From a virus (Duplodnaviria > Caudoviricetes), in the IMG/VR virus record IMGVR_UViG_3300028591_000074, positions 189,528 to 253,527 of that record: a DNA stretch of 64,000 bases; one strand, given 5' to 3'. Within the stretch, counting starts at the first letter, position 1. The number at the start of each line of letters is the position of its first letter. Below the pieces are notes generated by a model. The model was not told the origin of the DNA. It was given only the letters and a program-made list of their open reading frames with translations, and made no database searches. The translations under genes and the position numbers were made by a program. Of the stretch, positions 1 to 64,000 are shown piece after piece.

Positions 1-225
1 TGCAATACTGGATTGAAAATCGCTCGGTGTACTTTGCCCACGTACAGGGAATGATTTACCTGCAAGACCGGAACTAATACCCATAGCAACCATAGTTGCA
101 GCACACCAATCACTATGGACACCAGTAGTTGGACCAACCCAATCTTCTCTACTTTCACCCATATGAGAACTAAGTGTATTTATTGCAACATTTGCAGGAT
201 GTAATGGATTTGAAATATCATACAT
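1..225 (-). CDS. CHAP-like cell wall hydrolase, N-terminal part (runs off the window)
   Basis: Manual translation MYDISNPLHP...HSDWCAATM...; WCA motif typical of CHAP; directly downstream of the amidase/NlpC gene. Confidence 0.55.
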   Translation of the reverse strand, partial: MYDISNPLHPANVAINTLSSHMGESREDWVGPTTGVHSDWCAATMVAMGISSGLAGKSFPVRGQSTPSDFQSSIA

Positions 226-231
226 AATTCA

Positions 232-2319
232 TCACTTCTTCCAGTTATCAATTATATTTACAATTCGGTCACAACCGGAATATACCTTTGTTTTACGAAC
301 ACCCAGATTTTCATTTGCGGCTTCAATAAGTTCATTATTCCCAAGGTACATAGCAACATGGTGTGGATAGTGCATTACGTCCCCCGGTTGTGCCTGTTCT
401 AAAGTAACAACTTTTCCAAAGGATGTTGTAAGTGTAGTTCTTGCACCGGATAAATTCATACCAAAATGTTTATATACTGCGCAGATAAAGCCGGAACAAT
501 CGAAACCATCCCCAGGCTTTGTACCCATAGCACCCCAAACATAAGGTGAACCAATAAACTCTAAGGAATAAGTCACTAATTGTTCTCTTAAAGTTTTTCC
601 CTTTGTATTCTGTGTAACTACGGATGCATTATTCATTGTCACAAGTTGATTTGTTGCAACAACACCGTCCTCCGGCTTTGTTCCATCTACATCAAATAAG
701 GATGGATCTAATAAATTATCAAGTACAGATAAATCTTTTACATGGTCAACTAAATACAGATAAAATTCATCTTGCCATTTATCCCACGATATATTATTTA
801 ATGTATTTCTGGAACATATCAATCCCATCCTACCGCTAAATCCTAAATCGGATAATGAAGTATTGTACTGTGTTAACAATGAATCATTTAATTTCTTGCT
901 ATTTCCAAAACTTGATATATCCAACCATGCACCAAACTTAGGTGGATGCCTATATAATTGATATTGAAAATAATCGATTTCTGTTTTGGCATCTGCTACA
1001 GTTTTTGCTCTGCATACCGTATACAATCCGTATTCTATTTTAGAAGACTCTAATTTTGATAATTGCTTTTCTAAGTCAGGATTATCGAACTTTTGCGTTC
1101 GCTTCCCCTTAGAATCAAATCTATATCCGGCTTCCACGATTGCACTAACAACACCGAGATTAACCAAATGCTTATAATTAACTTCTGCACCCCTACCGAA
1201 CATAGCAACATATGGATCAAAGTTTGTAGGATTCAGATTTAATGATTCTACAAGATTAATCCCACCAGATAGCCTTGATGCCTGTGCAATAATTGTTCCA
1301 TACAATTCCTTATTTGTATTTGTATCATACTGTAGCCCATCCGTAGTAACATATGTGGATAGTATGGATGAATAGGCATCTATGTATCCAACACCTGTCA
1401 TAAGATTTTTCTGTATAGACTTATTGAAGGATACAATATCTTTATTTGTTACATTCTTATATCCACCATCACCAACAGGTGTTATAGAGGTGAAGTAAAT
1501 TGCACACCCAACGGATATACATACGGCAACAAGTTCGTTTATCTTATTTGCATATTCCTTAGGTTTTATCGTAGTTGTATCAAGCCAACTACCCATAATA
1601 CATACTGCGGAATTATTGTCAATAGAATTGGCAAATGGTAATGTAGATGATAACCAAGTGCATGTTGCACCTTTATGTGTGAACCATAGATTCAAATCTG
1701 TGCCAACTACATTATGTAATTTTGTTGTTCGCTCATCACCAACAAATATAATCTTCCTCATATTATTTCTATCCACACCAAGTTGTGTGTTAACTACGGT
1801 AACAATATCGGAAAGATTATTTTCTACCCAAGTTCCTGGATCTTTCTTCTTTGAATTAAACCATTTATGTATTAGAATATTCTGTTTTGCTACAGATCCA
1901 CCAGAACCGGACTTTACACCATAGTCCTTATCATCAAGCCACTTTAGTTCTTTTATATTATTCCGAATACAAATATCCACTAATAAATCTTGAAGTGCCT
2001 TTACAGATGCGTTACTAAGTGGATAGGGTGATTGATCCGTAGATGCAGAAATCTGTATTGCAATAGACCGATTATCACCACCAGTACTTGATAGAGACAT
2101 AGCAGCATTGGATTCATCTACAAATACTGCAATATTTCCCTTTACATCAATACCATAATGGCATGATGATTTATTCTTTGGATCTTTATAGATTTTACCC
2201 ATACTATCCAATGATAATACAGAACATGGACAATGAATGGATATAGCATCTATATCACGTTTTCTTTCTGTATAGTTTGGTGAGATAATTGCTTTCTTTG
2301 CTAAACTACTATATGCCAT
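232..2319 (-). CDS. Multidomain peptidoglycan hydrolase (amidase_2-like + SGNH-like + GH25-like + NlpC/P60)
   Basis: SIHC..SCHYGID..IHKWF (amidase); IFVGD..DGLQY (degenerate SGNH); YVWG..FDCSGF..HHVAMY..IEAA (NlpC/P60). Confidence 0.75.
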   Translation of the reverse strand: MAYSSLAKKAIISPNYTERKRDIDAISIHCPCSVLSLDSMGKIYKDPKNKSSCHYGIDVKGNIAVFVDESNAAMSLSSTGGDNRSIAIQISASTDQSPYPLSNASVKALQDLLVDICIRNNIKELKWLDDKDYGVKSGSGGSVAKQNILIHKWFNSKKKDPGTWVENNLSDIVTVVNTQLGVDRNNMRKIIFVGDERTTKLHNVVGTDLNLWFTHKGATCTWLSSTLPFANSIDNNSAVCIMGSWLDTTTIKPKEYANKINELVAVCISVGCAIYFTSITPVGDGGYKNVTNKDIVSFNKSIQKNLMTGVGYIDAYSSILSTYVTTDGLQYDTNTNKELYGTIIAQASRLSGGINLVESLNLNPTNFDPYVAMFGRGAEVNYKHLVNLGVVSAIVEAGYRFDSKGKRTQKFDNPDLEKQLSKLESSKIEYGLYTVCRAKTVADAKTEIDYFQYQLYRHPPKFGAWLDISSFGNSKKLNDSLLTQYNTSLSDLGFSGRMGLICSRNTLNNISWDKWQDEFYLYLVDHVKDLSVLDNLLDPSLFDVDGTKPEDGVVATNQLVTMNNASVVTQNTKGKTLREQLVTYSLEFIGSPYVWGAMGTKPGDGFDCSGFICAVYKHFGMNLSGARTTLTTSFGKVVTLEQAQPGDVMHYPHHVAMYLGNNELIEAANENLGVRKTKVYSGCDRIVNIIDNWKK

Positions 2320-2321
2320 AA

Positions 2322-2840
2322 CTATTCACCTGAATTGTCGGTCATTTCTGATAATGTAGACTCATCCACCGGAGCATCCCAATCAGATATGTAATCTTCT
2401 TTATACGCATATTCATACTTTGTCTGCAAGCCACCGTAAATTAAAAGATTTGCATCTGCCTTATACCAAGTTTCCTGCCCCAACCGGACTGGCCAATTCG
2501 ATACATCCTTTAAATACACTTCCACATGAACATACTTATCAACACTGCCTATGAAGAATTCTTTATCAAGCATATCATTCATATTCACTGTGACAGATTT
2601 CAATTGCTTATAGCATACGCAAAAAGACGAACCAGTTTGTACAACAACAGTTCGCCCTGAATTCTCAGAACCAATATAAACAACTCTGCCCTTATATGCG
2701 GTAAACACATTTGTTGCAGATATATCAAGTCCTGTATGAAATTTGCCTAACTTCTTATAATCTTCACTATTCTTATCCATTACGCATGGCTTAAGAATTT
2801 CGGAATCTTGCATTGTTATCGCACAGTTTGTGATAATCAT
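2322..2840 (-). CDS. M23 peptidase-like protein
   Basis: FHTGLDI and HVEV motifs. Confidence 0.55.
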   Translation of the reverse strand: MIITNCAITMQDSEILKPCVMDKNSEDYKKLGKFHTGLDISATNVFTAYKGRVVYIGSENSGRTVVVQTGSSFCVCYKQLKSVTVNMNDMLDKEFFIGSVDKYVHVEVYLKDVSNWPVRLGQETWYKADANLLIYGGLQTKYEYAYKEDYISDWDAPVDESTLSEMTDNSGE

Positions 2841-2854
2841 GAAAGTTACCTCAC

Positions 2855-4315
2855 TTAACTAAATTCGGATTGCATATGTTCGTAGGTTGGGAAAAGTGTT
2901 CCAAAATCTACTTTGTATTTTGATTTTATATTACTCGTAGGTACATAAGAATTTGATGGTGCTCCTTGTGAACTACCGGAAACAAAAATACCTTGTGCAG
3001 AAGCAACTTGATTTGCAGAGCTTGTTACAAGTCTTTGTAACTTTAATGTGGTTACAAAAGTTTCTCCGATAGAATGTCCTACGGAAATTATGTTATATAT
3101 TCCAGATACAGGTGACAGTGTATTTCCTGACATTACAAGTAATGAAACTGGCTGTGCAACATTATATTTCTTAACACTACCTGGAATAGTTACTTGAAAA
3201 TCACCGGAAAACTGAGTTGCAATTGCATTTAAATCATTGATGATATTCACCGTTTGGAATACATCAGACATAGACTGACTCCAACTGTTTACAACTTCAG
3301 CATCTTGAATAATTGTATTACCACTACCATCTACTGCAAAACCGACAGATGTAAAATTCATATCAGTCATGTTATATGCAACACCATTATAAGAACCAGA
3401 CAGTGTTAGGATATTTGTTTCGGATGTTCCATACTGTAATGTATCACGAAGTTGTGATACTGTAAGTCCTGCATTACTCTTATAATGAATTGTACCTTGG
3501 GAAGTCATTGTTGGTTCATCAATCCAATAGGAGAATGAAGAACATTGTGGTGTAAGATCAGTTAAACTCTTCTTCAAAAACTTTGTTATTGGTGACACAG
3601 TTACATTATTTATGACTTGACTTAACTTCTTTATCCCATTAACAAGTCCGGCGCAATCCCTTGAACCACTGTAAGATTTGGATAATTTAAGAAGTCCTGG
3701 GAATGTATCATAATCATCTTGCCCATTATATGTACCTCGAACATATTGATTGAAACTTGTAGTGAGCGCACCGTGAGTAATCAATGTTGGTGCATCATTA
3801 TGGTCTATATCCAAATTGTAATAAGTATCTGCCTTTACAGCCTTTGCTAAACCTTCAACTACTGCGGAAGGTTGAACAATTCCAGATAATTCAGGAATAC
3901 GAAGAACAGGTAAACTACTTTGTGTTGCCTGAGATGCATATCCAGAAATATCATAAGTCATATACAGACCGGATGTTGATACTTTAAACTGCAAAGTAAA
4001 CCCTTGATAAGATAAATATTCAGAAATATTCCCCTGTTCGTCTAACCAACCAAATGCAAAAGCTACAGGGATTCCAGATGAATTTGGGTATGCACTTGCA
4101 GCTTGTGCAGCTGAATATAATAGTGCTTCAAACGCTGCAACATTGGATTTCTTAGATGAATCACCACCAACAACAACTTTAAGATTCCATGAAGTAAAAC
4201 TTGCTATTTCACTATTGGAAAGTTCAAGTCTTGAAAATGGTGATGGTATCTCAAGGCCAAAATCTGTTAAAGATACATTTGCCAGTGCGAATGACACCCA
4301 TGCCTGTTTCTTCAT
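2855..4315 (-). CDS. Putative baseplate hub/tail protein
   Basis: 486 aa, beta-rich; C-terminal SGIYNIISVGHSI..FVTTLKL resembles hub proteins; tail operon context. Confidence 0.55.
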   Translation of the reverse strand: MKKQAWVSFALANVSLTDFGLEIPSPFSRLELSNSEIASFTSWNLKVVVGGDSSKKSNVAAFEALLYSAAQAASAYPNSSGIPVAFAFGWLDEQGNISEYLSYQGFTLQFKVSTSGLYMTYDISGYASQATQSSLPVLRIPELSGIVQPSAVVEGLAKAVKADTYYNLDIDHNDAPTLITHGALTTSFNQYVRGTYNGQDDYDTFPGLLKLSKSYSGSRDCAGLVNGIKKLSQVINNVTVSPITKFLKKSLTDLTPQCSSFSYWIDEPTMTSQGTIHYKSNAGLTVSQLRDTLQYGTSETNILTLSGSYNGVAYNMTDMNFTSVGFAVDGSGNTIIQDAEVVNSWSQSMSDVFQTVNIINDLNAIATQFSGDFQVTIPGSVKKYNVAQPVSLLVMSGNTLSPVSGIYNIISVGHSIGETFVTTLKLQRLVTSSANQVASAQGIFVSGSSQGAPSNSYVPTSNIKSKYKVDFGTLFPTYEHMQSEFS

Positions 4316-4325
4316 AAATAAACCT

Positions 4326-4901
4326 CTAAACTGTAGTTATAGGAACATTCATACATTTAATCAATTCATCTACAAGTTCCTGTGTTTTATCTGAAAATCT
4401 AAATTCATCCTTATGTTCTGTGTACCATGAAAGTGCAGTTGATTCAGGATTCTTATAAGAAAATGAGTGCCAATCACAAAGCATTTCGCAGATATAATCT
4501 AATGGCATATCCATAGGAACAATATCACCGGAATCTCTTACAAGTACCCAATATTGCCAATGATGGGGATTCACATGCTGATGATGTAACCAAGCAAGAT
4601 CAAAAGCAAGTTCATCATTATGGAAATCATCACCGTGTGGATAAAAATGGTTACAATATGGAATGAACTCCACATCTTCTAACTTAGAAAGATCGTGTTC
4701 ATTCACATGTGATTCTGCAAGATCGATAATATATTGTTCATATCCATTCTCAACCATGTATGGCTTCAATACATTATACCAAGACGACTTTACACCACCA
4801 ATATGATCGTTGAGATACTGATAATATTCATCTTTCCGTGGATTCATACATGTATCAACGGGTGTAAAATTTTTGAATTTTTTATGCTTTGTTATAATCA
4901 T
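4326..4901 (-). CDS. HD-like (DUF5662-type) protein
   Basis: HDLSK, HHQHVNPHHWQYW and EMLCDW motifs. Confidence 0.65.
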   Translation of the reverse strand: MIITKHKKFKNFTPVDTCMNPRKDEYYQYLNDHIGGVKSSWYNVLKPYMVENGYEQYIIDLAESHVNEHDLSKLEDVEFIPYCNHFYPHGDDFHNDELAFDLAWLHHQHVNPHHWQYWVLVRDSGDIVPMDMPLDYICEMLCDWHSFSYKNPESTALSWYTEHKDEFRFSDKTQELVDELIKCMNVPITTV

Positions 4902-4904
4902 ATG

Positions 4905-5330
4905 TTACTCCGTTCCAAGGTTCAAAGTCAGTGGGCTTACACTTGCTAAACACTCACCCTTGTCAAATAGCTGAGTGATATTCTTAGGTATAATAAGTTT
5001 TTGTCCCGGTCTTGCGGTGAATCCATCTTGAATACCATTCACATAGGCAATTATCCAAGCATATTGTGCTGAACCAAGTAGTTTGTATGCAATCAAATCT
5101 AATCGGTTAGATTCACTTTGAGGTACTTCATAGTAGTTTACTTCAATATGAGTTTCAAATGGATTCGGTGTTTCTAAAGCAATAAAACGATTCTCAGGAT
5201 TTTGTGGATTGTTTATTACTTGTCGAAGCCTACGGTATCTGCATATATGATTGAAATCTCTGCATACACCATATTGAATACCTTCATGTTCTATAATTTG
5301 ATATGGTTCTAATGTATTGTAAAACTTCAT
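4905..5330 (-). CDS. LysM-like baseplate wedge protein
   Basis: RLDLIAYKLLG..WIIAYVN..GQKLIIP. Confidence 0.7.
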   Translation of the reverse strand: MKFYNTLEPYQIIEHEGIQYGVCRDFNHICRYRRLRQVINNPQNPENRFIALETPNPFETHIEVNYYEVPQSESNRLDLIAYKLLGSAQYAWIIAYVNGIQDGFTARPGQKLIIPKNITQLFDKGECLASVSPLTLNLGTE

Positions 5331-5380
5331 CTAAATCTTAGCAGGATACCCAAACTTCTATAAGTCTGGGAGAAATGCGG

Positions 5381-6628
5381 TTAAGCAGTACCCTGTATTC
5401 TCCTTTCCGTTAAATAACTATTAGGCGTATACAGATATTTTAATTTCTTACAACTGATACTGCCTTTGTTTACCTTATCCCCATGTAGATTTCTTATATC
5501 AAAAAATCCACTGGCTCTTCTTCCAAAAACAAAATACTCTTTACCATCAAAACCTACCCTATCGAATAACCGGAATCCCTTTACCATATATTCAGCCTGA
5601 TTACGATTGCGTATGCCACCTTTATTGATCGTACACTTATGTATCTGTCTGTTATGACAACGTACTTTCTTTTGGAAAAATACTACACCTTCTGATATAG
5701 CAGCAGGATTTCCACTGATACATCTTGCATCTACATAATGTTCCTTAGGCAACGAATTCTCAATTCGCGTATTTTTTGTTATATAACCATATGTGAGACT
5801 CACATTAGAATATAATTCTTTTAATCGGTTATAGAAAGCCCACCGCATGATCCCCATGAATGTAGCATCTTTAAATACCATACCTCTTCTTATGGTCTTG
5901 GGAAGCTTGACCGCTCCGCTATGATAGCCTTTATGACATGTCTCGCATAGGGTAATAAGGTTGTTCGGGGCATTTCCACCTGTCTTACGGCTCTCTATAT
6001 GATGTACATTTAGTATCTTGTCTTTTGACTTACCTTTGCAACACTGACATGTATGACCGTCACGGAATAGTACATATTCCCTTACGTTCCAGAAGTTGAG
6101 CTGTTCACCTCGCTGATATCCTTCTCCAGAGATATCAGGATTCTTGATTTTCTGAATATCAAAAGAAGCTACCTCAACAACGATCTTAGATATCGGAAGT
6201 ATCTTATATGCGTCCTTTACCGCCCGCAGATGTGTATCAACCTTATTCTGAACAGAAGGTGCAAGCCAGCCGTCAGGTCTTCGTCTGTTATCAAAACGTG
6301 CTTTGCGATACCTGGTTTTACGGTTTCTACGGCTTCTTCGCTGTTCTCTTCGTGTGGAAAGCAGTTTTACTATATCGTTTCGCAACTCTACATCAGCCTC
6401 ATAAAGAACTTTAGTTTCTGTAGTTGCTGAAATGCCGATATGTTTACTTCCAGCATCAACACCGAGAAAAACATTTTGTGTATGAATCGAACTCTTGTAC
6501 ATTAGTTGAATCGTAAACGGGCATCTCTTAATGACTCTTGCCTTATTAGTATTAAGCAATCTCCGAACTTTGCCGTATCTTTCCGTAGGCATAAGTGGAT
6601 GTCCTGCTATATCTAGTACGTATACCAT
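5381..6628 (-). CDS. iscB: RNA-guided endonuclease IscB
   Basis: PLMP, RuvC-I LGVDAGSKHIG, Arg-rich bridge helix, HNH (CQCC..HHI..NLITLCETCH), HYVDA. Confidence 0.93.
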   Translation of the reverse strand: MVYVLDIAGHPLMPTERYGKVRRLLNTNKARVIKRCPFTIQLMYKSSIHTQNVFLGVDAGSKHIGISATTETKVLYEADVELRNDIVKLLSTRREQRRSRRNRKTRYRKARFDNRRRPDGWLAPSVQNKVDTHLRAVKDAYKILPISKIVVEVASFDIQKIKNPDISGEGYQRGEQLNFWNVREYVLFRDGHTCQCCKGKSKDKILNVHHIESRKTGGNAPNNLITLCETCHKGYHSGAVKLPKTIRRGMVFKDATFMGIMRWAFYNRLKELYSNVSLTYGYITKNTRIENSLPKEHYVDARCISGNPAAISEGVVFFQKKVRCHNRQIHKCTINKGGIRNRNQAEYMVKGFRLFDRVGFDGKEYFVFGRRASGFFDIRNLHGDKVNKGSISCKKLKYLYTPNSYLTERRIQGTA

Positions 6629-6639
6629 TTTGATACGGC

Positions 6640-6925
6640 CCCTTTCGTAAGATTTGATATGTTTTTCGCTATAAGCCGGTACATATAGACCGTAATGCAG
6701 CCTTCGCCAATGTTATTGTGAGGTTTGTACGTAAGCAACACTGTTCCTACCCATCAGAACTGTTTAATCACTTACCTTAGAGCTACAGATTAGGCTGTAC
6801 GTCCGTAGGTAACTATATATTCTCACATAACGTAGTTCTCAAAGAACTTAGGCTAGTCAATAAAGGCTTTTCAAGTCCCAACTTCTAAAATAGCGAAGCT
6901 ATTTTAGAAGTGGTGGGTTATTGAC
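6640..6925 (-). ncRNA. omegaRNA scaffold of IscB
   Basis: About 290-nt structured non-coding stretch directly upstream of iscB; GTCAATAA...TTATTGAC long-range stem; TTCTAAAATAGC-TTC-GCTATTTTAGAA hairpin. Confidence 0.8.
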
Positions 6926-6929
6926 ACTA

Positions 6930-7940
6930 TCACCTACCAATCAATGGTAAATTCTTAACTACACTATAGTTCAGCGGTTCATTCGATACTTCTGTAATCT
7001 GTAAATCTAACTTGCATTCAAGCCACCAACCATCAAGTCCTATTGGACCGCTCCATGTTGTATTTACATCTGTTAATATTCCACGAATAGAAACTTTACC
7101 GTGAATGAATAATGTTACGATTGCAGTATCTACCGCAGAACCCCTATATTCTGGATAACAATTTGCTTCACAGAATCGAATTAAATCATTTGCCTTCCCA
7201 TCTCTATGGTCGCCTGTCCACATATCTCTATGGAAATGGAAGGAATATGTTTGTGTTCTTGGTCCAGATTTCGTATAGATTTGCCAAGGCTCATATTGAT
7301 AAAGCATGTCAGGCATCGTTGTATATTCTGCTTTTCTACTATCAGAAAGTTCTTCAGGATATACTGGAAAATCTCTTGTATTTCCGTAAATGGATGTTTG
7401 TAGTGTTACTTCACCCCATGGGATATGGAATATCTGCATTGGGTTTGGATTTAGTATTGCATTTAACATATCTAAGTCTGAACTAGATCTGTTTGCATAT
7501 GCAACTTCATTAAAAATAGATGGGTCAACCTCATTTGTGTTATATAATGAATTTGAAACCTGTTTGAATATTCCCTGTGAAACCGGAACACCATCACCAA
7601 GTACATCTTCAGAACTCGGTAAATAAATTGTGTCTGGTACTTTAATTGTCCCAGGAAGTACATTCCGTGCAGAAGTAAGTTTCCAACCATCAACATCCAT
7701 AAGTGCAGCTTTTTGGAATATATCTGTATCTGATGTCATAGAACTAAGAATAGATATCTTCCTAGATGCAGAAACTGGTTCAGATTCAGCAACAATCGCA
7801 TTGCAGGATTCTATGTATGCTTCACCAACATTTGGAACTCTCTGCATATTATTTACATGCAAAAACGAATTTAAATCAGAACCAAGTCGATCTGACAATT
7901 CAGTTAATGTTGTAGATTTATCTATTTCCAAAAATTGCAT
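6930..7940 (-). CDS. Putative tail tube initiator/baseplate protein
   Basis: FPVYPEELSD..YTKSGPR..F.FHRD pattern typical of contractile-tail proteins; context. Confidence 0.55.
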   Translation of the reverse strand: MQFLEIDKSTTLTELSDRLGSDLNSFLHVNNMQRVPNVGEAYIESCNAIVAESEPVSASRKISILSSMTSDTDIFQKAALMDVDGWKLTSARNVLPGTIKVPDTIYLPSSEDVLGDGVPVSQGIFKQVSNSLYNTNEVDPSIFNEVAYANRSSSDLDMLNAILNPNPMQIFHIPWGEVTLQTSIYGNTRDFPVYPEELSDSRKAEYTTMPDMLYQYEPWQIYTKSGPRTQTYSFHFHRDMWTGDHRDGKANDLIRFCEANCYPEYRGSAVDTAIVTLFIHGKVSIRGILTDVNTTWSGPIGLDGWWLECKLDLQITEVSNEPLNYSVVKNLPLIGR

Positions 7941-7962
7941 CTAAATCACCATCCAGCACATA

Positions 7963-8517
7963 TCACGAATTTAAGGCTTTGAGCCTAAGTGATTTTATAA
8001 CATGTGGCTCACCAAACATTGTTGGTGGCCTGTGTTTTCTCTGTTCCAATGTAAGTTTAGTCAGCCATCCTACACTCTCGTTATAGCAAGCAATCGAACT
8101 CTTTGCATCAAATTCATCATATAAGTTATCTGTCCCAAGTAAAACAAACAAATCGTGCTTATCTTTCTGTTCAGAAGTATCACTTATTACGAAACCAAGC
8201 ATATAACTATATACCCAATTCGGAAGTTTATAATCTGTTTCTGTGCTAATCTTTAAATTGTGGATATGATATGCAATTTCCAAAATCAAAGTTTTATAAG
8301 CATCAGACAATGAATCATCAAGTAATGGGAAGTTATAGGTAAAGTAGTTTATCTTTGTATGTATAAAATCATAGTAACCAGATTCTGGGTTGTCCGGATC
8401 ATACTTGTATGGGAAAAACCCATCACACATCTCCGCATCTGAAATTAGATGCGGAGGATAATCTGGAAGATAACCTAATCTTGAAAGTCTAATTTTCACT
8501 AAATCATGTATAAACAT
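7963..8517 (-). CDS. Hypothetical protein (tail operon)
   Basis: 184-aa ORF, tightly packed in the operon. Confidence 0.6.
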   Translation of the reverse strand: MFIHDLVKIRLSRLGYLPDYPPHLISDAEMCDGFFPYKYDPDNPESGYYDFIHTKINYFTYNFPLLDDSLSDAYKTLILEIAYHIHNLKISTETDYKLPNWVYSYMLGFVISDTSEQKDKHDLFVLLGTDNLYDEFDAKSSIACYNESVGWLTKLTLEQRKHRPPTMFGEPHVIKSLRLKALNS

Positions 8518-8530
8518 TCGTTTAGTTCCT

Positions 8531-11500
8531 TTACTCTATTGATCCACCATAGAAGATGTGTGGTGTATTTAAGTCCCAACAATCTACACCCTCACCAACT
8601 ACAACACCGCTAATCTGTGATACATAGTAAGCATTTGTGCAGAAAGCGATTGAGCCACCTACTTCACTGATAGGTGAATTGTATTTCTGTGTAAGTGCAG
8701 AGAAATCAGTTTCCTTTACAATATACTTATTATCAGAAGTGCTATAATAGCAAGATACAAATGATCCAGATACTTTCAATTGATGAACCATCTTATTTGC
8801 CGGATACTGAAGTCCTGCGCTCTGCGGTAATGTGAATGATGCTCTAAACAGTGCATGATCTGTAATATCTACATTCATTGTAGAAGAATCACCTACAATC
8901 ATACCGAAGTTTATGATTGTACCATCACTTGCAAATGTGATAGACCGAAGTGCATAGGAATAATGGTTGTCATTCGGATTATATTCATCCCAAGGATCAA
9001 TTGCATCATCTCTGGAAACATCCCCAAGTAAAGTTACAGTCATACCATCTACCTGCAAGTTAGGTGAACTGGAGTCTGACAAATCTTGTTGATACCAAAG
9101 AGATAAGTTCTGTACCCCATCCAATGGTGTATAACTAAGTACGTTTGCGTTATAGTACAGATTTACATTCTTCAGCATAATGGTTGGACTACCTTGAATG
9201 GAATCATCAATTCTAAGCATATCACAGTTCTCAAATAAAATTGTAGCCTCACTTGTAGCAGAGCCATGTAGATGTACATACAGTGAACTATTTGCTCTGG
9301 AGCCTACATCATGGATATGAAGTACGTATGGATCTGTTGTACTTGGAAGTTCAATTGTAATTTCAATTACATGTGGATCTTTTGTGGTGTAAGTTCCAGT
9401 AGTCGGATCAGTAAAGTTATTTCTCTGCGTTGCATTTGGATAACATATTCTGTCATTTACAGATTCATCCAAAGCATCTTGAATACCATTTGCATCCAGA
9501 CCAGAACCAATCTCATCAATGTCCTGCCCAAGTTGTTGGGCTTCAATACCCATAAGCAGAAGATTGAAGTCTATGATTCGAAGATGACCATCTTCATCTA
9601 ATGCTACATATCCTTCACCGTAGGCATCATCCGGTGCATCTAAGAAACCACCAACGGATTCTTGTGTTGCAAGATGAATTCCACCTGTTAAAACAATCGG
9701 CGGTTTTATATATTCTAACTGTAATTCAGTAGATGTTGGTGTATAGAAAACTGCTATGTATTCTTGCGTATTTGTTGTTGTATCTATTGGTGATTTATAA
9801 ATTTCAACGAAATAATCATGATTTACTAGACCACAATAATTTGTATATGTAAATAAATCTGGGTCTGCATCCTCTAAAGAACTAATGTCTATGCTACCCA
9901 ATTCTGCACCACCTGCAAGACTTTGTGGAACTGTGTGCCTTGCAATGTTAAGTTCTTGTTTATAAACATCTTTATTTGATGTATGAAGTGTTATTTCTAC
10001 AGTCCCAACAAGTCCTACAGTCAGAATTTTACCATAATTTACTACATACATTGTGGATGGCTGTGTTCCATCAGGTTCCGCCATAGTTCCATCTTGACCA
10101 ACCAATACATAGTCACCAGGACTCCAAATGGATGTTGTAAGTACACGTTGTTCATCCATCAGTCGTTCTACTTCAAGTCGAATATAGGTTTCAATACTTG
10201 AAGTAATATTATTTAATTTATTTACACAAGAATTTAATGTAGACTTACAGGATGATAATGTACTAATTAAGTTAGTAATATCGTTTATATATGTTGTTAT
10301 GTCTGTGCAATATGTTTTAATAGTACCAGTTTCGGTATCAATGTCACCACATATGTCACGAATATGTCCAACATTCGCAATTACATGGTCACGAAGACTC
10401 TCTGTATACTTTCTTGCAGACGCACTTGGACCTAATATATCTGATTCTGCTTTCTCTAAAATACCGATAATTCCATCAGTAGATGAATATGATCCTGTAC
10501 CAAGAATAGCATCCCGTACTGCGGTTATACCACTTTTTGCATTAGCAATATCCGGTGTAGGTTCTTCCAATCTAGCAATTGCAGTAGTTAAAGATGTTGC
10601 ACATCCAGGCAAATCAGGAACACCTGTAGTTTCTGTAGCAACTGAATTTATCCTATTATAGGCTGACTGAAGTTTTGCATCTAATTTATAATAATCAGAA
10701 GATGTAGCAGTTGTAGAAAGTACAGATTCAATATTTGCCAAATACTGATCAATATCCGGTGCAGATGTGGAATTTTGCAAATCTGCACGAATATTATCAA
10801 TTGCAGTGTTAATATCTGTTAATTTCCCAGCAATATTATTCTTCAAAGTAAGAAGTTTTCTGTTTAATGCAGAGTTACCGCTAGAAGCATATAATTGATT
10901 TTCAACACCAACAATATCAGATGTAATATCCGCTATAATTTGTGAAGCATCATACTGATCTACAGAACCATCCCCAACTGGAATTGGTGGTAATTCATCT
11001 GTACTACTAATTGCTGGAATATACTGACGCATCTTACCATTTGGAATACGGTAATAGTGGTCAGTCATATATTCAATATGCTTAATACGGTTGGTATATT
11101 CCGGTGTAACTACGCCACCTGAATTATCATTAAATGTAGCAGATGGAAGTGAATATACTTTATCTGGAAAGTACAGATTATTTCCATACTGATCTATTGC
11201 ACCATCAATCTGCTTATGAGGTACAACTAAAGTTGTCTTATGGGTATCACCGTTATATTCAAAATGTGCTACATTAGAATGTGGTTCATTTGGCTTAAGT
11301 CTAGGATCTGAATCCCAAATCATTAAACTGTCATCTGCAAGACACCAAGTATCTTTGTTGTCATCCGTTGTTCCTTTTCCAGCAAATACATATAAATGGT
11401 GTGGATCAAGTCCGGTCTTACTCAGATACTGGTCGGACAGTGATGAACTAATATCACCAATTCTGGATGCATCAAGAATCTTAACCTTATCCAAATTGTC

Positions 11501-12076
11501 ATGGACATTAGAAACCTTACCACCCGCATAAGAGAATGTTCCAAGAAGAAGATGCATATTAACTTCTGAATATTGATATTCTTCTGGAACATCAACAGGT
11601 CGCTTCATAGCGGTTTCTGGGACGATAACAACCTGAACACCTTCATAATATCCATCTTCATTTTCCGGTTTAGCAGAACCTGCAAGTGTAGTATAGTTAC
11701 TATACATCATTACAAGTCCAATTGCTAAATCACCTTTCAATTCAGTGACACTTTCCTGAGATGCTTTTAAGTTTACCGCAGCAATATCAATTGTAATTGG
11801 TGCAAGAAGTTCTACATAATGACCATTTACAACTGCCCTACCTGGGCTAATCTGAATTACGGTAGAAGAAACATCTGAACCACTTGCAGCACTTTGAAGC
11901 GAAAAATCATCCATGGAATGTACATAAGATGGTCCAATTGGATATTTTACCGATGGATCAGTTGCTACTGTTTCTCTGGAACGAATATTATATTCAGATA
12001 ACAACTGTCCACCTGCTTCACTGTTTGCAAGTGGAAATATATTAGTTGCACTTACTGGAAATTCTATAAAATACAT
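8531..12076 (-). CDS. Large virion structural protein (baseplate/tail)
   Basis: 1181 aa; ISPGRAVVNG motif; central coiled coil; next to tape measure. Confidence 0.6.
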   Translation of the reverse strand: MYFIEFPVSATNIFPLANSEAGGQLLSEYNIRSRETVATDPSVKYPIGPSYVHSMDDFSLQSAASGSDVSSTVIQISPGRAVVNGHYVELLAPITIDIAAVNLKASQESVTELKGDLAIGLVMMYSNYTTLAGSAKPENEDGYYEGVQVVIVPETAMKRPVDVPEEYQYSEVNMHLLLGTFSYAGGKVSNVHDNLDKVKILDASRIGDISSSLSDQYLSKTGLDPHHLYVFAGKGTTDDNKDTWCLADDSLMIWDSDPRLKPNEPHSNVAHFEYNGDTHKTTLVVPHKQIDGAIDQYGNNLYFPDKVYSLPSATFNDNSGGVVTPEYTNRIKHIEYMTDHYYRIPNGKMRQYIPAISSTDELPPIPVGDGSVDQYDASQIIADITSDIVGVENQLYASSGNSALNRKLLTLKNNIAGKLTDINTAIDNIRADLQNSTSAPDIDQYLANIESVLSTTATSSDYYKLDAKLQSAYNRINSVATETTGVPDLPGCATSLTTAIARLEEPTPDIANAKSGITAVRDAILGTGSYSSTDGIIGILEKAESDILGPSASARKYTESLRDHVIANVGHIRDICGDIDTETGTIKTYCTDITTYINDITNLISTLSSCKSTLNSCVNKLNNITSSIETYIRLEVERLMDEQRVLTTSIWSPGDYVLVGQDGTMAEPDGTQPSTMYVVNYGKILTVGLVGTVEITLHTSNKDVYKQELNIARHTVPQSLAGGAELGSIDISSLEDADPDLFTYTNYCGLVNHDYFVEIYKSPIDTTTNTQEYIAVFYTPTSTELQLEYIKPPIVLTGGIHLATQESVGGFLDAPDDAYGEGYVALDEDGHLRIIDFNLLLMGIEAQQLGQDIDEIGSGLDANGIQDALDESVNDRICYPNATQRNNFTDPTTGTYTTKDPHVIEITIELPSTTDPYVLHIHDVGSRANSSLYVHLHGSATSEATILFENCDMLRIDDSIQGSPTIMLKNVNLYYNANVLSYTPLDGVQNLSLWYQQDLSDSSSPNLQVDGMTVTLLGDVSRDDAIDPWDEYNPNDNHYSYALRSITFASDGTIINFGMIVGDSSTMNVDITDHALFRASFTLPQSAGLQYPANKMVHQLKVSGSFVSCYYSTSDNKYIVKETDFSALTQKYNSPISEVGGSIAFCTNAYYVSQISGVVVGEGVDCWDLNTPHIFYGGSIE

Positions 12077-12115
12077 TTAGACCCCTCCAAAATCTGTATA
12101 ACAATATACAAGGTG

Positions 12116-15100
12116 TTAGGTAGTTTTCTGTGTAAGACCAAGTGACATAGCAGCAAGTTGGTCTATCATAGCAGAACCACCTGTGTTTTCGGTTTGTTGC
12201 ATAATCTTACCAACATATACAAGTATCTGCCCAAGTAATATATTTGTCTGAAGTGCAGGATCTGTTTCACCAGTATCCAACAATTCTTCTGACAATACTT
12301 TACCAAGTTGATAAGCGGAACTCTTTCTATCTTCCTTCTTTGTATCTTCCTCTATAGCATCCAGTTTCTTCCACAATGCAGAATCCTTAATCGTTTTATC
12401 ACCGGAAATACCATAATAAGATTTATGTAACATATAATCGGAAACGGTGTTATACATCTTCATAAGTAAACCATCTTGCGCACCTTTACCGAATCCCCAA
12501 AACTTTGCAAGGGCTGTAGTAAAAGTATTCCAGTTGTATGTTACTTTATCAGAACCACCTTTCCAATTTGACCAAGATTCCATCCACGATCCAAATGCAC
12601 CACCATTTTTAAGTCCGGCACCAAGCAAAGCAGACCATTGTATTTCAGATTGCACACTTCTATAATTGATAGCAGCAAGAATACTTGCCTGACTACCTAT
12701 TACTGTATTGGAAGCATCAGCAGAACCTAACTTATCAATAATTGTCTGTAAATAATCAGATTCAATTGTAGATAATTCTTCAAACAGTGGTGTGCTAAAA
12801 TCATTTGGGAAGTACTTAGTCCAATGTTCTGTACCTGCTGCCCAAAATTCATCTTCACGCACATTTCGCTCATGTTGTTCTTTAGCACCTGCACTTGTTT
12901 CCTGTTCACTAAAGTATTTCTGCACTTGGTCTTCAGTATATCCGGCAGATTCTAATGCCTGTTTAAAATCTGCAATACCAAACTTAGATGCGGTTGCAGC
13001 CCAATCTTCATATGTCTTACCTGCTTTTACAAACTGATCTTGAATATAGGAAGATTCAAGCATCTTACTGATTGCAGATTTTGCAGTGGATGCAGTTGCA
13101 CTTACTGAACCTGATGAACCTGTGATATTCTTGATAGATGTGACAAGGACATCCAATCCGCTTGTAAGTGCAGAATATGCCTTTGCTGCCTGACTCTTTG
13201 TTGTACCTCCCCATGAATACTTAGAGGTTGGTCCAGAGATAGCACCAAGTTGTTGATCCATAAGTTGTGCGTTTCTTCCAGCAATAACTGATTGCACATC
13301 GGAAATCGAATTATTTGAACTAAATAATGGATTACCGTATGCATTAAGTCGCTTAGTTACCGCAGTTTGAGCTGCATAAGAAGATGAACCACCCATCTGA
13401 TTTACAATTGGTGTAGCAAGTCCTAAATCAGTATTACTTGTAGTAAGACGGTATAAATCCATCTGCCTACCTACACCAACCTTGCTAAGTTCCAGAAGTT
13501 GTCTGACATCTGCCTTTTGTGCCATACCTTCTTCATTGGTACTTATAAGGTTCCCAATCTTCTTCATCCAACTAAATGGATTAAGGAAGTTGATGATATT
13601 CTGAACACCCTGCACAATCTTCTGTAATCCAGATGCAGATTCCCCAGCAAGATCAACAGAATACATTGCTTCCATCAGTTCACGATTCATCTGCTCATCC
13701 CACATGTGTTGCTGAATCATCTGAGCAACATCATTATCAATGACATAAGCAAGACCTTCTTCAATCATGTACTGATTAATTTGCTGAGCTTTTAACTGTT
13801 CTGTAGATGTAGTAGTTTGACCATCAAGCAGAAGTTCCATGTTCTCATTCAATGAATTATTATTCATATTCATGTTGCGAATTGCTTTTGCCAATTCATT
13901 GAAATCAATTCTTTGGAATGCCTGAGCATCTAATCCAAACAAGGAAGCATAACCCTCTGCCTTTTCCATATAGGCATCCGGTGATTGCGTGTACATATTC
14001 GCAAGGTTTTCAAACATACTTCCAAGTACAGATTGTGGATTCGATGCAAATGCACGAAGGAACTCTGTATTAGAAGCATTAATACCTGCCAAAGATCTAA
14101 GAGCAACAGTAGATGCATTATTACCACCTGTTGCTAATGTATAAATTGTACTTGTAAGTGAACTTGCAAGGTCAGGTGCTACTGCACCTACATATCCTTG
14201 AATTGCAAGTAATGTACCACTGATAGCATCCAAGTTATCGGAATGTGCGGCTACTGCAATCTTAGATGCTTCTTCATAAAGAGAACTTGCATTTTGAAGT
14301 CCGGTTGTAAACCCACCAGTCAACTCACGTGTTGTATATAACAAGCCGGAAGCAAAAGATTCCAAACTCTTGTTCGCTTTGGAAATTGCCTCCTGTTGTG
14401 ATACACCGCTTCTTATTGCATTAGCAGCAATAGATGCATAGGTAGTAGCATATTGGAAGAAATCCTGTGTCGGAACTGCTTTATTCAGTACAGTGGCTTG
14501 ATATGCAAACTCTTCGGCTATTGCACCGGACATACCGGATTCCAATACCTTAGAAAGATTGGACATTAAATCTGTCCCACTAACATACTTAGACAGACCC
14601 TCATCCCTTATACGTTCTGCATAAGCAGCCATAAGATCCTGAACATCAGACTTCGTATACCCCTGTGTAGCGGATATAGTTGTAAGTGTCTGACTCCAAG
14701 TTTGATATAAATCATTTGCAGCATCTTTAAGTAATTCAAATGGGGCTTTTACTAATGCTTCATAGTCAGCCCTCATACGATCATTTGCAAGTTTTAGATT
14801 TTTCTCTCTACTTTCCTGGTCGCGATTTGCAGCCTTTTTCCATGCACCAAGAAGTTGTTTTAACCCCTCACCCATAGTCTTAAGGGATTTTGTAACTACA
14901 GATGAAACTACTTCAATTGCTACCAGAGCACCTACAACTGCCATACCCTGTGGACCAATTTTGGCTAAACTGCTAACTGCACTACCGGAAGTTTCACCAA
15001 GTTTAGTAACTTGTTCCACAGTTTCAGCCATAGTGTCAGCAGAACTTGGACCGATAATATGTCCCGGCATGGACTGTGGACCAAGTGGTGCTGGGTTTTG

Positions 15101-15811
15101 AAACATACTTGCTATATTGCCAGGTGCTCCTCGGAGTGCAGACAAACCACTACGTGCTATGTTAAACATACCACGAACACCTGTACCTGCACCCTGTAAA
15201 AAGTTTCCAATCATAGTTTGTCTAGTACCAAAATTAGACAAACCTTGATTTAATGCATTTGCACCACGTTGAGCAGTATTACCGCTTAGTACATTTTGCA
15301 ACATGGAATTTCCACGTTGTTGCAGATTTCCGAGGAAATTAGATTTCCATTTATCTATCTGAGCAGTAAGTGCTTTACCTGTGTCTGTGTTCTTAAATGC
15401 GTCTGCTACTGACTTTCCAAGACGTTTTCCAAATTCATCCGGTATACCTCTAATATTTGTACCAAGCTGGTCTGCAAAACCTTGAAATACCTTTTTAACA
15501 TCTGTCTTAAAACCTGAACCGACAAGCCCCTCAATCAGTGCAGATTCAAAACTATCAGTAAAACTACCGCTACCACTTCTACCAAAACGTGAGTTACTAA
15601 AAGAACCACGACCTGACATCCTATCACGGAATGTAGATCCTGATATCCTTGAACTGTTGTCTTGATATGTTCTTGCGTTTGCCTGAGATGGTATGTTACC
15701 GGATTTTGCAAAATCAGATAATATGGAATCGATGTGTGTAACTCGATTTACCAATACCTGTATGTTATCCAGACCACCTGCGGCTTCTAATACTGATCTA
15801 TCATCAGCCAT
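12116..15811 (-). CDS. Tape measure protein
   Basis: 1231 aa, Ala/Gly/Ser-rich and helical; follows the chaperone pair. Confidence 0.7.
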   Translation of the reverse strand: MADDRSVLEAAGGLDNIQVLVNRVTHIDSILSDFAKSGNIPSQANARTYQDNSSRISGSTFRDRMSGRGSFSNSRFGRSGSGSFTDSFESALIEGLVGSGFKTDVKKVFQGFADQLGTNIRGIPDEFGKRLGKSVADAFKNTDTGKALTAQIDKWKSNFLGNLQQRGNSMLQNVLSGNTAQRGANALNQGLSNFGTRQTMIGNFLQGAGTGVRGMFNIARSGLSALRGAPGNIASMFQNPAPLGPQSMPGHIIGPSSADTMAETVEQVTKLGETSGSAVSSLAKIGPQGMAVVGALVAIEVVSSVVTKSLKTMGEGLKQLLGAWKKAANRDQESREKNLKLANDRMRADYEALVKAPFELLKDAANDLYQTWSQTLTTISATQGYTKSDVQDLMAAYAERIRDEGLSKYVSGTDLMSNLSKVLESGMSGAIAEEFAYQATVLNKAVPTQDFFQYATTYASIAANAIRSGVSQQEAISKANKSLESFASGLLYTTRELTGGFTTGLQNASSLYEEASKIAVAAHSDNLDAISGTLLAIQGYVGAVAPDLASSLTSTIYTLATGGNNASTVALRSLAGINASNTEFLRAFASNPQSVLGSMFENLANMYTQSPDAYMEKAEGYASLFGLDAQAFQRIDFNELAKAIRNMNMNNNSLNENMELLLDGQTTTSTEQLKAQQINQYMIEEGLAYVIDNDVAQMIQQHMWDEQMNRELMEAMYSVDLAGESASGLQKIVQGVQNIINFLNPFSWMKKIGNLISTNEEGMAQKADVRQLLELSKVGVGRQMDLYRLTTSNTDLGLATPIVNQMGGSSSYAAQTAVTKRLNAYGNPLFSSNNSISDVQSVIAGRNAQLMDQQLGAISGPTSKYSWGGTTKSQAAKAYSALTSGLDVLVTSIKNITGSSGSVSATASTAKSAISKMLESSYIQDQFVKAGKTYEDWAATASKFGIADFKQALESAGYTEDQVQKYFSEQETSAGAKEQHERNVREDEFWAAGTEHWTKYFPNDFSTPLFEELSTIESDYLQTIIDKLGSADASNTVIGSQASILAAINYRSVQSEIQWSALLGAGLKNGGAFGSWMESWSNWKGGSDKVTYNWNTFTTALAKFWGFGKGAQDGLLMKMYNTVSDYMLHKSYYGISGDKTIKDSALWKKLDAIEEDTKKEDRKSSAYQLGKVLSEELLDTGETDPALQTNILLGQILVYVGKIMQQTENTGGSAMIDQLAAMSLGLTQKTT

Positions 15812-15829
15812 AGTAAATCTCCGAAAACA

Positions 15830-15866
15830 ACAAAGGGCAAGTAATTTACACTATACTTGCCCTGTT
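15830..15866 (-). terminator. Hairpin/terminator or attenuator upstream of tape measure
   Basis: AGGGCAAGTA...TACTTGCCCT followed by TTGTTGTTTT on the minus strand. Confidence 0.5.
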
Positions 15867-15869
15867 ATA

Positions 15870-16131
15870 CTAAGGTTTATTGCTGTGCATCTTTCGTTCT
15901 TTTTCCTTTAATTCATTATGGAAAAACTCAGCATATTTCCTTCGAATAAATATTGGTTGATTCATTATCCATTCAGTGGATACAGCACCCTCGGATGCTC
16001 TTGATATAAATAGGGCTTCATCAATTATATTTTCATACAGTTGTTGCCTTACCTGATGGTATGTCTTTTCCTTCCCGTCGATTTTTACTGTTCTTCCATT
16101 CCCGTAAATCTCCCAAGGTCGGACGAAAAAA
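15870..16131 (-). CDS. Tail assembly chaperone downstream part (possible frameshift product)
   Basis: Overlaps the chaperone in the +1 frame; no convincing start; T6 run at 16126-16131. Confidence 0.5.
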
Positions 16132-16854
16132 CTTATCGTCAATAAGTGCAATATAAGTTGCATCCTTATTTCCACACTTCGGGCATATTGTTGAACCACC
16201 AGCACGAAGCCCATAGTCAGAAAGTTGACTTACCATATTTCTAAGTATGATGTAGTCAGCAGCGGAAAGTTCCTTTTGGATAAACAACTTAATTTCCAGT
16301 GGTGTAAGATTTTCTTTGTTCTTGATGGATGTAATCATATAGCATATTCTGGCAAGTTCTGTATTCGTCTCACCTTCTGCGTTCTTAAATGCCTTATCCT
16401 TATCCGCATTCATCATTTTCTGAATTGTCGGCAATTTAAGATGCACGTCACCATCAAAATCAATAAACTCATCTTTACTGATAACAATATCGTTTACAAA
16501 GCCGGGTGGAAGTGGCTTACACTCAATTGTTTCAAGATTTACTTTGTACTCACCCTGTGAAACTTTTTTACAATCTGTACAAAAGATTGCATTTGTTGTG
16601 TAGTATGGTCCGTAATTCAGAATACGGAGACATCTGCAAATCCACTGAAAATCAATTTCAAGCAATTGCTTAAAATCAATCTTCTCTTCTACTGCCTTTG
16701 GTAGAATTGATTCGAGCATGGTTTTCTCAAAATCTTCACTACCTACATACTCAAGTTCTGATGCTGTTGGAATACTCATTAAAGTGAGTGTATCTGGGAT
16801 CAGACCATTGTATAATCCCTTACCAAGCAGCTCAATCTTTTCTGACATAGCCAT
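16033..16854 (-). CDS. Tail assembly chaperone/T4 gp26-like baseplate assembly protein
   Basis: Two CxxC pairs and FFRP motif; upstream of tape measure. Confidence 0.7.
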   Translation of the reverse strand: MAMSEKIELLGKGLYNGLIPDTLTLMSIPTASELEYVGSEDFEKTMLESILPKAVEEKIDFKQLLEIDFQWICRCLRILNYGPYYTTNAIFCTDCKKVSQGEYKVNLETIECKPLPPGFVNDIVISKDEFIDFDGDVHLKLPTIQKMMNADKDKAFKNAEGETNTELARICYMITSIKNKENLTPLEIKLFIQKELSAADYIILRNMVSQLSDYGLRAGGSTICPKCGNKDATYIALIDDKFFRPTLGDLREWKNSKNRREGKDIPSGKATTV

Positions 16855-16972
16855 TATTCAATTATCCTCCTATTCAACAGTTTTGAATTGGTATATTTCT
16901 ACTATATTATAAAAGGTTAGTGACAATTTTTCAACCATCACTAACCTTACTAAGCAAGATATAAATATAATA

Positions 16973-17395
16973 TTAACCATATGTAAATGGTGGAACTTGA
17001 TCACCCATATCACCGTCACCAAGGAAACCACTACCATTACTACGTACAAATCTCTGTGCAGAATCATATAACCAGTCAAGTTTATATCCTTGTGGATATT
17101 GGCTATCCATCTCCTCAAGAAGATCCATAGTCACAAGGCTTGCAAGGTCAATGGCATCTGATTTGTATTTTGCCATAATTGCACAATCCATCGGATTTTT
17201 ACTCTGACCTTTAAACCATCGCCTTATTGCAGCTTTAGGATTGTTTGTATTTGAGGAGTCATATCCACAAACAACTTTGTATTTGAATCCATTATATGGA
17301 TCCCACTCTTCGTAACCTTCGTCTTCCAATTCCTCTAACCGTTCCGGTGACGCATCATACAGTATCTTTGTTTCACTTTTAATATATCTTTTCAT
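16973..17395 (-). CDS. MKRYIKS-leader protein
   Basis: Leader MKRYIKSE. Confidence 0.7.
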   Translation of the reverse strand: MKRYIKSETKILYDASPERLEELEDEGYEEWDPYNGFKYKVVCGYDSSNTNNPKAAIRRWFKGQSKNPMDCAIMAKYKSDAIDLASLVTMDLLEEMDSQYPQGYKLDWLYDSAQRFVRSNGSGFLGDGDMGDQVPPFTYG

Positions 17396-17411
17396 AAACA
17401 ATTACCCCATT

Positions 17412-17687
17412 CTACCAATGAACCATTTTCGGCTTAATGCCATTGTTCATAATTTCTAGTTCATCAACTACATCATGCCAATCATCAACTTCAAGTCGCT
17501 TAACAATGCGTCTTTTGTACACAATTCTCCACTCACCATCGAGTTCATCTGCTTGCGCCCAGTAATATTCTTGATCATCGTATGGCCTTGGCTTAGATAT
17601 TTGATATACGCCAGAGTTCTCATACCATCTAAGGATATAACCCATGTACTCTTCATCAACAGTGGAACTTTTAATATATCTTTTCAT
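17412..17687 (-). CDS. MKRYIKS-leader protein
   Basis: GGGAG RBS, then MKRYIKSS. Confidence 0.7.
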   Translation of the reverse strand: MKRYIKSSTVDEEYMGYILRWYENSGVYQISKPRPYDDQEYYWAQADELDGEWRIVYKRRIVKRLEVDDWHDVVDELEIMNNGIKPKMVHW

Positions 17688-17701
17688 ATTGTATCTCCCT
17701 A

Positions 17702-18046
17702 TCATTCATCTCTAATAATTATGTCATCTTCTGTAATATCATCTTCTGTGATTTCTTCAATACGGAATTCTCCATAATGAAGAAGTACATCACCTTCGTT
17801 ACCACCTTGAACAAACTCATCCGGATAAATAACCCAATCTGGATCATCTATTGGATGAATTGTCTCATATTCATCATCCCATTCATACTTGTTTCCATCA
17901 AGGATTCTTGAATCCCCTATGGATACAAGATAATCAATAAGGATATCTGTCAGAGCACCATAGTCTGTAGTAGGTTCTTCTGTTTCAATAATATAACTAT
18001 CCAACCATGCTGTACCTGTTCCGATATCTACTCGGTAAAATGCCAT
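17702..18046 (-). CDS. Small acidic protein
   Basis: Very D/E-rich, with RBS. Confidence 0.7.
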   Translation of the reverse strand: MAFYRVDIGTGTAWLDSYIIETEEPTTDYGALTDILIDYLVSIGDSRILDGNKYEWDDEYETIHPIDDPDWVIYPDEFVQGGNEGDVLLHYGEFRIEEITEDDITEDDIIIRDE

Positions 18047-18061
18047 AACAATCCTCGCTCT

Positions 18062-18481
18062 CTAAATGTAATCAAAGTATTCATTATACTGATCATTTGT
18101 AATATAACCATTTTCATAGCACCAGTTAAGACCATCCAGTGAAGATTCTGCAAGGATTTCAAATCCATTTACTTCACCATTGTAATATGCTACATAGCCA
18201 TAAGTTCCATCGTAGATGTATTCTACGAAATCAGCACCATCCTTAATTGCAAGTCTTTCTACAGCCTCACTGATTGAAAGCAGTTCTGTGTGGTCATTGA
18301 ACCATGGAGAATCGAAGAAATGTATGAAGTATAGTACACCATCATAATATTCACCAAATCCATTTTCTCTCAAAGCATCTTGCTGTTGTTCAAACAGAAT
18401 CTCCATAGATTCTTCTTGATATGAATCTGAATTAAAATCCAAGGCAGAATTTTTGGTAAGTACTTCAAAATCTGGAACCAT
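18062..18481 (-). CDS. Small acidic protein
   Basis: D/E- and aromatic-rich, with RBS. Confidence 0.7.
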   Translation of the reverse strand: MVPDFEVLTKNSALDFNSDSYQEESMEILFEQQQDALRENGFGEYYDGVLYFIHFFDSPWFNDHTELLSISEAVERLAIKDGADFVEYIYDGTYGYVAYYNGEVNGFEILAESSLDGLNWCYENGYITNDQYNEYFDYI

Positions 18482-18503
18482 TATAATACTCCCTTCATAA
18501 TAA

Positions 18504-18791
18504 CTAACTAAATATATTAAAGGTTTTTCCTGCTACAAAGAAATGTTTCCAACTAATTTCGTTTGTTGTCCGAAGTGCAATATTCACTTCATCGTTATCT
18601 GTCTGATCTTCAATTGCGTGTACTATGTAGGTGCAATCATTCTTAATAAGTCCTACTGTATAAGTGTGACCGGAAACGAACCCACAGGTTGATCTTCCAA
18701 CATAAGTCCGTGTTACATATTCGGATGCACGATAGTTGAAATCAGATTCATTCATATCACCAGATACAATGTTTGATTTAATTCTACCCAT
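18504..18791 (-). CDS. Hypothetical protein
   Basis: Probable start MGRIKS after a GGTGG RBS. Confidence 0.5.
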   Translation of the reverse strand: MGRIKSNIVSGDMNESDFNYRASEYVTRTYVGRSTCGFVSGHTYTVGLIKNDCTYIVHAIEDQTDNDEVNIALRTTNEISWKHFFVAGKTFNIFS

Positions 18792-18792
18792 C

Positions 18793-18990
18793 CTAATGCA
18801 CCACCTTATGAGATTCACGATATTCTTCCAGTCTATGAAGTCTGTAGCATACATAAGCACACAGAATTGCAACTACCTCCTGAAGTACTGCCTGACCGAA
18901 ACTGATGGTACCTACAATACAAGCACCTTCCGTACCGATAGCAAAAATGATTGCCAATACCATAATGATTGCATAAATGTTCTTCTTCAT
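18793..18990 (-). CDS. Small membrane protein
   Basis: Two hydrophobic segments. Confidence 0.6.
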   Translation of the reverse strand: MKKNIYAIIMVLAIIFAIGTEGACIVGTISFGQAVLQEVVAILCAYVCYRLHRLEEYRESHKVVH

Positions 18991-19181
18991 ATTTACTTTA
19001 CCCCCTTAAAATGTTTATTGCAAAGATACTCAACCCGTGTCATACCCTTTACATTAGATTCCAGAATACTTCCATCCGGTAATGTAATCGTGTAGAAGTA
19101 AGACCTACCGATTTTATCATCCACTTCTATTCTTACATCATATTTCTGTTCAAGATCAATCCTATTCATATCTGCACCCCA

Positions 19182-20507
19182 CTACGAATTGACGTAATCA
19201 ATGAAATTACCAATGGCTTCGATAACATCGTTGTCAGAAGATTCCCCCTTCTGTTCAATTGGATCTGAATACTTAATTCTGCACCTTGTGATCCATGTCT
19301 GCTTTACACCATTGAACTCAGAAAGTTTCTTAACTGTTCCTGTGATACTAATGAGATTCCGGAAAGTTCCATCCATCTGCTGCTCAGAGGATCCATAGAT
19401 ACAGTTGCTTGTATCCCACATAATCACATTACCGTTTGTATCTACTATTTTATAACGATGTGTGATACCGTAATCAGTCTGCCAAGAAGTTACAACTTCA
19501 TAAGAAGATATATTAGAAATTGTAATTCTTTGTCCTTCAGAACTGATATAATCAGATTCCGCTACCTCCTTAGCATGGGCTTCGTTACGAACACGTTTCG
19601 CTTCAAGAATACCCATCTGCTTGCGATAGTAAGAAACCATCGATACACAGTATCCTACATTCTTATTAGGGATGTAATCGGATTCTGCGATAACCTTAAG
19701 GTTATGGAGATAATCGCTATTACTATCTACAGCCTTAATATAATTGATAATATCATTTGCAGAATCGTTAAGTTCCTTTGAAGTATAATCTGGATGGTAT
19801 GTTTCGCGATAAGATTCGATTCGTTCAATATCAGACTTATGAAGTCTTCCACGGTGTGTATCATAAAGAATTGCATCAACAACTTCTGCTCTAGTTGTTG
19901 TCATACCAAACTCAGCAGCTGATGTAGGAACATATCCAAGATGATTTATAATATCAACTGCGTATCTAATCAGTTCATTTACTGACCAGTAGGAATCGCA
20001 TCTGAAACCGCCGGAAGGTGCTTCACCCTGAATAAGTGCATCAAACATTGCAATATAGGATGCAGCCAACTCTGCACTATATCCACCAGTGAAATCACAA
20101 AGGCAGGATGATCCAACCTGCTTAAACTCATCAGTTTCCATATTATACACGATGTATGTATCTTTCCGGTGACGCTTAGAGTTACAGTGTTCGCACTTAG
20201 GTTCGCAGGTACGGTATTCATCAGGAATCTCAACATCATCAGAAATCTTACGAAGGATGTTACCATGCTCATTAGAATGGTCGATAGTTGCTACGAACTT
20301 CCATCCATTGATTACAGCAGTACCCTCTGCTTCAACGATAACGTATCTCTGAATAGACTTTTCACCTTCGGATTCAACTTCTACAAATTCCTCACCAACC
20401 TGTGAGTAGGAAAAATCACAACCATACTTAATGCACTTGTTATGAATACGAGTCAGTTTATGCTCAAGTCTCTCAATATTATCTTCATGAATTCTGAATG
20501 TTGCCAT
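19182..20507 (-). CDS. Phage protein with Zn-finger and C-terminal OB-like fold
   Basis: CEHC..R.RKDTY..QVGSSC; GTVKK..NGVKQTWITR; downstream of a TTGACA promoter. Confidence 0.6.
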   Translation of the reverse strand: MATFRIHEDNIERLEHKLTRIHNKCIKYGCDFSYSQVGEEFVEVESEGEKSIQRYVIVEAEGTAVINGWKFVATIDHSNEHGNILRKISDDVEIPDEYRTCEPKCEHCNSKRHRKDTYIVYNMETDEFKQVGSSCLCDFTGGYSAELAASYIAMFDALIQGEAPSGGFRCDSYWSVNELIRYAVDIINHLGYVPTSAAEFGMTTTRAEVVDAILYDTHRGRLHKSDIERIESYRETYHPDYTSKELNDSANDIINYIKAVDSNSDYLHNLKVIAESDYIPNKNVGYCVSMVSYYRKQMGILEAKRVRNEAHAKEVAESDYISSEGQRITISNISSYEVVTSWQTDYGITHRYKIVDTNGNVIMWDTSNCIYGSSEQQMDGTFRNLISITGTVKKLSEFNGVKQTWITRCRIKYSDPIEQKGESSDNDVIEAIGNFIDYVNS

Positions 20508-20631
20508 ATGCTTACCTCCATCCTATTGGACTATTGATGTGATTTGCTACTTTTCTTAATTATAACCCAAAAAAGATAACCTGTCAACTATAACTTTATA
20601 AGTTTGTTAATAAACTTATCTTAAACATAGG

Positions 20632-20673
20632 ATAAAAATATCCGAGAACTACAGGAACATTGTAATTCTCGGA
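20632..20673 (-). terminator. Rho-independent terminator
   Basis: TCCGAGAA...TTCTCGGA stem plus T-run. Confidence 0.6.
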
Positions 20674-20692
20674 CATAATTTAATACTATATT

Positions 20693-21301
20693 CTACAAAT
20701 CAGGATATCTATCTTTGAACCTGCGCATAGCCTTTACATATCCGGCAGTAGTAGAATATGGTTCATACTCAGTAGCACATACATCAATATCTGTAGAACT
20801 AAGTACAAAGTCTTTCCCACAGATATTAGTAAAATATTCTTCTGCATCCTGCACTGTAGCATGATCAAACTGCATATCTATATTTCCATTTGCATCGTAG
20901 TATCTACCAACAACATTCAGGGCATAATTCCTGGACTTATCCTGTGTAGGTGTCGTAATAAGTACTGCCTCTTGATCATATTTCTTACACCAGCTGACAC
21001 CAAGTTTAATAAAGTCCTCTGTCCTATAACCATTATTTACAACACAAAATGTATCTTCGGTCACCCGGCTATCACCAGTTTCTGGATCAGATTCAATATA
21101 TCCACCAAAGGCCTTAATGTATGTTAAATCACTACTATGTATATCTGTTGCAAGTTCCTTATTTCTTCGCCTGTTTTCTTTCCTAGAATATTCATGACGA
21201 AACGCAGTAATAAACATACAATCATAGTTATTCATATAGTCAACTACTCGGCTAAATGACGATGCCATTACAGATTGATTCGTTCTGACTAATTTTACCA
21301 T
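20693..21301 (-). CDS. Phage protein (ITAFR..EN..RN..GGYIE..KYDQE family)
   Basis: Motif pattern recalled from large phages. Confidence 0.55.
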   Translation of the reverse strand: MVKLVRTNQSVMASSFSRVVDYMNNYDCMFITAFRHEYSRKENRRRNKELATDIHSSDLTYIKAFGGYIESDPETGDSRVTEDTFCVVNNGYRTEDFIKLGVSWCKKYDQEAVLITTPTQDKSRNYALNVVGRYYDANGNIDMQFDHATVQDAEEYFTNICGKDFVLSSTDIDVCATEYEPYSTTAGYVKAMRRFKDRYPDL

Positions 21302-21321
21302 ACTATCACCACCTAACTTTA

Positions 21322-21762
21322 TTAATTCTTCTGCATTTCGATTTTATCATAATACTGTTCCACCAAATCAAGTGCAGTTCCTATACCATCTTTAACACCA
21401 GAATCATATCGTTCATCACCAGATTCAATCACATACAGTTGTTCAAGATCTGTATAAATGTCTTGAAGCATAGATAATGTATCTTCTGGTAAATCACTTT
21501 CAAAATGATCCATAAATTCAGAACTTTCTATTGGAACACGCTCACCGGACTTAAATTGCTCTTTCATAACTGCAACAAGTTCTGTCCATTCATGACAATC
21601 ACCGCAATCATTTGCATCTGCAATATCTTCAATCGTAATATCATTTTCTTTTGCAAGCGAATGAAGTTTCATGATATCCGGCATTGTAAGCGGTCTATTA
21701 TGTATTGCATGATCATCAAGAATATTCATTATTTCATAATAAGCGATTATCTCTGGGTTCAT
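21322..21762 (-). CDS. Acidic hypothetical protein
   Basis: GAGGTG RBS, then MNPEII. Confidence 0.6.
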   Translation of the reverse strand: MNPEIIAYYEIMNILDDHAIHNRPLTMPDIMKLHSLAKENDITIEDIADANDCGDCHEWTELVAVMKEQFKSGERVPIESSEFMDHFESDLPEDTLSMLQDIYTDLEQLYVIESGDERYDSGVKDGIGTALDLVEQYYDKIEMQKN

Positions 21763-21809
21763 AGAAAACACCTCATTAACTACAATTATATTGATATACA
21801 AGGTTTCAA

Positions 21810-22514
21810 CTATTGATTAAATGGATGATCTGGTTCATGAAAAGATACAATAGATACACAATCCCCTGTTGACATATCTAAATCTAATTTAATATATATT
21901 TCCATATCAGTATGCATTATACCATCACGAGTAGTCCAATCTGAAACTTTATGAAATACAAGTAGGTCATCACCAAACCAATCATCATCAGCCCCATGCA
22001 TAGATTCAATGTAGTTATCTTCATAAGTAAGAGATTTCAAAACTTCCAGACATTCAGAAATCTTCAATTTACCACCAGAATCTAAAACATAATCACCATT
22101 CCTGTCCTTACGTCGGCATATAATTGTATTGCAAGTTTGCAACTGGCTAAGAAAAAATTTAACATCTGACTCATCTGTCAAAAATGTATAATCAGAATAC
22201 CATCGTTTCAAAATATCCAACTGATCTTTAAGTAAACGCTCTGGGCAAATACGATTTAACCTATGAAGTAATTCTCCATCTGTAATCATAGCAATATCAA
22301 GATCCGACAGCTTCATAAGATTTTCATCAGAAAGGCGCATAAGTGTTTTTTCATTATCCATCATATTAAAGGCTTCATTATCAATATCTTCAGTAGCAGA
22401 TATACTTCTTGGAAACATATTTACATTTTTACATAATTCAATATAAATAATCTGTTTTAATACATCCCTCAAATGAAGCTGTGATTGCATATTAGATTTT
22501 ACATAGATCTTCAT
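21810..22514 (-). CDS. MKIYVKS-leader protein with C-terminal MqsR-like RNase toxin domain
   Basis: LKSLTYED..LLVFHK..IYIKL..VSIVSFHE. Confidence 0.6.
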   Translation of the reverse strand: MKIYVKSNMQSQLHLRDVLKQIIYIELCKNVNMFPRSISATEDIDNEAFNMMDNEKTLMRLSDENLMKLSDLDIAMITDGELLHRLNRICPERLLKDQLDILKRWYSDYTFLTDESDVKFFLSQLQTCNTIICRRKDRNGDYVLDSGGKLKISECLEVLKSLTYEDNYIESMHGADDDWFGDDLLVFHKVSDWTTRDGIMHTDMEIYIKLDLDMSTGDCVSIVSFHEPDHPFNQ

Positions 22515-22516
22515 AG

Positions 22517-22720
22517 TCAATTTACCTCCATATTTCTATTCTTATAATAATCTATAGCAGTTATAATATATTTATTGACAGACATTCCATCAGACTTTGC
22601 AATCTCTTTCAATTTAGCATGTTCCCCATTTGGTAACATTATTGTAACCCGATCATATTTCCGCTTATTGTATTTATTCTGATAGGAAATCCTATCAAAT
22701 GTATTCTTTACATCTGACAT
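22517..22720 (-). CDS. Ribbon-helix-helix (Arc-like) regulator/antitoxin
   Basis: YNKRKYDRVTIMLPNG..MSVNKYI. Confidence 0.75.
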   Translation of the reverse strand: MSDVKNTFDRISYQNKYNKRKYDRVTIMLPNGEHAKLKEIAKSDGMSVNKYIITAIDYYKNRNMEVN

Positions 22721-22991
22721 ATCTTTCTACTCCTTATTATAATAGATATTTATAAATGTGTCAATAGATATTTATAAATTCACTAATTCTGACTGCTCCC
22801 ACGGGCAAGCCCGTGGTGTTCTGACTACCAAGTGTTGCTCGTAATCGTACATCATTTTCAGACTTTGGAGTTACAAGTATAAATCTGTTTGAATCAGGAC
22901 TTTCATTACCAAGCAGTCCAACGACCACATTAGCGGTAAATTTCTGTCTTGTAACAAGGACGTACAGTCAATCGCCCTGAATATTTAGTTG

Positions 22992-24602
22992 TTAAGCTAC
23001 TTTGATTCCACTGTTTAATACTTTAATCTTATTAGCCTTAATCCATGTGATTAGGGCTTTTTCTTTTGCGTAGCACCTATCAAAATCTATATTGCATTTC
23101 TCTTTGTTTATGTCGTTTGTTTTGTAATCATAGCAGTAAAGCAAAAATGATGAATACCAATCTCTTTGCACTAAAGTTCCATCTCGAAGTTTGTAAAGTC
23201 TATCGGATAATTTCTTTTTGATATAATCATCAGCCGTATGGTCGTACTGGCTTGCTCTATAATTGTTCGGTACTTCTATATATGCACCTCCTGAAACCTT
23301 GAATTTCTTTTCTACCGTGGTCTGGAATCCGCTTGGGCATCGGTTCTTTATGGATTTACCAAAACGCTTTTTCTTGTTGAATTTGCCTTTACTATTTTTA
23401 GTAGTTTCTTTGGCTCGTTTCATCAGCTTACTTGCATTTTTAGGCTCAGTTACAAAAACATTTCCAAGACTCCGTAAGTGATTTGCATCCTCATTTATAG
23501 CAAGCTGTCTGTTTACAGCGTTGATACGACATAATTCTGTATGTTTGGCTTTTAGTCTCTTATAATGATTTGAATATTTCCAGGTCTTACGACCTTTCTT
23601 AATAGTGCCATCATCATTATAGTTCTGTGGATTAGTGGCTCTTCTTGACCTGTCCATAGCCCTGTAATACAGTCTTTCCAAATGCTCCGATTTCTGTATG
23701 CTGTTGCCACGTTCCGAAAGATTCTTAAGACCAACTTCAGTATCAGATGTATAGGCAACTGTCTGTGTTCCAATATCAGCGCCTATTATGCCTTTACCAT
23801 ATTTATGTCTTGGATTACCGAATTTATCATATTTTGGTTTTGCCTTACCTTCTATGGTCAGATGCAGATATACTCTGTACTTGCCTCTGATAATCTTAGG
23901 TACGAGAGTAGCATAGCATGGTCTGTATGTGTCTATACAAATAGCTTCTTCTAAAAGAATATTTACCGCTTTTGCATCTATAATCTCAGGTTTGGTAAGA
24001 TATGACAGGACTGCATTCGCTTCATCCTGTTGAAACCTGTCGTTTAACTGCAATCCAAAAACTGTTTTTCCAAGTTTGAACCGTATCTTGTTATCCTTGA
24101 CAGATATTGGGATGCCACGGTTTATCTGCTTTGCCCTAATACATGGAAGTTCTCCGTATTGTGAGAAATGAATGCTTTTTCCGTTGCCATACAGACATTT
24201 CTCAATACCCCGCCATACGTCTTCGGCTTTAGTAAGAGCAAATATCGCATCAATGCCATATTTCTTGCCTATCGGTATCATGGATATACGACAAAAATCC
24301 CATGTGACGTTATATTTAGCCTGCATCTCGTTAAGTTGTCTGGCTAAATCTTTACGTTTATCCTTATCCTCAGTACCGCCATAAAGTTCACGCAATTTGC
24401 GATATTTCTTTGTACGCATAAGCTGGTCATGATTCTTTTTCATAAGACCTACAAGTTCATTGCCTGCTTTGCGGATCTTATCAGAAAGAGCCACAACCTT
24501 TATGACATCGGAATAAGACATATCTGTTTCTACAACTAAGATATGCCTGTCAGACAGCTTATGAAATTTCTTTAAAACTTTACTGTACTCCTCATCAGCC
24601 AT
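22992..24602 (-). CDS. tnpB: TnpB-family RNA-guided nuclease (long form)
   Basis: RuvC motifs GADIG, VTE, QRDWYSS; KRFGKSI. Confidence 0.85.
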   Translation of the reverse strand: MADEEYSKVLKKFHKLSDRHILVVETDMSYSDVIKVVALSDKIRKAGNELVGLMKKNHDQLMRTKKYRKLRELYGGTEDKDKRKDLARQLNEMQAKYNVTWDFCRISMIPIGKKYGIDAIFALTKAEDVWRGIEKCLYGNGKSIHFSQYGELPCIRAKQINRGIPISVKDNKIRFKLGKTVFGLQLNDRFQQDEANAVLSYLTKPEIIDAKAVNILLEEAICIDTYRPCYATLVPKIIRGKYRVYLHLTIEGKAKPKYDKFGNPRHKYGKGIIGADIGTQTVAYTSDTEVGLKNLSERGNSIQKSEHLERLYYRAMDRSRRATNPQNYNDDGTIKKGRKTWKYSNHYKRLKAKHTELCRINAVNRQLAINEDANHLRSLGNVFVTEPKNASKLMKRAKETTKNSKGKFNKKKRFGKSIKNRCPSGFQTTVEKKFKVSGGAYIEVPNNYRASQYDHTADDYIKKKLSDRLYKLRDGTLVQRDWYSSFLLYCYDYKTNDINKEKCNIDFDRCYAKEKALITWIKANKIKVLNSGIKVA

Positions 24603-25008
24603 GGTTTTTCTGTCCCTCTATGTATTTGATTACCGTTGCTTCGCTTATATGACCTACCGTTGATACAAAATATCCTCTTGACCATAATACGCCGCATCTT
24701 GTATAAAACTGTTTGAGTTGCGGGAATGCCTTAAAAAGCTCAATAGCGCATATACTTTTAAGAGTTCTTACTACATCGCACGGAGCGACTGTCTGCGGAA
24801 CATCCACGAATATATGTATATGGTCAGGCATCACTTCAAGTGCCTTAATGCGATAGTTATAATCATCGCAAATTCTTTGAAGTATCAGTTTAAGTGTATC
24901 CTCAACATCGCCTCTTAAAACTGAAAATCTAAATTTAGGACACCAGATGATATGATACTGTATCAGATATTTGCAATATGAAGCACTATGATATTGCTCC
25001 TCGCTCAT
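24595..25008 (-). CDS. tnpA: IS200 Y1 transposase TnpA
   Basis: YHIIWCPKFR, HUH motif DHIH, LWSRGYF, KYIEGQ. Confidence 0.95.
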   Translation of the reverse strand: MSEEQYHSASYCKYLIQYHIIWCPKFRFSVLRGDVEDTLKLILQRICDDYNYRIKALEVMPDHIHIFVDVPQTVAPCDVVRTLKSICAIELFKAFPQLKQFYTRCGVLWSRGYFVSTVGHISEATVIKYIEGQKNHG

Positions 25009-25183
25009 CGTCCTTAACTCCTAATTGATATTTTTCCTGAATACCCCTCCGCATTAGGTCAAGAAATGTTATTGTTTCGCCTTCCTCAACAGAATAGATA
25101 CGTGCAAGGTTTTCAAGCTGTGTCTTCCACTCAGAAGGAATGGAAATGTTAATCTGTACGTTGTCACTCTTTGGTCTTGCCAT
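24986..25183 (-). CDS. RHH-like small DNA-binding protein
   Basis: MARPKS..QINISIP. Confidence 0.6.
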   Translation of the reverse strand: MARPKSDNVQINISIPSEWKTQLENLARIYSVEEGETITFLDLMRRGIQEKYQLGVKDDERGAIS

Positions 25184-25187
25184 GAAT

Positions 25188-25640
25188 TTATCCTTTCTGC
25201 CACACCTTTAATAATTCACCTGCGGTAAAGTCAGGTTCTAACTCAAAATTTTTGAGCATTTCTTTTACCTGTTTTGCATCAAACTTATCGTCAGGACTCC
25301 AAGTGCCTTTTGCTATTTCAAAAGCCGTATCATCCATTGCCTTAACAAATGATTTATGTTCTTTCATCCATTGTTGAATATGCTTCTTTTTAGCAAGTTT
25401 TTCTTTGTCATTGCTTTTATCCCTTGTTTTGTAAGCATACGCAGAATAGGCTTTCTGTGCTGTTTTATATCCGTAGCCTTGTGCATCATCTAAAACTTCA
25501 CCTGTATCAGTTGATACGATACAAAACCGTGTTTCAGAAGTATCATAGGCAGGTTCATTATTCCAAGGTTCATCATTATCGACAACGGCATCATGATGAG
25601 TTGTGACTTTATATGGAACTGCTTTATATGTAGAACTCAT
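25188..25640 (-). CDS. Hypothetical protein (passenger within the IS ends)
   Basis: GEVLDDAQGYGYKTAQKA motif. Confidence 0.6.
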   Translation of the reverse strand: MSSTYKAVPYKVTTHHDAVVDNDEPWNNEPAYDTSETRFCIVSTDTGEVLDDAQGYGYKTAQKAYSAYAYKTRDKSNDKEKLAKKKHIQQWMKEHKSFVKAMDDTAFEIAKGTWSPDDKFDAKQVKEMLKNFELEPDFTAGELLKVWQKG

Positions 25641-25864
25641 GTATATCTTCCTTTCTAAAATATTTTATACATAGATTATATATTTGTTCTATGATAATGT
25701 CAAGTAAAAATTAAAACCATGTCGAAATATGGTTTATTGAGCAGTTGTCGCAAATACAGGCAGCTTTCATCCCACACGCAAGCGTGTGGGTTTTACGCCG
25801 CAATTTATAACGATTTAACAAAACTAAAAACACCCATGATATGTTCACAGGTGTTTTCATCAGA

Positions 25865-26131
25865 TTAATCCTCTGCGGTTTCTATGTTATCATCATACCG
25901 TTTCATAATTTCTTGGAGAACTTTTGCGTGATTAAGTTCATCAGAAATAATTTCACGAACATGATCCACCGCATCAGTGTCACCTTTAGATTCCAAGAAT
26001 GGAATTAATTTCTGATATCCTTCAATGGCATCCCACTCACCTTCGATATTGATAGCAATTTGCGCAGCTACTGTCTGATCATCATTTACGTCAAAGACTA
26101 AACCATCAGATGCTTTTATATATCGTTTCAT
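25865..26131 (-). CDS. MKRYIKA-leader ferritin-like protein
   Basis: EWDAIEGY..EIISDELNH (ExxH); paralog of 60222-60494. Confidence 0.7.
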   Translation of the reverse strand: MKRYIKASDGLVFDVNDDQTVAAQIAINIEGEWDAIEGYQKLIPFLESKGDTDAVDHVREIISDELNHAKVLQEIMKRYDDNIETAED

Positions 26132-26147
26132 ATCAATATGCCCCCAA

Positions 26148-26369
26148 CTAAATCTTGTAATTTGTATATTCTACTTCCATGCTGGAATTATTTACTTCTC
26201 CGCAATATGGACAAATATCATAAGACATATCTTTAAAACCAGAAATCTGTGTTTCCATTTCCTGTTTATATAGCTTATGACAATTTGGACATGTTACCTT
26301 TTCAAAGTAATAAGATACACCTTGTTCCGATAATTCCTGTTCAATAAGTAATTCAGAAACTCTACCCAT
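26148..26369 (-). CDS. Zn-ribbon protein
   Basis: CPNC..CPYC. Confidence 0.65.
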   Translation of the reverse strand: MGRVSELLIEQELSEQGVSYYFEKVTCPNCHKLYKQEMETQISGFKDMSYDICPYCGEVNNSSMEVEYTNYKI

Positions 26370-26499
26370 ATATACTCCCCCAATCTAGAATGTAGTTTAT
26401 TATAATATCATGTTAATAAATTATCTTTTACAGTAATCAAATCACTATAGAAATCATATAAATAACCATTATGTTTGAAAAAAAATAAGTATGTAGTAA

Positions 26500-26760
26500 T
26501 TATTCAAAACTTATTTCTTTCAAGATATGTTCTTCGTGTGTATCAAAATCATATGAAGTAACTATCAATTTGCTATATAATTCCTGAGACACAACATAAC
26601 CATATTCTGAATCATCTGTAAGCATATCTATATATTCATTTACTTCAGACATATTTCGGAATTGCTGTATTGAGTCTATCTCGCCAGACTTATCATATAG
26701 TGTCACATCATATAGAATTGTCGGCAAATATCCAGAATTTGATTTCACATATCGTTTCAT
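26500..26760 (-). CDS. MKRYVKS-leader protein
   Basis: Leader plus GGAGG RBS. Confidence 0.7.
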   Translation of the reverse strand: MKRYVKSNSGYLPTILYDVTLYDKSGEIDSIQQFRNMSEVNEYIDMLTDDSEYGYVVSQELYSKLIVTSYDFDTHEEHILKEISFE

Positions 26761-26770
26761 AATACACCTC

Positions 26771-27076
26771 CTATGTCAATAAATTATCTTTTACAGTAAT
26801 TAGATCATCATGTACTTCTGTAAGTGTTTCTACAGATACATTTGGATTACTAAGTACCGAAATATCTTTATCTAATAATTCGTCTATCTGTGAAGATTTA
26901 AACCGGATTGAATCATTACTTAATTTTTGATCAGCATATTCTTTTCCGCTTTCAAGTAATGTGATTGCATAGAAAAGTCCCTTTACGAACCATGTTTCCG
27001 CTACACGGTTAGAATGTTCAAAATCTTCAAGTTTTGCCTTTAGTTGACAGATTGCTTCGTTGGTTTCATAATACAT
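26771..27076 (-). CDS. Hypothetical protein
   Basis: GGGGGG RBS, then MYYE. Confidence 0.55.
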   Translation of the reverse strand: MYYETNEAICQLKAKLEDFEHSNRVAETWFVKGLFYAITLLESGKEYADQKLSNDSIRFKSSQIDELLDKDISVLSNPNVSVETLTEVHDDLITVKDNLLT

Positions 27077-27144
27077 TTTTGTATTCCCCCCAATCAAAAT
27101 ATAATTTCCTACAATTTAATCTGCAAGTGCACTTTCAACAATAT

Positions 27145-28080
27145 TTATTCTCTATAACTTACACGCAGCGAACAAACTGGACATCCATCACTTGCTTGGA
27201 AAATCTCGATAAAGTCGGGATCATCCCACTGAATTTCTACATCAGAAAACTTTGTATTTCTATTGAAGTATCCCACTGTATCCTTAAGATAGTTGAACAG
27301 TTCTTCTTCAGTTGTATCATCTGAAATCCAAATCTTCTCTTCTACAACTGTTTGGTCATTTACTTCCCAACCATCTTCTTCGTTACCCCATACATCGAAG
27401 TAATCAATGAGATCAAAATATTTTCCGGGATCATTATGACCTACGCAGTTGATTATTGTTGAAGAATTGACATATTTATCATAACTAAAATCTTTCGGTT
27501 GTTTCTCTTTTGCCATATCTAAATAATGATCTGCTTTTTTAAGATCACCATTCGAAAAGAAGTCTATAATCTTCTCTGCCCAACGAATTGGTACAGGAAA
27601 ATAATCACCGGATCTATCCGTATAAAGAACATACCCATCATCTAAATAACGCATAGTGCAAAAATTATCACTATAGTACAATTCATCACGTTTGTAATCA
27701 TTATGACCTACGCAGTTGATATTAACAGCTGATTCTACAGAAGAACCATTTTCAAATTCATCTGCTTTAAGAACATATTCGTCAATAAGGTCTTGAACAT
27801 TATTTGGACGAATTTGACTATCAATGGCACGTACATCATCAAGAACAAGATCGAAGTAATCTTTCCCATAACGATCATAAACATCCTTAAACTCCGGAAG
27901 TAACTTATCTGCCGGAATACCTGCATTATAAAGTGTATCTGCGATGTCAACAAGTTTTTCATGTTCATCTGTAAGATATGATCTGCTAACATCAGCGTAA
28001 TCACGAAGAATTACCAATTCACTTACAAGATCATAAGGAATTTTGCGTGAGTCACTAGAAGCCTTTACATACTTTCTCAT
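27145..28080 (-). CDS. MRKYVKA-leader multi-module acidic protein
   Basis: Leader; two INCVGHND linkers separate three modules. Confidence 0.7.
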   Translation of the reverse strand: MRKYVKASSDSRKIPYDLVSELVILRDYADVSRSYLTDEHEKLVDIADTLYNAGIPADKLLPEFKDVYDRYGKDYFDLVLDDVRAIDSQIRPNNVQDLIDEYVLKADEFENGSSVESAVNINCVGHNDYKRDELYYSDNFCTMRYLDDGYVLYTDRSGDYFPVPIRWAEKIIDFFSNGDLKKADHYLDMAKEKQPKDFSYDKYVNSSTIINCVGHNDPGKYFDLIDYFDVWGNEEDGWEVNDQTVVEEKIWISDDTTEEELFNYLKDTVGYFNRNTKFSDVEIQWDDPDFIEIFQASDGCPVCSLRVSYRE

Positions 28081-28107
28081 AATATTATCTCCTTCACAGT
28101 ATTTTAA

Positions 28108-29067
28108 TCACGATTTGAAATATAAGAATGGAAACTCATACCACCATACATGGTCAATATTATCAATAAATCTGCTAATCATAGATTTATTATCTAAATG
28201 ATCTACGATCCATTTAGAAACATCATTTACTCGGAGATACAGATCATCAAGATTATGACCATGACCGTGATGGTCAATATCTTCCGGCTTCATATACTTT
28301 TTTACATAATCAAAAACTTCATCTACATGGATAACTGTATCATCCGGTAAATCTGTAATTCTTGCAACATCTGTGGAAGATTTAACTGCATACTTTCCGT
28401 ATTTACGGGCAATAGAATGTTCCATAGTTTCCCCATTTGCGAGTATATCATATTCTTCTTTTGTAAGATAAACGCCCTTTCCGGAATTAGTTACGCCATA
28501 ATAATAAGGGAGACCTTGTGAAATATTGTATTTCTTCTCAAAATCAATGGTTTCACCATCATACATAATAGGGTTTGTTCCATCAATATCGTCATCACGA
28601 TACAACACGTACCCGGAACCGTCATCAATAATCTTTCCACCATATGAAAGATATCTTACACCATTGTCTAACAAATTCTGAAGATCAATAACAATAGTAG
28701 ATGCCTTTACATATTTCTTCATATTACTATCTCTCCTTATATTACTCGAAGCCTTTATATTTTTCGGATTACTTAATATGTATTCCTGAATACTATTCAA
28801 TGATGTATTAGTATCAAATTTCCATGTAGGATTGCCAGTATGAGAATTCCAACCATAAGAATCTGTTTCTGCATCTTGAATAAATTTATTATATTTTCTT
28901 CTCGCAGAAGACTTGTTGGATGTAGTTAATTCATCTACCGGATTACCTACAGAACCATCTGAATTTAACATTCCAATCCAAATATTATATGTTCCATAGT
29001 CATTCACATCTACTTCTATATAATATTTACCGTATTCTGCACTTTGTATAAAAAACCAATTTTGCAT
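28108..29067 (-). CDS. Multi-module protein with internal MKKYVKA start at 28722
   Basis: AAGGAG RBS before the in-frame internal ATG. Confidence 0.65.
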   Translation of the reverse strand: MQNWFFIQSAEYGKYYIEVDVNDYGTYNIWIGMLNSDGSVGNPVDELTTSNKSSARRKYNKFIQDAETDSYGWNSHTGNPTWKFDTNTSLNSIQEYILSNPKNIKASSNIRRDSNMKKYVKASTIVIDLQNLLDNGVRYLSYGGKIIDDGSGYVLYRDDDIDGTNPIMYDGETIDFEKKYNISQGLPYYYGVTNSGKGVYLTKEEYDILANGETMEHSIARKYGKYAVKSSTDVARITDLPDDTVIHVDEVFDYVKKYMKPEDIDHHGHGHNLDDLYLRVNDVSKWIVDHLDNKSMISRFIDNIDHVWWYEFPFLYFKS

Positions 29068-29071
29068 AGGA

Positions 29072-29416
29072 TTACCTCATACCATTAGTATTGTAATATT
29101 TATCACCGTGATCATCTAACCAATCAAAAATTTCTGAAAAGAAGTTCCTCGTTTTAGTGCTAGATTCAGCTTCCGTCCAATATTCTGCTGAATGAGCATC
29201 CATCCATTCATTTGTCCACGGTTCTTCGTCATCAAAATCCCTCGCATATGTCGGATCATCATCTACAATTACAAGATCATGATATGGATATATACTAGCC
29301 ATAAAAAATTTTCCATTTTTCAATGCCCCAATGAATGTATCACCATTATTCTCAATCCATTTAATATCATCTTTAGTATAAGTAGTCTGGTTTGAACATC
29401 TTATATATCTTTTCAT
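29072..29416 (-). CDS. MKRYIRC-leader protein
   Basis: Leader plus RBS. Confidence 0.7.
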   Translation of the reverse strand: MKRYIRCSNQTTYTKDDIKWIENNGDTFIGALKNGKFFMASIYPYHDLVIVDDDPTYARDFDDEEPWTNEWMDAHSAEYWTEAESSTKTRNFFSEIFDWLDDHGDKYYNTNGMR

Positions 29417-29448
29417 AATTACCTGTCTCCTTTGTATTATATAAAAAT

Positions 29449-29640
29449 TTATTCTGATTTAAGCACCTTAAAATCCCAATAGGAATCTATAGGCTGTCTT
29501 GTGCATCTAAGTTCTTTTTCAACATAATCCGGTGGAAGAATTAAATCATCAAATACTCTTTCGGCATAACTTCTATTGTCAGTTACAAAGCATACCCATT
29601 CAAAATCATCTTGGGCGATAAATACGATAAAATAATTCAT
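29449..29640 (-). CDS. Hypothetical protein
   Basis: 63-aa ORF within the cluster. Confidence 0.55.
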   Translation of the reverse strand: MNYFIVFIAQDDFEWVCFVTDNRSYAERVFDDLILPPDYVEKELRCTRQPIDSYWDFKVLKSE

Positions 29641-29649
29641 AGTATATAC

Positions 29650-29874
29650 CTACTTTCTAAAATCATCTGGAGTAAATACAACGAAATTCCAGAAAAATTC
29701 AATGTAACCATCATCTAAAAGTTCGTCCATCTCCTCAAATGTTGCAAAAACAACTACTCTGCGTTTATCTTTGAGCATAACATCCCAAAATGTTCTGCCA
29801 TCATCAAAATAAGGATATTCACTGTTACTTAAAGCAGCTTTGACTGGTTTTAATAGTTTCTTCACTTTAGACAC
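29650..29874 (-). CDS. Hypothetical protein (leader-like KPVKAA)
   Basis: First gene after AACCTT and AATCGTTATA motifs. Confidence 0.5.
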   Translation of the reverse strand: MSKVKKLLKPVKAALSNSEYPYFDDGRTFWDVMLKDKRRVVVFATFEEMDELLDDGYIEFFWNFVVFTPDDFRK

Positions 29875-29945
29875 CTCTATATACTATAACGATTCACAAG
29901 CCTATATTACTATTAAAGGTTAAACTAAAAATAGAACTCAGCAGT

Positions 29946-30122
29946 TTAATTGTTGAGTTCTATTTCTAATACAAAAGAATCTTTCTGTACAGTTGTAAGT
30001 GCATTTGCTACTCCATCAAAACTTGGTTCTAACCGTTGTTCGAGATAGATTCCAGGAGTACGGTCTGATGGATTTTCTGGGTTTCTGCCACGCATAGCAC
30101 ATGAAAAATATAATTTAGTCAT
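29946..30122 (-). CDS. Free-standing C5-MTase TRD-like module 18
   Basis: CAMRGRNPENPSDR..EQRLE..ANALTTVQKD. Confidence 0.7.
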   Translation of the reverse strand: MTKLYFSCAMRGRNPENPSDRTPGIYLEQRLEPSFDGVANALTTVQKDSFVLEIELNN

Positions 30123-30123
30123 C

Positions 30124-30249
30124 TCAATCACCAAAATAGATCACAAGAAAATCCATTCTACCAGAACGAAAAGCTGGTGCATAGTCATTATAGAATCTTG
30201 CGTTTCTGACCGTTGCATATGTATCATCAACTATCCACATCTGAATCAT
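30124..30249 (-). CDS. TRD-like module 17
   Basis: Manual: MIQMWIVDDTYATVRNARFYNDYAPAFRSGRMDFLVIYFGD. Confidence 0.55.
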   Translation of the reverse strand: MIQMWIVDDTYATVRNARFYNDYAPAFRSGRMDFLVIYFGD

Positions 30250-30440
30250 CTATCACAACCCCAACTATCATCTACTTGTATCACAACCATTGGAACTCTG
30301 CCACCGCCTTGAGAAGTTGTCAATGATGGACAAAAATAAGCTGGATCCCAAACATTTCCGGCATACCCGGTTCCAAACTCTTCATTATATATATTAGCAA
30401 GTTTCCTTACATTGAATTCCAATACCTTTCCACCATTCAT
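30246..30440 (-). CDS. TRD-like module 16
   Basis: GYAGNVWDPAYFCPSLTTSQGGGRVPMV. Confidence 0.75.
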   Translation of the reverse strand: MNGGKVLEFNVRKLANIYNEEFGTGYAGNVWDPAYFCPSLTTSQGGGRVPMVVIQVDDSWGCDR

Positions 30441-30594
30441 ACACTGCAACATTTGCAAATCCATACCCATGTCCTGCACCACCATAAACAATAGCCGGAA
30501 ATATTCCATCAGTATTGACAACAATACCTCCTTCGGAATTACCTGTGCTATAATTACATATTGTTATTATTCTGTTCGTATCTTGATTTATCAC
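30394..30594 (-). CDS. TRD-like module 15
   Basis: EGGIVVNTDGIFPAIVYGG. Confidence 0.55.
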   Translation of the reverse strand: MINQDTNRIITICNYSTGNSEGGIVVNTDGIFPAIVYGGAGHGYGFANVAVYEWWKGIGIQCKETC

Positions 30595-30726
30595 AAATAA
30601 GTACCGCCGTTACAGTTCCATGATTTTCTTTGACACATGGCGCAACCCCCCCCCACCCACAGAAACAATTCTTGAAGCATCATGGTTGCTGAACATATAA
30701 TTTCCTAAAATGATAATTTCATTCAT
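30554..30726 (-). CDS. TRD-like module 14, out of frame at G9 tract (30646-30654)
   Basis: MNEIIILGNY..HDASRIVSVG[G9]VAPCVKENHGTVTAVLI; needs G7 or G10. Confidence 0.7.
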
Positions 30727-30883
30727 CTTCACACCAAACTAATACAAATGGTTTATTCCCACCACCCTGCATGGTTAATATCGTAGGAGCTAAACCATTT
30801 GGATCATATAAATCTCCGCGTCCACCAGTAAAATTTGTAGGATTATTGTAAACGAACCCTAACCGAATTATAGAATCATTCAT
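30719..30883 (-). CDS. TRD-like module 13
   Basis: Manual: MNDSIIRLGF..GDLYDPNGLAPTILTMQGGGNKPFVLV. Confidence 0.8.
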   Translation of the reverse strand: MNDSIIRLGFVYNNPTNFTGGRGDLYDPNGLAPTILTMQGGGNKPFVLVWCEDE

Positions 30884-31039
30884 CTTCATCTCTTACCAAA
30901 ATAAATAATTTTGCACCAGTTATAATTGTGGTCATCAATGAAGGGCAAATTCCTCCAGAATCATAGGTAGATCCATCATATCCGGCTTTACATTTACCGG
31001 ATACCCCCCCCCTAAGAATATGATCTTAAAATTATCCAT
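30876..31039 (-). CDS. TRD-like module 12, out of frame at G9 tract (31004-31012)
   Basis: MDNFKIIFL[G9]VSGKCKAGYDGSTYDSGGICPSLMTT; needs G7 or G10. Confidence 0.7.
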
Positions 31040-31206
31040 CACTCACCACAACCCTTATCGGAGTTTTGAAATCTCTTGCACATAGACTTGGAGATACCAC
31101 CCCCCCCCGATGAATAAATATAACACCATTGATGCATTTTTCCACTATCATTCTCCGGAAGAAGTAATCCAACTGCCAATATTTCGTTTTGTTCAGATAA
31201 TATCAT
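31032..31206 (-). CDS. TRD-like module 11, out of frame at G9 tract (31100-31108)
   Basis: ..KMHQWCYIYSS[G9]VVSPSLCARDFKTPIRVVV; needs G8 or G11. Confidence 0.7.
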
Positions 31207-31253
31207 TGAATCTTCTTTCTGTATTTTTCGTTCCGTACCATTACTTCATGAGC

Positions 31254-31799
31254 CTAAGATATGATTTTGTCAATCTTTTCAAATGCAAAAATATAAGATT
31301 CGAACTTTTCTCCATTAACAAGAATTTGATCTCGCATAGGTTTGGTTTCTAATCCACCAAGCCTATCAGATAGTTTCTGTTCTTGTTTTTTCTTCTCCTT
31401 CTCAGAATGATCAGTTCTATGTGCCGTATGCGTAGCAATTCTAAGCGTGAAATCAAAATCAATGATAACTAATCCATCTTTAGATTTAGCAAGCATTCCG
31501 AGATAATCAGAATAATAATCAGATTCATTCTTATAGTACACTTCCATCTTATAAAAGCGTTCAGCTAATTCAACTATAGAATCTATAAAATTATGATACC
31601 GTTCGATTTCTTCTTCGGTGTATTCAGACTTAGGTTCACCCGAAATAACAGAACCATCCGGAACATTTACATCTTTATAAGTTGTTGCGGCAATATTAGT
31701 ATCGGTATCCCCATCAAATTCAATATTAACAATAACATTTACATGTGTTGTTGTAGGTTCAGCATCTGTCGTTTCTTCAGTTTTAATATATCGTTTCAT
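31254..31799 (-). CDS. MKRYIKT-leader protein
   Basis: Leader; LRIATH motif. Confidence 0.65.
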   Translation of the reverse strand: MKRYIKTEETTDAEPTTTHVNVIVNIEFDGDTDTNIAATTYKDVNVPDGSVISGEPKSEYTEEEIERYHNFIDSIVELAERFYKMEVYYKNESDYYSDYLGMLAKSKDGLVIIDFDFTLRIATHTAHRTDHSEKEKKKQEQKLSDRLGGLETKPMRDQILVNGEKFESYIFAFEKIDKIIS

Positions 31800-31801
31800 A
31801 A

Positions 31802-32002
31802 TCAAGATTCCTTCCTACTTTCATAAAATTCTATTGTCTTCAAGATGTACTTAGTAACGGACAGATTTTCAGATTTTGCATATTCTTTAATCTGACATCT
31901 CATCCCTTTAGGAACATTTATAGCAACAGTATCATAATGCTGCTTATTGTATTCTGCCTGATATTTGATTTGATCGAATGTCGAATTATCTTTATTTCCC
32001 AT
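31802..32002 (-). CDS. RHH (Arc-like) regulator, paralog of 22517-22720
   Basis: YNKQHYDTVAINVPKG..LSVTKYI. Confidence 0.75.
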   Translation of the reverse strand: MGNKDNSTFDQIKYQAEYNKQHYDTVAINVPKGMRCQIKEYAKSENLSVTKYILKTIEFYESRKES

Positions 32003-32075
32003 AAGTATATCCTCAACAATATAGTAACACATATACTAATATATGTCAATCGTAAATGTACTACATATAATTAAA

Positions 32076-33550
32076 GTGAACTCTCTCCCACCTGTAGAGG
32101 TGGGAGCTTCGTAAGAAGATTGGTATTTAAGTTTCCACCTAAAATCAGGCAACCCTTATTCTTACAGGCGTGTCCACTTCGCCACTACCGTATAGGGCTG
32201 TTAAGTCCACAACGCTACTTTTTCTTAAAATGTTCAATGCACCGTTGACATCTGCATTTAGTAATCTTCCGTCAGCAGTTCTGTACAGTCCTCTCCGTAT
32301 GCGTGTTCCGCTGAATTTATAAGACTGCGGATTATCTGCATTGTATACAGGAATATTATCTCTGTCCCAGAAAGATGCCTGTGACGTATAGCTTTCTTCC
32401 TGTTCAACAAAAACAATGCCGTTCAGTTCACAAAGATATTCCAGTTTGGAACGCAGTTTACCATACGGAATATTGACAAAATTCTGATTGCTACACTTGT
32501 TCATGTCAGAATTACGCTGAAATGTTTCATTATAGCCGATTACAAGCGTTCCAATATCGTGATCAATACAATAATCAATGATTTTTCTTGCAGTTTTGCT
32601 CATATAGTCATTGACTTGTCTGTTCCTTTTATCAGCTAAGATTTTCTGACGGTTTGTTGTTCTTCTTTTATTACCCTGTCTGTCTTTGATACCTTGCAGC
32701 CGTGCATTTTCTTTGTTAAACCATTGATTGACAGCTTTCAGTTTTCTGCCGTCAATAATGAAACTTCTGCCCTGATTTGATACAGCAGTTACAAGATTAT
32801 TCACACCTAAATCCAAAGCAAGTGCATTGTTTTTGTTAAGATTTCTCTGAATACATTCAACTTCGTAAGTATACTGAATTTCAAAGAACCTTGCTCTTGA
32901 TTTTGGAATGATTCTGATTTCCTTGATATGCTTGTCAGCAAGTATCGGCGGCATTTTGATTTCGACAGGCTCATGTGTTTTCCTAAATGTATTGGAATAT
33001 GGAAGAATTAGTTTATTTCCGTTCAGCCTGACAAAACCTATCACAAGTGTTGTAAATCCATCTTTTGGCAGATAATGTGGTAGTTTGCAGTCTCTGAAAG
33101 AATATTTTCCTTTTTTCGCAAGTTTCAAAAGTCCGAAAAAACTTTTGAACGAACCGTCTACTTCTTTCAGAATCTGCTGTGCCATATTAGAATTCAAAGT
33201 TTTGTAATTAGGGCTGTCTTTCAGCAATGCGTAATTCTTTTCGTAGTTCAGATATTTTCCCTCTGTGAAGTAATACTGACGGATATTGTAGATTGCTTCA
33301 TTGGCAAGATTTTTTGCTGTATGACACAATTCTCTCAAAATGCTGTATTCTTCCTTTGACAGATGTTTCGCTTGTTGCTTTACCGTTAGATACATAGTTT
33401 CTTCTCCTTTCTTTAGATTTAGGATAATTCCTATGTATCTATTATAGTATATATTTTACTGAACGTCAATAGTTTCAGTAAAAAACAATCAGCATTCATC
33501 CACCACTTTCGCTTCTCTTAGAAGTGTGGGGTATTCTGCCGAGGATCTAA
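32076..33550 (-). mobile_element. TnpB-only IS200/IS605 element
   Basis: Right end hairpin CTCCCACCT-CTAC-AGGTGGGAG..TTCAC; left hairpin near 33497-33535; left boundary approximate. Confidence 0.8.
32145..33395 (-). CDS. tnpB: TnpB (IS605 OrfB)
   Basis: ALDLGVNN, EESYTS, RIRRGLY, NADVNGALNI. Confidence 0.93.
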   Translation of the reverse strand: MYLTVKQQAKHLSKEEYSILRELCHTAKNLANEAIYNIRQYYFTEGKYLNYEKNYALLKDSPNYKTLNSNMAQQILKEVDGSFKSFFGLLKLAKKGKYSFRDCKLPHYLPKDGFTTLVIGFVRLNGNKLILPYSNTFRKTHEPVEIKMPPILADKHIKEIRIIPKSRARFFEIQYTYEVECIQRNLNKNNALALDLGVNNLVTAVSNQGRSFIIDGRKLKAVNQWFNKENARLQGIKDRQGNKRRTTNRQKILADKRNRQVNDYMSKTARKIIDYCIDHDIGTLVIGYNETFQRNSDMNKCSNQNFVNIPYGKLRSKLEYLCELNGIVFVEQEESYTSQASFWDRDNIPVYNADNPQSYKFSGTRIRRGLYRTADGRLLNADVNGALNILRKSSVVDLTALYGSGEVDTPVRIRVA

Positions 33551-34220
33551 AATAAAGCCATAGGTACGAAAGTTTTATTTAATCGTTCATTAGCTATCTT
33601 ACACCATTCTGGATTTAATTCACAACCAAGATATTTTCTTCGAAGTTCTTTTGCACAAAGTAGATGTGATCCAGATCCTGCGCAAGGATCAAATATGATA
33701 TCGCCTTCGTTAGAATTGTCGGATATTAACTCTTTCAACAAGTTGTGATTCTTTTCTGTAGGATGAACAGTACTTGTTCCAGATGGGTAGTGAAGCACGG
33801 TATTCTTACAAAACGCATTAAATGTTGCACCAGACTTCTTAAACCAAACCGCGTTTTCGATTCCGGACAAATAGATAGTTTTGCCATTCATAGGGGATGG
33901 ATTCGTTTTCTCCCACACGATCTGACGAACTGTTCCCAAAGAATCGGATTGCTTATCTGCAAAAAATGTATATATCGAAGAAAGTTGTCTTTGACCACAA
34001 AATATTATTATACATCCAGATGTTACACGGTAAACGGAATTCAAAAATTCTGATAAATCAAATGTAATTTCATCGGCATAGGATTTGTCTAAATTTCGCA
34101 ATCCACCAGATTTACGATTCACCTCAGCATATGGAATATCGGTTAGAGTTACATTAACCCCCCCCCCGTAGTCATAGTTTTCATATAATCAATGCAATCC
34201 ACATTTAGTATCGTATTCAT
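33547..34220 (-). CDS. Beta-class N6A/N4C DNA methyltransferase, out of frame at G10 tract (34158-34167)
   Basis: MNTILNVDCIDYMKTMTT[G10]VNVTLTDIPY..HPTEK..FDPCAGSG; needs G8 or G11. Confidence 0.85.
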
Positions 34221-34365
34221 TACCACAATCTCCAATCAAAACAATCATAGGAATATATCCACCACCAGTACCCATAGAAGATGTAAGGCAAGTGCAAATT
34301 CCATCTGTCTTTACGGATTGATGATCTTGCATCCCGCCTATAATTATATCAAGAAATGTCATCAT
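34189..34365 (-). CDS. TRD-like module 10
   Basis: Manual: IIGGMQDHQSVKTDGICTCLTSSMGTGGGYIPMIVL. Confidence 0.75.
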   Translation of the reverse strand: MMTFLDIIIGGMQDHQSVKTDGICTCLTSSMGTGGGYIPMIVLIGDCGNEYDTKCGLH

Positions 34366-34504
34366 TGATCACCAAAATCATAGGAACTTGACCACCACCT
34401 TCTCTGGCAGCGACCTGAATAGTAGGACTCAAGTAATCAGAATCATATATGATGCGACGTTGAGAACTGTTCGGATTCAAGGTTCCTAGTTGTTTTATAT
34501 CCAT
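34349..34504 (-). CDS. TRD-like module 9
   Basis: Manual: MDIKQLG..SQRRIIYDSDYLSPTIQVAAREGGGQVPMILV. Confidence 0.75.
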   Translation of the reverse strand: MDIKQLGTLNPNSSQRRIIYDSDYLSPTIQVAAREGGGQVPMILVINDDIS

Positions 34505-34661
34505 CTTCTACCACCAAATATCTATAACTTCCACCAGGAATGTTTGCTGGATGGCATAGTGCAAATCCATCTGAAGAATATACACGATCTTGCTGGTAGA
34601 ATTGTGTTCCACAATTAGAATTCATTTTGCCAAGTCCACCCAATACAATCGGTTCATCCAT
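34443..34661 (-). CDS. TRD-like module 8
   Basis: GTQFYQQDRVYSSDGFALCHPANIPGGSYRYLV. Confidence 0.75.
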   Translation of the reverse strand: MDEPIVLGGLGKMNSNCGTQFYQQDRVYSSDGFALCHPANIPGGSYRYLVVEDGYKTTRNLESEQFSTSHHI

Positions 34662-34842
34662 CTTCAATCACCAAATAGAGATTAGAATAACCACCTAAAT
34701 GACCTACTTGTTCTGCCATAAGTGCGGTTGCGATATATTCAGAAGAATATACTCTATTTCCTTGTCTATATTGCTTACCAAAATTTATATCACCAAATCC
34801 ACAAATAACTTTCGGTTTGAAGGTATCATTTTTCAACTCCAT
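34654..34842 (-). CDS. TRD-like module 7
   Basis: GKQYRQGNRVYSSEYIATALMAEQVG..GGYSNLYLV. Confidence 0.75.
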   Translation of the reverse strand: MELKNDTFKPKVICGFGDINFGKQYRQGNRVYSSEYIATALMAEQVGHLGGYSNLYLVIEDG

Positions 34843-35209
34843 AACCTTCACGCACCATTCTTTCATCAGTTGTTTCAAAATTCTGATCGTAAATAACTTT
34901 GTAAAGATGTTCCATTAGATACTGGACGCAGTTGCTTATGAGCCCGTTCCCCGCTTGTTTATAGAGCTGTGAATTGCTAACTCCTGCATCCTTACATTTT
35001 TGACAATCTTCTGCTGTAGCACCCATCAAAATAAACGTTTCTTCTGGAGTTAGCTTACGTATCTTTAACCGCTTAACCATTTCTTCCTGTTCTAGTGTTA
35101 AAACAACTTCTTCAGAAGAATTTGATTCCGCAGATTCCTCTACAAATTCTTCAGAATCTTCATCTTCGTAATCTTCCCAAGAATCAGTTACTTTTACATC
35201 TTCTTCCAT
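34826..35209 (-). CDS. C5 DNA methyltransferase C-terminal subunit (motifs IX-X) with acidic N-terminus
   Basis: IRKLTPEETFILMG..SNSQLYKQAGNG. Confidence 0.88.
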   Translation of the reverse strand: MEEDVKVTDSWEDYEDEDSEEFVEESAESNSSEEVVLTLEQEEMVKRLKIRKLTPEETFILMGATAEDCQKCKDAGVSNSQLYKQAGNGLISNCVQYLMEHLYKVIYDQNFETTDERMVREGYGVEK

Positions 35210-35210
35210 G

Positions 35211-35437
35211 TCATTCCTCGCTTTCCATTTCTTCTATGACTACAAGACAATTCTCACATCCACAAGTTAATGCTGGACAAACACTTCCTGGTGGGTTCCT
35301 TGTGCTCTACCACGTCTTAATCTACTTGTTGGGTAACTAAAATCAGCTACATAGTAATTGCCTGTCAATGGAATTTCTATATATCCGAGTTTAGTTGCTT
35401 GCTTTATCTGTATTGTGTTTCCTAGAATCTGAATCAT
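35211..35437 (-). pseudogene. TRD-like module 6, one nucleotide short near 35295
   Basis: IKQATKLGYIE..ADFSYPTSRLRRGRAQG / GSVCPALTCG in the other frame. Confidence 0.65.
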
Positions 35438-35597
35438 AGTTCACCACCACATAAGGATTCAATCCACCACCTTGGGCACAATTTAATGCAGGAGATATAC
35501 CACAAGGAAGATACACTCTATATCTTTGTGGATTATCTCTTGTGGATTCTATCTGATGTGCTATAGATCCTACTTGACAAATTTCATTTAATCCCAT
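35391..35597 (-). CDS. TRD-like module 5
   Basis: RDNPQRYRVYLPCGISPALNCAQGGGLNPYV. Confidence 0.8.
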   Translation of the reverse strand: MGLNEICQVGSIAHQIESTRDNPQRYRVYLPCGISPALNCAQGGGLNPYVVVNYDSDSRKHNTDKASN

Positions 35598-35782
35598 AGT
35601 ATTAACTTCCCACACTGAAATGTACTATGCAAATCAGATAGCAACAAATAAGTCATTTGTGTAGATCCTGGATTTGCAACAAGTGATGGATGAATAAATG
35701 AGATATTATGATGTCTTGTAGATAATCCATCCCCTGCTTTATGCTGAAAATTATTCGGTGTTATGAAGCAAATTGGTTCCAT
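35588..35782 (-). CDS. TRD-like module 4 (divergent)
   Basis: HKAGDG..IHPSLVANPGSTQMTYLL; array position. Confidence 0.5.
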   Translation of the reverse strand: MEPICFITPNNFQHKAGDGLSTRHHNISFIHPSLVANPGSTQMTYLLLSDLHSTFQCGKLILWD

Positions 35783-35915
35783 CTGTAATCTCCAAAATTT
35801 TAGGTGGATCTTTATAATTTGTAGACTTTAAAGTACAACAAAAATCATATATACTATATACTTCTTGATTTTGATGTACTAAGTTAGATGGTGGTAAAAT
35901 TCTACCTAGTATCAT
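35751..35915 (-). CDS. TRD-like module 3
   Basis: Manual: HQNQEVYSIYDFCCTLKSTNYKDPPKILE. Confidence 0.7.
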   Translation of the reverse strand: MILGRILPPSNLVHQNQEVYSIYDFCCTLKSTNYKDPPKILEITDGTNLLHNTE

Positions 35916-36099
35916 ACTCTAAAACTCCACTATGTTCACATATATGCTTACATATTCCTGCATCATATCTTAGACAAATCGCATTCGCAATTTCAATAGT
36001 TCTTGGAGAGATATAATTCAAATCCACTGGTATTTGTATAAAACCATTTGAATTTATATCAGAAATATTTGCAGTTGTAGTTCCGTTGTAAAATTTCAT
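35902..36099 (-). CDS. TRD-like module 2
   Basis: IEIANAICLRYDAGI..SGVLE. Confidence 0.6.
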   Translation of the reverse strand: MKFYNGTTTANISDINSNGFIQIPVDLNYISPRTIEIANAICLRYDAGICKHICEHSGVLEYDTR

Positions 36100-36284
36100 T
36101 GTTTAAGATCACTTTCATATTTGACATATGCGATTGCTCCTGTACAACCATACTTTTCCCATTCACCTAAATTCTTGATACTATTCTTATAGTATTGTGA
36201 TTTTAAAGTTTTACAGACATCACTTACATCACAATTCCAATCAATGACTTGCAGAACTTTGAAATTTCTATTATCTTCATTCAT
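36096..36284 (-). CDS. TRD-like module 1
   Basis: VCKTLKSQYYKNS; start overlaps the MTase stop. Confidence 0.55.
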   Translation of the reverse strand: MNEDNRNFKVLQVIDWNCDVSDVCKTLKSQYYKNSIKNLGEWEKYGCTGAIAYVKYESDLKQ

Positions 36285-38220
36285 CAGCTTTCTTATTAAG
36301 ATCAACTTTCACTTTTCCATTGACAACTAAATCCCGGATAAGTGCTTGGGCTCTTTCATTTGTGATATAATACTTTTCATCTACATCTTTCTGAAGAACA
36401 TCTTTCAGACGGATTCCTGTATCATATGGCTTCGGAAATTCAAATGTAGAAAGATCATATTTATCTCTAAGCCAATAGATTGCAAATACACGCTTCCGGT
36501 TCTGCGGTACACCGCAATTCTTCCCATTGATCACATCCCATTTGCAGTCATACCCAAGATCAGAAAATTCTTCATTCAATAATTCAAACTGCGGAAGATT
36601 TTTCTTATTTACGAGGGCATCTACATTTTCCATAAGAAGGAATGGTGGAAGGATATTAAGTTCTTTCATATTTCCTAGAATACGCAGAACCTCATAAACC
36701 AATCCAGAACGAGTTTCACCCTTGACCATACCAGCTTGACGACCAGCCAAACTGATATCGGTGCAATTTGCTGATATACAACTATTCACAATATAGCTAT
36801 GATCTTCTTCAACTTCAATATTGTAGACATGATCCGGTTCAGCCATCGTCAATTTATAAAATGGATACCAAATATAACCGTCTTCATAAAACGCTTTGTC
36901 TTGCTTATCTGTTGTAAGTTTGAATTTTACTTTGTATAGTGGATGATTAGATTTGATTTCTCTGTCACCAATATAGTGTGGTTTCTTTCTCGGCTTTTCT
37001 ACATGCACATAAGTAGGTCGATTGTAAACCTTATGAATAATACTTGCGGTTCCATAGATTAAATCTTTATTTACAGAACTTATCCGTATTGCTGAAGTTT
37101 TTCCAACATTGTTAATATTACCATCACTGTCAATATATCCCTGAATGAATTCACGTAACTGATCTTTCGGGAGGGCAAGAATTTCATATGGGATATGTTT
37201 ACCCATACATCCAGTTCCTATATATTTTTCGATAAAATCGTGAATCTCTTTATTGTTAAACCGAAACTTATGACTTGGAAGTTTCATATCAAATACAGTA
37301 TAATGCCACGTATTTATATCAAGATGAGATTTCAACTTTTCCAGTTTTTTATCATTACAGCACAAAAATACAGAATTTTTATCTCCAGCAGTAAGATATC
37401 CATCACCAACATAATATCCAATCATATACCAAAAATCCAAATCATCAGTATAAAATGGAATTTCTTCTTGAATTACTGGTACTCCAAAATAATCACCAGA
37501 TTTCAAATCCTTTGCGGGTTTAAATTCAGGATCATGGAATTTTCTATAAGATTTACGCTTTTCACCAGGTTTTGCCGCAGGAGATGTTCTGTACATCTCA
37601 CGCACATAGAATCTATGTTCCGGTGTACAATGAATATCAGCAAATCCAAGAGCATCAAGATGACAAGTTTCATGCACACCATTATCAAACTTCTTAACAA
37701 CCGGATGCCAAGTATTAGACTTTGTAAGAACTTCATCCCCAACGTTCACATCACGAAGTTCCTTATATCCATCTTTGGTCAGAATAAGCTGATCTCCTGT
37801 CAAGCATGGAAAACTAAATGTCAACAAATCACAGTAAGGAAAATCCTTAACCCGGCTAATATCGCCAACATTCTTATTGAGTTTATTTGCAAGCCAAGCA
37901 GTTTCCAACTGCATATTGTTATCCACGCTTGTTACAAGTCCGTACCAATCATATGGTTTATTGGCAAGAAAATCAAAACCAATGTTCATCTTTGTAAGTT
38001 CTCTTGCCATAGTAAACCGATCTGGGTAGAAAAGATAGGTTTGCACCATCTTCTTTGTAAGTCCATTGTGAATTGCTGCATAAGAAATAATTGCATCTGT
38101 ATCAAGTTCACAGGTGTTTACTACTTCCATGTCAAATAATCCGGTGTTGCGGATTCCCATTTCTTGGAACCCTATACCGGAAAATGTAGTTACAACTTTC
38201 AGTGGAATTTTCTTCTCCAT
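36277..38220 (-). CDS. C5 cytosine DNA methyltransferase catalytic subunit (motifs I-VIII only) containing an intein
   Basis: FSGIG (I), GDI (III), FP|CTDIS (IV), LMENV (VI), PQNRKRVF (VIII); ends without TRD or motifs IX-X. Confidence 0.9.
   Translation of the reverse strand: MEKKIPLKVVTTFSGIGFQEMGIRNTGLFDMEVVNTCELDTDAIISYAAIHNGLTKKMVQTYLFYPDRFTMARELTKMNIGFDFLANKPYDWYGLVTSVDNNMQLETAWLANKLNKNVGDISRVKDFPYCDLLTFSFPCLTGDQLILTKDGYKELRDVNVGDEVLTKSNTWHPVVKKFDNGVHETCHLDALGFADIHCTPEHRFYVREMYRTSPAAKPGEKRKSYRKFHDPEFKPAKDLKSGDYFGVPVIQEEIPFYTDDLDFWYMIGYYVGDGYLTAGDKNSVFLCCNDKKLEKLKSHLDINTWHYTVFDMKLPSHKFRFNNKEIHDFIEKYIGTGCMGKHIPYEILALPKDQLREFIQGYIDSDGNINNVGKTSAIRISSVNKDLIYGTASIIHKVYNRPTYVHVEKPRKKPHYIGDREIKSNHPLYKVKFKLTTDKQDKAFYEDGYIWYPFYKLTMAEPDHVYNIEVEEDHSYIVNSCISANCTDISLAGRQAGMVKGETRSGLVYEVLRILGNMKELNILPPFLLMENVDALVNKKNLPQFELLNEEFSDLGYDCKWDVINGKNCGVPQNRKRVFAIYWLRDKYDLSTFEFPKPYDTGIRLKDVLQKDVDEKYYITNERAQALIRDLVVNGKVKVDLNKKADE
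36766..37806 (-). mobile_element. LAGLIDADG intein inserted in the catalytic PC motif
   Basis: Starts CLTGDQ, ends VYNIEVEEDHSY..ISAN before C+1; IGYYVGDG and FIQGYIDSDG helices; 347 aa. Confidence 0.92.
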
Positions 38221-38318
38221 GACAATCCCCTTCTGTATATAAATTATATTCTATTGTAGCACAAAATTAAATGTTAGACTACATGCATTATAACGATTTT
38301 CTAATAGTAAACTTAATC

Positions 38319-38522
38319 TCATAAAGTACAATGACAAACACCGCTGTCATCCTTATCTGTATAAGGTATCCGTAAAACCCTATCATAAGGTATCCGCACA
38401 GCACGTTCAGCATGACTCCACATACAATTTGGACAATATACCATATGTTGCGCAGGATATGTAGTAAGTGTCATTTCTTCCAAATCTGATCCGCATTTTG
38501 GACATGTATAAATAATTCTCAT
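38319..38522 (-). CDS. Zn-ribbon protein
   Basis: CPKCG..CPNC. Confidence 0.6.
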   Translation of the reverse strand: MRIIYTCPKCGSDLEEMTLTTYPAQHMVYCPNCMWSHAERAVRIPYDRVLRIPYTDKDDSGVCHCTL

Positions 38523-38559
38523 AGATGTATACCCCTCCCCAAATAAAACATTACATCAA

Positions 38560-39027
38560 TTATAACGATTCATCATTTAAAGTTTTCTTTTTCCTATTCG
38601 GTATTTGAGATGTGTATTCTACACCATATTTCTCCATACATGTTTTCTTAGATTTATCCAAAAAATCTTTCATCAAAAATGGTGTGTCGACTCCATACCT
38701 TTCTTGAAAAATCCTTCGTTCCATCTCTTTAACTTCCGGATTCTGTGCAGCATACTTATATCCAAATTTCTTTAAGTTTGTCTGTTCTCTCTTTCTCAAA
38801 AATGTTTCATCCTTAAGTGGATGAGATACACCAAATCGATTAATCATAGTAGTTTTACGAAGTTCCACAGAACACTTTTTAGAACAACACCGTCTGTAGT
38901 CAGATGGTCTAGAAATCTTAAATGGTTTCCCACAGCAAACACATACACGATAATGTGTATCTTCACAAATTTTTTGAGCATTAGCTTTCGGACAAAACAA
39001 CTTTCCACATAAAATACATCGCTTCAT
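38560..39027 (-). CDS. Zn-finger + KYGV-repeat DNA-binding protein (homing-endonuclease N-terminal-like, no nuclease)
   Basis: CxxC pairs; RFGV/KFGY/RYGV/KYGV repeats. Confidence 0.6.
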   Translation of the reverse strand: MKRCILCGKLFCPKANAQKICEDTHYRVCVCCGKPFKISRPSDYRRCCSKKCSVELRKTTMINRFGVSHPLKDETFLRKREQTNLKKFGYKYAAQNPEVKEMERRIFQERYGVDTPFLMKDFLDKSKKTCMEKYGVEYTSQIPNRKKKTLNDESL

Positions 39028-39038
39028 AATTACACCAC

Positions 39039-40868
39039 CTATAAATTTAATTCCCATTTAGTTACCCCAGAATCAAATACCTGTAAAAATCCGTGTTCAG
39101 TCATTATTTCTACTTCAGTTTTATGCTCGATATCTATTTCAGGATCATTGAATAATTTACGAAGTTTATTCTTTTGACAACTTACACGACTATAAACAGT
39201 TTTATCGTATTTATCAACCCACACATATCTAGGTTTTGTAGTATATTGACGAACAAATCCAAGATTCCCATACAATGTACCTCTAACATGGGCATCATCA
39301 GAAAATGATATAATCTTACTTGGATTATATTCATTTATAAAGTATTTCAATAATTTACTTGCACCACCTGGTATAGATGTATTTAGTTTAGTGCAAAATC
39401 TAGAAAGTTCCCAAATAGAATCATCCTTAGGCATTTTAGTTCTACCAATAGTATGTCGCAGATGATTGAATGTCATAATAGCTATAAGTTCACCATCCAC
39501 TGTGTATAGACCAATATATACCTTGGCTTTAATAGCCCCCTGTAAATGATTATTATTTAAAAATGCACATGCATCGGTATATGAAACATCCCTTATCTGC
39601 AACTTTCTAGCACCAATAGATAATTCATTCTTACCAAACAAATTTCGAATCATCGATTGTATAATAGCACGTTTGTTTCTCCATTCATACCCAAAAATAT
39701 GGAACAGAAATGCCCCTTCAGATTTAACTGCATCTGACTTATCTTTATGATACAACCTAGATTTTGGTTTGTTATCAAAACCACCAATAGTAGAATTATG
39801 TGTAAATGTTGGATTGTATTCTATACCAATTTTATATTCAGGCATCCATAAATCTATTTCCTTAGGTTTAATTACCTGTCTATTATTTGGATCAACAGTT
39901 ACACCAAGTGATTCAATGTATCTCTGTATTGTCAATTCAATATCACTTCGATTTGTATGTTCAATAAAATCACTTGCATTATGTTCTGCAAGAAATTCGT
40001 AAATAGGTGTATCTGTAACACCTAAAGATATACGCAATTCATCTATAGTTGGTTTATAACTAAAATTTGACTGTATATATGATATCGGATCTTTTCTAAA
40101 TTGCAAAAAATCATCAAGTCTAGATGAATCTGTCATATGGTGATTTATTATGTTCCTAGAAAATGATTCGTATGGGCCGTGTTCAGCTCTAGTTACAAGT
40201 CGTTTCTTATGAACATTTGGGTTGCTACCCGGTGAATCATACCCAGTCCGTTCTTTGTATGCATCATATCTATGTAGTCTGTATTCTGGATCATTCCATA
40301 AATTCTTATTATGCTCTATAATGTCCGGTACTTGCAATGCACTATCTATACCTTCACCATATGTTGCATTGAATGTTGCTTTTCGCTTTAATGCACCGCG
40401 ACCACCAGGACGATTTGCTTCACTGATCTTTCTACGAGACTCTGGAATATATGCTGCATTGGTATATCCAGTTCTATCTAAACAAGTCTGTTCCCGTAAC
40501 TTATTGCCACACTCAACACTACAAGTATTAGGTTTATCAGATGGATGACAAGTATAAACTATAGTCTTTCCGCAGATAACACACGTTGTTTTATGTGGTC
40601 CAGGACAATACTTTTGAAACTTATCATTCGGCTGATACATCTTCCCGCATATTTCACATTTCCTAATCTCAAGGTTATTTCGTTTCGTATTAGCAACTTT
40701 CTTATTGGAACACTCTTTTGAACAACATTTCACTGGCTCTTTAGGTCTATGATATTCAACAGGTTTACCACAAATTGGACATGGACGATAATGAGGTCCA
40801 GGACAATAGACACCGTTACCTACACGATCAAACAATTTACCACAAACTTTACATACATACTTAGACAT
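39039..40868 (-). CDS. Hef-like endonuclease: Zn-fingers + PD-(D/E)xK-like + Mom-like GNAT domain
   Basis: EIDLW..IGIEYNPTFTH; FLNNNHLQG..ELSRFC..GGASKLLKYF..DSG. Confidence 0.7.
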   Translation of the reverse strand: MSKYVCKVCGKLFDRVGNGVYCPGPHYRPCPICGKPVEYHRPKEPVKCCSKECSNKKVANTKRNNLEIRKCEICGKMYQPNDKFQKYCPGPHKTTCVICGKTIVYTCHPSDKPNTCSVECGNKLREQTCLDRTGYTNAAYIPESRRKISEANRPGGRGALKRKATFNATYGEGIDSALQVPDIIEHNKNLWNDPEYRLHRYDAYKERTGYDSPGSNPNVHKKRLVTRAEHGPYESFSRNIINHHMTDSSRLDDFLQFRKDPISYIQSNFSYKPTIDELRISLGVTDTPIYEFLAEHNASDFIEHTNRSDIELTIQRYIESLGVTVDPNNRQVIKPKEIDLWMPEYKIGIEYNPTFTHNSTIGGFDNKPKSRLYHKDKSDAVKSEGAFLFHIFGYEWRNKRAIIQSMIRNLFGKNELSIGARKLQIRDVSYTDACAFLNNNHLQGAIKAKVYIGLYTVDGELIAIMTFNHLRHTIGRTKMPKDDSIWELSRFCTKLNTSIPGGASKLLKYFINEYNPSKIISFSDDAHVRGTLYGNLGFVRQYTTKPRYVWVDKYDKTVYSRVSCQKNKLRKLFNDPEIDIEHKTEVEIMTEHGFLQVFDSGVTKWELNL

Positions 40869-40940
40869 AAGAACACCTCACAGTATCGACATGTATATTA
40901 CTAAAAATATTATAATATACTTGTCATGGAATTTCAAGCA

Positions 40941-40977
40941 TAAAAATAACGGATGTATGAATCTACATACATCCGTT
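40941..40977 (-). terminator. Rho-independent terminator after tail tube gene
   Basis: AACGGATGTA..TACATCCGTT plus T-run. Confidence 0.65.
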
Positions 40978-40992
40978 AAAATCCATCAAAAC

Positions 40993-41907
40993 TTACTGAA
41001 GATCTTCCTTCTTAAGATAGATTGCCTTGGAAATTACAAACGGAACTGTAATTTGCACAAGACCGCCTTCTTGATTGTACGAACCGTTATTTAGTGAAGA
41101 AATCCACGTTCCCGGGCATTTGATACAGTCACGAACACCACCCTGACCATCATAGCGAATAAAGTAAACAACCCTCATATATTCGCTCGGAAGTCCCATC
41201 CGTTCTGTTGCAGGATCATACACCTGACGTCTCCACTCTCTAAGTGCTTCCAAAGTATTTGGTTCGCAGTAGCAGTTAAGATTCCAGTTTACATTGTTGA
41301 ATTGTACCTTGTTCGGGAACTTAATAATACCATTTCCATAATGTACTGTGATTTCTTCTTGATTTTCTTCAATTGCATCTACAGAGTTCGTAGATAATGT
41401 TAACAGGTCACTAAATTCAGTTGGGGAACTCCCATCCATGTTATAAATGCGAATTTCGAAATTTTGCTGCATCAGAGGCACGTAGTTATCGATGCCCAAC
41501 ATATGATTTGTACAAATATCTTCATCCTAGTTCGCAACACTAGAACCGCTACTTAGCTGCTCTATCTTAGTTCGATAGAAGTTGAGATCATTTCTTCATC
41601 GGCAAATTGTCGAGTTGGATTTTTCTTCCCGCATTAGCTTCGGGGTCTACTCTCCCTCAAGGAGATGATCGTTGAACCTTATCCATTTTACAGGATATTG
41701 GCTGCTAAACATCCGTTGTTAATAACCTTTTAGGATTGAACCATGAGATTATCTCTTGACTTTTTTCTGCTTTCGCTCCATCACGCTTACCTTTTCAAGT
41801 TACGTTGTGGCACAAGAGCTTTCAGGACTTCAAAGCAATTAACCCAATAGCAGATGCAAATTACTCTACATCTGGGGCACATTACCCATGTATAAGGGAC
41901 TAAACAT
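40993..41907 (-). CDS. Tail tube protein (T4 gp19-like), two exons: 41907-41884 and 41511-40993
   Basis: AAGGAG RBS + MFSPLYMG exon 1; exon 2 TNHMLGIDNY..LREWRRQVYDP..G.PSEY..GTWIS. Confidence 0.8.
41512..41883 (-). ncRNA. ORF-less group I intron
   Basis: P1 GGGU/GCCC with U.G; P3 UUGGGUU/AAUCCAA; P AAUUGCUUUGAA; Q UUUAGCAGCC; R UUCAACGAUCA and S AAGAAAUGAUCU (P7); P9 hairpins. Confidence 0.88.
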
Positions 41908-42031
41908 ATAATATCTCCTTTCTATTAAAGTTATTTATATGGATATATAAGATTTTATTGTTGTGAACCCATAATTTTTGTGATATATTAAGTTATGGAA
42001 CAAATCACATATAAGATATATAGGAGGGCAT

Positions 42032-43405
42032 ATGGAACAGAAAATATTTAAATATAATAAAAAATTATGTGAATATTGCAAAAAACCATTCAATCCTAAA
42101 AGTGGTCATTCAAAATTCTGCGATAGACAACATTATGTAACTTGTCCAGAATGCGGCAAAACACGAAAACTACCAAAGGATAAAATATGGTATGTTATAA
42201 AAAATGGGCCATCTGCATGTTCATATGAATGTCGGGCAAAAAGAACAGCACAGACAAGTATGGAAAAATATGGATGTAAAGCTCCTGGAAATAATCCGGA
42301 AGCAAGAAAAAAGGCATCTGAAACAATGATGATGAATTTAGGTGTCCCATATGCAATGATGAGCAAAGAAGTACAGGAAAAATCAAAAGAAACATTGATG
42401 AAAATATATGGTGTTGATAATGTAGGAAAGGCTGAAGTAGTTATAAAGAAAAGACAACAAACAAATAGGGAGAAATATGGAGATGTTATGCCATTCAATC
42501 GTCCGGAATGCTATGAAAAACAACACAAAACAATAGAAGAACGATATGGTGTAAAATATGCATCTCTTATACCTTATGTTGCCGCTACAAATAATCATGT
42601 ATCCAAAATAAATTTAAAATTCAAAGATAAATTAGAAAAATATGGTTGTATTACTTCAACAGAATATACAGTACAGACTTTAATTTATGATCTACACGTA
42701 GAAAATAGTAATACACTAATTGAAATAAATCCAACATATACACATAATGCAATAGGAAATCATTGGAATCCAAATGGTCTGAATAAATATTATCATAGAG
42801 ATAAGACACAACTTGCTATTGACAATGGGTACAAATGTGTACATGTGTGGGATTGGGATAATAAGGATATTATTGCTAGGATGCTTGCACCAAAGATACA
42901 TATATCATGCAATGAATTGAGATTGTATAAACTTAACTTGGATGTAACCAATGAGTTTCTGGATAAGAATCACTATATAGGCAGATGCCGTGGTCAATTA
43001 CTGTGCCTTGGACTTGTAAATGGTGGTGAGATATATCAAGTAATGACATTCGGTAAACCTAAATTCGATAAATCACATATGGTACAACTGTACAGGATGT
43101 GTACGAAACTTGGTTATGAAGTAGATGGTGGATATGACATGCTGTCAAAGTTTGCTTCTGAATTTGGTTTATATGATATAGTTGCATATGCAGATTTCTC
43201 TAAAACAGATGGTTCTGAATTAGAATCAATTGGAATGAAGTTAGACCACATCACACCGCCAAGGCTTATATGGTCAAAAGGAAAACAATACATAAATTCT
43301 TCATTGATAGTTTCCGGTAGATCAAAATACCATTCAGATGAAGATCTTCTAAATGATGGATGGTTGCCGATTTATGATTGCGGTCAACGTGTATATGTTT
43401 GCTAA
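42032..43405 (+). CDS. Hef-like endonuclease paralog (Zn-finger, KYGV repeats, nuclease, GNAT-like)
   Basis: YDL..LIEINPTYTHN; FLDKNHY..LYRMC..YDCG; the only clear plus-strand gene. Confidence 0.7.
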   Translation: MEQKIFKYNKKLCEYCKKPFNPKSGHSKFCDRQHYVTCPECGKTRKLPKDKIWYVIKNGPSACSYECRAKRTAQTSMEKYGCKAPGNNPEARKKASETMMMNLGVPYAMMSKEVQEKSKETLMKIYGVDNVGKAEVVIKKRQQTNREKYGDVMPFNRPECYEKQHKTIEERYGVKYASLIPYVAATNNHVSKINLKFKDKLEKYGCITSTEYTVQTLIYDLHVENSNTLIEINPTYTHNAIGNHWNPNGLNKYYHRDKTQLAIDNGYKCVHVWDWDNKDIIARMLAPKIHISCNELRLYKLNLDVTNEFLDKNHYIGRCRGQLLCLGLVNGGEIYQVMTFGKPKFDKSHMVQLYRMCTKLGYEVDGGYDMLSKFASEFGLYDIVAYADFSKTDGSELESIGMKLDHITPPRLIWSKGKQYINSSLIVSGRSKYHSDEDLLNDGWLPIYDCGQRVYVC

Positions 43406-43409
43406 AATT

Positions 43410-43597
43410 GATTGATGCCATGTCCCAGTGAGAGGAAAAAACTGAGGCATGGCATCTTGTACCACCAGTAACACGCCTTCTGGTGGATCTGTCCTGTGAC
43501 TATATAGCCATTCATAGTCACAAGGCAGACGTTTTGAAAGGAGGTTCCACCATGGATGAGTGGAAAAGTATGAAAACAATACAGTAGTACCCTGTAA
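43410..43597 (-). ncRNA. Candidate structured small RNA
   Basis: TTGACA-17-TACTAT promoter (43602-43630) followed by four consecutive hairpins and no credible ORF. Confidence 0.55.
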
Positions 43598-43668
43598 GTG
43601 TATAGTATCACAACTAAGATTAGTTGTCAATAGTTACTTTGTAAATTTATTAAAAAATTTATCAAATT

Positions 43669-44898
43669 CTACCCGAAGTAATCGGATTCGGCTTCCCAAA
43701 TGTTATGACAAAACTCTACTTCAGATCTAAGTTCTCTTGCATATTTATCTAATATTCGTTCTACAGTTGCTTTTGACATCTCCATTTCTGAATCTGAATA
43801 GTTCCAAGGGTGTTTTGCTGTAAAAATAACTGCAAGTCTATTTGATTCAAACTTAAAATCACAATTGGATTCTGTATGAAGTCCTGTTTCGTTCTGAATA
43901 ATAGAACTAATCAGATAGGATGGGTAGGATTCGTTCTCCTCCAAGTCTTTAATAGTATCCTCTGTAAGTTTATCCTTTAAACGATTGTGTCTTTCAATCA
44001 GGTCTTCAGATAATGAATCCTTGTGACTTTCAATAAACTGTATAAAGACATATGGTGGAGTTTCATCAATATAAAATCCAGGTCCTGCATCTACAATCGG
44101 ATAAGATTTTTCGGTGCTATCACCAAAGATGGCCTTAAGCAATCTTTCTTCTGCTGTATCATTTGGATCAAAATCTGCACGTCTATGCTTTGCCTTATAC
44201 CTTATGATGCAAGCCTTACCATCATCTCTGTATTCATCCATAGATTCCAACTGAAATACAATATCAGATTGATACTTCATCAATGTCTTCTGATCTTCTT
44301 TTACATCAAAGATAATTACTGATCCACCAGTTGTTTCTGAATAACACACTAAGATGTCAAGTTCTGCTGCAAATCCATCCCAAACATTATGCCTTGTATG
44401 TATTTCAAAATCATCATCCCAGGAAAGTGTTACTATAGCAGCTTTTTCAGCCTGACCAAGTTCACCTTTCTGCACAATCCTCGGTTCACTGATGGATGTG
44501 CTGATATCCTCTTCATCATATAGCATCAGTACTGTATCTGTAAAATCGTATAGGCTATTATAAATTGGATGGTTTTCTGAAAGTTTATGAAATCCATCTA
44601 TCATCGCATCTACACATCGTTGAATCCGATCCTTGATAGGAAGTTTACGGAGTTCATCTTTTAAAGCATCTTCTGTATTTTCGTATCCACAGGCTTTCAT
44701 AAATGTAGCAAGCGGTATACCGGAAAATGAATGTCCTGCAATCTTTGTAAGTGTTGTCTTTGTCGGCTTACCGACTGTATCTGAATTCAGAAGTCTATTC
44801 AGATACTGTGGGGTAAGTCCAGCTTCTTTTGCAAATTCACTTTGTGTACGATTTGGGCCTATTGCCTTTCTTATCAGTTCCTGAAATTCTGTAGCCAT
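43669..44898 (-). CDS. XRE-type HTH protein
   Basis: TQSEFAKEAGLTPQYLNRLLN. Confidence 0.7.
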   Translation of the reverse strand: MATEFQELIRKAIGPNRTQSEFAKEAGLTPQYLNRLLNSDTVGKPTKTTLTKIAGHSFSGIPLATFMKACGYENTEDALKDELRKLPIKDRIQRCVDAMIDGFHKLSENHPIYNSLYDFTDTVLMLYDEEDISTSISEPRIVQKGELGQAEKAAIVTLSWDDDFEIHTRHNVWDGFAAELDILVCYSETTGGSVIIFDVKEDQKTLMKYQSDIVFQLESMDEYRDDGKACIIRYKAKHRRADFDPNDTAEERLLKAIFGDSTEKSYPIVDAGPGFYIDETPPYVFIQFIESHKDSLSEDLIERHNRLKDKLTEDTIKDLEENESYPSYLISSIIQNETGLHTESNCDFKFESNRLAVIFTAKHPWNYSDSEMEMSKATVERILDKYARELRSEVEFCHNIWEAESDYFG

Positions 44899-44901
44899 AT
44901 A

Positions 44902-45330
44902 TTATTCTCCTTCTGTATATTTTTCAAATGGTTTCCATGCTAAGTATGTTTCAGCATAGCCCTTCTTAAGTTTCTGATTTCCCCATATAAGTTTTGCAGC
45001 CCTATGATAACGATCAATCATAAGAGTGTCTATCCTATACTGAATCTCATCTGTATCAACTTCAGATTTCTTAAATGCAACTAACACATTATCAGAAAAC
45101 CAATCCGCATTGGTAAGTTCGGGCAATCTATCACTGCACTTAATCCAATCGGAATCCACCTGATTCCGGTTGAAGTAGTCACGAACATACGCAATACATT
45201 CATCTAACATGTCATTTGCACGTCGATTTGCTAATCGTTCAGATTCAACTTCTTCTGGTGTTGGATCAACATAACCAACATTATATTCATCCAATCTAAG
45301 CATTTCCAACATACGAATTAATTCTTCCAT
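44902..45330 (-). CDS. DUF551-like protein
   Basis: WIKCSDRLPE..AWKP. Confidence 0.55.
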   Translation of the reverse strand: MEELIRMLEMLRLDEYNVGYVDPTPEEVESERLANRRANDMLDECIAYVRDYFNRNQVDSDWIKCSDRLPELTNADWFSDNVLVAFKKSEVDTDEIQYRIDTLMIDRYHRAAKLIWGNQKLKKGYAETYLAWKPFEKYTEGE

Positions 45331-45334
45331 ACAT

Positions 45335-45994
45335 TTAATCCTCACCGTCTTCAGAATCTTCTTCAACAATTTCCATATTATCGACAAACTTCTGATATTC
45401 ACGTTCAAACTTATCAAGCATCTCCTGATCCCAACCATGGACCATTGAATATCCACCATCTTTAAGTGATCTGAATATTCGTCCAGATTTATCTTCAAGA
45501 TGTTTCACATCATCAGGATACTCCAAGGCATACAGATTATTATGTTCCAAGGTTTCAAGATATTCAATAAGCATCCGAGTTTCGTTCATCAGAATAATAT
45601 TCGGAGCACCCAATTCCATAAGCCGCTTTAAACGGTTTGAACGATTTTCTGCTCTGGCAACTAAGTAGCATACATCATCCCAAATCTTCGGACAAGATTC
45701 GAAATAAAATTCTGCGGGGATATCTACTTCTGTAATTGGCGCAATCTTTACATCATATTTCTTACAAAGTTCTATAATTGCTTCTGGACCGCAATAGTAA
45801 GTTACATCATCAGTTTTATCACTAATAGGCTGATTTATAGGAATGATTTCAAATTCTCCAGATGGAGATTTAGTAAGAAATTTAAGACATCTATTTACAT
45901 CCATCAAGTCTTTAAAGGAATAAGGGAGTTTACCCTCAATTTCCTTTATCTGTGTGTCAATCAACATTGGCTTACAAAGTGTAAATTTTAACAT
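45335..45994 (-). CDS. Hypothetical protein
   Basis: AAAGGAG RBS, then MLKF; TTGACA promoter upstream. Confidence 0.6.
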   Translation of the reverse strand: MLKFTLCKPMLIDTQIKEIEGKLPYSFKDLMDVNRCLKFLTKSPSGEFEIIPINQPISDKTDDVTYYCGPEAIIELCKKYDVKIAPITEVDIPAEFYFESCPKIWDDVCYLVARAENRSNRLKRLMELGAPNIILMNETRMLIEYLETLEHNNLYALEYPDDVKHLEDKSGRIFRSLKDGGYSMVHGWDQEMLDKFEREYQKFVDNMEIVEEDSEDGED

Positions 45995-46125
45995 AGCAAC
46001 TTCTCCTTTTGATAATATATTTACCAAAATTATCTTTGGTAAGAATAATATATCACCTAGGCTGAGCCATGTCAATACATAAATTGTAAATTTATTAAAA
46101 AATTTATCTTAAACGAAAATTAGCA

Positions 46126-46156
46126 TAAAAATAGTGCCGAGAATATTCCCGGCACT
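46126..46156 (-). terminator. Rho-independent terminator
   Basis: AGTGCCG..CGGCACT plus T-run. Confidence 0.6.
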
Positions 46157-46167
46157 GAATGGAATTA

Positions 46168-46872
46168 TTATACTGTAATAGGTTCAAGATACTTCGTATA
46201 ATCCCCAGTAATGAGATTGAACCAATCTACATCATAAGAATCTTGGCAAATATCATCATATAACATTTCCAGAAGGATTTCGTCATCTGTCATACCATCT
46301 GCGTACTCATCTCTGTAATCTTCAAGATCATCTGGATAGATGGTGCAGTTCTTAATGAACTCAAGAAGTTTGAATTCATCAGATGGAAATGTATAAAGAG
46401 TGCCACCAGTTGTACCATCATGATCTGCGGAAGATAAGTACATAACACCATTATCATTATAAATGGTAGTTGCGTTGTCGTAATCTCTGTATATAAGCCA
46501 ATCTCTGAACTTATCTGAATTACTCCAAGATATTCCACCAGATCCGGATCTCCAACCAGAACGACTTCCGATTAAAAATAACGGTGCAGAATACCCATTC
46601 GATTTCTTTGTTGGAAAATCGTCTAATTGGCTATCAATAATAGGCATGATATCTTGATCAAAGTTCTCAATCATAAATTCAGCTTCTGTATTCATTAAAT
46701 CATAATCTGTCCACCAATACTCATTAAGCCAATCATCAAAAGACAATGGATCATCCCCATAGAATCCGCTATCAGGGTCTTGAATATCTTCTAAATATCT
46801 ATCATAAGATTCTCTTTGCCAATATTCATCTGACATAACTTCATTCACATCATTTGTCCATATAGCATCCAT
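46168..46872 (-). CDS. Highly acidic protein
   Basis: D/E/W/Y-rich; HDGT motif. Confidence 0.7.
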   Translation of the reverse strand: MDAIWTNDVNEVMSDEYWQRESYDRYLEDIQDPDSGFYGDDPLSFDDWLNEYWWTDYDLMNTEAEFMIENFDQDIMPIIDSQLDDFPTKKSNGYSAPLFLIGSRSGWRSGSGGISWSNSDKFRDWLIYRDYDNATTIYNDNGVMYLSSADHDGTTGGTLYTFPSDEFKLLEFIKNCTIYPDDLEDYRDEYADGMTDDEILLEMLYDDICQDSYDVDWFNLITGDYTKYLEPITV

Positions 46873-46895
46873 AGTTTATTCACCTCACATAATTA

Positions 46896-47729
46896 TTATA
46901 CAAAGTCAGACTCATCAGCAGTCCAAACTACTTCTCCCCAATCAGAATCCCCATAATTCTCTGCATCAGTCATATAATAAAATTCTTCTTGAACAGTATA
47001 TGCAGAAAAGTCAACTTCATCAATAGGATACTTGGTGAGAACTTCATCACGAATATACTCTTTCAATGCATCAATAGCTTCTTCTTCTGTATTAAATGCA
47101 TCAATTACATCATAATTCTCAAATGTAACATATTGAACATTATCACCACGAACGGCTAAATCTATAAATTCAACAACATTTGCATTATTAATCTGAACCA
47201 TTAAATTATAAGTGTCATTATATCCAGATCTATCGTCAATGTCATCAAGTTCAAATTCTCCATCAAATGTTGAATGTGTCCACCCACCACCATATGAACC
47301 TTTACCAGTAAGATTTGAAATATCATGCTTTAAGACATCAACAATATAAGACATATCAATGTCATCTACAGTTACATTGTCGATTAGTTCTTCATACAAC
47401 GCTTCAATATCATCTACGCCAAACTGTGATGTGTACTTTGATACTGCTTCCTGTGTAAGGATTTCTTTATTAAAATTCTCCCCAAACCCAAGATTAACTT
47501 CCGCCGAAAGTATGGTCATATTGACACCATCAATATAATCACAACCATAATAGTAGGAATTGGCAGCAACGCTACCATTGATTTTAATGTTACATTCAAC
47601 TGTGGCAGATCCACCACGAACTAATCCGTTGTCCCAGTCGAAAAGTTTGACAATTCTGATACTAGATTCGTTGAGATCTACTACATCACAATCTTTTACG
47701 CTAAGTGTATATCCGGCACCTGCACCCAT
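46896..47729 (-). CDS. Highly acidic protein
   Basis: D/E-rich; GAGGTG RBS. Confidence 0.7.
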   Translation of the reverse strand: MGAGAGYTLSVKDCDVVDLNESSIRIVKLFDWDNGLVRGGSATVECNIKINGSVAANSYYYGCDYIDGVNMTILSAEVNLGFGENFNKEILTQEAVSKYTSQFGVDDIEALYEELIDNVTVDDIDMSYIVDVLKHDISNLTGKGSYGGGWTHSTFDGEFELDDIDDRSGYNDTYNLMVQINNANVVEFIDLAVRGDNVQYVTFENYDVIDAFNTEEEAIDALKEYIRDEVLTKYPIDEVDFSAYTVQEEFYYMTDAENYGDSDWGEVVWTADESDFV

Positions 47730-47746
47730 AATATCACCTCACTAAT

Positions 47747-47950
47747 TTAATCATTATAAAATGCTTTTCTTGCTTCAATTCTAAGACCAGTGTCCATTTC
47801 CTTTATAATACTGTAATCTTGAAGATTGTTTACATATTGTGTAGCCTCTCGAACAGTCATACCATAATAATCTCTGACTATTCGAATTGCCTGCTGTTTT
47901 GTATAAGAACCACTACCATTCGTAAACGAAGATTTTATATATCTCTTCAT
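47747..47950 (-). CDS. MKRYIKS-leader protein
   Basis: Leader. Confidence 0.65.
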   Translation of the reverse strand: MKRYIKSSFTNGSGSYTKQQAIRIVRDYYGMTVREATQYVNNLQDYSIIKEMDTGLRIEARKAFYND

Positions 47951-47971
47951 AATAACATTCACCTCACTAAA

Positions 47972-48301
47972 CTATCTTGTACTTATAATATACAAATCAC
48001 CATTTGAAATGAAGACTCTACCATCTTCATCTTCTTCAGGATCAAATCCATATTCATCAATGCAATCTTCACGAGTAAGGCATCTAAATTCGCTGACATA
48101 AGAATTATCAACAATTTCTGCTACATCAAAATCATTTGCATCGAACATTTCATTGTCAATGATTTCCTCAAACAGAGCATGCCAAAGCTCTTCTTCAGCG
48201 GATGATAGTCTATCCTGATCAGACCACATATTATCAAATCTCTCACAAAGCATCTCTGTTAAAATATCAGAATCAATCTTTACAGTAATCATTCTACTCA
48301 T
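47972..48301 (-). CDS. Small acidic protein
   Basis: D/E-rich, with RBS. Confidence 0.7.
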   Translation of the reverse strand: MSRMITVKIDSDILTEMLCERFDNMWSDQDRLSSAEEELWHALFEEIIDNEMFDANDFDVAEIVDNSYVSEFRCLTREDCIDEYGFDPEEDEDGRVFISNGDLYIISTR

Positions 48302-48316
48302 AATTCATTTACCTCA

Positions 48317-48850
48317 CTATTTCTCAAACTTAAACCCGGAAATAGAATACTCACCGGTTTTATAATGTTTTACAATACATCCCTTTGCTTTCAGATCCTT
48401 CCAAGAAATATAAGCATATGTTTTGTATCCAGATTTAACTCCATAATTCTTATAGGATTGTCCTAAGAGATACCAAGAACAACTTGCTACATCAGAACCC
48501 CAATGGTCACTACCACGTATAACACCATCAGATGAATACCAATATTCACTGGATTTCTTAACTTTTCCACCATGACGGAAATCGTGGTAATTCATGCTTA
48601 CATAGTCTGGCTCTCGTCTTGGTCTTGATTTCCTTACTTCCCAAAATCCTATAGAATTTAAGAAGTAATTATCCTTTGTAGCAACATCTTCTGTAAATAT
48701 GGATGCAAGTTCGTACATATCTTCCGGGGAGGAATCTAATCCTGTTCCTGTACCATATGTATCTCTTAGATATGCCAAATACTCCTGCGAGTATTCACCA
48801 GTCTCGTCATACATATTTGGATCTAAGTTAGATCGTATATACAATTTCAT
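48317..48850 (-). CDS. MKLYIRS-leader protein with RxSDHWG..VASCxW domain
   Basis: Leader and motif. Confidence 0.65.
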   Translation of the reverse strand: MKLYIRSNLDPNMYDETGEYSQEYLAYLRDTYGTGTGLDSSPEDMYELASIFTEDVATKDNYFLNSIGFWEVRKSRPRREPDYVSMNYHDFRHGGKVKKSSEYWYSSDGVIRGSDHWGSDVASCSWYLLGQSYKNYGVKSGYKTYAYISWKDLKAKGCIVKHYKTGEYSISGFKFEK

Positions 48851-48861
48851 AGAAATATTCC

Positions 48862-49239
48862 TTACTCAATTCCACGCTCTTCAAGAACTTCATCAATAGC
48901 CTGTGCCAAAATATAACAACGAATTGTTACATCGAAATATTCCCAATCCTCAGACATAAAATGATTTACTACATCTTCGGCTTCTGTGCCAAATTCACTA
49001 ACGGCTTCTTTGAGAATATCCATACCATCATCACTATCAAACAAATACTTCTTTGCTTCTTCACGATTAAATGTATAAGAACCGGAACCGTTACCTGTCA
49101 CACTATCGTCAGTCCACAGATCATCATTGAGTCTCTGACGAATTTCATCAGCATCAACATCATCGCCATACGCGCTGATATAATCATCAAGTACATCCTC
49201 AATATCGCTCTTTACCGCTTCAAGATAGTTGTAACTCAT
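48862..49239 (-). CDS. Acidic phage protein
   Basis: DDSVTGNGSGSY..DVTIRCY. Confidence 0.7.
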   Translation of the reverse strand: MSYNYLEAVKSDIEDVLDDYISAYGDDVDADEIRQRLNDDLWTDDSVTGNGSGSYTFNREEAKKYLFDSDDGMDILKEAVSEFGTEAEDVVNHFMSEDWEYFDVTIRCYILAQAIDEVLEERGIE

Positions 49240-49523
49240 TATTCATAATCCTCACTTTCATCATATTCATCTTCGTAATCCTCGTCATCTTCTTCATTAC
49301 GTTCATCCCACTCACGGAAATCATTCATACGGAAAAGAAATGCAAGACATGCTGCAAGTTCTTCACTTGACATACAACCAACAATCTGGCTATTCAACTC
49401 TTCTTCACCAAAATATTCACATGCAAAGTCATATGCTTCATGTGCTTCCCAATCATTTACTACCCAACCATAAGATTCTGCTGCCTTAATCGGTCTACGA
49501 TTTATACTATTTCTATTAACCAT
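49239..49523 (-). CDS. Acidic protein (leader-like RRPIKAA)
   Basis: Acidic tail shared with the neighbouring gene. Confidence 0.65.
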   Translation of the reverse strand: MVNRNSINRRPIKAAESYGWVVNDWEAHEAYDFACEYFGEEELNSQIVGCMSSEELAACLAFLFRMNDFREWDERNEEDDEDYEDEYDESEDYE

Positions 49524-49759
49524 TACTCATAATCCTCGCTTTCATCATATTCATCTTCGTAATCTTCATCTTCTTCAATACCAAGATCATCTGCAAGTTG
49601 CTCGAAATTCCTAAATCCAGTAGTTGCATACAAAATATCAAGCATAGTATCTTCTGTGTAACCATTGATATTTACAACTACTGTAATTGTTTCTTCGCTT
49701 GCAATCTCATAATCACGGAGAATGTCCCACATTTCATCTTTTGTAAGATTTTCCCACAT
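49523..49759 (-). CDS. Acidic protein
   Basis: IASEETI..ING..DILYATTG; shared acidic tail. Confidence 0.65.
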   Translation of the reverse strand: MWENLTKDEMWDILRDYEIASEETITVVVNINGYTEDTMLDILYATTGFRNFEQLADDLGIEEDEDYEDEYDESEDYE

Positions 49760-49777
49760 ATTGTTATTCCTCCAATA

Positions 49778-50278
49778 TTATACTTCTTCAAATTCTACAT
49801 TTGCATTACGAAGTTTATCCATACCAGCCTGACTGATATCAACAACTACAGAACCACTGTATGTATCAGTTTCGTCATCATAGGTTTCATCTTCATCGTT
49901 GATATAATCATAATCATCTTCAAAATCAATAATTGAATCAATCTGATCTGCAATGGATTCACTTGTTGTGAACTGTGGATTTTCAAAAAATCCTACACGA
50001 ACTTGATAATCAATGTCGAAATAACTATCGTCTTTTCCTGCTCTCTCCCACATCTGTTCTGCATCACGATATCCAAGCCACTCAGCATAAGTATCGTCAT
50101 CGAACCAGAAGAAATCATTAAGTTCAGTTTCACTCATACCATCTGGATAGGAATCTTCAAGAACGTTAAGAATTGATTCAATTTGTCCATCTGACAAATC
50201 CGCAACTCGATCTGCAGCACCAGACCAAACAAGATCACGAACGTCATTCGCAGTAGAAATTTCTCTCGTAATAATCAT
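49778..50278 (-). CDS. Acidic protein
   Basis: WSGA..YPDGMSETELNDFFWFD. Confidence 0.7.
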   Translation of the reverse strand: MIITREISTANDVRDLVWSGAADRVADLSDGQIESILNVLEDSYPDGMSETELNDFFWFDDDTYAEWLGYRDAEQMWERAGKDDSYFDIDYQVRVGFFENPQFTTSESIADQIDSIIDFEDDYDYINDEDETYDDETDTYSGSVVVDISQAGMDKLRNANVEFEEV

Positions 50279-50424
50279 TATATGTATACCTCACTTTCAA
50301 GACATCATTATCATATATAAATAATAAAGGTTATTATTTTCTAGTTCTAACCACAAATTTGACTATGCAACTGGATTTTACATGCCATTTAAAACTATTG
50401 TTTAAACTCTAACAATAGTAAAGG

Positions 50425-50883
50425 TTATCGACACATCCACTGGAACTCGTGAACCAGTAACCTCCGAACAGTATCTACATCGAAATCCGGAACTTTACCC
50501 TGCTTATTAAAATCATTCAGCATCTTGAAAATATATCTATTCGCAAGTGCAGAAATTTGATTTTTAGTTTTCTTAGAACAAAGATATGTCCGGTTCTTCC
50601 ATGTGTAAACTTTTTCACCACCTACATGTAATGATACGTGGCATTTTCCGTTCCAATCCGGATTGCTCCGGCAGATATACATATTTATAGAACATCTGTA
50701 ATGTCCATAATCCTTATAATAATTTTGACAGTACCATGGATCACCGTACTGTACATAATGAAGATCATCCACATGGTAATATCTACCTTTGTAAGAAAAC
50801 AACCGGAAATCTATTTGTTCTATATCTGATTCCTTTGCAGATGCATCATTGATGAACTGTAGAAGTAGTTTAGTTTCTTTCAT
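50425..50883 (-). CDS. Hypothetical protein
   Basis: ORF with RBS and TTGACA promoter. Confidence 0.6.
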   Translation of the reverse strand: MKETKLLLQFINDASAKESDIEQIDFRLFSYKGRYYHVDDLHYVQYGDPWYCQNYYKDYGHYRCSINMYICRSNPDWNGKCHVSLHVGGEKVYTWKNRTYLCSKKTKNQISALANRYIFKMLNDFNKQGKVPDFDVDTVRRLLVHEFQWMCR

Positions 50884-51050
50884 AGTTACCACCTTTCATA
50901 TCAACAATGTGTTCCTTATGTATGTATATTATCATATATAAGTATATATGTCAATACATTTTTGATAAATTTTATAATAAAATTATCTTATAATGCAAAT
51001 AATGGTCAGATATTTCTGACCATTATCATAGATGTTTATTGATATGTACA

Positions 51051-51587
51051 TTAACGATACTTCAGGTGCGTGTAAGCCTTGTATATTCTGTTTGCATGAA
51101 AATTTTCGCCATGTTGATACACAATAGGAGCTACAAACCCATCGGTAGCAAGTAGCGTCTGTATACATACATCATTTGTTCGTGTGTATCCTTGTTCTAT
51201 GCTAACAACGATTCTATGCATCCAATCTGTAGGAAATCTCATCTGCATCCTAGCAATATTTCTTCCAAGTTCATACATGCAGATTGGCTGATCACTACTG
51301 CTATTTGCAAAATACATCGACAGTATATCGGCTCGTTCTAACCATTGAAATTCCCACGAAATCTGAGTTGATGCTGCAGATGGATCATTGATGGGGAAAT
51401 TCTCCCTCCTTGGATTGAATAAAACAAGACTATCTAATGAACATGTTTCAGGAGATTCATCCAATTCCTGAAGTGTACTTATAACATTAGACTGCCAATC
51501 AGAACAATTTGTGATTCCTCCGGCAAGAAATACTAAGACGTCAGTTCCTTTAGCAGTGTATTTTTTAGGTGCTGTAATTATCTGCAT
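51051..51587 (-). CDS. Nucleoside 2-deoxyribosyltransferase-like protein
   Basis: VFLAGGI..WQ..FNPRR..QISWE..PICMYELG. Confidence 0.85.
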   Translation of the reverse strand: MQIITAPKKYTAKGTDVLVFLAGGITNCSDWQSNVISTLQELDESPETCSLDSLVLFNPRRENFPINDPSAASTQISWEFQWLERADILSMYFANSSSDQPICMYELGRNIARMQMRFPTDWMHRIVVSIEQGYTRTNDVCIQTLLATDGFVAPIVYQHGENFHANRIYKAYTHLKYR

Positions 51588-51702
51588 ATATCTCCTTACT
51601 TTATAATTCTAGAACAACTACTCAATCTTCATCTATAGAATCTATTATGTTGCATTGCAGCATAATCTCTTTTGCCAATTTCTTCTTCTAACATCATAAT
51701 GT

Positions 51703-52578
51703 TTACTCTTCTACGTAAACCAGCTTCTCAATATAATCTCTACCATCTCCGCTGAATATAGGGATATTCGTATCTAAAATCCAACCATTTTCAGTCTTAA
51801 TGCAACACGTTCCACGCTTCTCCGGAACAGAAAAATCATTCCAGTTAATTCCTTTCTGTTCATGCAACATTTCCTGAATATCATTGCAGTTCTTACCATG
51901 AAGTTCCTTATGAGAGAAATTCGCTTGACCTACCATCTGGATAGAGTTCCGAGTTGCATCAAGTTGTCTCCAATAGAAATAGTTTGTTACTTCTTCCTTT
52001 GGAATATTGAAACATCTGGAATCAAACATAGCATGTTTCGATACTCGATCATAAACACCACATAATTTGCAGAAATCTTCGTTTCGGTTATAGAACAATT
52101 CATGATCCTCTGTAGTCCAGTCATCAGAAGGTTTTCCAAGTTCTTCTTCCATAGCCTTTACTCTTGGTGGATACCCAATATGATTATCATCTATGAAGAA
52201 CATATGTGAAAGTAGATCAAATACAATATTAAATGACTTAGTAGCCATAGAAGCAGAAATGCTACAAATCTTCTGAACCTCATTATCAAACCATGCTTGA
52301 CTGTTCAGATCCTTATAATCTACAAGCAAAAGCGATATCTCATCGGATTGTGTATATCCTAATACACACCCTTGAATATTCTCACATAGTGACTGCATTG
52401 TTTGCTGCATAGATTTCATAAGAATATGATCAAATGGTTTCTGAAATCCACGAGTATATGAATGAAATGCTTTACCATCGATTCTGATTATTACTGGAGT
52501 TCTCCGAGTAAGTTTGTACTTTGTGATTGTTTCATAATTATTCTTCATTCTCATTCCGAGATCATCATGTATAGGCAT
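51703..52578 (-). CDS. thg1: tRNA(His) guanylyltransferase Thg1-like
   Basis: RIDGKAFH, YTQSDEISL, FDSR, WRQLDATRNS. Confidence 0.92.
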   Translation of the reverse strand: MPIHDDLGMRMKNNYETITKYKLTRRTPVIIRIDGKAFHSYTRGFQKPFDHILMKSMQQTMQSLCENIQGCVLGYTQSDEISLLLVDYKDLNSQAWFDNEVQKICSISASMATKSFNIVFDLLSHMFFIDDNHIGYPPRVKAMEEELGKPSDDWTTEDHELFYNRNEDFCKLCGVYDRVSKHAMFDSRCFNIPKEEVTNYFYWRQLDATRNSIQMVGQANFSHKELHGKNCNDIQEMLHEQKGINWNDFSVPEKRGTCCIKTENGWILDTNIPIFSGDGRDYIEKLVYVEE

Positions 52579-52626
52579 AAATATTCACCCCCTAAATTCG
52601 TTATAATTCAATACAATAAAATTACA

Positions 52627-53115
52627 TCACTCATCTATAGAATCTATGATATTACACTGAAACATTATCTCTTTAGCCCAGTTACGAATCTGCTTTACAT
52701 CAGAAGTATCGCCAGTTGGAACACATCTCTGGATAGATTTCTTGATAGCATCTGTCAGTTCGTCAATCCGTCTGTATGCAGCAATGTATGCAGATTCAAC
52801 TGTAGGTGATGCATCTTTCAGAAGTTTTTTGTGTTGTTCAGCAAAATCATTCGGCATAGAACCTACAGAGTTATCAATACAAAATATAGATACTACAATT
52901 TCACCTAATTCAAGATCAAATCGATGTGTTTCACCAAGATTTCCAGATGCATAAGTATGTAAATCACTGTACCCAGCGCAAATCCTTACAGAACCACAAT
53001 CCGAATCCACAGTGATAGAAGTAAGTGAAGTATCAGGTTGATGATAGATTTCACCCGGATTAACCTCATTACTATTTACAAAAATAGGAATATTAGTTCT
53101 ATTCAAGATTCTCAT
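52627..53115 (-). CDS. Hypothetical protein
   Basis: ORF with RBS. Confidence 0.55.
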   Translation of the reverse strand: MRILNRTNIPIFVNSNEVNPGEIYHQPDTSLTSITVDSDCGSVRICAGYSDLHTYASGNLGETHRFDLELGEIVVSIFCIDNSVGSMPNDFAEQHKKLLKDASPTVESAYIAAYRRIDELTDAIKKSIQRCVPTGDTSDVKQIRNWAKEIMFQCNIIDSIDE

Positions 53116-53127
53116 ACAATCACCACC

Positions 53128-53496
53128 TTATTGAAATTCAACATCAATGCTGAAAGAAAATGTACAATCATCGGAAACATATCCGTAATTGTCGTATTCT
53201 TCTAAGACCTCTAGTAGCTTACACTTCGAACAAGCACAATAGTTTTCATAATGATCGCACTTACTATCAACATTATCATCGGAACAATTCTTGCCCATGT
53301 GCTTGAATAATGGAAGAATGATGTCGCGATGTTCTGCAATGTGGCGAACTAAATTATCGGATTCTTCCCGTCTCAAATTCTGTAAATCATTGTATAGCCC
53401 ATCAATAGTTTCTGATATTGAATCAATCTTCTTTTCATGATCTTTCACCTTATCTTTCAATTCATTGATCTGCTTGAGAATTTCATCCTTTGTCAT
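53128..53496 (-). CDS. Coiled-coil/Cys-His protein
   Basis: ORF with RBS. Confidence 0.55.
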   Translation of the reverse strand: MTKDEILKQINELKDKVKDHEKKIDSISETIDGLYNDLQNLRREESDNLVRHIAEHRDIILPLFKHMGKNCSDDNVDSKCDHYENYCACSKCKLLEVLEEYDNYGYVSDDCTFSFSIDVEFQ

Positions 53497-53509
53497 AACC
53501 TCACCTACC

Positions 53510-54574
53510 TCAAAATATTACATCAGCATCATAATCAATTTTTGTATTTTTCAAATACTTTTCCGTGTATAATACTCCCCAATTTGCTTTCATCAGGAAT
53601 TCATCAATTCTACTATAATCTGGTTTTGGTGGAAGTACAGAATGTTCTTTTGCATGTTCCAACCTGGATTCATAATCGTGAACCATATCAAAGAATTCCT
53701 TTGTAGGCTTCCCATCTTCACCAAGATACTTACCGTTTCGAATATCCATGAGCAAATCATGTTCTTTCTCCCGGTAGGTGATGATCTTACCATCTAACAG
53801 AAGGTCTTCGCACATCATGTACAAACGAAGTAGATGCATAGAATGTTTTGCAATCTTACCATGTGCAAGTGCATGATCATTCCGCTTACTGTTCTTGTTA
53901 TATTCTCGGATAACAGTATTTATAGAATTAAGTACAGATGCAAGGTCTTCTGCCGGATAATCCTGAACACTTAAATCAAGAACAATTTTACCATCTTTCA
54001 GTTTTACCTCTACATCATGAATATTGTGCTGAGATTCTAATGTATCATGCATACCATTCAAAGTTTTTACAATATGTGCATTATATTCTTCATCAGACAT
54101 AGCAACAAGAGATTTCTGCTGCAACCGGTACATCTGCTGATTTGCATATCCCATGAAAGATCCGACACATTTATTAGATAAAAACATATTGTAGTTGTTC
54201 AAAAGATCTACACCCAAGGAATTCTTATACAAGTAGTGTTCTGGCTTCAACCCTAGCATCTCTATTACATTCGGATTACAGTTTGTAAGCAGACTAACCA
54301 CTTTCTTCAGTGAGTAAATAGTTGTATCTGTAGGTTCATTACAAACTTGTTCAAATCCTCTACCAAGTAAGATGTCAGATGAAGAATTCAATGCTACTCC
54401 TCGTATATCAACATCAGAAGTTTCAATGTTTGTTCCGTAGGCATAAGAACCTCCAAGTCCAACAAGGATAGGATCATGCAATTCCGGAGTTGTATCTAGA
54501 AATTCATACCGAGATTCATCAACAGAAATGTTTAGTTTCTTCAGAGAACTCATTACAGATTCTTTAAGTTTCAT
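53510..54574 (-). CDS. Pol-beta superfamily nucleotidyltransferase
   Basis: GGSYAYGT..SDVDIRG; NPNVIE; K..MHLLRL; IRNG. Confidence 0.85.
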   Translation of the reverse strand: MKLKESVMSSLKKLNISVDESRYEFLDTTPELHDPILVGLGGSYAYGTNIETSDVDIRGVALNSSSDILLGRGFEQVCNEPTDTTIYSLKKVVSLLTNCNPNVIEMLGLKPEHYLYKNSLGVDLLNNYNMFLSNKCVGSFMGYANQQMYRLQQKSLVAMSDEEYNAHIVKTLNGMHDTLESQHNIHDVEVKLKDGKIVLDLSVQDYPAEDLASVLNSINTVIREYNKNSKRNDHALAHGKIAKHSMHLLRLYMMCEDLLLDGKIITYREKEHDLLMDIRNGKYLGEDGKPTKEFFDMVHDYESRLEHAKEHSVLPPKPDYSRIDEFLMKANWGVLYTEKYLKNTKIDYDADVIF

Positions 54575-56789
54575 CTTTCACCCCCGTAGTCCTCATGTAC
54601 TTGTAGAACTCATTTCTCAAGTAAATGATATTTCTCGGTATCAAGTCTCTCTGCTCTCTTGTTCCTGCATCGTTGTACAACTTCTGACAGAAGGAGTAGA
54701 ACATATTAGCTTCAGGAGTAGTGAGCGATCCAGTTCTTCTGAAGTATCCAGATCTAAGAACTTCATGTGCTATACCTCGCATAAATTTCCAGAAGTTGTA
54801 GTAATGAAGCTTTATCTTCACCATCTTGCCCTCTATATCTTCTATAACGAAACCTTCAATGATTCTACCGTTGTATTCGTATCCCTCTGTAGTCACTTCG
54901 TTATACCAGTCAACAAATTCACTCCAACTTGCAAGTTCAAATGCTTTTTCTTTGGTCTTAACATTGAGTTCAGATCCGATGTTCAAAAGATTTTCATAAG
55001 AAGTCTGCTCAAATTCCATCTGGTTCTTCACAATGCTGAGTAAGAATAAATCAGACTCCGGATACTCAATAACATGAGGATCATTCTCCATATCTACGCA
55101 TTCAAAGACGAATGAAACATCCTTGTCCTTACAGATTTCTTTCATTCTATCTCTAGAAGATTCAGACATCTTAGAGAACAGCATCTGTTTGAATAGTTCA
55201 GCATAGCTTCCTGTGGGATTAGACTTTGTAGTTATGAAAAGGTCATCATTATCTGCATCGTAGGATACAATTCCAAGGAACCCGTTTTCCTTGACATAAC
55301 AAGTTACAGGGAACTTCAACGAATATTTCAACATATCGAACTTTGTTTCTGGTCGTTCATTGATATTGAAGAACTTATCATATGCCCTAGCAGCAACTTT
55401 CATACGTGACGTGTCAATATAAAGACCTCTTGCCTTTACTGTCTGCTCATCCCAAACCTTGTCATAGAAAGCATCTCGTGTGAAATTGAATGATGAAATG
55501 TTGCCGAACTGCTTCTCATTCACATGTTTGTTTGCTCGAAGAGCCAATACCACATCAGAGATGCTACTTGTATTCATCACAGTCTGTGTAGCAATTTCTT
55601 CAGGTTCTTTGAAAACATCATTCTTGATTTCAATTTCTTTGAAACCATCATGTGTCAGCTCAAGTATCCGGAGATGCCCACCGAACTCAACCGAACCTTC
55701 AAGATCATAAACTCGATCTCTAAGCTTCATAGGAGAAGCCTTTGTGTTTCTGTGTCCGAAAATCTGGTACGTAGAATCGGAAGTAGTTCTCATCCACGAA
55801 TCAGCTACAATTTCATAATCATTGTAGTTGCCTACACCCTTGATCATCTGCTCTGTTGACATGAAGCTCAAGTTATCCGGAAGTGCTGCAATACCTGCAT
55901 GGGATACAAATATATCCTTATCGTCAAACTTGTACCATGCACACTGCCCCAACTTGCGATACAACTGCCGAATTGCTTTTACATCAACATGTGCTTCTTC
56001 AAGCTGCTTCCTGGTAACAAGTTCAAATTCTTTAGACTTTCCTACTCCGCCATGTGCATAGATCCAAAGCCATCTTTCGTGGTTACCTTCAAGAACAAGT
56101 ACATTTTTCTTGTTAATGATCTGTGTGAACCAATTCACAACTTCAACATTCTCAATTCCTCGATCAATCAAATCGCCTACGAAGATGTACATTGTGTTGT
56201 CATCAAGTCCATCTTTAAAATACTCCATGAGTGCAGTATAACAACCATGAATATCTCCGACGTGCACAACCTTATCATAACCGGAGAAATCAACCTGACG
56301 CATCCAAATAGTGCTAAGATCCTCCGGCTTGATTACCTTTACACCGGAAGGAATCTTCTGAGTAGCGAATCTTGAATACATCTTGTCAATGGCAGATTCT
56401 GGAACCTGCTTGAGTATAGGTCTGGATGCGTTTCTTCGTTTGCATTCATCAATAGGAAGATCCGTCATGTCAATGCAGAAGATGCGATAGCGATATGTAT
56501 CGCACATCTCCTTATAACGATTTATTTCAGATGTCTTAGAATTTGTTGCATCAATGACGGTGAACTCACCATTACGCATGCGAATTTCAAGAAGTTTAAA
56601 AAGCATATTCCAAACATCCTTTTCATTCTTCTGACTAATCTCTACTCTACCATCTGCTGTCTGCTGTGCAGACTGGCATTGGAGTCGAATTTCATCGGCT
56701 GAAAGTGCGTAAGGACGCAATCCATTCTGATCAATGAATGTTGACTTTCCACAACCAGGTGCTCCTCTAAATAACAAAAGTATTCTCAT
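54564..56789 (-). CDS. Polynucleotide kinase-metallophosphatase-RNA ligase
   Basis: GAPGCGKS P-loop, DATN; GDIHG/GDLIDRG/GNHE; KARG..KFFN..KENG..EGFV..KIK. Confidence 0.9.
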   Translation of the reverse strand: MRILLLFRGAPGCGKSTFIDQNGLRPYALSADEIRLQCQSAQQTADGRVEISQKNEKDVWNMLFKLLEIRMRNGEFTVIDATNSKTSEINRYKEMCDTYRYRIFCIDMTDLPIDECKRRNASRPILKQVPESAIDKMYSRFATQKIPSGVKVIKPEDLSTIWMRQVDFSGYDKVVHVGDIHGCYTALMEYFKDGLDDNTMYIFVGDLIDRGIENVEVVNWFTQIINKKNVLVLEGNHERWLWIYAHGGVGKSKEFELVTRKQLEEAHVDVKAIRQLYRKLGQCAWYKFDDKDIFVSHAGIAALPDNLSFMSTEQMIKGVGNYNDYEIVADSWMRTTSDSTYQIFGHRNTKASPMKLRDRVYDLEGSVEFGGHLRILELTHDGFKEIEIKNDVFKEPEEIATQTVMNTSSISDVVLALRANKHVNEKQFGNISSFNFTRDAFYDKVWDEQTVKARGLYIDTSRMKVAARAYDKFFNINERPETKFDMLKYSLKFPVTCYVKENGFLGIVSYDADNDDLFITTKSNPTGSYAELFKQMLFSKMSESSRDRMKEICKDKDVSFVFECVDMENDPHVIEYPESDLFLLSIVKNQMEFEQTSYENLLNIGSELNVKTKEKAFELASWSEFVDWYNEVTTEGYEYNGRIIEGFVIEDIEGKMVKIKLHYYNFWKFMRGIAHEVLRSGYFRRTGSLTTPEANMFYSFCQKLYNDAGTREQRDLIPRNIIYLRNEFYKYMRTTGVKDET

Positions 56790-56957
56790 ACTACTGACCT
56801 CCATCTGAAATATACTGTCTACCACTACGCATATGTTATCATATTATAAGATAATTGTCAACATATATTTGATAAGTTTCATAATAGATTTATCATAATA
56901 AAAATAATGGTCATATAAATAACACTTATACTTATATATGCTATAACGATTTGATAA

Positions 56958-56991
56958 ATTAAAAATCCGGCACAGGCGATTCTGTGCCGGA
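56958..56991 (-). terminator. Rho-independent terminator
   Basis: TCCGGCACAG..CTGTGCCGGA plus T-run. Confidence 0.65.
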
Positions 56992-57074
56992 CATATTAAG
57001 TTAGTATATCTCAAATACCACAATGGTATTGGATATCAAATTATACTTAACGCAAATTTCACATAAGATCAATT

Positions 57075-57392
57075 CTAATCTTCATAATCCTCATTATATT
57101 CGGGACTATTGCGCCAATCAACTATTTCATCAATATCCTCCCTATTGTACGAACGGATATATTTCTTTTTGATCTTTATTTCTTCAACGCTTCTACAGTC
57201 ATGCTCTTTTGCATACTTCAATGCTTCATACAAAGCATCTTCATAGTCAGAACCATCAAATAGTGCCACATAATAACCTGCTTTATCTACCACAATATAA
57301 TTTATTGTATCATAATCATCCATATGGAATGAGTAATCTGTAACTAAATCTTCTTCAAGATCAGACAAATTGGCTTTTACATACTTCTTCAT
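57075..57392 (-). CDS. MKKYVKA-leader protein
   Basis: AAAGGAG RBS plus leader. Confidence 0.7.
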   Translation of the reverse strand: MKKYVKANLSDLEEDLVTDYSFHMDDYDTINYIVVDKAGYYVALFDGSDYEDALYEALKYAKEHDCRSVEEIKIKKKYIRSYNREDIDEIVDWRNSPEYNEDYED

Positions 57393-57439
57393 TTCGTATC
57401 TTTCTCCTTTCATCTGCACAACATACCAATCATTAAATC

Positions 57440-57704
57440 TTATATTAGTTCATCTGGTAGTTCCTCTACTTCAAATTCTACACTATCAAACATAGTTTTA
57501 CGACCAAGGTCATCCATTGTATCAAGGAAAAGATCATATGCAGAAATAGTTGCATCTTTTGGCGTATATGCGACTACACCATATTCATAATCAACAACCA
57601 TTCTGACACGAAATTTTTTTTTCACCAGCATCACCATACTTAGCACTGTTCTGCTCATAAAGTCTATCAACCTGATCGTAATTTAAATTTGAAAAATATT
57701 GCAT
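57440..57704 (-). pseudogene. Small protein frameshifted at an A9 tract (57614-57622)
   Basis: AAGGAG + MQYFSN..GE[A9]FRVRMVV; A8 restores the frame. Confidence 0.55.
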
Positions 57705-57786
57705 AATTTTATTCTCCTTTATATTTTATATTTTTCTAATAATTATATTCCATAATAATATTCAGGAAGTATCATCAATACTCATC

Positions 57787-57927
57787 TCATTTCTTCTTCT
57801 CTTTCCATCCACTTAGACGGATTGCTGCACCTTGTTTCTGTGCTTTCTTCTTAGCGTCTTTACCATAGTATACTTTCCCGGTCTTACCCCATTGATATCC
57901 ACCGGATTTTGTTTTGTGTACTGGCAT
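57787..57927 (-). CDS. Small basic phage protein
   Basis: Manual: MPVHKTKSGGYQWGKTGKVY..KAQKQGAAI; GAGG RBS. Confidence 0.7.
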   Translation of the reverse strand: MPVHKTKSGGYQWGKTGKVYYGKDAKKKAQKQGAAIRLSGWKEKKK

Positions 57928-58013
57928 AATTGTTTACCTCATATGCATTATTATCAATCCAACAAATATTTGGGTACGCAGAAAATCTATCGGCTCAAAA
58001 TTAATCTCTGTGT

Positions 58014-58544
58014 TCATAGAAGCATCATATTATATTTTTTATCAATGTAATCATCTACATATCTATTTGATTCAGTATTACCAAGTGAAAATTCAACAAG
58101 TTCACCATCTAAATTTATTACACATTTCTTTGTACGTCTATCGTACGACTCTAATGGCATATCTCTGTAATATAAGTTGTCCTCACCATCTAAATTTCCG
58201 TGATCAGTATAAATAAGTGCGTAATCCCCCTCAATATCAGCTACTGCATATGGTGTATCAATGGTCCTTAATTCGTCTATCGTAACTATTGTTTGTGTGG
58301 AATACCAATCGAACCACCCATCCATAGGATTTTCACCCCGTGAAATATCATCTAAATATTCATCCATAATCTTCTGATCGAAAAAGCTATCAAAATTAGA
58401 TGTCAAATATCTTCTAACCAATTCCATTTCATCTGGTGTAATCTTTCTGCCAAAACTTTCTCTCCAAGTTTCAGACACACATCTAATCATAGCATCAATA
58501 AAATATTGTTCTTGACTACTTGCACATTTAATATACTTTTTCAT
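58014..58544 (-). CDS. MKKYIKC-leader protein
   Basis: Leader. Confidence 0.7.
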   Translation of the reverse strand: MKKYIKCASSQEQYFIDAMIRCVSETWRESFGRKITPDEMELVRRYLTSNFDSFFDQKIMDEYLDDISRGENPMDGWFDWYSTQTIVTIDELRTIDTPYAVADIEGDYALIYTDHGNLDGEDNLYYRDMPLESYDRRTKKCVINLDGELVEFSLGNTESNRYVDDYIDKKYNMMLL

Positions 58545-58699
58545 AATATAAAATTCTCCTTTATAAAATATTATAGATTATAACATATCAATAACATATA
58601 ATAATTTATGACATCAATATCTTTATTGGATAGCATACCATTCTAAATAAATAGGATAACCAATCTTTTCATAAAATTTTGATAAAATAACAAACAGAT

Positions 58700-58909
58700 T
58701 CAATTACGTTTAAGTACACCCCAGTCATCAATTTCTTCAATAGGTGTAAGTTCCATCTTTTTAAAACTATGTATTTCTCTATGATCTTGCAATTTATTTA
58801 ATTGCCTGTAAGTAGCTAAAGTATATACGGGGTTTCCCGGATAATCTATGTAAACTTTATACAGACGCTCAGTATCCAAATCAGAATCAGCTTTTACATA
58901 TTTCTTCAT
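58700..58909 (-). CDS. MKKYVKA-leader protein
   Basis: Leader. Confidence 0.65.
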   Translation of the reverse strand: MKKYVKADSDLDTERLYKVYIDYPGNPVYTLATYRQLNKLQDHREIHSFKKMELTPIEEIDDWGVLKRN

Positions 58910-58969
58910 ATCTCTTCTACTCCATTACTTTTAAATACAATTTTACTACCAGTCTCATATGGTTCTATG

Positions 58970-59290
58970 CTAACTATATATATCAAAAATATAATCACCG
59001 CATTCCGGGCATCTGCCATCCTCTTCAAGCGGGGCATCACATCTTGGACAGAATGTCTGACAATCAGAATACTTTGGAAGTATGCCTGATCTATCATTAG
59101 TAATCTGTGCGTTTACAGATGTCACATAATAATGTGGATACATCTCTCTGGCTCTATACTTTGCATTGTTGCAGGCTTTTGCTTCAGTATCAGCAGTTGT
59201 TTCTATGTATGTTTCCAAGAAATCTTGATGTTCATAATCTGCGAGTCGTACAGTACATAAATAAGTTGCTGATCTTATGTATCTCTTCAT
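58970..59290 (-). CDS. MKRYIRS-leader protein with Zn ribbon
   Basis: Leader; CPRC..CPEC. Confidence 0.7.
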   Translation of the reverse strand: MKRYIRSATYLCTVRLADYEHQDFLETYIETTADTEAKACNNAKYRAREMYPHYYVTSVNAQITNDRSGILPKYSDCQTFCPRCDAPLEEDGRCPECGDYIFDIYS

Positions 59291-59299
59291 ATATCTGTT

Positions 59300-59488
59300 T
59301 TACCTCATGCTATAAAGATCATCAATGAAATCTTGTGCTTCTTCTATCGAATCAAAATATACTTGCTTTCCATTATGAATTATGTAATAGCAATCCGGTC
59401 TATGCGTAAAATTACATCGTATTTCATATCCACGATATTAGATGTATGCTGGATTGTCATTATCAGTAACCTTTATATATCTCTTCAT
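59300..59488 (-). pseudogene. MKRYIKV-leader gene with internal TAA
   Basis: MKRYIKVTDNDNPAYI*YRGYEI..FDSIEEAQDFID. Confidence 0.6.
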
Positions 59489-59496
59489 AAAACACC

Positions 59497-59832
59497 TCAT
59501 TCAAAGTTTATCCTAAATTTTACGTAGAACACATCGTCTAAGCAATCATTTTCTGCATCTACCATATAGATGTCTTTCAGATCCGGAATATACTTCACAC
59601 AATCGTCTACAAAATCTGATAAATCTTGGAAGTAATCTTCCCAATCACCTCGGCCATTTAATCCACCACATATTAAAAATTCAACGAAATCTTCTCCGTA
59701 CTGCTCTATATCTGCAAGAGATAGATTAGTATCAGAATAATCTCTGATATTTAGAATTTCAACAATAATGTCGAAGAATTCATCTCTATCAAATAATTTA
59801 TTTTCTTCAGAACAACGAATATACTTCTTCAT
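59497..59832 (-). CDS. MKKYIRC-leader protein
   Basis: Leader; acidic body. Confidence 0.7.
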   Translation of the reverse strand: MKKYIRCSEENKLFDRDEFFDIIVEILNIRDYSDTNLSLADIEQYGEDFVEFLICGGLNGRGDWEDYFQDLSDFVDDCVKYIPDLKDIYMVDAENDCLDDVFYVKFRINFE

Positions 59833-59897
59833 AAATTACTACCATCCGCTATATAATTTTACGAAGGTCAGAATCAAACTGATTCAATAAATAAGTC

Positions 59898-60191
59898 TTA
59901 ATATCGAATATAATAATTGATAACATCAATATCTTTCTTTGGTAACATGTCATTTTCTAAAAGATAAGATAACCATTCTTTTTCAGCAAAAGTAAGACGG
60001 ACAATCCCAGTGAAATTATCAGATTTATTGTAAGCTCTTAATGCTTTCTGACAAATTCTCTGTCCGGGTCCATATTCATATTGTTCGGTGATAACTATAA
60101 GTCTATTCAGACGATCCATTCGTTTTGCAATTTCATCTCTACTCAAATTACTTGTAGTTGTATGACCATCTGAAAAGGTGTATTTATACAT
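59898..60191 (-). CDS. Hypothetical protein
   Basis: ORF within the cluster. Confidence 0.55.
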   Translation of the reverse strand: MYKYTFSDGHTTTSNLSRDEIAKRMDRLNRLIVITEQYEYGPGQRICQKALRAYNKSDNFTGIVRLTFAEKEWLSYLLENDMLPKKDIDVINYYIRY

Positions 60192-60221
60192 AACCGTAAG
60201 CTCCCAATATAATATCAACTA

Positions 60222-60494
60222 TTAAGATTCATTCGTTGGAATATCCCCATCATACTTCCGCATGATATCACGCAAAATCTCTGCATGATTTAATTCATCT
60301 GAAATAATTTCCCGTATATGGTCAATAGATTCTTGATCATCATGCATTTCAAAGAATGGTATCAATTTCTGATATCCCTCTACGGCATCCCACTCACCTT
60401 TCAAATTCAAAGCAATCTGAGATGCCGTAGTAAACTTATTCTCATTATCCAATACTATTGCAGTATCGGCAGATGATTTAATATATCGTTTCAT
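60222..60494 (-). CDS. MKRYIKS-leader ferritin-like protein
   Basis: Paralog of 25865-26131. Confidence 0.7.
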   Translation of the reverse strand: MKRYIKSSADTAIVLDNENKFTTASQIALNLKGEWDAVEGYQKLIPFFEMHDDQESIDHIREIISDELNHAEILRDIMRKYDGDIPTNES

Positions 60495-60674
60495 AAGATA
60501 TAGTCCTTATCGTATTCTATTCATAATCATATGCATAGTCAATTCCATACTCACCATCTGGTCCAATATTAGCATACGGAACTACTTCTATAGTTGCAGA
60601 ATAGAGTACAGAATCTTTATATACATCATCTGGGATGTTTGCATAATGTGAATGCGGATGGGAATCTACTGCTA

Positions 60675-61211
60675 CTACACCACATAATAATCAGTTCCAT
60701 CGACTATACTCTGCACATGTTCATCAAGACTTGTTAAAATCTTTTCCTTCATCTGCCAATGATCCTTATCCCGTGGAATTGCTACAATTACATCATATTG
60801 CATTCCTGCACCGTTTCCGATTACCTGTTCATCCTCAAGATAAATTGGGGCATAATTGACTCTTGCGTCAATATAGATTTCATCACCAATCTCATCAAAT
60901 GAAAATGCAAAACGATCATCAAGTTCTGTTGCACTTTCAACTGTTTCGTCAACTACAACTTCGTCATAGTCATCAAGCATCATATCTCTTGTATGCTGTC
61001 CGGCACGAAACCATCTTCCACGATTGGATTTAGATCCTGTGTAATTCTTTACTTCTCCTTCCGGAGTATCCCACCTCATGTACTGCCTAGCAACACTATG
61101 ACCATCTTTATACTTCTTTGTTTCGATGAACTTATTTTCATTTCTACGATTCTGATAGGTTCTAACATCAGAAGTTGCGCTTGTGACATTACCTTTGATA
61201 AATCTCTTCAT
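60675..61211 (-). CDS. MKRFIKG-leader protein (possibly frameshifted near its 3' end)
   Basis: GGAGG RBS plus leader; coding-like continuation to about 60517 in another frame. Confidence 0.6.
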   Translation of the reverse strand: MKRFIKGNVTSATSDVRTYQNRRNENKFIETKKYKDGHSVARQYMRWDTPEGEVKNYTGSKSNRGRWFRAGQHTRDMMLDDYDEVVVDETVESATELDDRFAFSFDEIGDEIYIDARVNYAPIYLEDEQVIGNGAGMQYDVIVAIPRDKDHWQMKEKILTSLDEHVQSIVDGTDYYVV

Positions 61212-61234
61212 TTGTATTCCTCCATCTAACAATA

Positions 61235-61774
61235 TTAAAACCTAAGATTACTTCGGTTTACAATAATAACACTATGATTACCATATTTAGGAAAGTCCGG
61301 GTCAATGTAGTAAAAATCATCGAATTCAACTAAAGCATATTCAAGGAGTTCTTTTTCAGTTTCTATTCCAAATTCTGTCACATATTTTTCCAACGGATAT
61401 TCTAAAATAACTGCTGTATCCAAAACAATGAGTTCACCGGATTCATCATTTATTACAGGCATCCCTTCAAATCTGTCAAAATCAAATGATTCTCCAGAAT
61501 TTTCAGCGGCTTCTCCATCATCAAGCCAATCCAAGAAATCATCATCAGTAATATTTGAAACAGCATCCTTATTTTTCGATATGATAGCAACATCCATGCC
61601 AGTCATATCTGAATGAAATAGTCTCCCATATACACCGCCACCATAAATAGGTACACCATTTTCATCATCGTATCCAGAAAGTATATCATCAATATATTGC
61701 TGCAGATACTTCTTTTCGTATACAAATGGTTTACCATTGTTTGTGACACTACTTGATCTAATATAAAGTTTCAT
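61235..61774 (-). CDS. MKLYIRS-leader acidic protein
   Basis: GAGGTG RBS plus leader; first gene after an AACCTT motif. Confidence 0.7.
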   Translation of the reverse strand: MKLYIRSSSVTNNGKPFVYEKKYLQQYIDDILSGYDDENGVPIYGGGVYGRLFHSDMTGMDVAIISKNKDAVSNITDDDFLDWLDDGEAAENSGESFDFDRFEGMPVINDESGELIVLDTAVILEYPLEKYVTEFGIETEKELLEYALVEFDDFYYIDPDFPKYGNHSVIIVNRSNLRF

Positions 61775-61825
61775 ATGTATGTACCACCTCAACGAAATCA
61801 ACTTATATAGATATTAAAGGTTGAA

Positions 61826-62026
61826 TCAATCACATGAACTTCCCTCGTAGTATCTGCACATATATTTACCATCCATCTCATATACAGTACAACTGTATAT
61901 GCCATACCCACAAAGTTGTGATTCAGTAAATATCTTCCCCTTATCTTCAGATGTCACATATCCACGATTCTCCATAGCATGATCGTAAATTTCCTTGCTA
62001 ATTTCTTTATGATAATAATTCAACAT
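61826..62026 (-). CDS. Hypothetical protein
   Basis: GGAGG RBS; CGYGIY..GSSCD. Confidence 0.6.
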   Translation of the reverse strand: MLNYYHKEISKEIYDHAMENRGYVTSEDKGKIFTESQLCGYGIYSCTVYEMDGKYMCRYYEGSSCD

Positions 62027-62041
62027 ACCTGTTTCCTCCTT

Positions 62042-62272
62042 TTACAAATCACTGTTTAGCAGTCCACGCTCCTTCATCATACGAATTGCTTCGGAAATCA
62101 TAGCTTCTTGCAAGTCCGTAGCAAGGTAAGTTATGAAGGTTCCAGATGCATCCATATGTAAGGTATACCTACCGTCAATGAGTACACCGGCTTCACCAAG
62201 TACAGACATGATCGGTACAATAGGTGTTGTTATCTTAACTTTTAGTTTCCGCATCTTGAAGAACATATCCAT
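62042..62272 (-). CDS. Hypothetical protein
   Basis: GAGGTG RBS, then MDMFF. Confidence 0.5.
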   Translation of the reverse strand: MDMFFKMRKLKVKITTPIVPIMSVLGEAGVLIDGRYTLHMDASGTFITYLATDLQEAMISEAIRMMKERGLLNSDL

Positions 62273-62276
62273 AAGA

Positions 62277-62648
62277 TCACCTCTCCTCCGGATAAAATCC
62301 CATAATGGTGTAATACCGATTCCTATATCTCCCATGAACTGCTCTACTCGCAAACATCTTGTAGTAGTCATACAGGTCTTCCGGAAGATCATCAATAGAA
62401 TCTACTTCCGGAATCTCTTCAATGTCACCATGGTACTTGAGATAACCTCTGCCGGTACTTTGTACACGAAGATCCTGTCTATAAATATTCCACATGGTTG
62501 CAGGAATAGTCCAATCAGCATCAATATATCCTACTGACTTTAACACGTCCCGAATGAACTGAGTTGTTATGTTGAGTTCCTTTCGAATATCTTTAATAGA
62601 TACTCCATCTTCAAACAACTCAATGATCTGTCGTTCTTTCTCATACAT
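62277..62648 (-). CDS. HTH-containing protein
   Basis: IIELFEDGVSIKDIRKELNI. Confidence 0.6.
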   Translation of the reverse strand: MYEKERQIIELFEDGVSIKDIRKELNITTQFIRDVLKSVGYIDADWTIPATMWNIYRQDLRVQSTGRGYLKYHGDIEEIPEVDSIDDLPEDLYDYYKMFASRAVHGRYRNRYYTIMGFYPEER

Positions 62649-62772
62649 AATATTGTCCTCCTTGAAATGGAATTCATTGTAATTACATAATACCATATAT
62701 ACTGTGACAAATTTGTCAAAACCTAAATCTTCCCATAATATTAGAACATAGCATTCTGACCGGGATTATCAA

Positions 62773-63141
62773 TTAAAATGTAAGTGCATCCTTGATAGAC
62801 TGCAACTTGTTCCTATAAGTATCACGATCATGTTCAAGTTCAGCGATAACACGTTTCAATTTAAACACTTCATCGCGATATTCGTTTGCAAGGCTCTGAT
62901 TATAATTCCGGCTATCCGTCATAACCTTCAAAGCCTTGTTAGCAGATTCCAATGTCATTTCAAGTTCTTCTGTATGTTTTCTACGAGCATTTGCATACCG
63001 GATAATTCCGCCATCACGTTTCCACTTGGCACACCATTTATCCTTGTCCAGATCACTCTCCATATATTGGGATTCAATCTCCTTGTACTCTTCAGCAGTA
63101 GGATCAAAACCTGTCCTTTCAATAAATTCACTTCTCATCAT
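62773..63141 (-). CDS. Hypothetical coiled-coil protein
   Basis: AAGGAGG RBS, then MMRSEF. Confidence 0.65.
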   Translation of the reverse strand: MMRSEFIERTGFDPTAEEYKEIESQYMESDLDKDKWCAKWKRDGGIIRYANARRKHTEELEMTLESANKALKVMTDSRNYNQSLANEYRDEVFKLKRVIAELEHDRDTYRNKLQSIKDALTF

Positions 63142-63434
63142 ATTCGTGTCCTCCTTATATATTATAAACTCTACAATTATCAGGATTAGCAATCCACTTA
63201 CCAATCCTGGGATTCTCAATTACCAAATATCCATCTGATCTAACTTCACGGACAACTGCTAAGTAATCCATATTGATTACATACATCCCTACTGAAAACT
63301 TCATAATGTGTACCTCCATATTGTAAATTCCTCTATCTGTATATAAGTATATACTATAATACCACATGTGTCAACATATTTTTTAGAAAATATAAAAAAA
63401 ATCTGTGATGATATAAACCATCACAGATTCTTAC

Positions 63435-63523
63435 CGCCTATGGGCAGACTCGAACTGCCACACCGGATTTCCGATTACTCAGAGATTAGCAATCTCCTGC
63501 CTTCCCATTAGGCTTACATAGGC
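63435..63523 (-). tRNA. tRNA-Ser(GCT)
   Basis: Cloverleaf with long variable arm; anticodon loop TTGCTAA. Confidence 0.9.
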
Positions 63524-63530
63524 AATATAG

Positions 63531-63619
63531 TGGGCCGGGTAGGATTCGAACCTACAGTGTTTACCACATGGGTGACGGAGTTACAGTCCGCTGACTTCAC
63601 CAATTTGTCGCACCGACCC
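63531..63619 (-). tRNA. tRNA-Tyr(GTA)
   Basis: Anticodon loop CTGTAAC; T-loop TTCGAAT. Confidence 0.92.
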
Positions 63620-63624
63620 ATAAT

Positions 63625-63711
63625 CGCCGTGGCAGAGAATCGAACTCTGGCTTCCATAACAAGGAAGGACTGTTTTCAGGACAGTGTAGTGCGCCAACCA
63701 CAATCCACGGC
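63625..63711 (-). tRNA. tRNA-Ser(TGA), atypical
   Basis: Anticodon loop CCTGAAA; long variable arm; G73. Confidence 0.75.
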
Positions 63712-63736
63712 ATTTATACAACTTATTTTGAGAAAT

Positions 63737-63808
63737 GGTGACTACTGGGAATCGAACCCAGATCAATGGAATCACAATCCACTGTACTAACCATTGTACT
63801 ATAGTCAC
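63737..63808 (-). tRNA. tRNA-His(GTG), no encoded G-1
   Basis: Anticodon loop TTGTGAT; C73; the -1 base is T. Confidence 0.9.
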
Positions 63809-63810
63809 AG

Positions 63811-63884
63811 TAGTCGCAGTGGGAATCGAACCCTACATCCCCGGATTGAAAGCCCGGTGTCGTAAACCATTTGACTATGCGACC
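63811..63884 (-). tRNA. tRNA-Glu(TTC)
   Basis: Anticodon loop CTTTCAA. Confidence 0.88.
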
Positions 63885-63891
63885 ATTATGA

Positions 63892-64000
63892 TTAAATAGA
63901 TTTCCTTATGATAATATCATCTATTGCTACACCAAAAGCATCAGCAAGGATTACCATGTTATCTATGGTTGGCATGGAATCACCACGGAACCACTTGAAT
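63892..64000 (-). CDS. XRE HTH regulator, C-terminal part (partial)
   Basis: Manual: FKWFRGDSMPTIDNMVILADAFGVAIDDII. Confidence 0.7.
   Translation of the reverse strand, partial: FKWFRGDSMPTIDNMVILADAFGVAIDDIIIRKSI

Follow-up and report, generated by a model that had tools for sequence, protein, structure and literature searches.

[quoted passage not shown] The CTS of these proteins has been reviewed (PMC9026906, PMC5694885, PMC8442874); in the example MKTYQEFIAE, residues 4 and 7 serve targeting and residues 8 and 10 direct processing (PMC8442874). Alt loses only seven residues, and the T4 core proteins are cleaved too, mostly leaving the head (PMC9026906). The jumbo phages phiKZ and SPN3US also have many head-internal proteins with N-terminal propeptides and a gp21-related protease, and their propeptides hold multiple sites (PMC5694885, PMC10052503). 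These propeptides mostly exceed 100 residues, are cut after Glu and have no common consensus tag. In the herpesviruses, the assemblin protease domain is followed by a scaffold, and cleavage is at release (R) and maturation (M) sites. The R-type site of HCMV reads YVKA-S. The corresponding sites of PrV are YLQA-T and VQA-S (PMC4498786).

The phage considered here has a 253-kb gut (rumen-type) genome, in which an eight-residue MKRYIKSS-like peptide stands at the N-terminus of about 34 small, mostly unrelated proteins. The window, the whole 64,000-nucleotide stretch of this genome that was analysed, holds the 20 leader starts claimed in the initial annotation: every one is an ATG on the minus strand that follows the pattern M-[KR]-x-[YF]-[IV]-[KR] and then a small residue, with a Shine-Dalgarno-like G-rich stretch upstream. 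A search of all six frames of the window for the pattern finds these 20 sites and no others, the plus strand having none. The genome-wide count and enrichment check bear the motif out, with 34 starts against 0.19 expected from the position-specific N-terminal background of the approximately 400 other genes. These starts form four clusters, all at minus-strand gene starts and none elsewhere, and the tag is missing from tail, methylase and other recognisable genes, as had been stated for the metabolic and tail genes.

The consensus of the tag is M-K-[RK]-Y-[IV]-[KR]-[SA]-[SA], with conservation strongest at positions 5 and 7. Among the 113 orthologs of one cargo family, position 5 is I/V in 100% and position 7 A/S in 97%, with Y4 kept in 81%; extended variants of the tag in this family retain VKAS or ITAS at their end. 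Codons were said to vary while the amino acids are kept, and synonymous usage in the tag does track that of the gene bodies; because this choice is free, selection acts on the peptide. Upstream, the tagged genes have nothing in common beyond an ordinary Shine-Dalgarno sequence. Compared with any of five control motif classes, basic N-terminal peptides with an [IV]-x-[ASC] end are 2.9-14 times as frequent, and this holds for every one of the five genomes analysed. A Sec or lipoprotein signal peptide was considered and rejected: the tag is basic and only eight residues long, it runs straight into polar or acidic sequence, and it lacks a hydrophobic core of about ten or more residues ahead of a small-x-small site. 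A literature search found the tag motif in no paper.

All the tagged genes of the window lie on the minus strand. The product of 16973-17395 (140 aa, MKRYIKSE) belongs to a body family that ends in GDQVPPFTYG and carries the tag in 12 of the 12 homologs listed; in four of its homologs, D-V-x-[SG]-S joins an extra module. The body of its neighbour at 17412-17687 (91 aa, MKRYIKSS) forms, in the relative G003, the C-terminal portion of a longer protein, and the product of 21810-22514 (234 aa, MKIYVKSN) has no match in Pfam and none in the atlas search. Then follow 25865-26131 (88 aa, MKRYIKAS), 26500-26760 (86 aa, MKRYVKSN), two modular frames (27145-28080 and 28108-29067), 29072-29416 (114 aa, MKRYIRCS), a gene with a looser tag at 29650-29865 (71 aa, MKKLLKPVKA-A), which is the first past a promoter-like pair at 29921/29892, and 31254-31799 (181 aa, MKRYIKTE). 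The gene at 47747-47950 (67 aa, MKRYIKSS) encodes the sole basic body (pI 8.2), and that at 48317-48850 (177 aa, MKLYIRSN) has a paralog at genome position 1339. The remainder are at 57075-57392 (105 aa, MKKYVKAN), 58014-58544 (176 aa, MKKYIKCA), 58700-58909 (69 aa, MKKYVKAD), 58970-59290 (106 aa, MKRYIRSA), 59497-59832 (111 aa, MKKYIRCS), 60222-60494 (90 aa, MKRYIKSS), 60675-61211 (178 aa, MKRFIKGN) and 61235-61774 (179 aa, MKLYIRSS). Among these is a decayed gene at 59300-59488, which reads MKRYIKVTDNDNPAYI over 16 codons before an in-frame TAA and 45 further codons. This gene is missing from a relative that is 99.4% identical, and the deletion junction falls within the first 16 nt of the tag coding sequence.

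Tag-like peptides are also found inside proteins. The product of 27145-28080 (311 aa, MRKYVKAS) is built of three modules and has a recurring INCVGHND linker, and the open frame of 319 codons at 28108-29067 likewise has three modules, whose joins NIKAS-S, (MKK)YVKAS-T and AVKSS-T resemble the tag; the second of these is the tag start at 28722, which has its own ribosome-binding site. Such placing at module junctions argues against a function that requires a free N-terminus. This frame holds three [IV]K[AS][ST] sites, and every other protein of the genome has at most one. Over the whole proteome, internal [IV][KR][ASC][STA] sites show neither excess nor deficit (25 observed and 27 expected).

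The claim that the tagged bodies are unrelated holds for most, the 33 proteins falling into 26 BLAST families, but fails for some paralog pairs that stem from segmental duplication. Pooling the tagged proteins of clade relatives gives 122 BLAST families among 164 proteins, in which nothing is conserved past residue 8. Most bodies are acidic, as noted at the outset, with a pI of 4.1-5.5. Pfam domains are rare, occurring in few of 117 family representatives: LRR, LRV, DUF5662, one phosphoribosyltransferase and one ART-PolyVal, the last in the cargo of one relative. Turnover is fast, with whole cassettes differing between genomes that are 99.4% identical and few cargos held in common by relatives at 58-72% capsid identity. 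Of the specific functions first proposed, the zinc ribbon is supported by a CPxC...CPxC pattern at the C-terminus of the 58970-59290 product, whereas Pfam lends no support to an MqsR-like RNase.

The ferritin-like pair, at 25865-26131 and 60222-60494, is also supported, and can be made more specific by its structural match to encapsulated ferritin (EncFtn) proteins. Both have a two-helix ferritin-like fold with invariant E32, E65 and H68, the last two making up an ExxH motif. The 25865-26131 product is the only cargo that was modelled. Its best full-length structural matches are EncC (7S8T; TM 0.62-0.67, 30-32% identity) and R. rubrum EncFtn; the helices have a pLDDT of 90-98, and its tag is predicted to be disordered, residues 1-9 having a pLDDT below 50. 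No C-terminal targeting peptide of the EncFtn type is present, since the protein stops about 11 residues past helix 2 and has the N-terminal tag instead, and no encapsulin shell gene was seen near either gene. The encapsulin systems (M. xanthus EncC, 7S8T; R. rubrum, 5DA5; PMC11202242) resemble this one in their short disordered terminal peptide, diverse cargo and HK97-fold shell, the loading of which is here a proposal. However, their targeting peptides usually sit at the C-terminus, attach to the shell protein and escape cleavage, whereas the phage tag is N-terminal and probably undergoes cleavage, with a virion full of DNA for a shell. The presence of two homologs of a classic cargo of HK97-fold shells, together with the ART-PolyVal cargo of a relative, favours packaging (PMC5512222, PMC11202242).

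The head module of the phage is of the T4 type. Its capsid protein shares no more than 27% identity with that of any cultured phage, and there is no cultured relative. The capsid protein is gp23-type (Pfam Gp23, 1.6e-16), and the head protease, which matches phrog_207, has a gp21 fold fused to a coiled-coil scaffold. In a Foldseek search, the AF2 model of this protease matches T4 gp21 (5JBL) with a TM of 0.65, an rmsd of 2.5 A and a probability of 1.0, the next matches being herpesvirus assemblins. Conservation across 41 capsid propeptides is otherwise poor, but they have three pairs of columns with I/V in at least 98% and A/S/G in at least 95%, and the last of these pairs directly precedes an invariant ATNT(T/S)NI. 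The 45 proteases keep [IV]-x-[AS] at the N-terminus, [IV]AAS right past the catalytic domain and VTAST near the C-terminus, all three in linker segments predicted to be disordered, with a pLDDT below 50. These [IV]-x-[A/S/G] triplets, which were derived independently of the tag, would thus make up a cleavage code like that of the herpesvirus assemblins, and the [IV]-x-[SAC] end of the tag is a triplet of the same type. The likeness to the herpesviruses extends to the protease fold, the order of protease domain and scaffold, the placing of putative sites just beyond the catalytic domain and close to the C-terminus, and the code itself, in which aliphatic-x-Ala/Ser precedes a small residue; as for the tag, its core Y-[IV]-K-[AS]-S resembles the R site. 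The differences are that this is a bacteriophage, that T4 gp21 is the closest structural match and that the putative sites are placed by conservation alone. The R-site motif is not known to serve as a cargo tag in herpesviruses.

On balance, the eight-residue tag probably serves both to target proteins to the capsid and to direct their processing, in the manner of the T4 CTS. In both systems a short N-terminal peptide occurs on unrelated proteins of a phage that has a capsid protein of the gp23 type and a protease with the gp21 fold, and in both the peptide starts M-K-x-Y. A targeting part, putative in the present phage, comes first in both, and after it a protease-site part, likewise putative here, whose P3 is aliphatic. 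The tag is close in length to the seven-residue propeptide of Alt, and in both systems the cargo genes turn over fast. The M-K-x-Y start and the aliphatic P3 are all that the two sequences have in common, eight residues being too few to establish homology. The differences are a putative P1 of A/S/C rather than Glu, a length of 7-8 residues compared with 10-19 in T4, some 34 tagged genes in each genome, with over 120 families of bodies across the clade, compared with three internal proteins and Alt, cargo that is acidic rather than basic and, unlike in T4, a scaffold fused to the protease. In common with phiKZ and SPN3US, the phage is a jumbo phage with a gp21-related protease and, if the proposed loading and removal of the tag are correct, many head-internal proteins with N-terminal propeptides; the tag is unlike their long, Glu-cut propeptides.

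In the proposed mechanism, the tagged proteins would be made alongside the structural proteins, and the tag would bring them into the prohead core as it assembles from the protease of gp21 fold and the coiled-coil scaffold to which this is fused. Once the shell is closed, the protease would cut past the small residue 7, or possibly 8, using the [IV]-x-[A/S/G] code with which it would also trim the capsid propeptide and itself. The trimmed cargo would remain in the head and may reach the host with the DNA. Cleavage at the triplets, removal of the tag, presence in proheads and virions, and injection are inferences. If correct, this is a T4-style load-and-trim tag used on a scale far beyond that of T4. 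The analogy with the T4 CTS drawn in the initial annotation gains indirect support from the T4-type head module, the ending of the tag in the putative code, the recurrence of that code at module junctions and a promoter-like motif common to the structural operons. Its anti-defence or host-takeover cargo finds almost no support: few of the 117 representatives have Pfam domains, and the best-understood cargo is encapsulated-ferritin-like, which points away from such a role.

It is rather unlikely that the tag instead docks its proteins to a different partner or directs them to a different destination, for example a chaperone, another compartment of the phage or a modifying enzyme, in which case it would resemble the protease code by coincidence. 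The [IV]-x-[AS] triplet is short, common and low in information and internal sites are not depleted, which counts against the cleavage-code reading; Y4 and the basic residues occur in the tag alone and have no counterpart at the sites of capsid and protease, and P2 is K/R in the tag compared with T/M/N in the capsid sites. The 14-member MSIYVKT set of G003, with T, E or D often at residue 7, is a poorer fit to an [IV]-x-[ASG] code and likewise speaks against processing. However, the best-conserved positions of the tag are exactly those that the protease code requires, which argues against coincidence, tag-like sites are internal too, and no conserved enzyme gene was seen beside the tag clusters, which are spread over four genome regions. 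Small, acidic, hypervariable cargo in plastic genome regions is the usual look of early genes, and this also weighs against a T4-CTS-like tag. A further account, which we consider unlikely, accepts loading and cutting but has the proteins act as core, spacer or DNA protection in the head, or be expelled at maturation, rather than be injected as effectors. The encapsulated-ferritin-like cargo points to chemistry within the shell (PMC11202242), the acidic bodies are unlike the DNA-binding internal proteins of T4, and the exit of cleaved T4 core proteins provides a precedent for expulsion. Against this, the extreme turnover of the cassettes suits conflict genes better than it would structural helpers, and one relative's cargo has the ART-PolyVal domain.

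It is very unlikely that the shared start acts at the nucleic-acid level, by enhancing translation initiation or by serving as a recombination handle when cassettes are exchanged, and that the peptide has no function. Such a feature could account for the deletion junction at the decayed gene and for one relative's protein in which the tag sits before the remnant of a second tag, and A-rich second codons are common in AT-rich genomes. Yet the free synonymous codons, the plain Shine-Dalgarno sequence upstream, the constancy of positions 5 and 7 over the 113 orthologs and the tag-like peptides retained at internal junctions all speak for the peptide. Nor does the diversity of the bodies favour one diverged paralog family with the tag as a remnant of common ancestry, which is extremely unlikely: several true paralog pairs exist and a segmental duplication makes up part of the array, but the 122 families differ in length (40-829 aa) and in fold or domain (two-helix ferritin-like, zinc ribbon, LRR, ART), conservation falls off steeply past residue 8, and no similarity or common fold beyond the tag was found.

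Two promoter-like motifs mark the operons of the phage. Motif B lies upstream of every tag cluster and also of the sheath, adaptor, tail and protease operons, and from the genes downstream alone it may be late. In the window, all on the minus strand, it reads AACCTTTAATATCTATATAA at 61801-61822 (score 24.6), 48 nt ahead of the tag start at 61774, and it heads the operon with tagged genes 48850 and 47950 from 50311-50332 (score 23.5) and that with tagged genes 17687 and 17395 from 18504-18525 (score 20.9). At 29900-29921 (score 25.1) it heads the 29416-26131 tag cluster and is followed 29 nt later by motif A (AATCGTTATAG). For comparison, a site at 16897-16918 heads a tail/baseplate operon (273-, 1231- and 1181-aa genes) rather than a tagged gene. 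Motif A is found ahead of the helicase, methylase, dCas12f and homing-endonuclease genes, and, which counts against the capsid-targeting reading, in tandem with motif B at three tag clusters; when each gene is simply assigned to its nearest site, 12 of 28 tagged genes come after an A site.

The window forms the final 64 kb of the phage genome (253,527 bp, 35.8% G+C), and almost every gene is on the minus strand. Each of the 20 tag starts listed for the window by the initial annotation is an ATG with a Shine-Dalgarno-like, G-rich stretch upstream and codes for M-[KR]-x-[YF]-[IV]-[KR], and scanning all six frames of the window for this pattern gives the same 20 sites, none of them on the plus strand. 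A somewhat looser pattern has 38 matches in the whole genome; 34 are gene starts, which form four clusters (genome 1.3-14.7 kb, 67 kb, 144-145 kb and 207-251 kb), and the other four are open reading frames of 28 codons or fewer. From how often each residue occurs at positions 2-6 in the other ~400 genes, 0.19 such starts are expected against the 34 seen. The tag at 28722 sits within an open frame of 319 codons (window 28108-29067), and the gene headed by the tag at 59488 is interrupted by an in-frame TAA. The observation of a set of tagged proteins is confirmed; a literature search found no paper containing the tag strings.

Plain paralogy would explain a shared start, and some of the cargos are indeed related. 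Most such pairs come from a segmental duplication (genome 10.7-12.5 kb against window 57-60.5 kb). Duplicated sequence between window 54567-60494 and genome 7867-12466 (stretch L001) comprises a 741-aa ORF, whose twin copies begin MRILLLFRGA, together with four colinear tagged genes (46-89% identity). Without their first nine residues, the 33 longer tagged proteins of this genome fall into 26 BLAST families, so that the earlier description of the bodies as unrelated largely stands, these paralog pairs excepted. An exact 18-mer tag probe found 55 IMG/VR stretches, 20 of them with three to eleven tagged genes. Together with the genomes of four relatives, these yield 164 distinct tagged proteins of 40 to 829 aa in 122 BLAST families, with a common logo of M1, K2, [R>K>L/I]3, Y4 (98%), [I>V]5, [K>R]6, [S>A>T/C]7 and [S>A>N/T]8 and no conservation past position 8. 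A single paralog family is rejected by these 122 families and by the end of conservation at residue 8. An element acting at the level of nucleic acid is also disfavoured: synonymous codon usage within the tag matches that of the gene bodies, as the initial annotation had noted of its variable codons, and an ordinary RBS is the sole common feature of the DNA upstream, so that selection is on the peptide. There is something to be said on the other side. The decayed gene at 59300-59488 is missing from a contig that is 99.4% identical to window 59473-64000, and the deletion junction falls within the first 16 nt of the tag, so that the tag DNA is also, perhaps incidentally, a recombination point.

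What might read such a peptide is suggested by the head genes. The capsid protein (genome 167311-168849) matches Pfam Gp23 (1.6e-16), and the gene upstream of it (genome 168897-170420; L011:12897-14420; minus strand, outside the window) encodes a 507-aa prohead protease fused to a coiled-coil tail of ~340 residues. The protease matches the PHROG 'head maturation protease', with a weak hit to Peptidase_S77 as well. In its AlphaFold model, residues 12-160 form a confident domain, behind which runs a helix of 210 residues. Foldseek places T4 gp21 first (5JBL; TM 0.65, rmsd 2.5 A) and herpesvirus assemblins next, a likeness that comes from the fold search only, since a PDB search by sequence gave no meaningful match. 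H66 and S121 of the protease are invariant. Fifty relatives at 58-81% capsid identity were fetched for comparison. The aligned capsid propeptides (41 sequences) vary in length and sequence except for three column pairs (residues 44/46, 50/52 and 91/93 in the numbering of this phage), in which the first position is at least 98% I/V and the second at least 95% A/S/G, the last pair being followed directly by an invariant ATNT(T/S)NI. In the protease, [IV]-x-[AS] is kept at four places: near the N-terminus, straight after the catalytic domain ([IV]-A-A-S-(T/S)-(D/N)), within the coiled coil (R-I-x-[AS]-x-Q) and ~45 residues before the C-terminus (V-T-A-S-T-(S)-V). The first, second and fourth of these lie in model segments with pLDDT below 50. 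The conserved triplets are laid out as are the sites of the herpesvirus protease-scaffold, where release takes place behind the protease domain and maturation close to the C-terminus (in PrV YLQA-T and VQA-S; PMC4498786). The fold of the phage protease is closest to T4 gp21. From these alignments we infer a cleavage code of an aliphatic residue, any residue and a small residue, followed by a further small residue.

Tag positions 5-7, [IV]-[KR]-[SAC], fit this code. Among 113 aligned members of the ferritin-like cargo family, which has 246 metagenomic homologs, position 5 is always I or V, position 7 is 97% A/S and position 8 is 96% S/A, while Y4 is kept in 81% and otherwise replaced by W, L, M, V or F. 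Extended tags are rare, and they too end in VKAS or ITAS directly before the body. In the cargo family of window 16973-17395 the tag is present in all 12 listed homologs, and four of them have gained a further module at the N-terminus, with D-V-[KMT]-[SG]-S linking it to the conserved body. The open frame at 28108-29067 consists of three modules strung together by NIKAS-S, YVKAS-T and AVKSS-T, and nowhere else in the genome does a protein have more than one such [IV]K[AS][ST]-type site. The retention of the motif at internal junctions weakens explanations that need a free N-terminus, such as initiation context or an N-degron. In five of five genomes, basic N-terminal peptides ending in [IV]-x-[ASC] outnumber every one of five control motif classes by a factor of 2.9-14, and this excess extends to the relative G003, which is without the MKRYIK consensus. 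A proteome test found neither depletion nor enrichment of internal [IV][KR][ASC][STA] sites.

Variant starts occur as well. In the relative G001, ~25 tandem genes at 136-148 kb (L081-L090) encode proteins of 100-125 aa that start MKIY[ACS][ST] and share (F/Y)(I/V)GKD(V/L)W; this is a true paralog array with a shortened tag form, in which the same code sits in another register. Fourteen G003 proteins of 100-150 aa (L072-L080, e.g. 75544-78497) start MSIYVKT, with 2 of 91 pairs BLAST-related, and may represent either another type of tag or one family that has diverged greatly. This start recalls the ubiquitin-like MQIFVKT. Downstream of motif-B sites (motif B is described below), the starts MKITKRTITA-S, MKISHRTITA-S, MKKLIYA-A and MKKFIYA-A (genome 107836-108853, 74351-75268 and 109394-109600) are capsid-propeptide-like or looser tags that end in the same code. 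A 94-aa protein at window 49239-49523 starts MVNRNSINRRPIKAAES, its RRPIKA-A resembling the capsid propeptide RRPITA-G. A signal peptide and lipobox were considered for the tag and rejected, as was a Firmicute Prp/L27-type site, which is F-F|A-S.

The initial annotation had likened the tag to the capsid targeting sequence (CTS) of T4 internal proteins, MKTYQEFIAE (PMC8442874). In IPIII, targeting depends on residues 4 and 7 and processing on residues 8 and 10; the propeptide removed from Alt is only 7 residues long, and the CTS can load foreign proteins (PMC9026906, PMC5694885). The two sequences share M-K-x-Y and an aliphatic P3 residue, but the tag is shorter and has a small residue in place of the P1 Glu. 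The sites kept in both capsid propeptide and protease favour the head, and on balance it seems somewhat likely that the tag serves targeting and processing in the manner of the T4 CTS and is read by a protease-scaffold of gp21 fold whose code is assemblin-like; a tag addressed to another partner is less likely. The tail genes gave no megablast match to cultured phages and the capsid protein, by tblastn, at most 27% identity, so no cultured phage's virion proteome can be transferred to this one.

The bodies are mostly acidic (pI 4.1-5.5), as first described. Pfam found nothing above cut-off in the 19 intact window cargos, an atlas look-up found no match for the cargo at 21813-22514, and PHROGs gave only unnamed families for 117 family representatives, among which the Pfam exceptions are LRR_5, LRV, DUF5662, phosphoribosyltransferase and one ART-PolyVal. 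No result shows the anti-defence role claimed for the cargo. The ferritin-like pair (25865-26131 and 60222-60494) has proved encapsulated-ferritin-like by profile, model and ligand residues. The family profile matches M. xanthus EncC (7S8T, E = 1e-3), and E32, E65 and H68 are invariant. In the AF2 model the protein folds into two helices (pLDDT 90-98), for which EncC (30-32% identity) and R. rubrum EncFtn are the best full-length structural matches. Tag residues 1-9 are at pLDDT below 50, which places the tag outside the fold. EncFtn proteins are classic cargo of HK97-fold shells (PMC11202242). The usual EncFtn C-terminal targeting peptide is missing here, with an N-terminal tag instead. Such a cargo would suit loading without injection; on the other side, the ART-PolyVal domain recalls T4 Alt and belongs to proteins proposed for injection with phage DNA (PMC5512222).

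More tentatively, an uncultured gut/rumen jumbo phage clade might use the T4 CTS principle as a general cargo system, in which an eight-residue tag and a gp21-fold protease-scaffold of herpesvirus-like aliphatic-x-Ala/Ser specificity bring dozens of fast-evolving proteins and polyproteins, including EncFtn homologs, into the head. The virion would then be an encapsulin-like delivery compartment, and the tag a handle for packaging foreign proteins. Should the tag act in the proposed way, a short cleavable tag for capsid loading would not be peculiar to T4 but could be scaled up to tens of cargos in a genome and hundreds of families in a clade, and the phage prohead proteases would gain a new specificity class that mirrors herpesvirus assemblin. 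It would also link an encapsulin cargo to the phage head, provide a minimal tag for engineered capsids, allow virion-delivered proteins of metagenomic phages to be predicted by a simple sequence rule, and point to a large pool of unknown proteins acting at the very start of infection.

Two promoter-like motifs, both strand-biased and intergenic, bear on expression; a sigma-70 consensus scan found no enrichment. Motif B (AACCTT[TA]WATA...) has 30 sites on the coding strand and one on the other (PWM score >10, genome-wide), upstream of the tail sheath, head-tail adaptor, tail/baseplate and protease operons and of every tag cluster. Ten sites head tag clusters, and eight of these have scores of 20.9-25.3. 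Its window sites are 16897-16918, 18504-18525, 29900-29921, 50311-50332 and 61801-61822. The genes downstream, the sole basis for the assignment, suggest a 'late' promoter motif. Motif A (AAATCGTTATAAT) lies upstream of helicase, C5 methylase, dCas12f, homing endonuclease and integrase-like genes. Both motifs are kept in the relatives G001, G002 and G005, and G003 has zero B sites. Since A and B stand in tandem at three tag clusters and 12 of 28 tagged genes come after an A site (a crude nearest-site count), co-expression with structural genes is plausible but not exclusive.

Relatives at 58-72% capsid identity have homologs for few cargos only, and the 99.4%-identical contig carries other cassettes at window 57415-57905. 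A protein starting MKRYIKSYTYVRSAVS (L105:2377-3417, plus strand) begins with a complete tag, behind which stands what is left of a second tag that is intact in homologs, a double start that suggests tag-mediated cassette recombination. As to co-occurrence of tag and protease in further contigs, three are fragments, and the relative G007 (L154-L162, 175.6 kb) has 16-20 tags without capsid and protease genes. CheckV rates it 100% complete, misleadingly, since its ends correspond to the capsid/protease position in the window's genome. Within the tail/baseplate gene block, window 5381-6628 encodes a 415-aa HNH-endonuclease-type ORF (phrog_119, 2.6e-65).

Follow-up and report, generated by a model that had tools for sequence, protein, structure and literature searches.

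A phage cytosine DNA methylase encoded in pieces, with 18 small module genes that may supply exchangeable target specificities

How can a single cytosine DNA methylase be spread over many genes, and what might the smallest of these genes do? The question is raised by a phage with a 253-kb genome from sheep gut, which encodes one such enzyme as a catalytic part (N-part), a closing part with motifs IX-X (C-part) and 18 tiny module genes. Coordinates are those of the window, the whole 64,000-nucleotide stretch of the genome that was analysed, and all components of the island are on the minus strand. Multispecific C5 MTases are carried by temperate Bacillus phages (M.SPRI, M.phi3TI, M.rho11sI and M.H2I; Trautner et al. 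1996, as cited in PMC12707154). C5 MTases made of two polypeptides (M.AquI, M.EcoHK31I) are also known, as is fragment complementation of M.SssI, M.BspRI and M.HhaI, and M.AquI and the M.SssI fragments indicate that activity is possible for split enzymes (PMC3404938). The background on two-polypeptide MTases given in an earlier note on this DNA was therefore correct.

The N-part (36277-38220; PF00145 E 1.6e-36) carries motifs I-VIII and the lead-in to the variable region. It ends about 60 residues past motif VIII (QNRKRVF), which bears out the earlier claim that this gene stops after that motif. The 647-aa product contains a 347-aa intein (36766-37806) with a LAGLIDADG homing-endonuclease domain (Pfam LAGLIDADG_3 E 1.9e-7; Hint and Intein_splicing hits), and about 300 aa remain after its removal. 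The intein lies between P138 and the catalytic Cys of motif IV (FSFP/C...SAN/CTDISLAG), a site at which many family members carry one. The relatives L005 and L006 have no intein at exactly that point, and their genes encode 300-301 aa with the same end. The N-part shares 90-94% amino acid identity with the intein-less 300-aa gene of L005, with a dN/dS of 0.07-0.08. The C-part (34826-35209; 127 aa) matched PF00145 positions 269-323 (E 8e-4) with a score of 19.4 bits, which is under the Pfam cut-off of 22 bits. It consists of a 45-aa acidic lead followed by motifs IX and X, with the invariant residues IRKL..E..L.G and Y..GN in alignment A3, and has a dN/dS of 0.21. This match and alignment confirm that motifs IX-X form a separate ORF, as had been proposed. 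A second PF00145 match was absent from the 253-kb genome, and the N-part is its sole catalytic core.

The 18 module ORFs, of 41-72 aa each, are tiled in changing frames. Six lie between the N and C genes, four after the C gene and eight after an insertion block; our recount agrees with the earlier note that 12 are downstream of the IX-X gene. At 17 of 17 junctions the next start codon and the upstream stop overlap or are no more than 1 nt apart. The overlaps span 4 to 62 nt. The frame steps by -1 at some junctions and by +1 at most, and the latter have a short conserved sequence in common, of the type GAAGATGAATGA. The three arrays (3.05 kb) contain 14 ATG-started ORFs of at least 50 aa compared to a mean of 0.8 in shuffled sequences, and the observed count was matched in none of 1000 shuffles for any of the three arrays. 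Together with the split being kept in related genomes, the placing of start codons at upstream stops upholds the claim that each module is its own gene. A Shine-Dalgarno match of at least 5 nt was found for 5 of the 18 modules compared to 64% of long genes of the same phage. This signal is weaker before the modules than before ordinary genes, so their expression rests on assumed coupling.

To what do the modules correspond? The PDB matches of the module profile, A1, were only to C5 MTases (M.HhaI 227-257 and M.MpeI 302-328, E 0.018). On fused relatives the profile matched the interval between motifs VIII and IX (E 1e-11 to 1e-12), with three to four tandem hits in P0096, and in BLASTP all modules but one (17 of 18) matched TRD segments within larger proteins that carry several TRDs. 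No TRD profile match was found in the genome outside the island. The match to the TRD region of solved and fused C5 MTases demonstrates that the modules are homologous to TRDs, and alignment A1 bears out the pattern previously noticed across them. In the first array, M1 (36096-36284; 62 aa), whose ATG overlaps the N-part stop by 8 nt, matched an inner segment of the multi-TRD protein P0183 (BLASTP E 1e-6) and has a dN/dS of 0.26 against L005. M2 (35902-36099; 65 aa; ATGA start/stop overlap) matched TRD-bearing parts of P0097, P0172 and P0214 by BLASTP, and M3 (35751-35915; 54 aa) was found both by the profile (E 6.5e-16) and by BLASTP to P0211 (E 1e-17). M5 (35391-35597; 68 aa; A1 E 1.9e-20) is 82% identical to an L005 module and is of the same TRD type as in the fused P0096. 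M6 (35211-35437; KQATKLGY...RRGR...CPAL type) is broken in frame at a C tract at 35290-35295. M4 (35588-35782; 64 aa) is an open ATG-started frame without a BLASTP match to TRD proteins, and its TRD identity is not shown. The earlier count of 18 mini-genes thus stands as a count, but four of them are frame-broken inside and M4 has no detectable TRD similarity.

The four modules behind the C-part all matched the profile: M7 (34654-34842; 62 aa; E 1e-15), M8 (34443-34661; 72 aa; E 2e-17; dN/dS 0.11), M9 (34349-34504; 51 aa; E 7e-18; dN/dS 0.33) and M10 (34189-34365; 58 aa; E 2e-11; dN/dS 0.43). M7 also matched inner segments of P0233 and P0180, proteins of 567 and 604 aa (BLASTP E 3e-17). The last array comprises module A (31032-31206), module B (30876-31039), mini-gene X (30719-30889; 56 aa; A1 E 1.6e-19), module C (30554-30726), mini-gene D (30394-30594; 66 aa; GTG start; A1 E 1.8e-8; dN/dS 0.17), mini-gene E (30246-30440; 64 aa; A1 E 8e-18; BLASTP E 2e-15 to the TRD of the fused P0116), mini-gene F (30124-30249; 41 aa; YAPxxRS type; ATGA overlap; BLASTP to P0135) and mini-gene G (29946-30122; 58 aa; RGRNPENPSDR...TTVQKD type; dN/dS 0.13). 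Mini-gene F differs from L005 by three silent changes at 100% amino acid identity, and mini-gene G matched inner segments of P0181 and the 604-aa P0158 (BLASTP E 5e-21 and 3e-20). Pooled dN/dS was 0.28 in the module frame compared to 1.01 and 1.60 in the other two frames. The modules are thus under purifying selection in their own frames, looser than that on the N-part (0.07), and an absence of selection, which the earlier note would have taken as refuting its reading, was not what we found.

The frame breaks fall at homopolymer tracts. Only four G/C runs of at least 7 occur in the 253.5-kb genome, all in the island and each frame-breaking; the expected number of runs of at least 9 is 0.14. 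Modules A, B and C are broken by G9 tracts at 31100-31108, 31004-31012 and 30646-30654, respectively, and the adjoining N6/N4 (beta-class) DNA MTase gene (33547-34220; PF01555 E 5.7e-24) by G10 at 34158-34167. The frame would be restored by G8 or G11 in module A, by G7 or G10 in modules B and C, and by G11 or G8 in the N6/N4 MTase. The profile match of module A ends at profile position 30, at the tract, and module C is matched at positions 2-30 and 29-55 in two different frames. Halves behind tracts have a dN/dS of 0.10 in the restoring frame; for module B, Sd was 15 and Nd 5.

Comparison among strains demonstrates that tract lengths vary. Module A is intact without a tract in L005 and L006, and a contig of run X2 is 4 letters shorter there. 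Module B is intact in both relatives (GGGTGGAG), and its tract is 1 letter shorter in X2 and 3 letters shorter in X4. Module C is in frame in L005 (G8) and out of frame in L006 (G5TG3). The M6 tract reads CCCACC in the window, C3AC5 in L005 and C9 in L006, and gains 2 letters at 35292 in a minor X1 contig; L013 carries the M6 type unbroken, in fusion with the C-part, and L014 carries it as a 69-aa ORF of its own. The 53% relative L010 has G8, G8 and G9 tracts within its TRD modules. None of the four tracts is in the on state in the assembly, and M6 is off in each of the three close relatives; it may be that some modules are simply dead. The G10 of the N6/N4 MTase recurs in Logan contigs of X1 and of the RNA-library run X3. 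The region is covered by contigs only, without raw reads. Such data do not show that tract lengths vary within a single population, and contigs from an RNA library are no proof of transcription.

Related genomes have the split layout, not a single continuous ORF. The split is common to L005 and L006 (C-part identity 85-89%) and is found also in L009, L013, L014 and L010, at N-part identities of 64, 60, 55 and 53%. All 45 N-parts of one sampled clade are forms of about 300 aa, and fused and split forms are interleaved in its sister clade. The split architecture is widespread in metagenomes. Own ATG codons are in the right place for about 22 of 23 modules in L005, and L013 has seven clean TRD genes of 56-63 aa in succession, all starting with ATG. 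Exceptions are one module in L009 and L012 without a usable start or with a plain frameshift. Lineages differ in their junction peptides, which are acidic here (EDE) and basic in L013 (RKNE), while retaining the stop/start design. The window and L005 differ in which whole modules they have, and blocks are exchanged between them; a BLASTN map places mini-gene X, which is in neither L005 nor L006, among the whole-module differences. Natural intermediates join N-part and TRD (P0031), TRD and C-part (L013) or several TRDs and motifs IX-X (P0125, P0147), and TRD-only proteins also occur (P0155, P0179, P0207, P0221). The intein, the G/C tracts, which resemble on/off switches, and the wide metagenomic spread were not part of the earlier note.

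Could the pieces form one enzyme? The predicted complex of N-part, C-part and M5 scored 0.88, and the best of three controls 0.00. Of 80 solved complexes 58 attained the mark of the predicted complex, as did 2 of 110 mismatched pairs. Contact agreement between runs was at least 78% and partner pLDDT at least 64. In the model, which establishes a three-chain fit at the level of prediction, the TRD contacts motif VIII and the tail of the N-part and residues 47-53 of the C-part. The score probably stems from resemblance to single-chain C5 MTases of solved structure rather than from binding, and it can derive from the model's memory of such enzymes. The earlier proposal of three components acting in trans is thus backed by structure prediction with controls and by fused and split intermediates only, without biochemical proof.

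We consider it somewhat better than an even bet that the island encodes one C5 MTase in three kinds of piece, an N-part, a C-part and exchangeable, tract-switched TRD peptides with an anti-restriction role. Intein splicing would release the N-part (motifs I-VIII), and the C-part would contribute motifs IX-X. We infer that the roughly 18 mini-genes would each be translated separately, probably coupled to the stop of the preceding gene, each yielding a peptide of 41-72 aa with the two recognition loops of a TRD. Assembly in trans is likewise an inference: a single TRD peptide at a time would sit between the N- and C-parts and rebuild a normal two-domain enzyme. Each ternary complex would therefore methylate a different DNA target, where both the methylation and the distinct specificities are inferred, and phage DNA would, by the same inference, be protected against many host restriction enzymes. 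Frame shifts at the G/C tracts of some modules and of the N6/N4 methylase would turn single specificities off and on across the phage population, reversibility again being inferred, and the conserved stop/start junctions would be the sites at which phages acquire, lose and exchange whole modules. If this is true, one enzyme writes many switchable methylation patterns and probably escapes host restriction.

The same anatomy could instead be read through by recoding, in which frame shifts, mostly +1, at the stop/start junctions would give not free TRD peptides but fused chains (N-TRD, TRD-TRD..., TRD-C), like those of a classical multispecific enzyme or of a pair such as M.AquI. The short conserved junction sequence and the predominance of +1 junctions fit this, every joint has a fused version among relatives, and a few modules of relatives (L012, L009) have no start codon. 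Nearly every module, however, has its own rightly placed ATG (all of them in L013), some junctions are -1, overlaps extend to 62 nt, and the junction peptides are lineage-specific while the stop/start design is constant. The 12 modules after the C-part could not be fused between motifs VIII and IX, and we infer that ten or more successive shifts would leave almost no full-length product. We regard recoding as very improbable. There is similarly little chance that most modules are silent donors, expressed only once recombined beside the N- or C-part. Whole-module differences and block exchange with L005, minor X1 contigs that skip module blocks (one skips 35588-36280, a stretch that includes M4) and junction repeats usable as microhomology would suit such cassettes, but start codons and stop/start coupling, which silent cassettes do not need, are in all modules. 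No TRD is fused to the N- or C-part in the window, so there is no expression site; the modules all share one orientation, no recombinase gene adjoins them, and own-frame on/off tracts are sensible only in translated genes. The donor library that the earlier note offered as an alternative is less likely, given that no module is without a start codon of its own.

Decay of a fused multispecific methylase, with at most one or two pieces still working, is also unlikely. It would account for four modules and the N6/N4 MTase being out of frame, for M6 being broken in all three close relatives and its TRD type being broken at a different point in L010, for M4 lacking TRD similarity and for the looser dN/dS of the modules. 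Against this, dN/dS is well under 1 only in the module frame, even behind the breaks, frames are open far past chance expectation in AT-rich DNA, the split persists to 53% identity and across the 45-member clade, and the breaks are not at random sites but at tracts absent elsewhere in the genome.

Several known systems resemble the three-piece methylase that we favour. As in the Bacillus phage enzymes and the metagenomic P0096 and P0121, one core is accompanied by several TRDs of ~40-60 aa, and the modules are homologous to the TRDs in tandem in multispecific enzymes. Like the Bacillus phage enzymes, the system is phage-borne, each TRD has its own recognition loops and the presumed role is anti-restriction. 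In those enzymes the TRDs are fused between motifs VIII and IX, whereas the window TRDs have their own starts and stops, lie behind the IX-X gene in 12 of 18 cases, are many more in number and in some cases contain frame-shifting homopolymers. The two-polypeptide and fragment C5 MTases are, as proposed here, cut in or near the variable region and assemble non-covalently. The division into N and C genes follows that of M.AquI into alpha (I-VIII) and beta (IX-X), and the TRD-C fusion of L013 is a close analogue of the M.AquI beta subunit. In M.AquI, however, the variable region is split over both subunits; here it would be on a third, exchangeable peptide with many alternatives. In Type I systems, specificity resides in a separate protein, HsdS, which plugs into a common methylase core. 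The likeness is one of design only, as the HsdS fold and enzyme class are unrelated (N6-adenine, M2S1). Phase-variable MTases include Type III mod phasevarions and homopolymer-gated Helicobacter and Neisseria R-M genes (PMC4209511, PMC5953494). As in these, a change in the length of an in-frame homopolymer switches the frame, and lengths are strain-dependent. Those are bacterial systems in which the whole enzyme is switched, whereas the window tracts belong to a phage and are each within one TRD mini-gene, so that switching would affect individual specificities. A description of such an architecture was not found by searches of open-access papers and bioRxiv.

The block between the arrays holds, besides the N6/N4 MTase, a TnpB-only insertion element (32072-33547; TnpB ORF 32145-33395; OrfB_IS605, Cas12f1-like_TNB). 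In contigs of runs X2 and X4 the element is missing and position 32071 abuts 33548. It is a recent insertion without a counterpart in related strains and is not a component of the methylase system. An Arc-like ribbon-helix-helix gene (31802-32032; phrog_582 Arc-like repressor E 2e-5) and a 183-aa unknown gene together span 31254-32032. They have a dN/dS of 0.05 and part the arrays in all close relatives, and a second copy of the pair is located at 16362-17114 of L005.

The window forms the final 64 kb of a 253,527-bp phage record that is rated complete by CheckV, and a sheep-gut metagenome is the best run containing it. Every gene of the region lies on the minus strand, and the C5 methyltransferase (MTase) is encoded there in pieces. 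The N-part (36277-38220; 647 aa) matches PF00145 with an E-value of 1.6e-36 and carries motifs I-VIII, including the catalytic Pro-Cys (motif IV), ENV (VI) and QxRxR (VIII), and C139, E184, N185, Q226, R228 and R230 are invariant in the N-part alignment. It ends ~60 residues past motif VIII and before any TRD, unlike the standard enzyme, in which the TRD lies between motifs VIII and IX of one chain. Motifs IX and X are encoded at 34826-35209 by the C-part, which opens at its own ATG with a 45-residue acidic lead and no TRD. The C-part matches PF00145 positions 269-323 (E 8e-4, 19.4 bits), under the 22-bit cut-off, and its alignment is invariant at IRKL..E..L.G and Y..GN, as required for motifs IX (RxLTxxE) and X (GN). 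The earlier note had proposed both a methyltransferase stopping after motif VIII and a separate motif IX-X ORF; the PF00145 match and ORF end support the former, and the PF00145 positions and invariant residues the latter. Between the window and the close relative L005, dN/dS was 0.07-0.08 for the N-part and 0.21 for the C-part. The acidic, low-complexity lead (35075-35209, minus strand), which begins DSWEDYEDEDSEEFVEESAE..., is missing from the C-parts of the distant relatives L009, L010, L012 and L014. In the C-part gene of the close relative L006, motif X is split (YKQAG|NGL) by an insertion of ~270 nt (7846-8113), which matched no Rfam intron family and gave only a chance-level hit.

Eighteen TRD-sized ORFs accompany these two genes: six between the N- and C-parts (M1-M6), four after the C-part (M7-M10) and eight (A, B, X, C-G) after an inserted block, in which an N6/N4 methylase gene and a TnpB-only insertion element are followed by two further genes, one Arc-like and one of 183 aa. 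This count agrees with the ~18 mini-genes claimed earlier, 12 of them downstream of the motif IX-X gene. Each of the 17 junctions has a start codon that either lies no more than 1 nt past the upstream stop or overlaps it by 4-62 nt, GAAGATGAATGA being a frequent junction type. Every module starts and stops on codons of its own, with a change of frame at each junction, as expected if each TRD is its own gene. An alternative genetic code was ruled out because neighbouring ORFs lie in different frames and are not parted by one reassigned stop. The arrays (3.05 kb) hold 14 ATG-started ORFs of at least 50 aa compared to a shuffle mean of 0.8, and the observed count was not reached by any of 1000 shuffles in any array. 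Shine-Dalgarno matches of at least 5 nt accompany 64% of the phage's long ORFs versus 4.5% of random positions, and strong sites are thus in use by this phage. Rfam scanning of 28000-40000 found no introns or riboswitches. Promoter and terminator scans did not rise above shuffles, with no minus-strand terminator inside the region, so nothing firm can be said on operon structure. Some contigs of RNA-library run X3 match the C-part and portions of both arrays exactly, which we did not count as transcription evidence since DNA carry-over could not be excluded and no control stretch was compared. No meaning was attached to gaps in the coverage of the region by runs X2-X4.

A profile built from 22 intact modules was searched against 177,635 distinct PDB sequences. 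Only C5 MTases were matched, M.HhaI at 227-257, which we take to contain both recognition loops, and M.MpeI at 302-328; this match was marginal (E 0.018). In fused members of this enzyme family the profile matched the interval between motifs VIII and IX with E-values of 1e-11 to 1e-12, and the 517-aa fused homologue P0096 gave 3-4 tandem matches. By BLASTP, 17 of the 18 modules were linked to inner segments of larger multi-TRD proteins, including module types left out of profile building. The proposal that the modules are TRDs therefore stands for 17 of them on BLASTP and profile evidence, but not for M4, which had no BLASTP match to TRD proteins. Single modules were not recognised by PHROGs or Pfam. 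Within this enzyme the profile matches only the mini-ORFs, with no recognition loops on the N- or C-part, and across the whole genome TRD and PF00145 matches are confined to this island, which indicates one core with many modules. A profile search of 1.84 billion representative proteins returned 3250 clusters at E <=0.001. The top clusters carry 3-7 TRDs, and the matches grade from full enzymes (P0121) through several TRDs joined to motifs IX-X (P0125, P0147) to TRD-only proteins (P0155, P0179, P0207, P0221).

A three-chain complex was modelled from module M5, residues 40-127 of the window C-part and, in place of the spliced window protein, the N-part of L005, to which it is 90-94% identical. 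The complex scored 0.88 compared to 0.00 for the best of three controls; 58 of 80 solved complexes and 2 of 110 mismatched pairs attain this score mark. The runs share at least 78% of contacts, with partner pLDDT of at least 64. In the model, M5 contacts motif VIII (225-229) and residues 253-292 of the N-part, and through its final strand it pairs with residues 47-53 of the C-part, which immediately precede motif IX; this is the normal enzyme topology. Since solved single-chain C5 MTases exist, this result reflects a likeness to these enzymes and does not demonstrate binding.

The modules are under purifying selection, whose absence the earlier note had named as a refuting result. Pooled over 16 module segments and measured against L005 (nucleotide identity 80-94%), dN/dS was 0.28 in the module frame versus 1.01 and 1.60 in the other two frames. 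The gene content of the arrays varies, with four whole modules differing in presence and one module block exchanged between the window and L005, and module blocks are skipped by minor contigs of run X1. The region had no megablast match among 50,697 phage records, and single-protein searches for related loci gave only L005 and L006; the distant relatives came from the protein search. In related phages, which the earlier note had suggested checking, the split occurs in L005 and L006 and recurs at N-part identities of 64% (L009), 60% (L013), 55% (L014) and 53% (L010). L013 is the cleanest case; besides the N-part it has seven genes of 56-63 aa that start with ATG, a TRD-C-part fusion and three further TRD genes. 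Junction peptides vary by lineage, being acidic in the window and basic in L013, and the stop/start design is retained. The protein search yielded more than 100 N-part relatives of ~283-302 aa. In a 60-sequence tree, a clade of 45 (support 98/88) holds short N-part forms only, while fused and split forms interleave in its sister clade, requiring at least three changes; split status was taken from protein length and context was checked only for the named loci. At the locus of fused P0096 (L011), an out-of-frame TRD-like stretch (7602-7745; QYRQGNRVY...GGFSYLYLV) without an obvious start codon lies 50 nt past the P0096 stop. Its TRD type is that of M7, which also lies directly after a C-part.

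The only G/C runs of at least 7 nt in the 253.5-kb genome are plus-strand C9 tracts at 30646, 31004 and 31100 and a C10 at 34158, read on the coding strand as three G9 and one G10; ~0.14 runs of at least 9 nt are expected by chance. The G9 tracts break modules A, B and C mid-module, and the profile match splits at the tract. The G10 (34158-34167) breaks the frame of a beta-class N6/N4 DNA MTase gene (33547-34220) after codon 17; it is identical in contigs of two independent libraries, and G11 or G8 restores the frame. By our reading of the sequence, each of the four breaks is restored by one nucleotide more or fewer. Modules A and B are intact in L005 and L006 without a long tract. The module C tract is an out-of-frame G9 in the window, an in-frame G8 in L005 and an out-of-frame G5TG3 in L006. 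M6 is broken at a C tract that occurs in three forms: CCCACC (window), C3AC5 (L005) and C9 (L006). A '+GG' at 35292 in run X1 lies in this tract and by frame count does not restore the frame. At three of the tracts, length differences of 1-4 letters appear in contigs of X2 and X4. Both criteria for phase variability, an in-ORF homopolymer that sets the frame and a length that differs between strains, are thus met; the comparison used assembled contigs only, so switching within the population is not covered. For the halves behind the breaks, the restoring frame gives a dN/dS of 0.10 (Sd 26.5, Nd 12.5), to which the L005 branch, with its modules on, contributes part. The TRD modules of L010 likewise contain tracts of G8, G8 and G9, and an adenine MTase (NPPF motif) adjoining its TRD array is frame-broken by a G9 (11283-11291), so tract gating of methylases recurs across the phage group.

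We lean towards an enzyme of three parts whose TRD peptides are translated separately and can be exchanged, with specificities gated by the tracts; separate translation, assembly in trans, methylation, distinct specificities and switching are all inferred in this reading. Plain decay of the arrays is unlikely, given the selection signal and the deep conservation of the layout, although some modules (M4, perhaps M6) may be dead. Ribosomal recoding at the junctions could instead yield fused chains, an explanation to which we give very little weight because nearly all modules have a start codon, overlap lengths vary and 12 modules lie behind the C-part. The start codons, together with the lack of an expression site, also speak against a silent cassette library, which we regard as highly improbable.

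The favoured three-part enzyme resembles two known systems in part. The multispecific phage C5 MTases of the SPR/phi3T type likewise have several TRDs per core (18 modules in the window, 17 TRD-homologous), but carry them head to tail in one polypeptide; such a fused form was seen only in distant relatives, e.g. P0096. As in M.AquI, motifs I-VIII and IX-X are on separate genes, but the variable region, which in M.AquI is on the two subunits, is on neither here. M.AquI and the M.SssI fragments show that activity is possible for C5 MTases whose chain is divided within the variable region (PMC3404938). Open-access papers and bioRxiv preprints describe fused enzymes with several specificities, enzymes of two subunits and phase-variable methylases of bacteria; we found there no description of free-standing TRD genes, nor of a C5 MTase with its DNA-reading domain on an exchangeable subunit. 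By analogy, this may be a Type II C5 MTase of Type I-like design, in which any one of ~18 free specificity peptides of 41-72 aa would fit a two-piece catalytic core and several of these peptides would each be gated by a hypermutable G/C tract. The methylomes present in a phage population would then be combinatorial, heritable and reversible, and a large undescribed clade of gut/rumen phages would share the principle. We see the chances of this proposal as even. If assembly in trans is true, C5 MTases can take the DNA-reading domain as a separate exchangeable subunit, one phage could counter many restriction systems, and thousands of small 'hypothetical' phage ORFs (3250 TRD-profile clusters, including TRD-only) would gain a function. 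Such an enzyme would further be a natural plug-in scaffold with which cytosine methylation could be programmed. If modules switch off singly, methylation-dependent restriction might be avoided.

The N-part is interrupted by a 347-aa intein (36766-37806) with two LAGLIDADG motifs, directly before the catalytic Cys of motif IV. Pfam identified Hint, Intein_splicing and LAGLIDADG_3 domains, and class 1 criteria are met by Cys1 (CLTGDQ...), the block B TxxH (CTPEH) and the terminal Asn with +1 Cys (...SAN|C); the penultimate residue is Ala, not His. The intein-less N-parts of L005 and L006 are 300-301 aa long and end at the identical place. Hint/Intein_splicing domains also occur in P0001, P0003, P0004, P0007, P0029, P0051, P0094 and other family members, and judging from these domains this motif IV site appears to be a recurrent intein home.

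The TnpB-only element (32072-33547) encodes a 416-aa TnpB without TnpA and directly follows the stop of the N6/N4 MTase gene. Its insertion is recent, since contigs of two other runs lack it and join 32071 precisely to 33548. The region's best promoter-like site (11 of 12) is just upstream of tnpB. The Arc-like gene is of the ribbon-helix-helix type, has a dN/dS of 0.05 and forms a pair with an uncharacterised gene of ~180-235 aa (pair at 31254-32032, minus strand). This pair parts the TRD arrays in all close relatives; in L005 it lies at 11397-12304, with a second copy at 16362-17114, a few kb off. Upstream of the methylase (38560-40868, minus strand), two genes of 165 and 609 aa encode repeated Cys-rich, zinc-ribbon-like units (C..C...CPGPHY..C..C).
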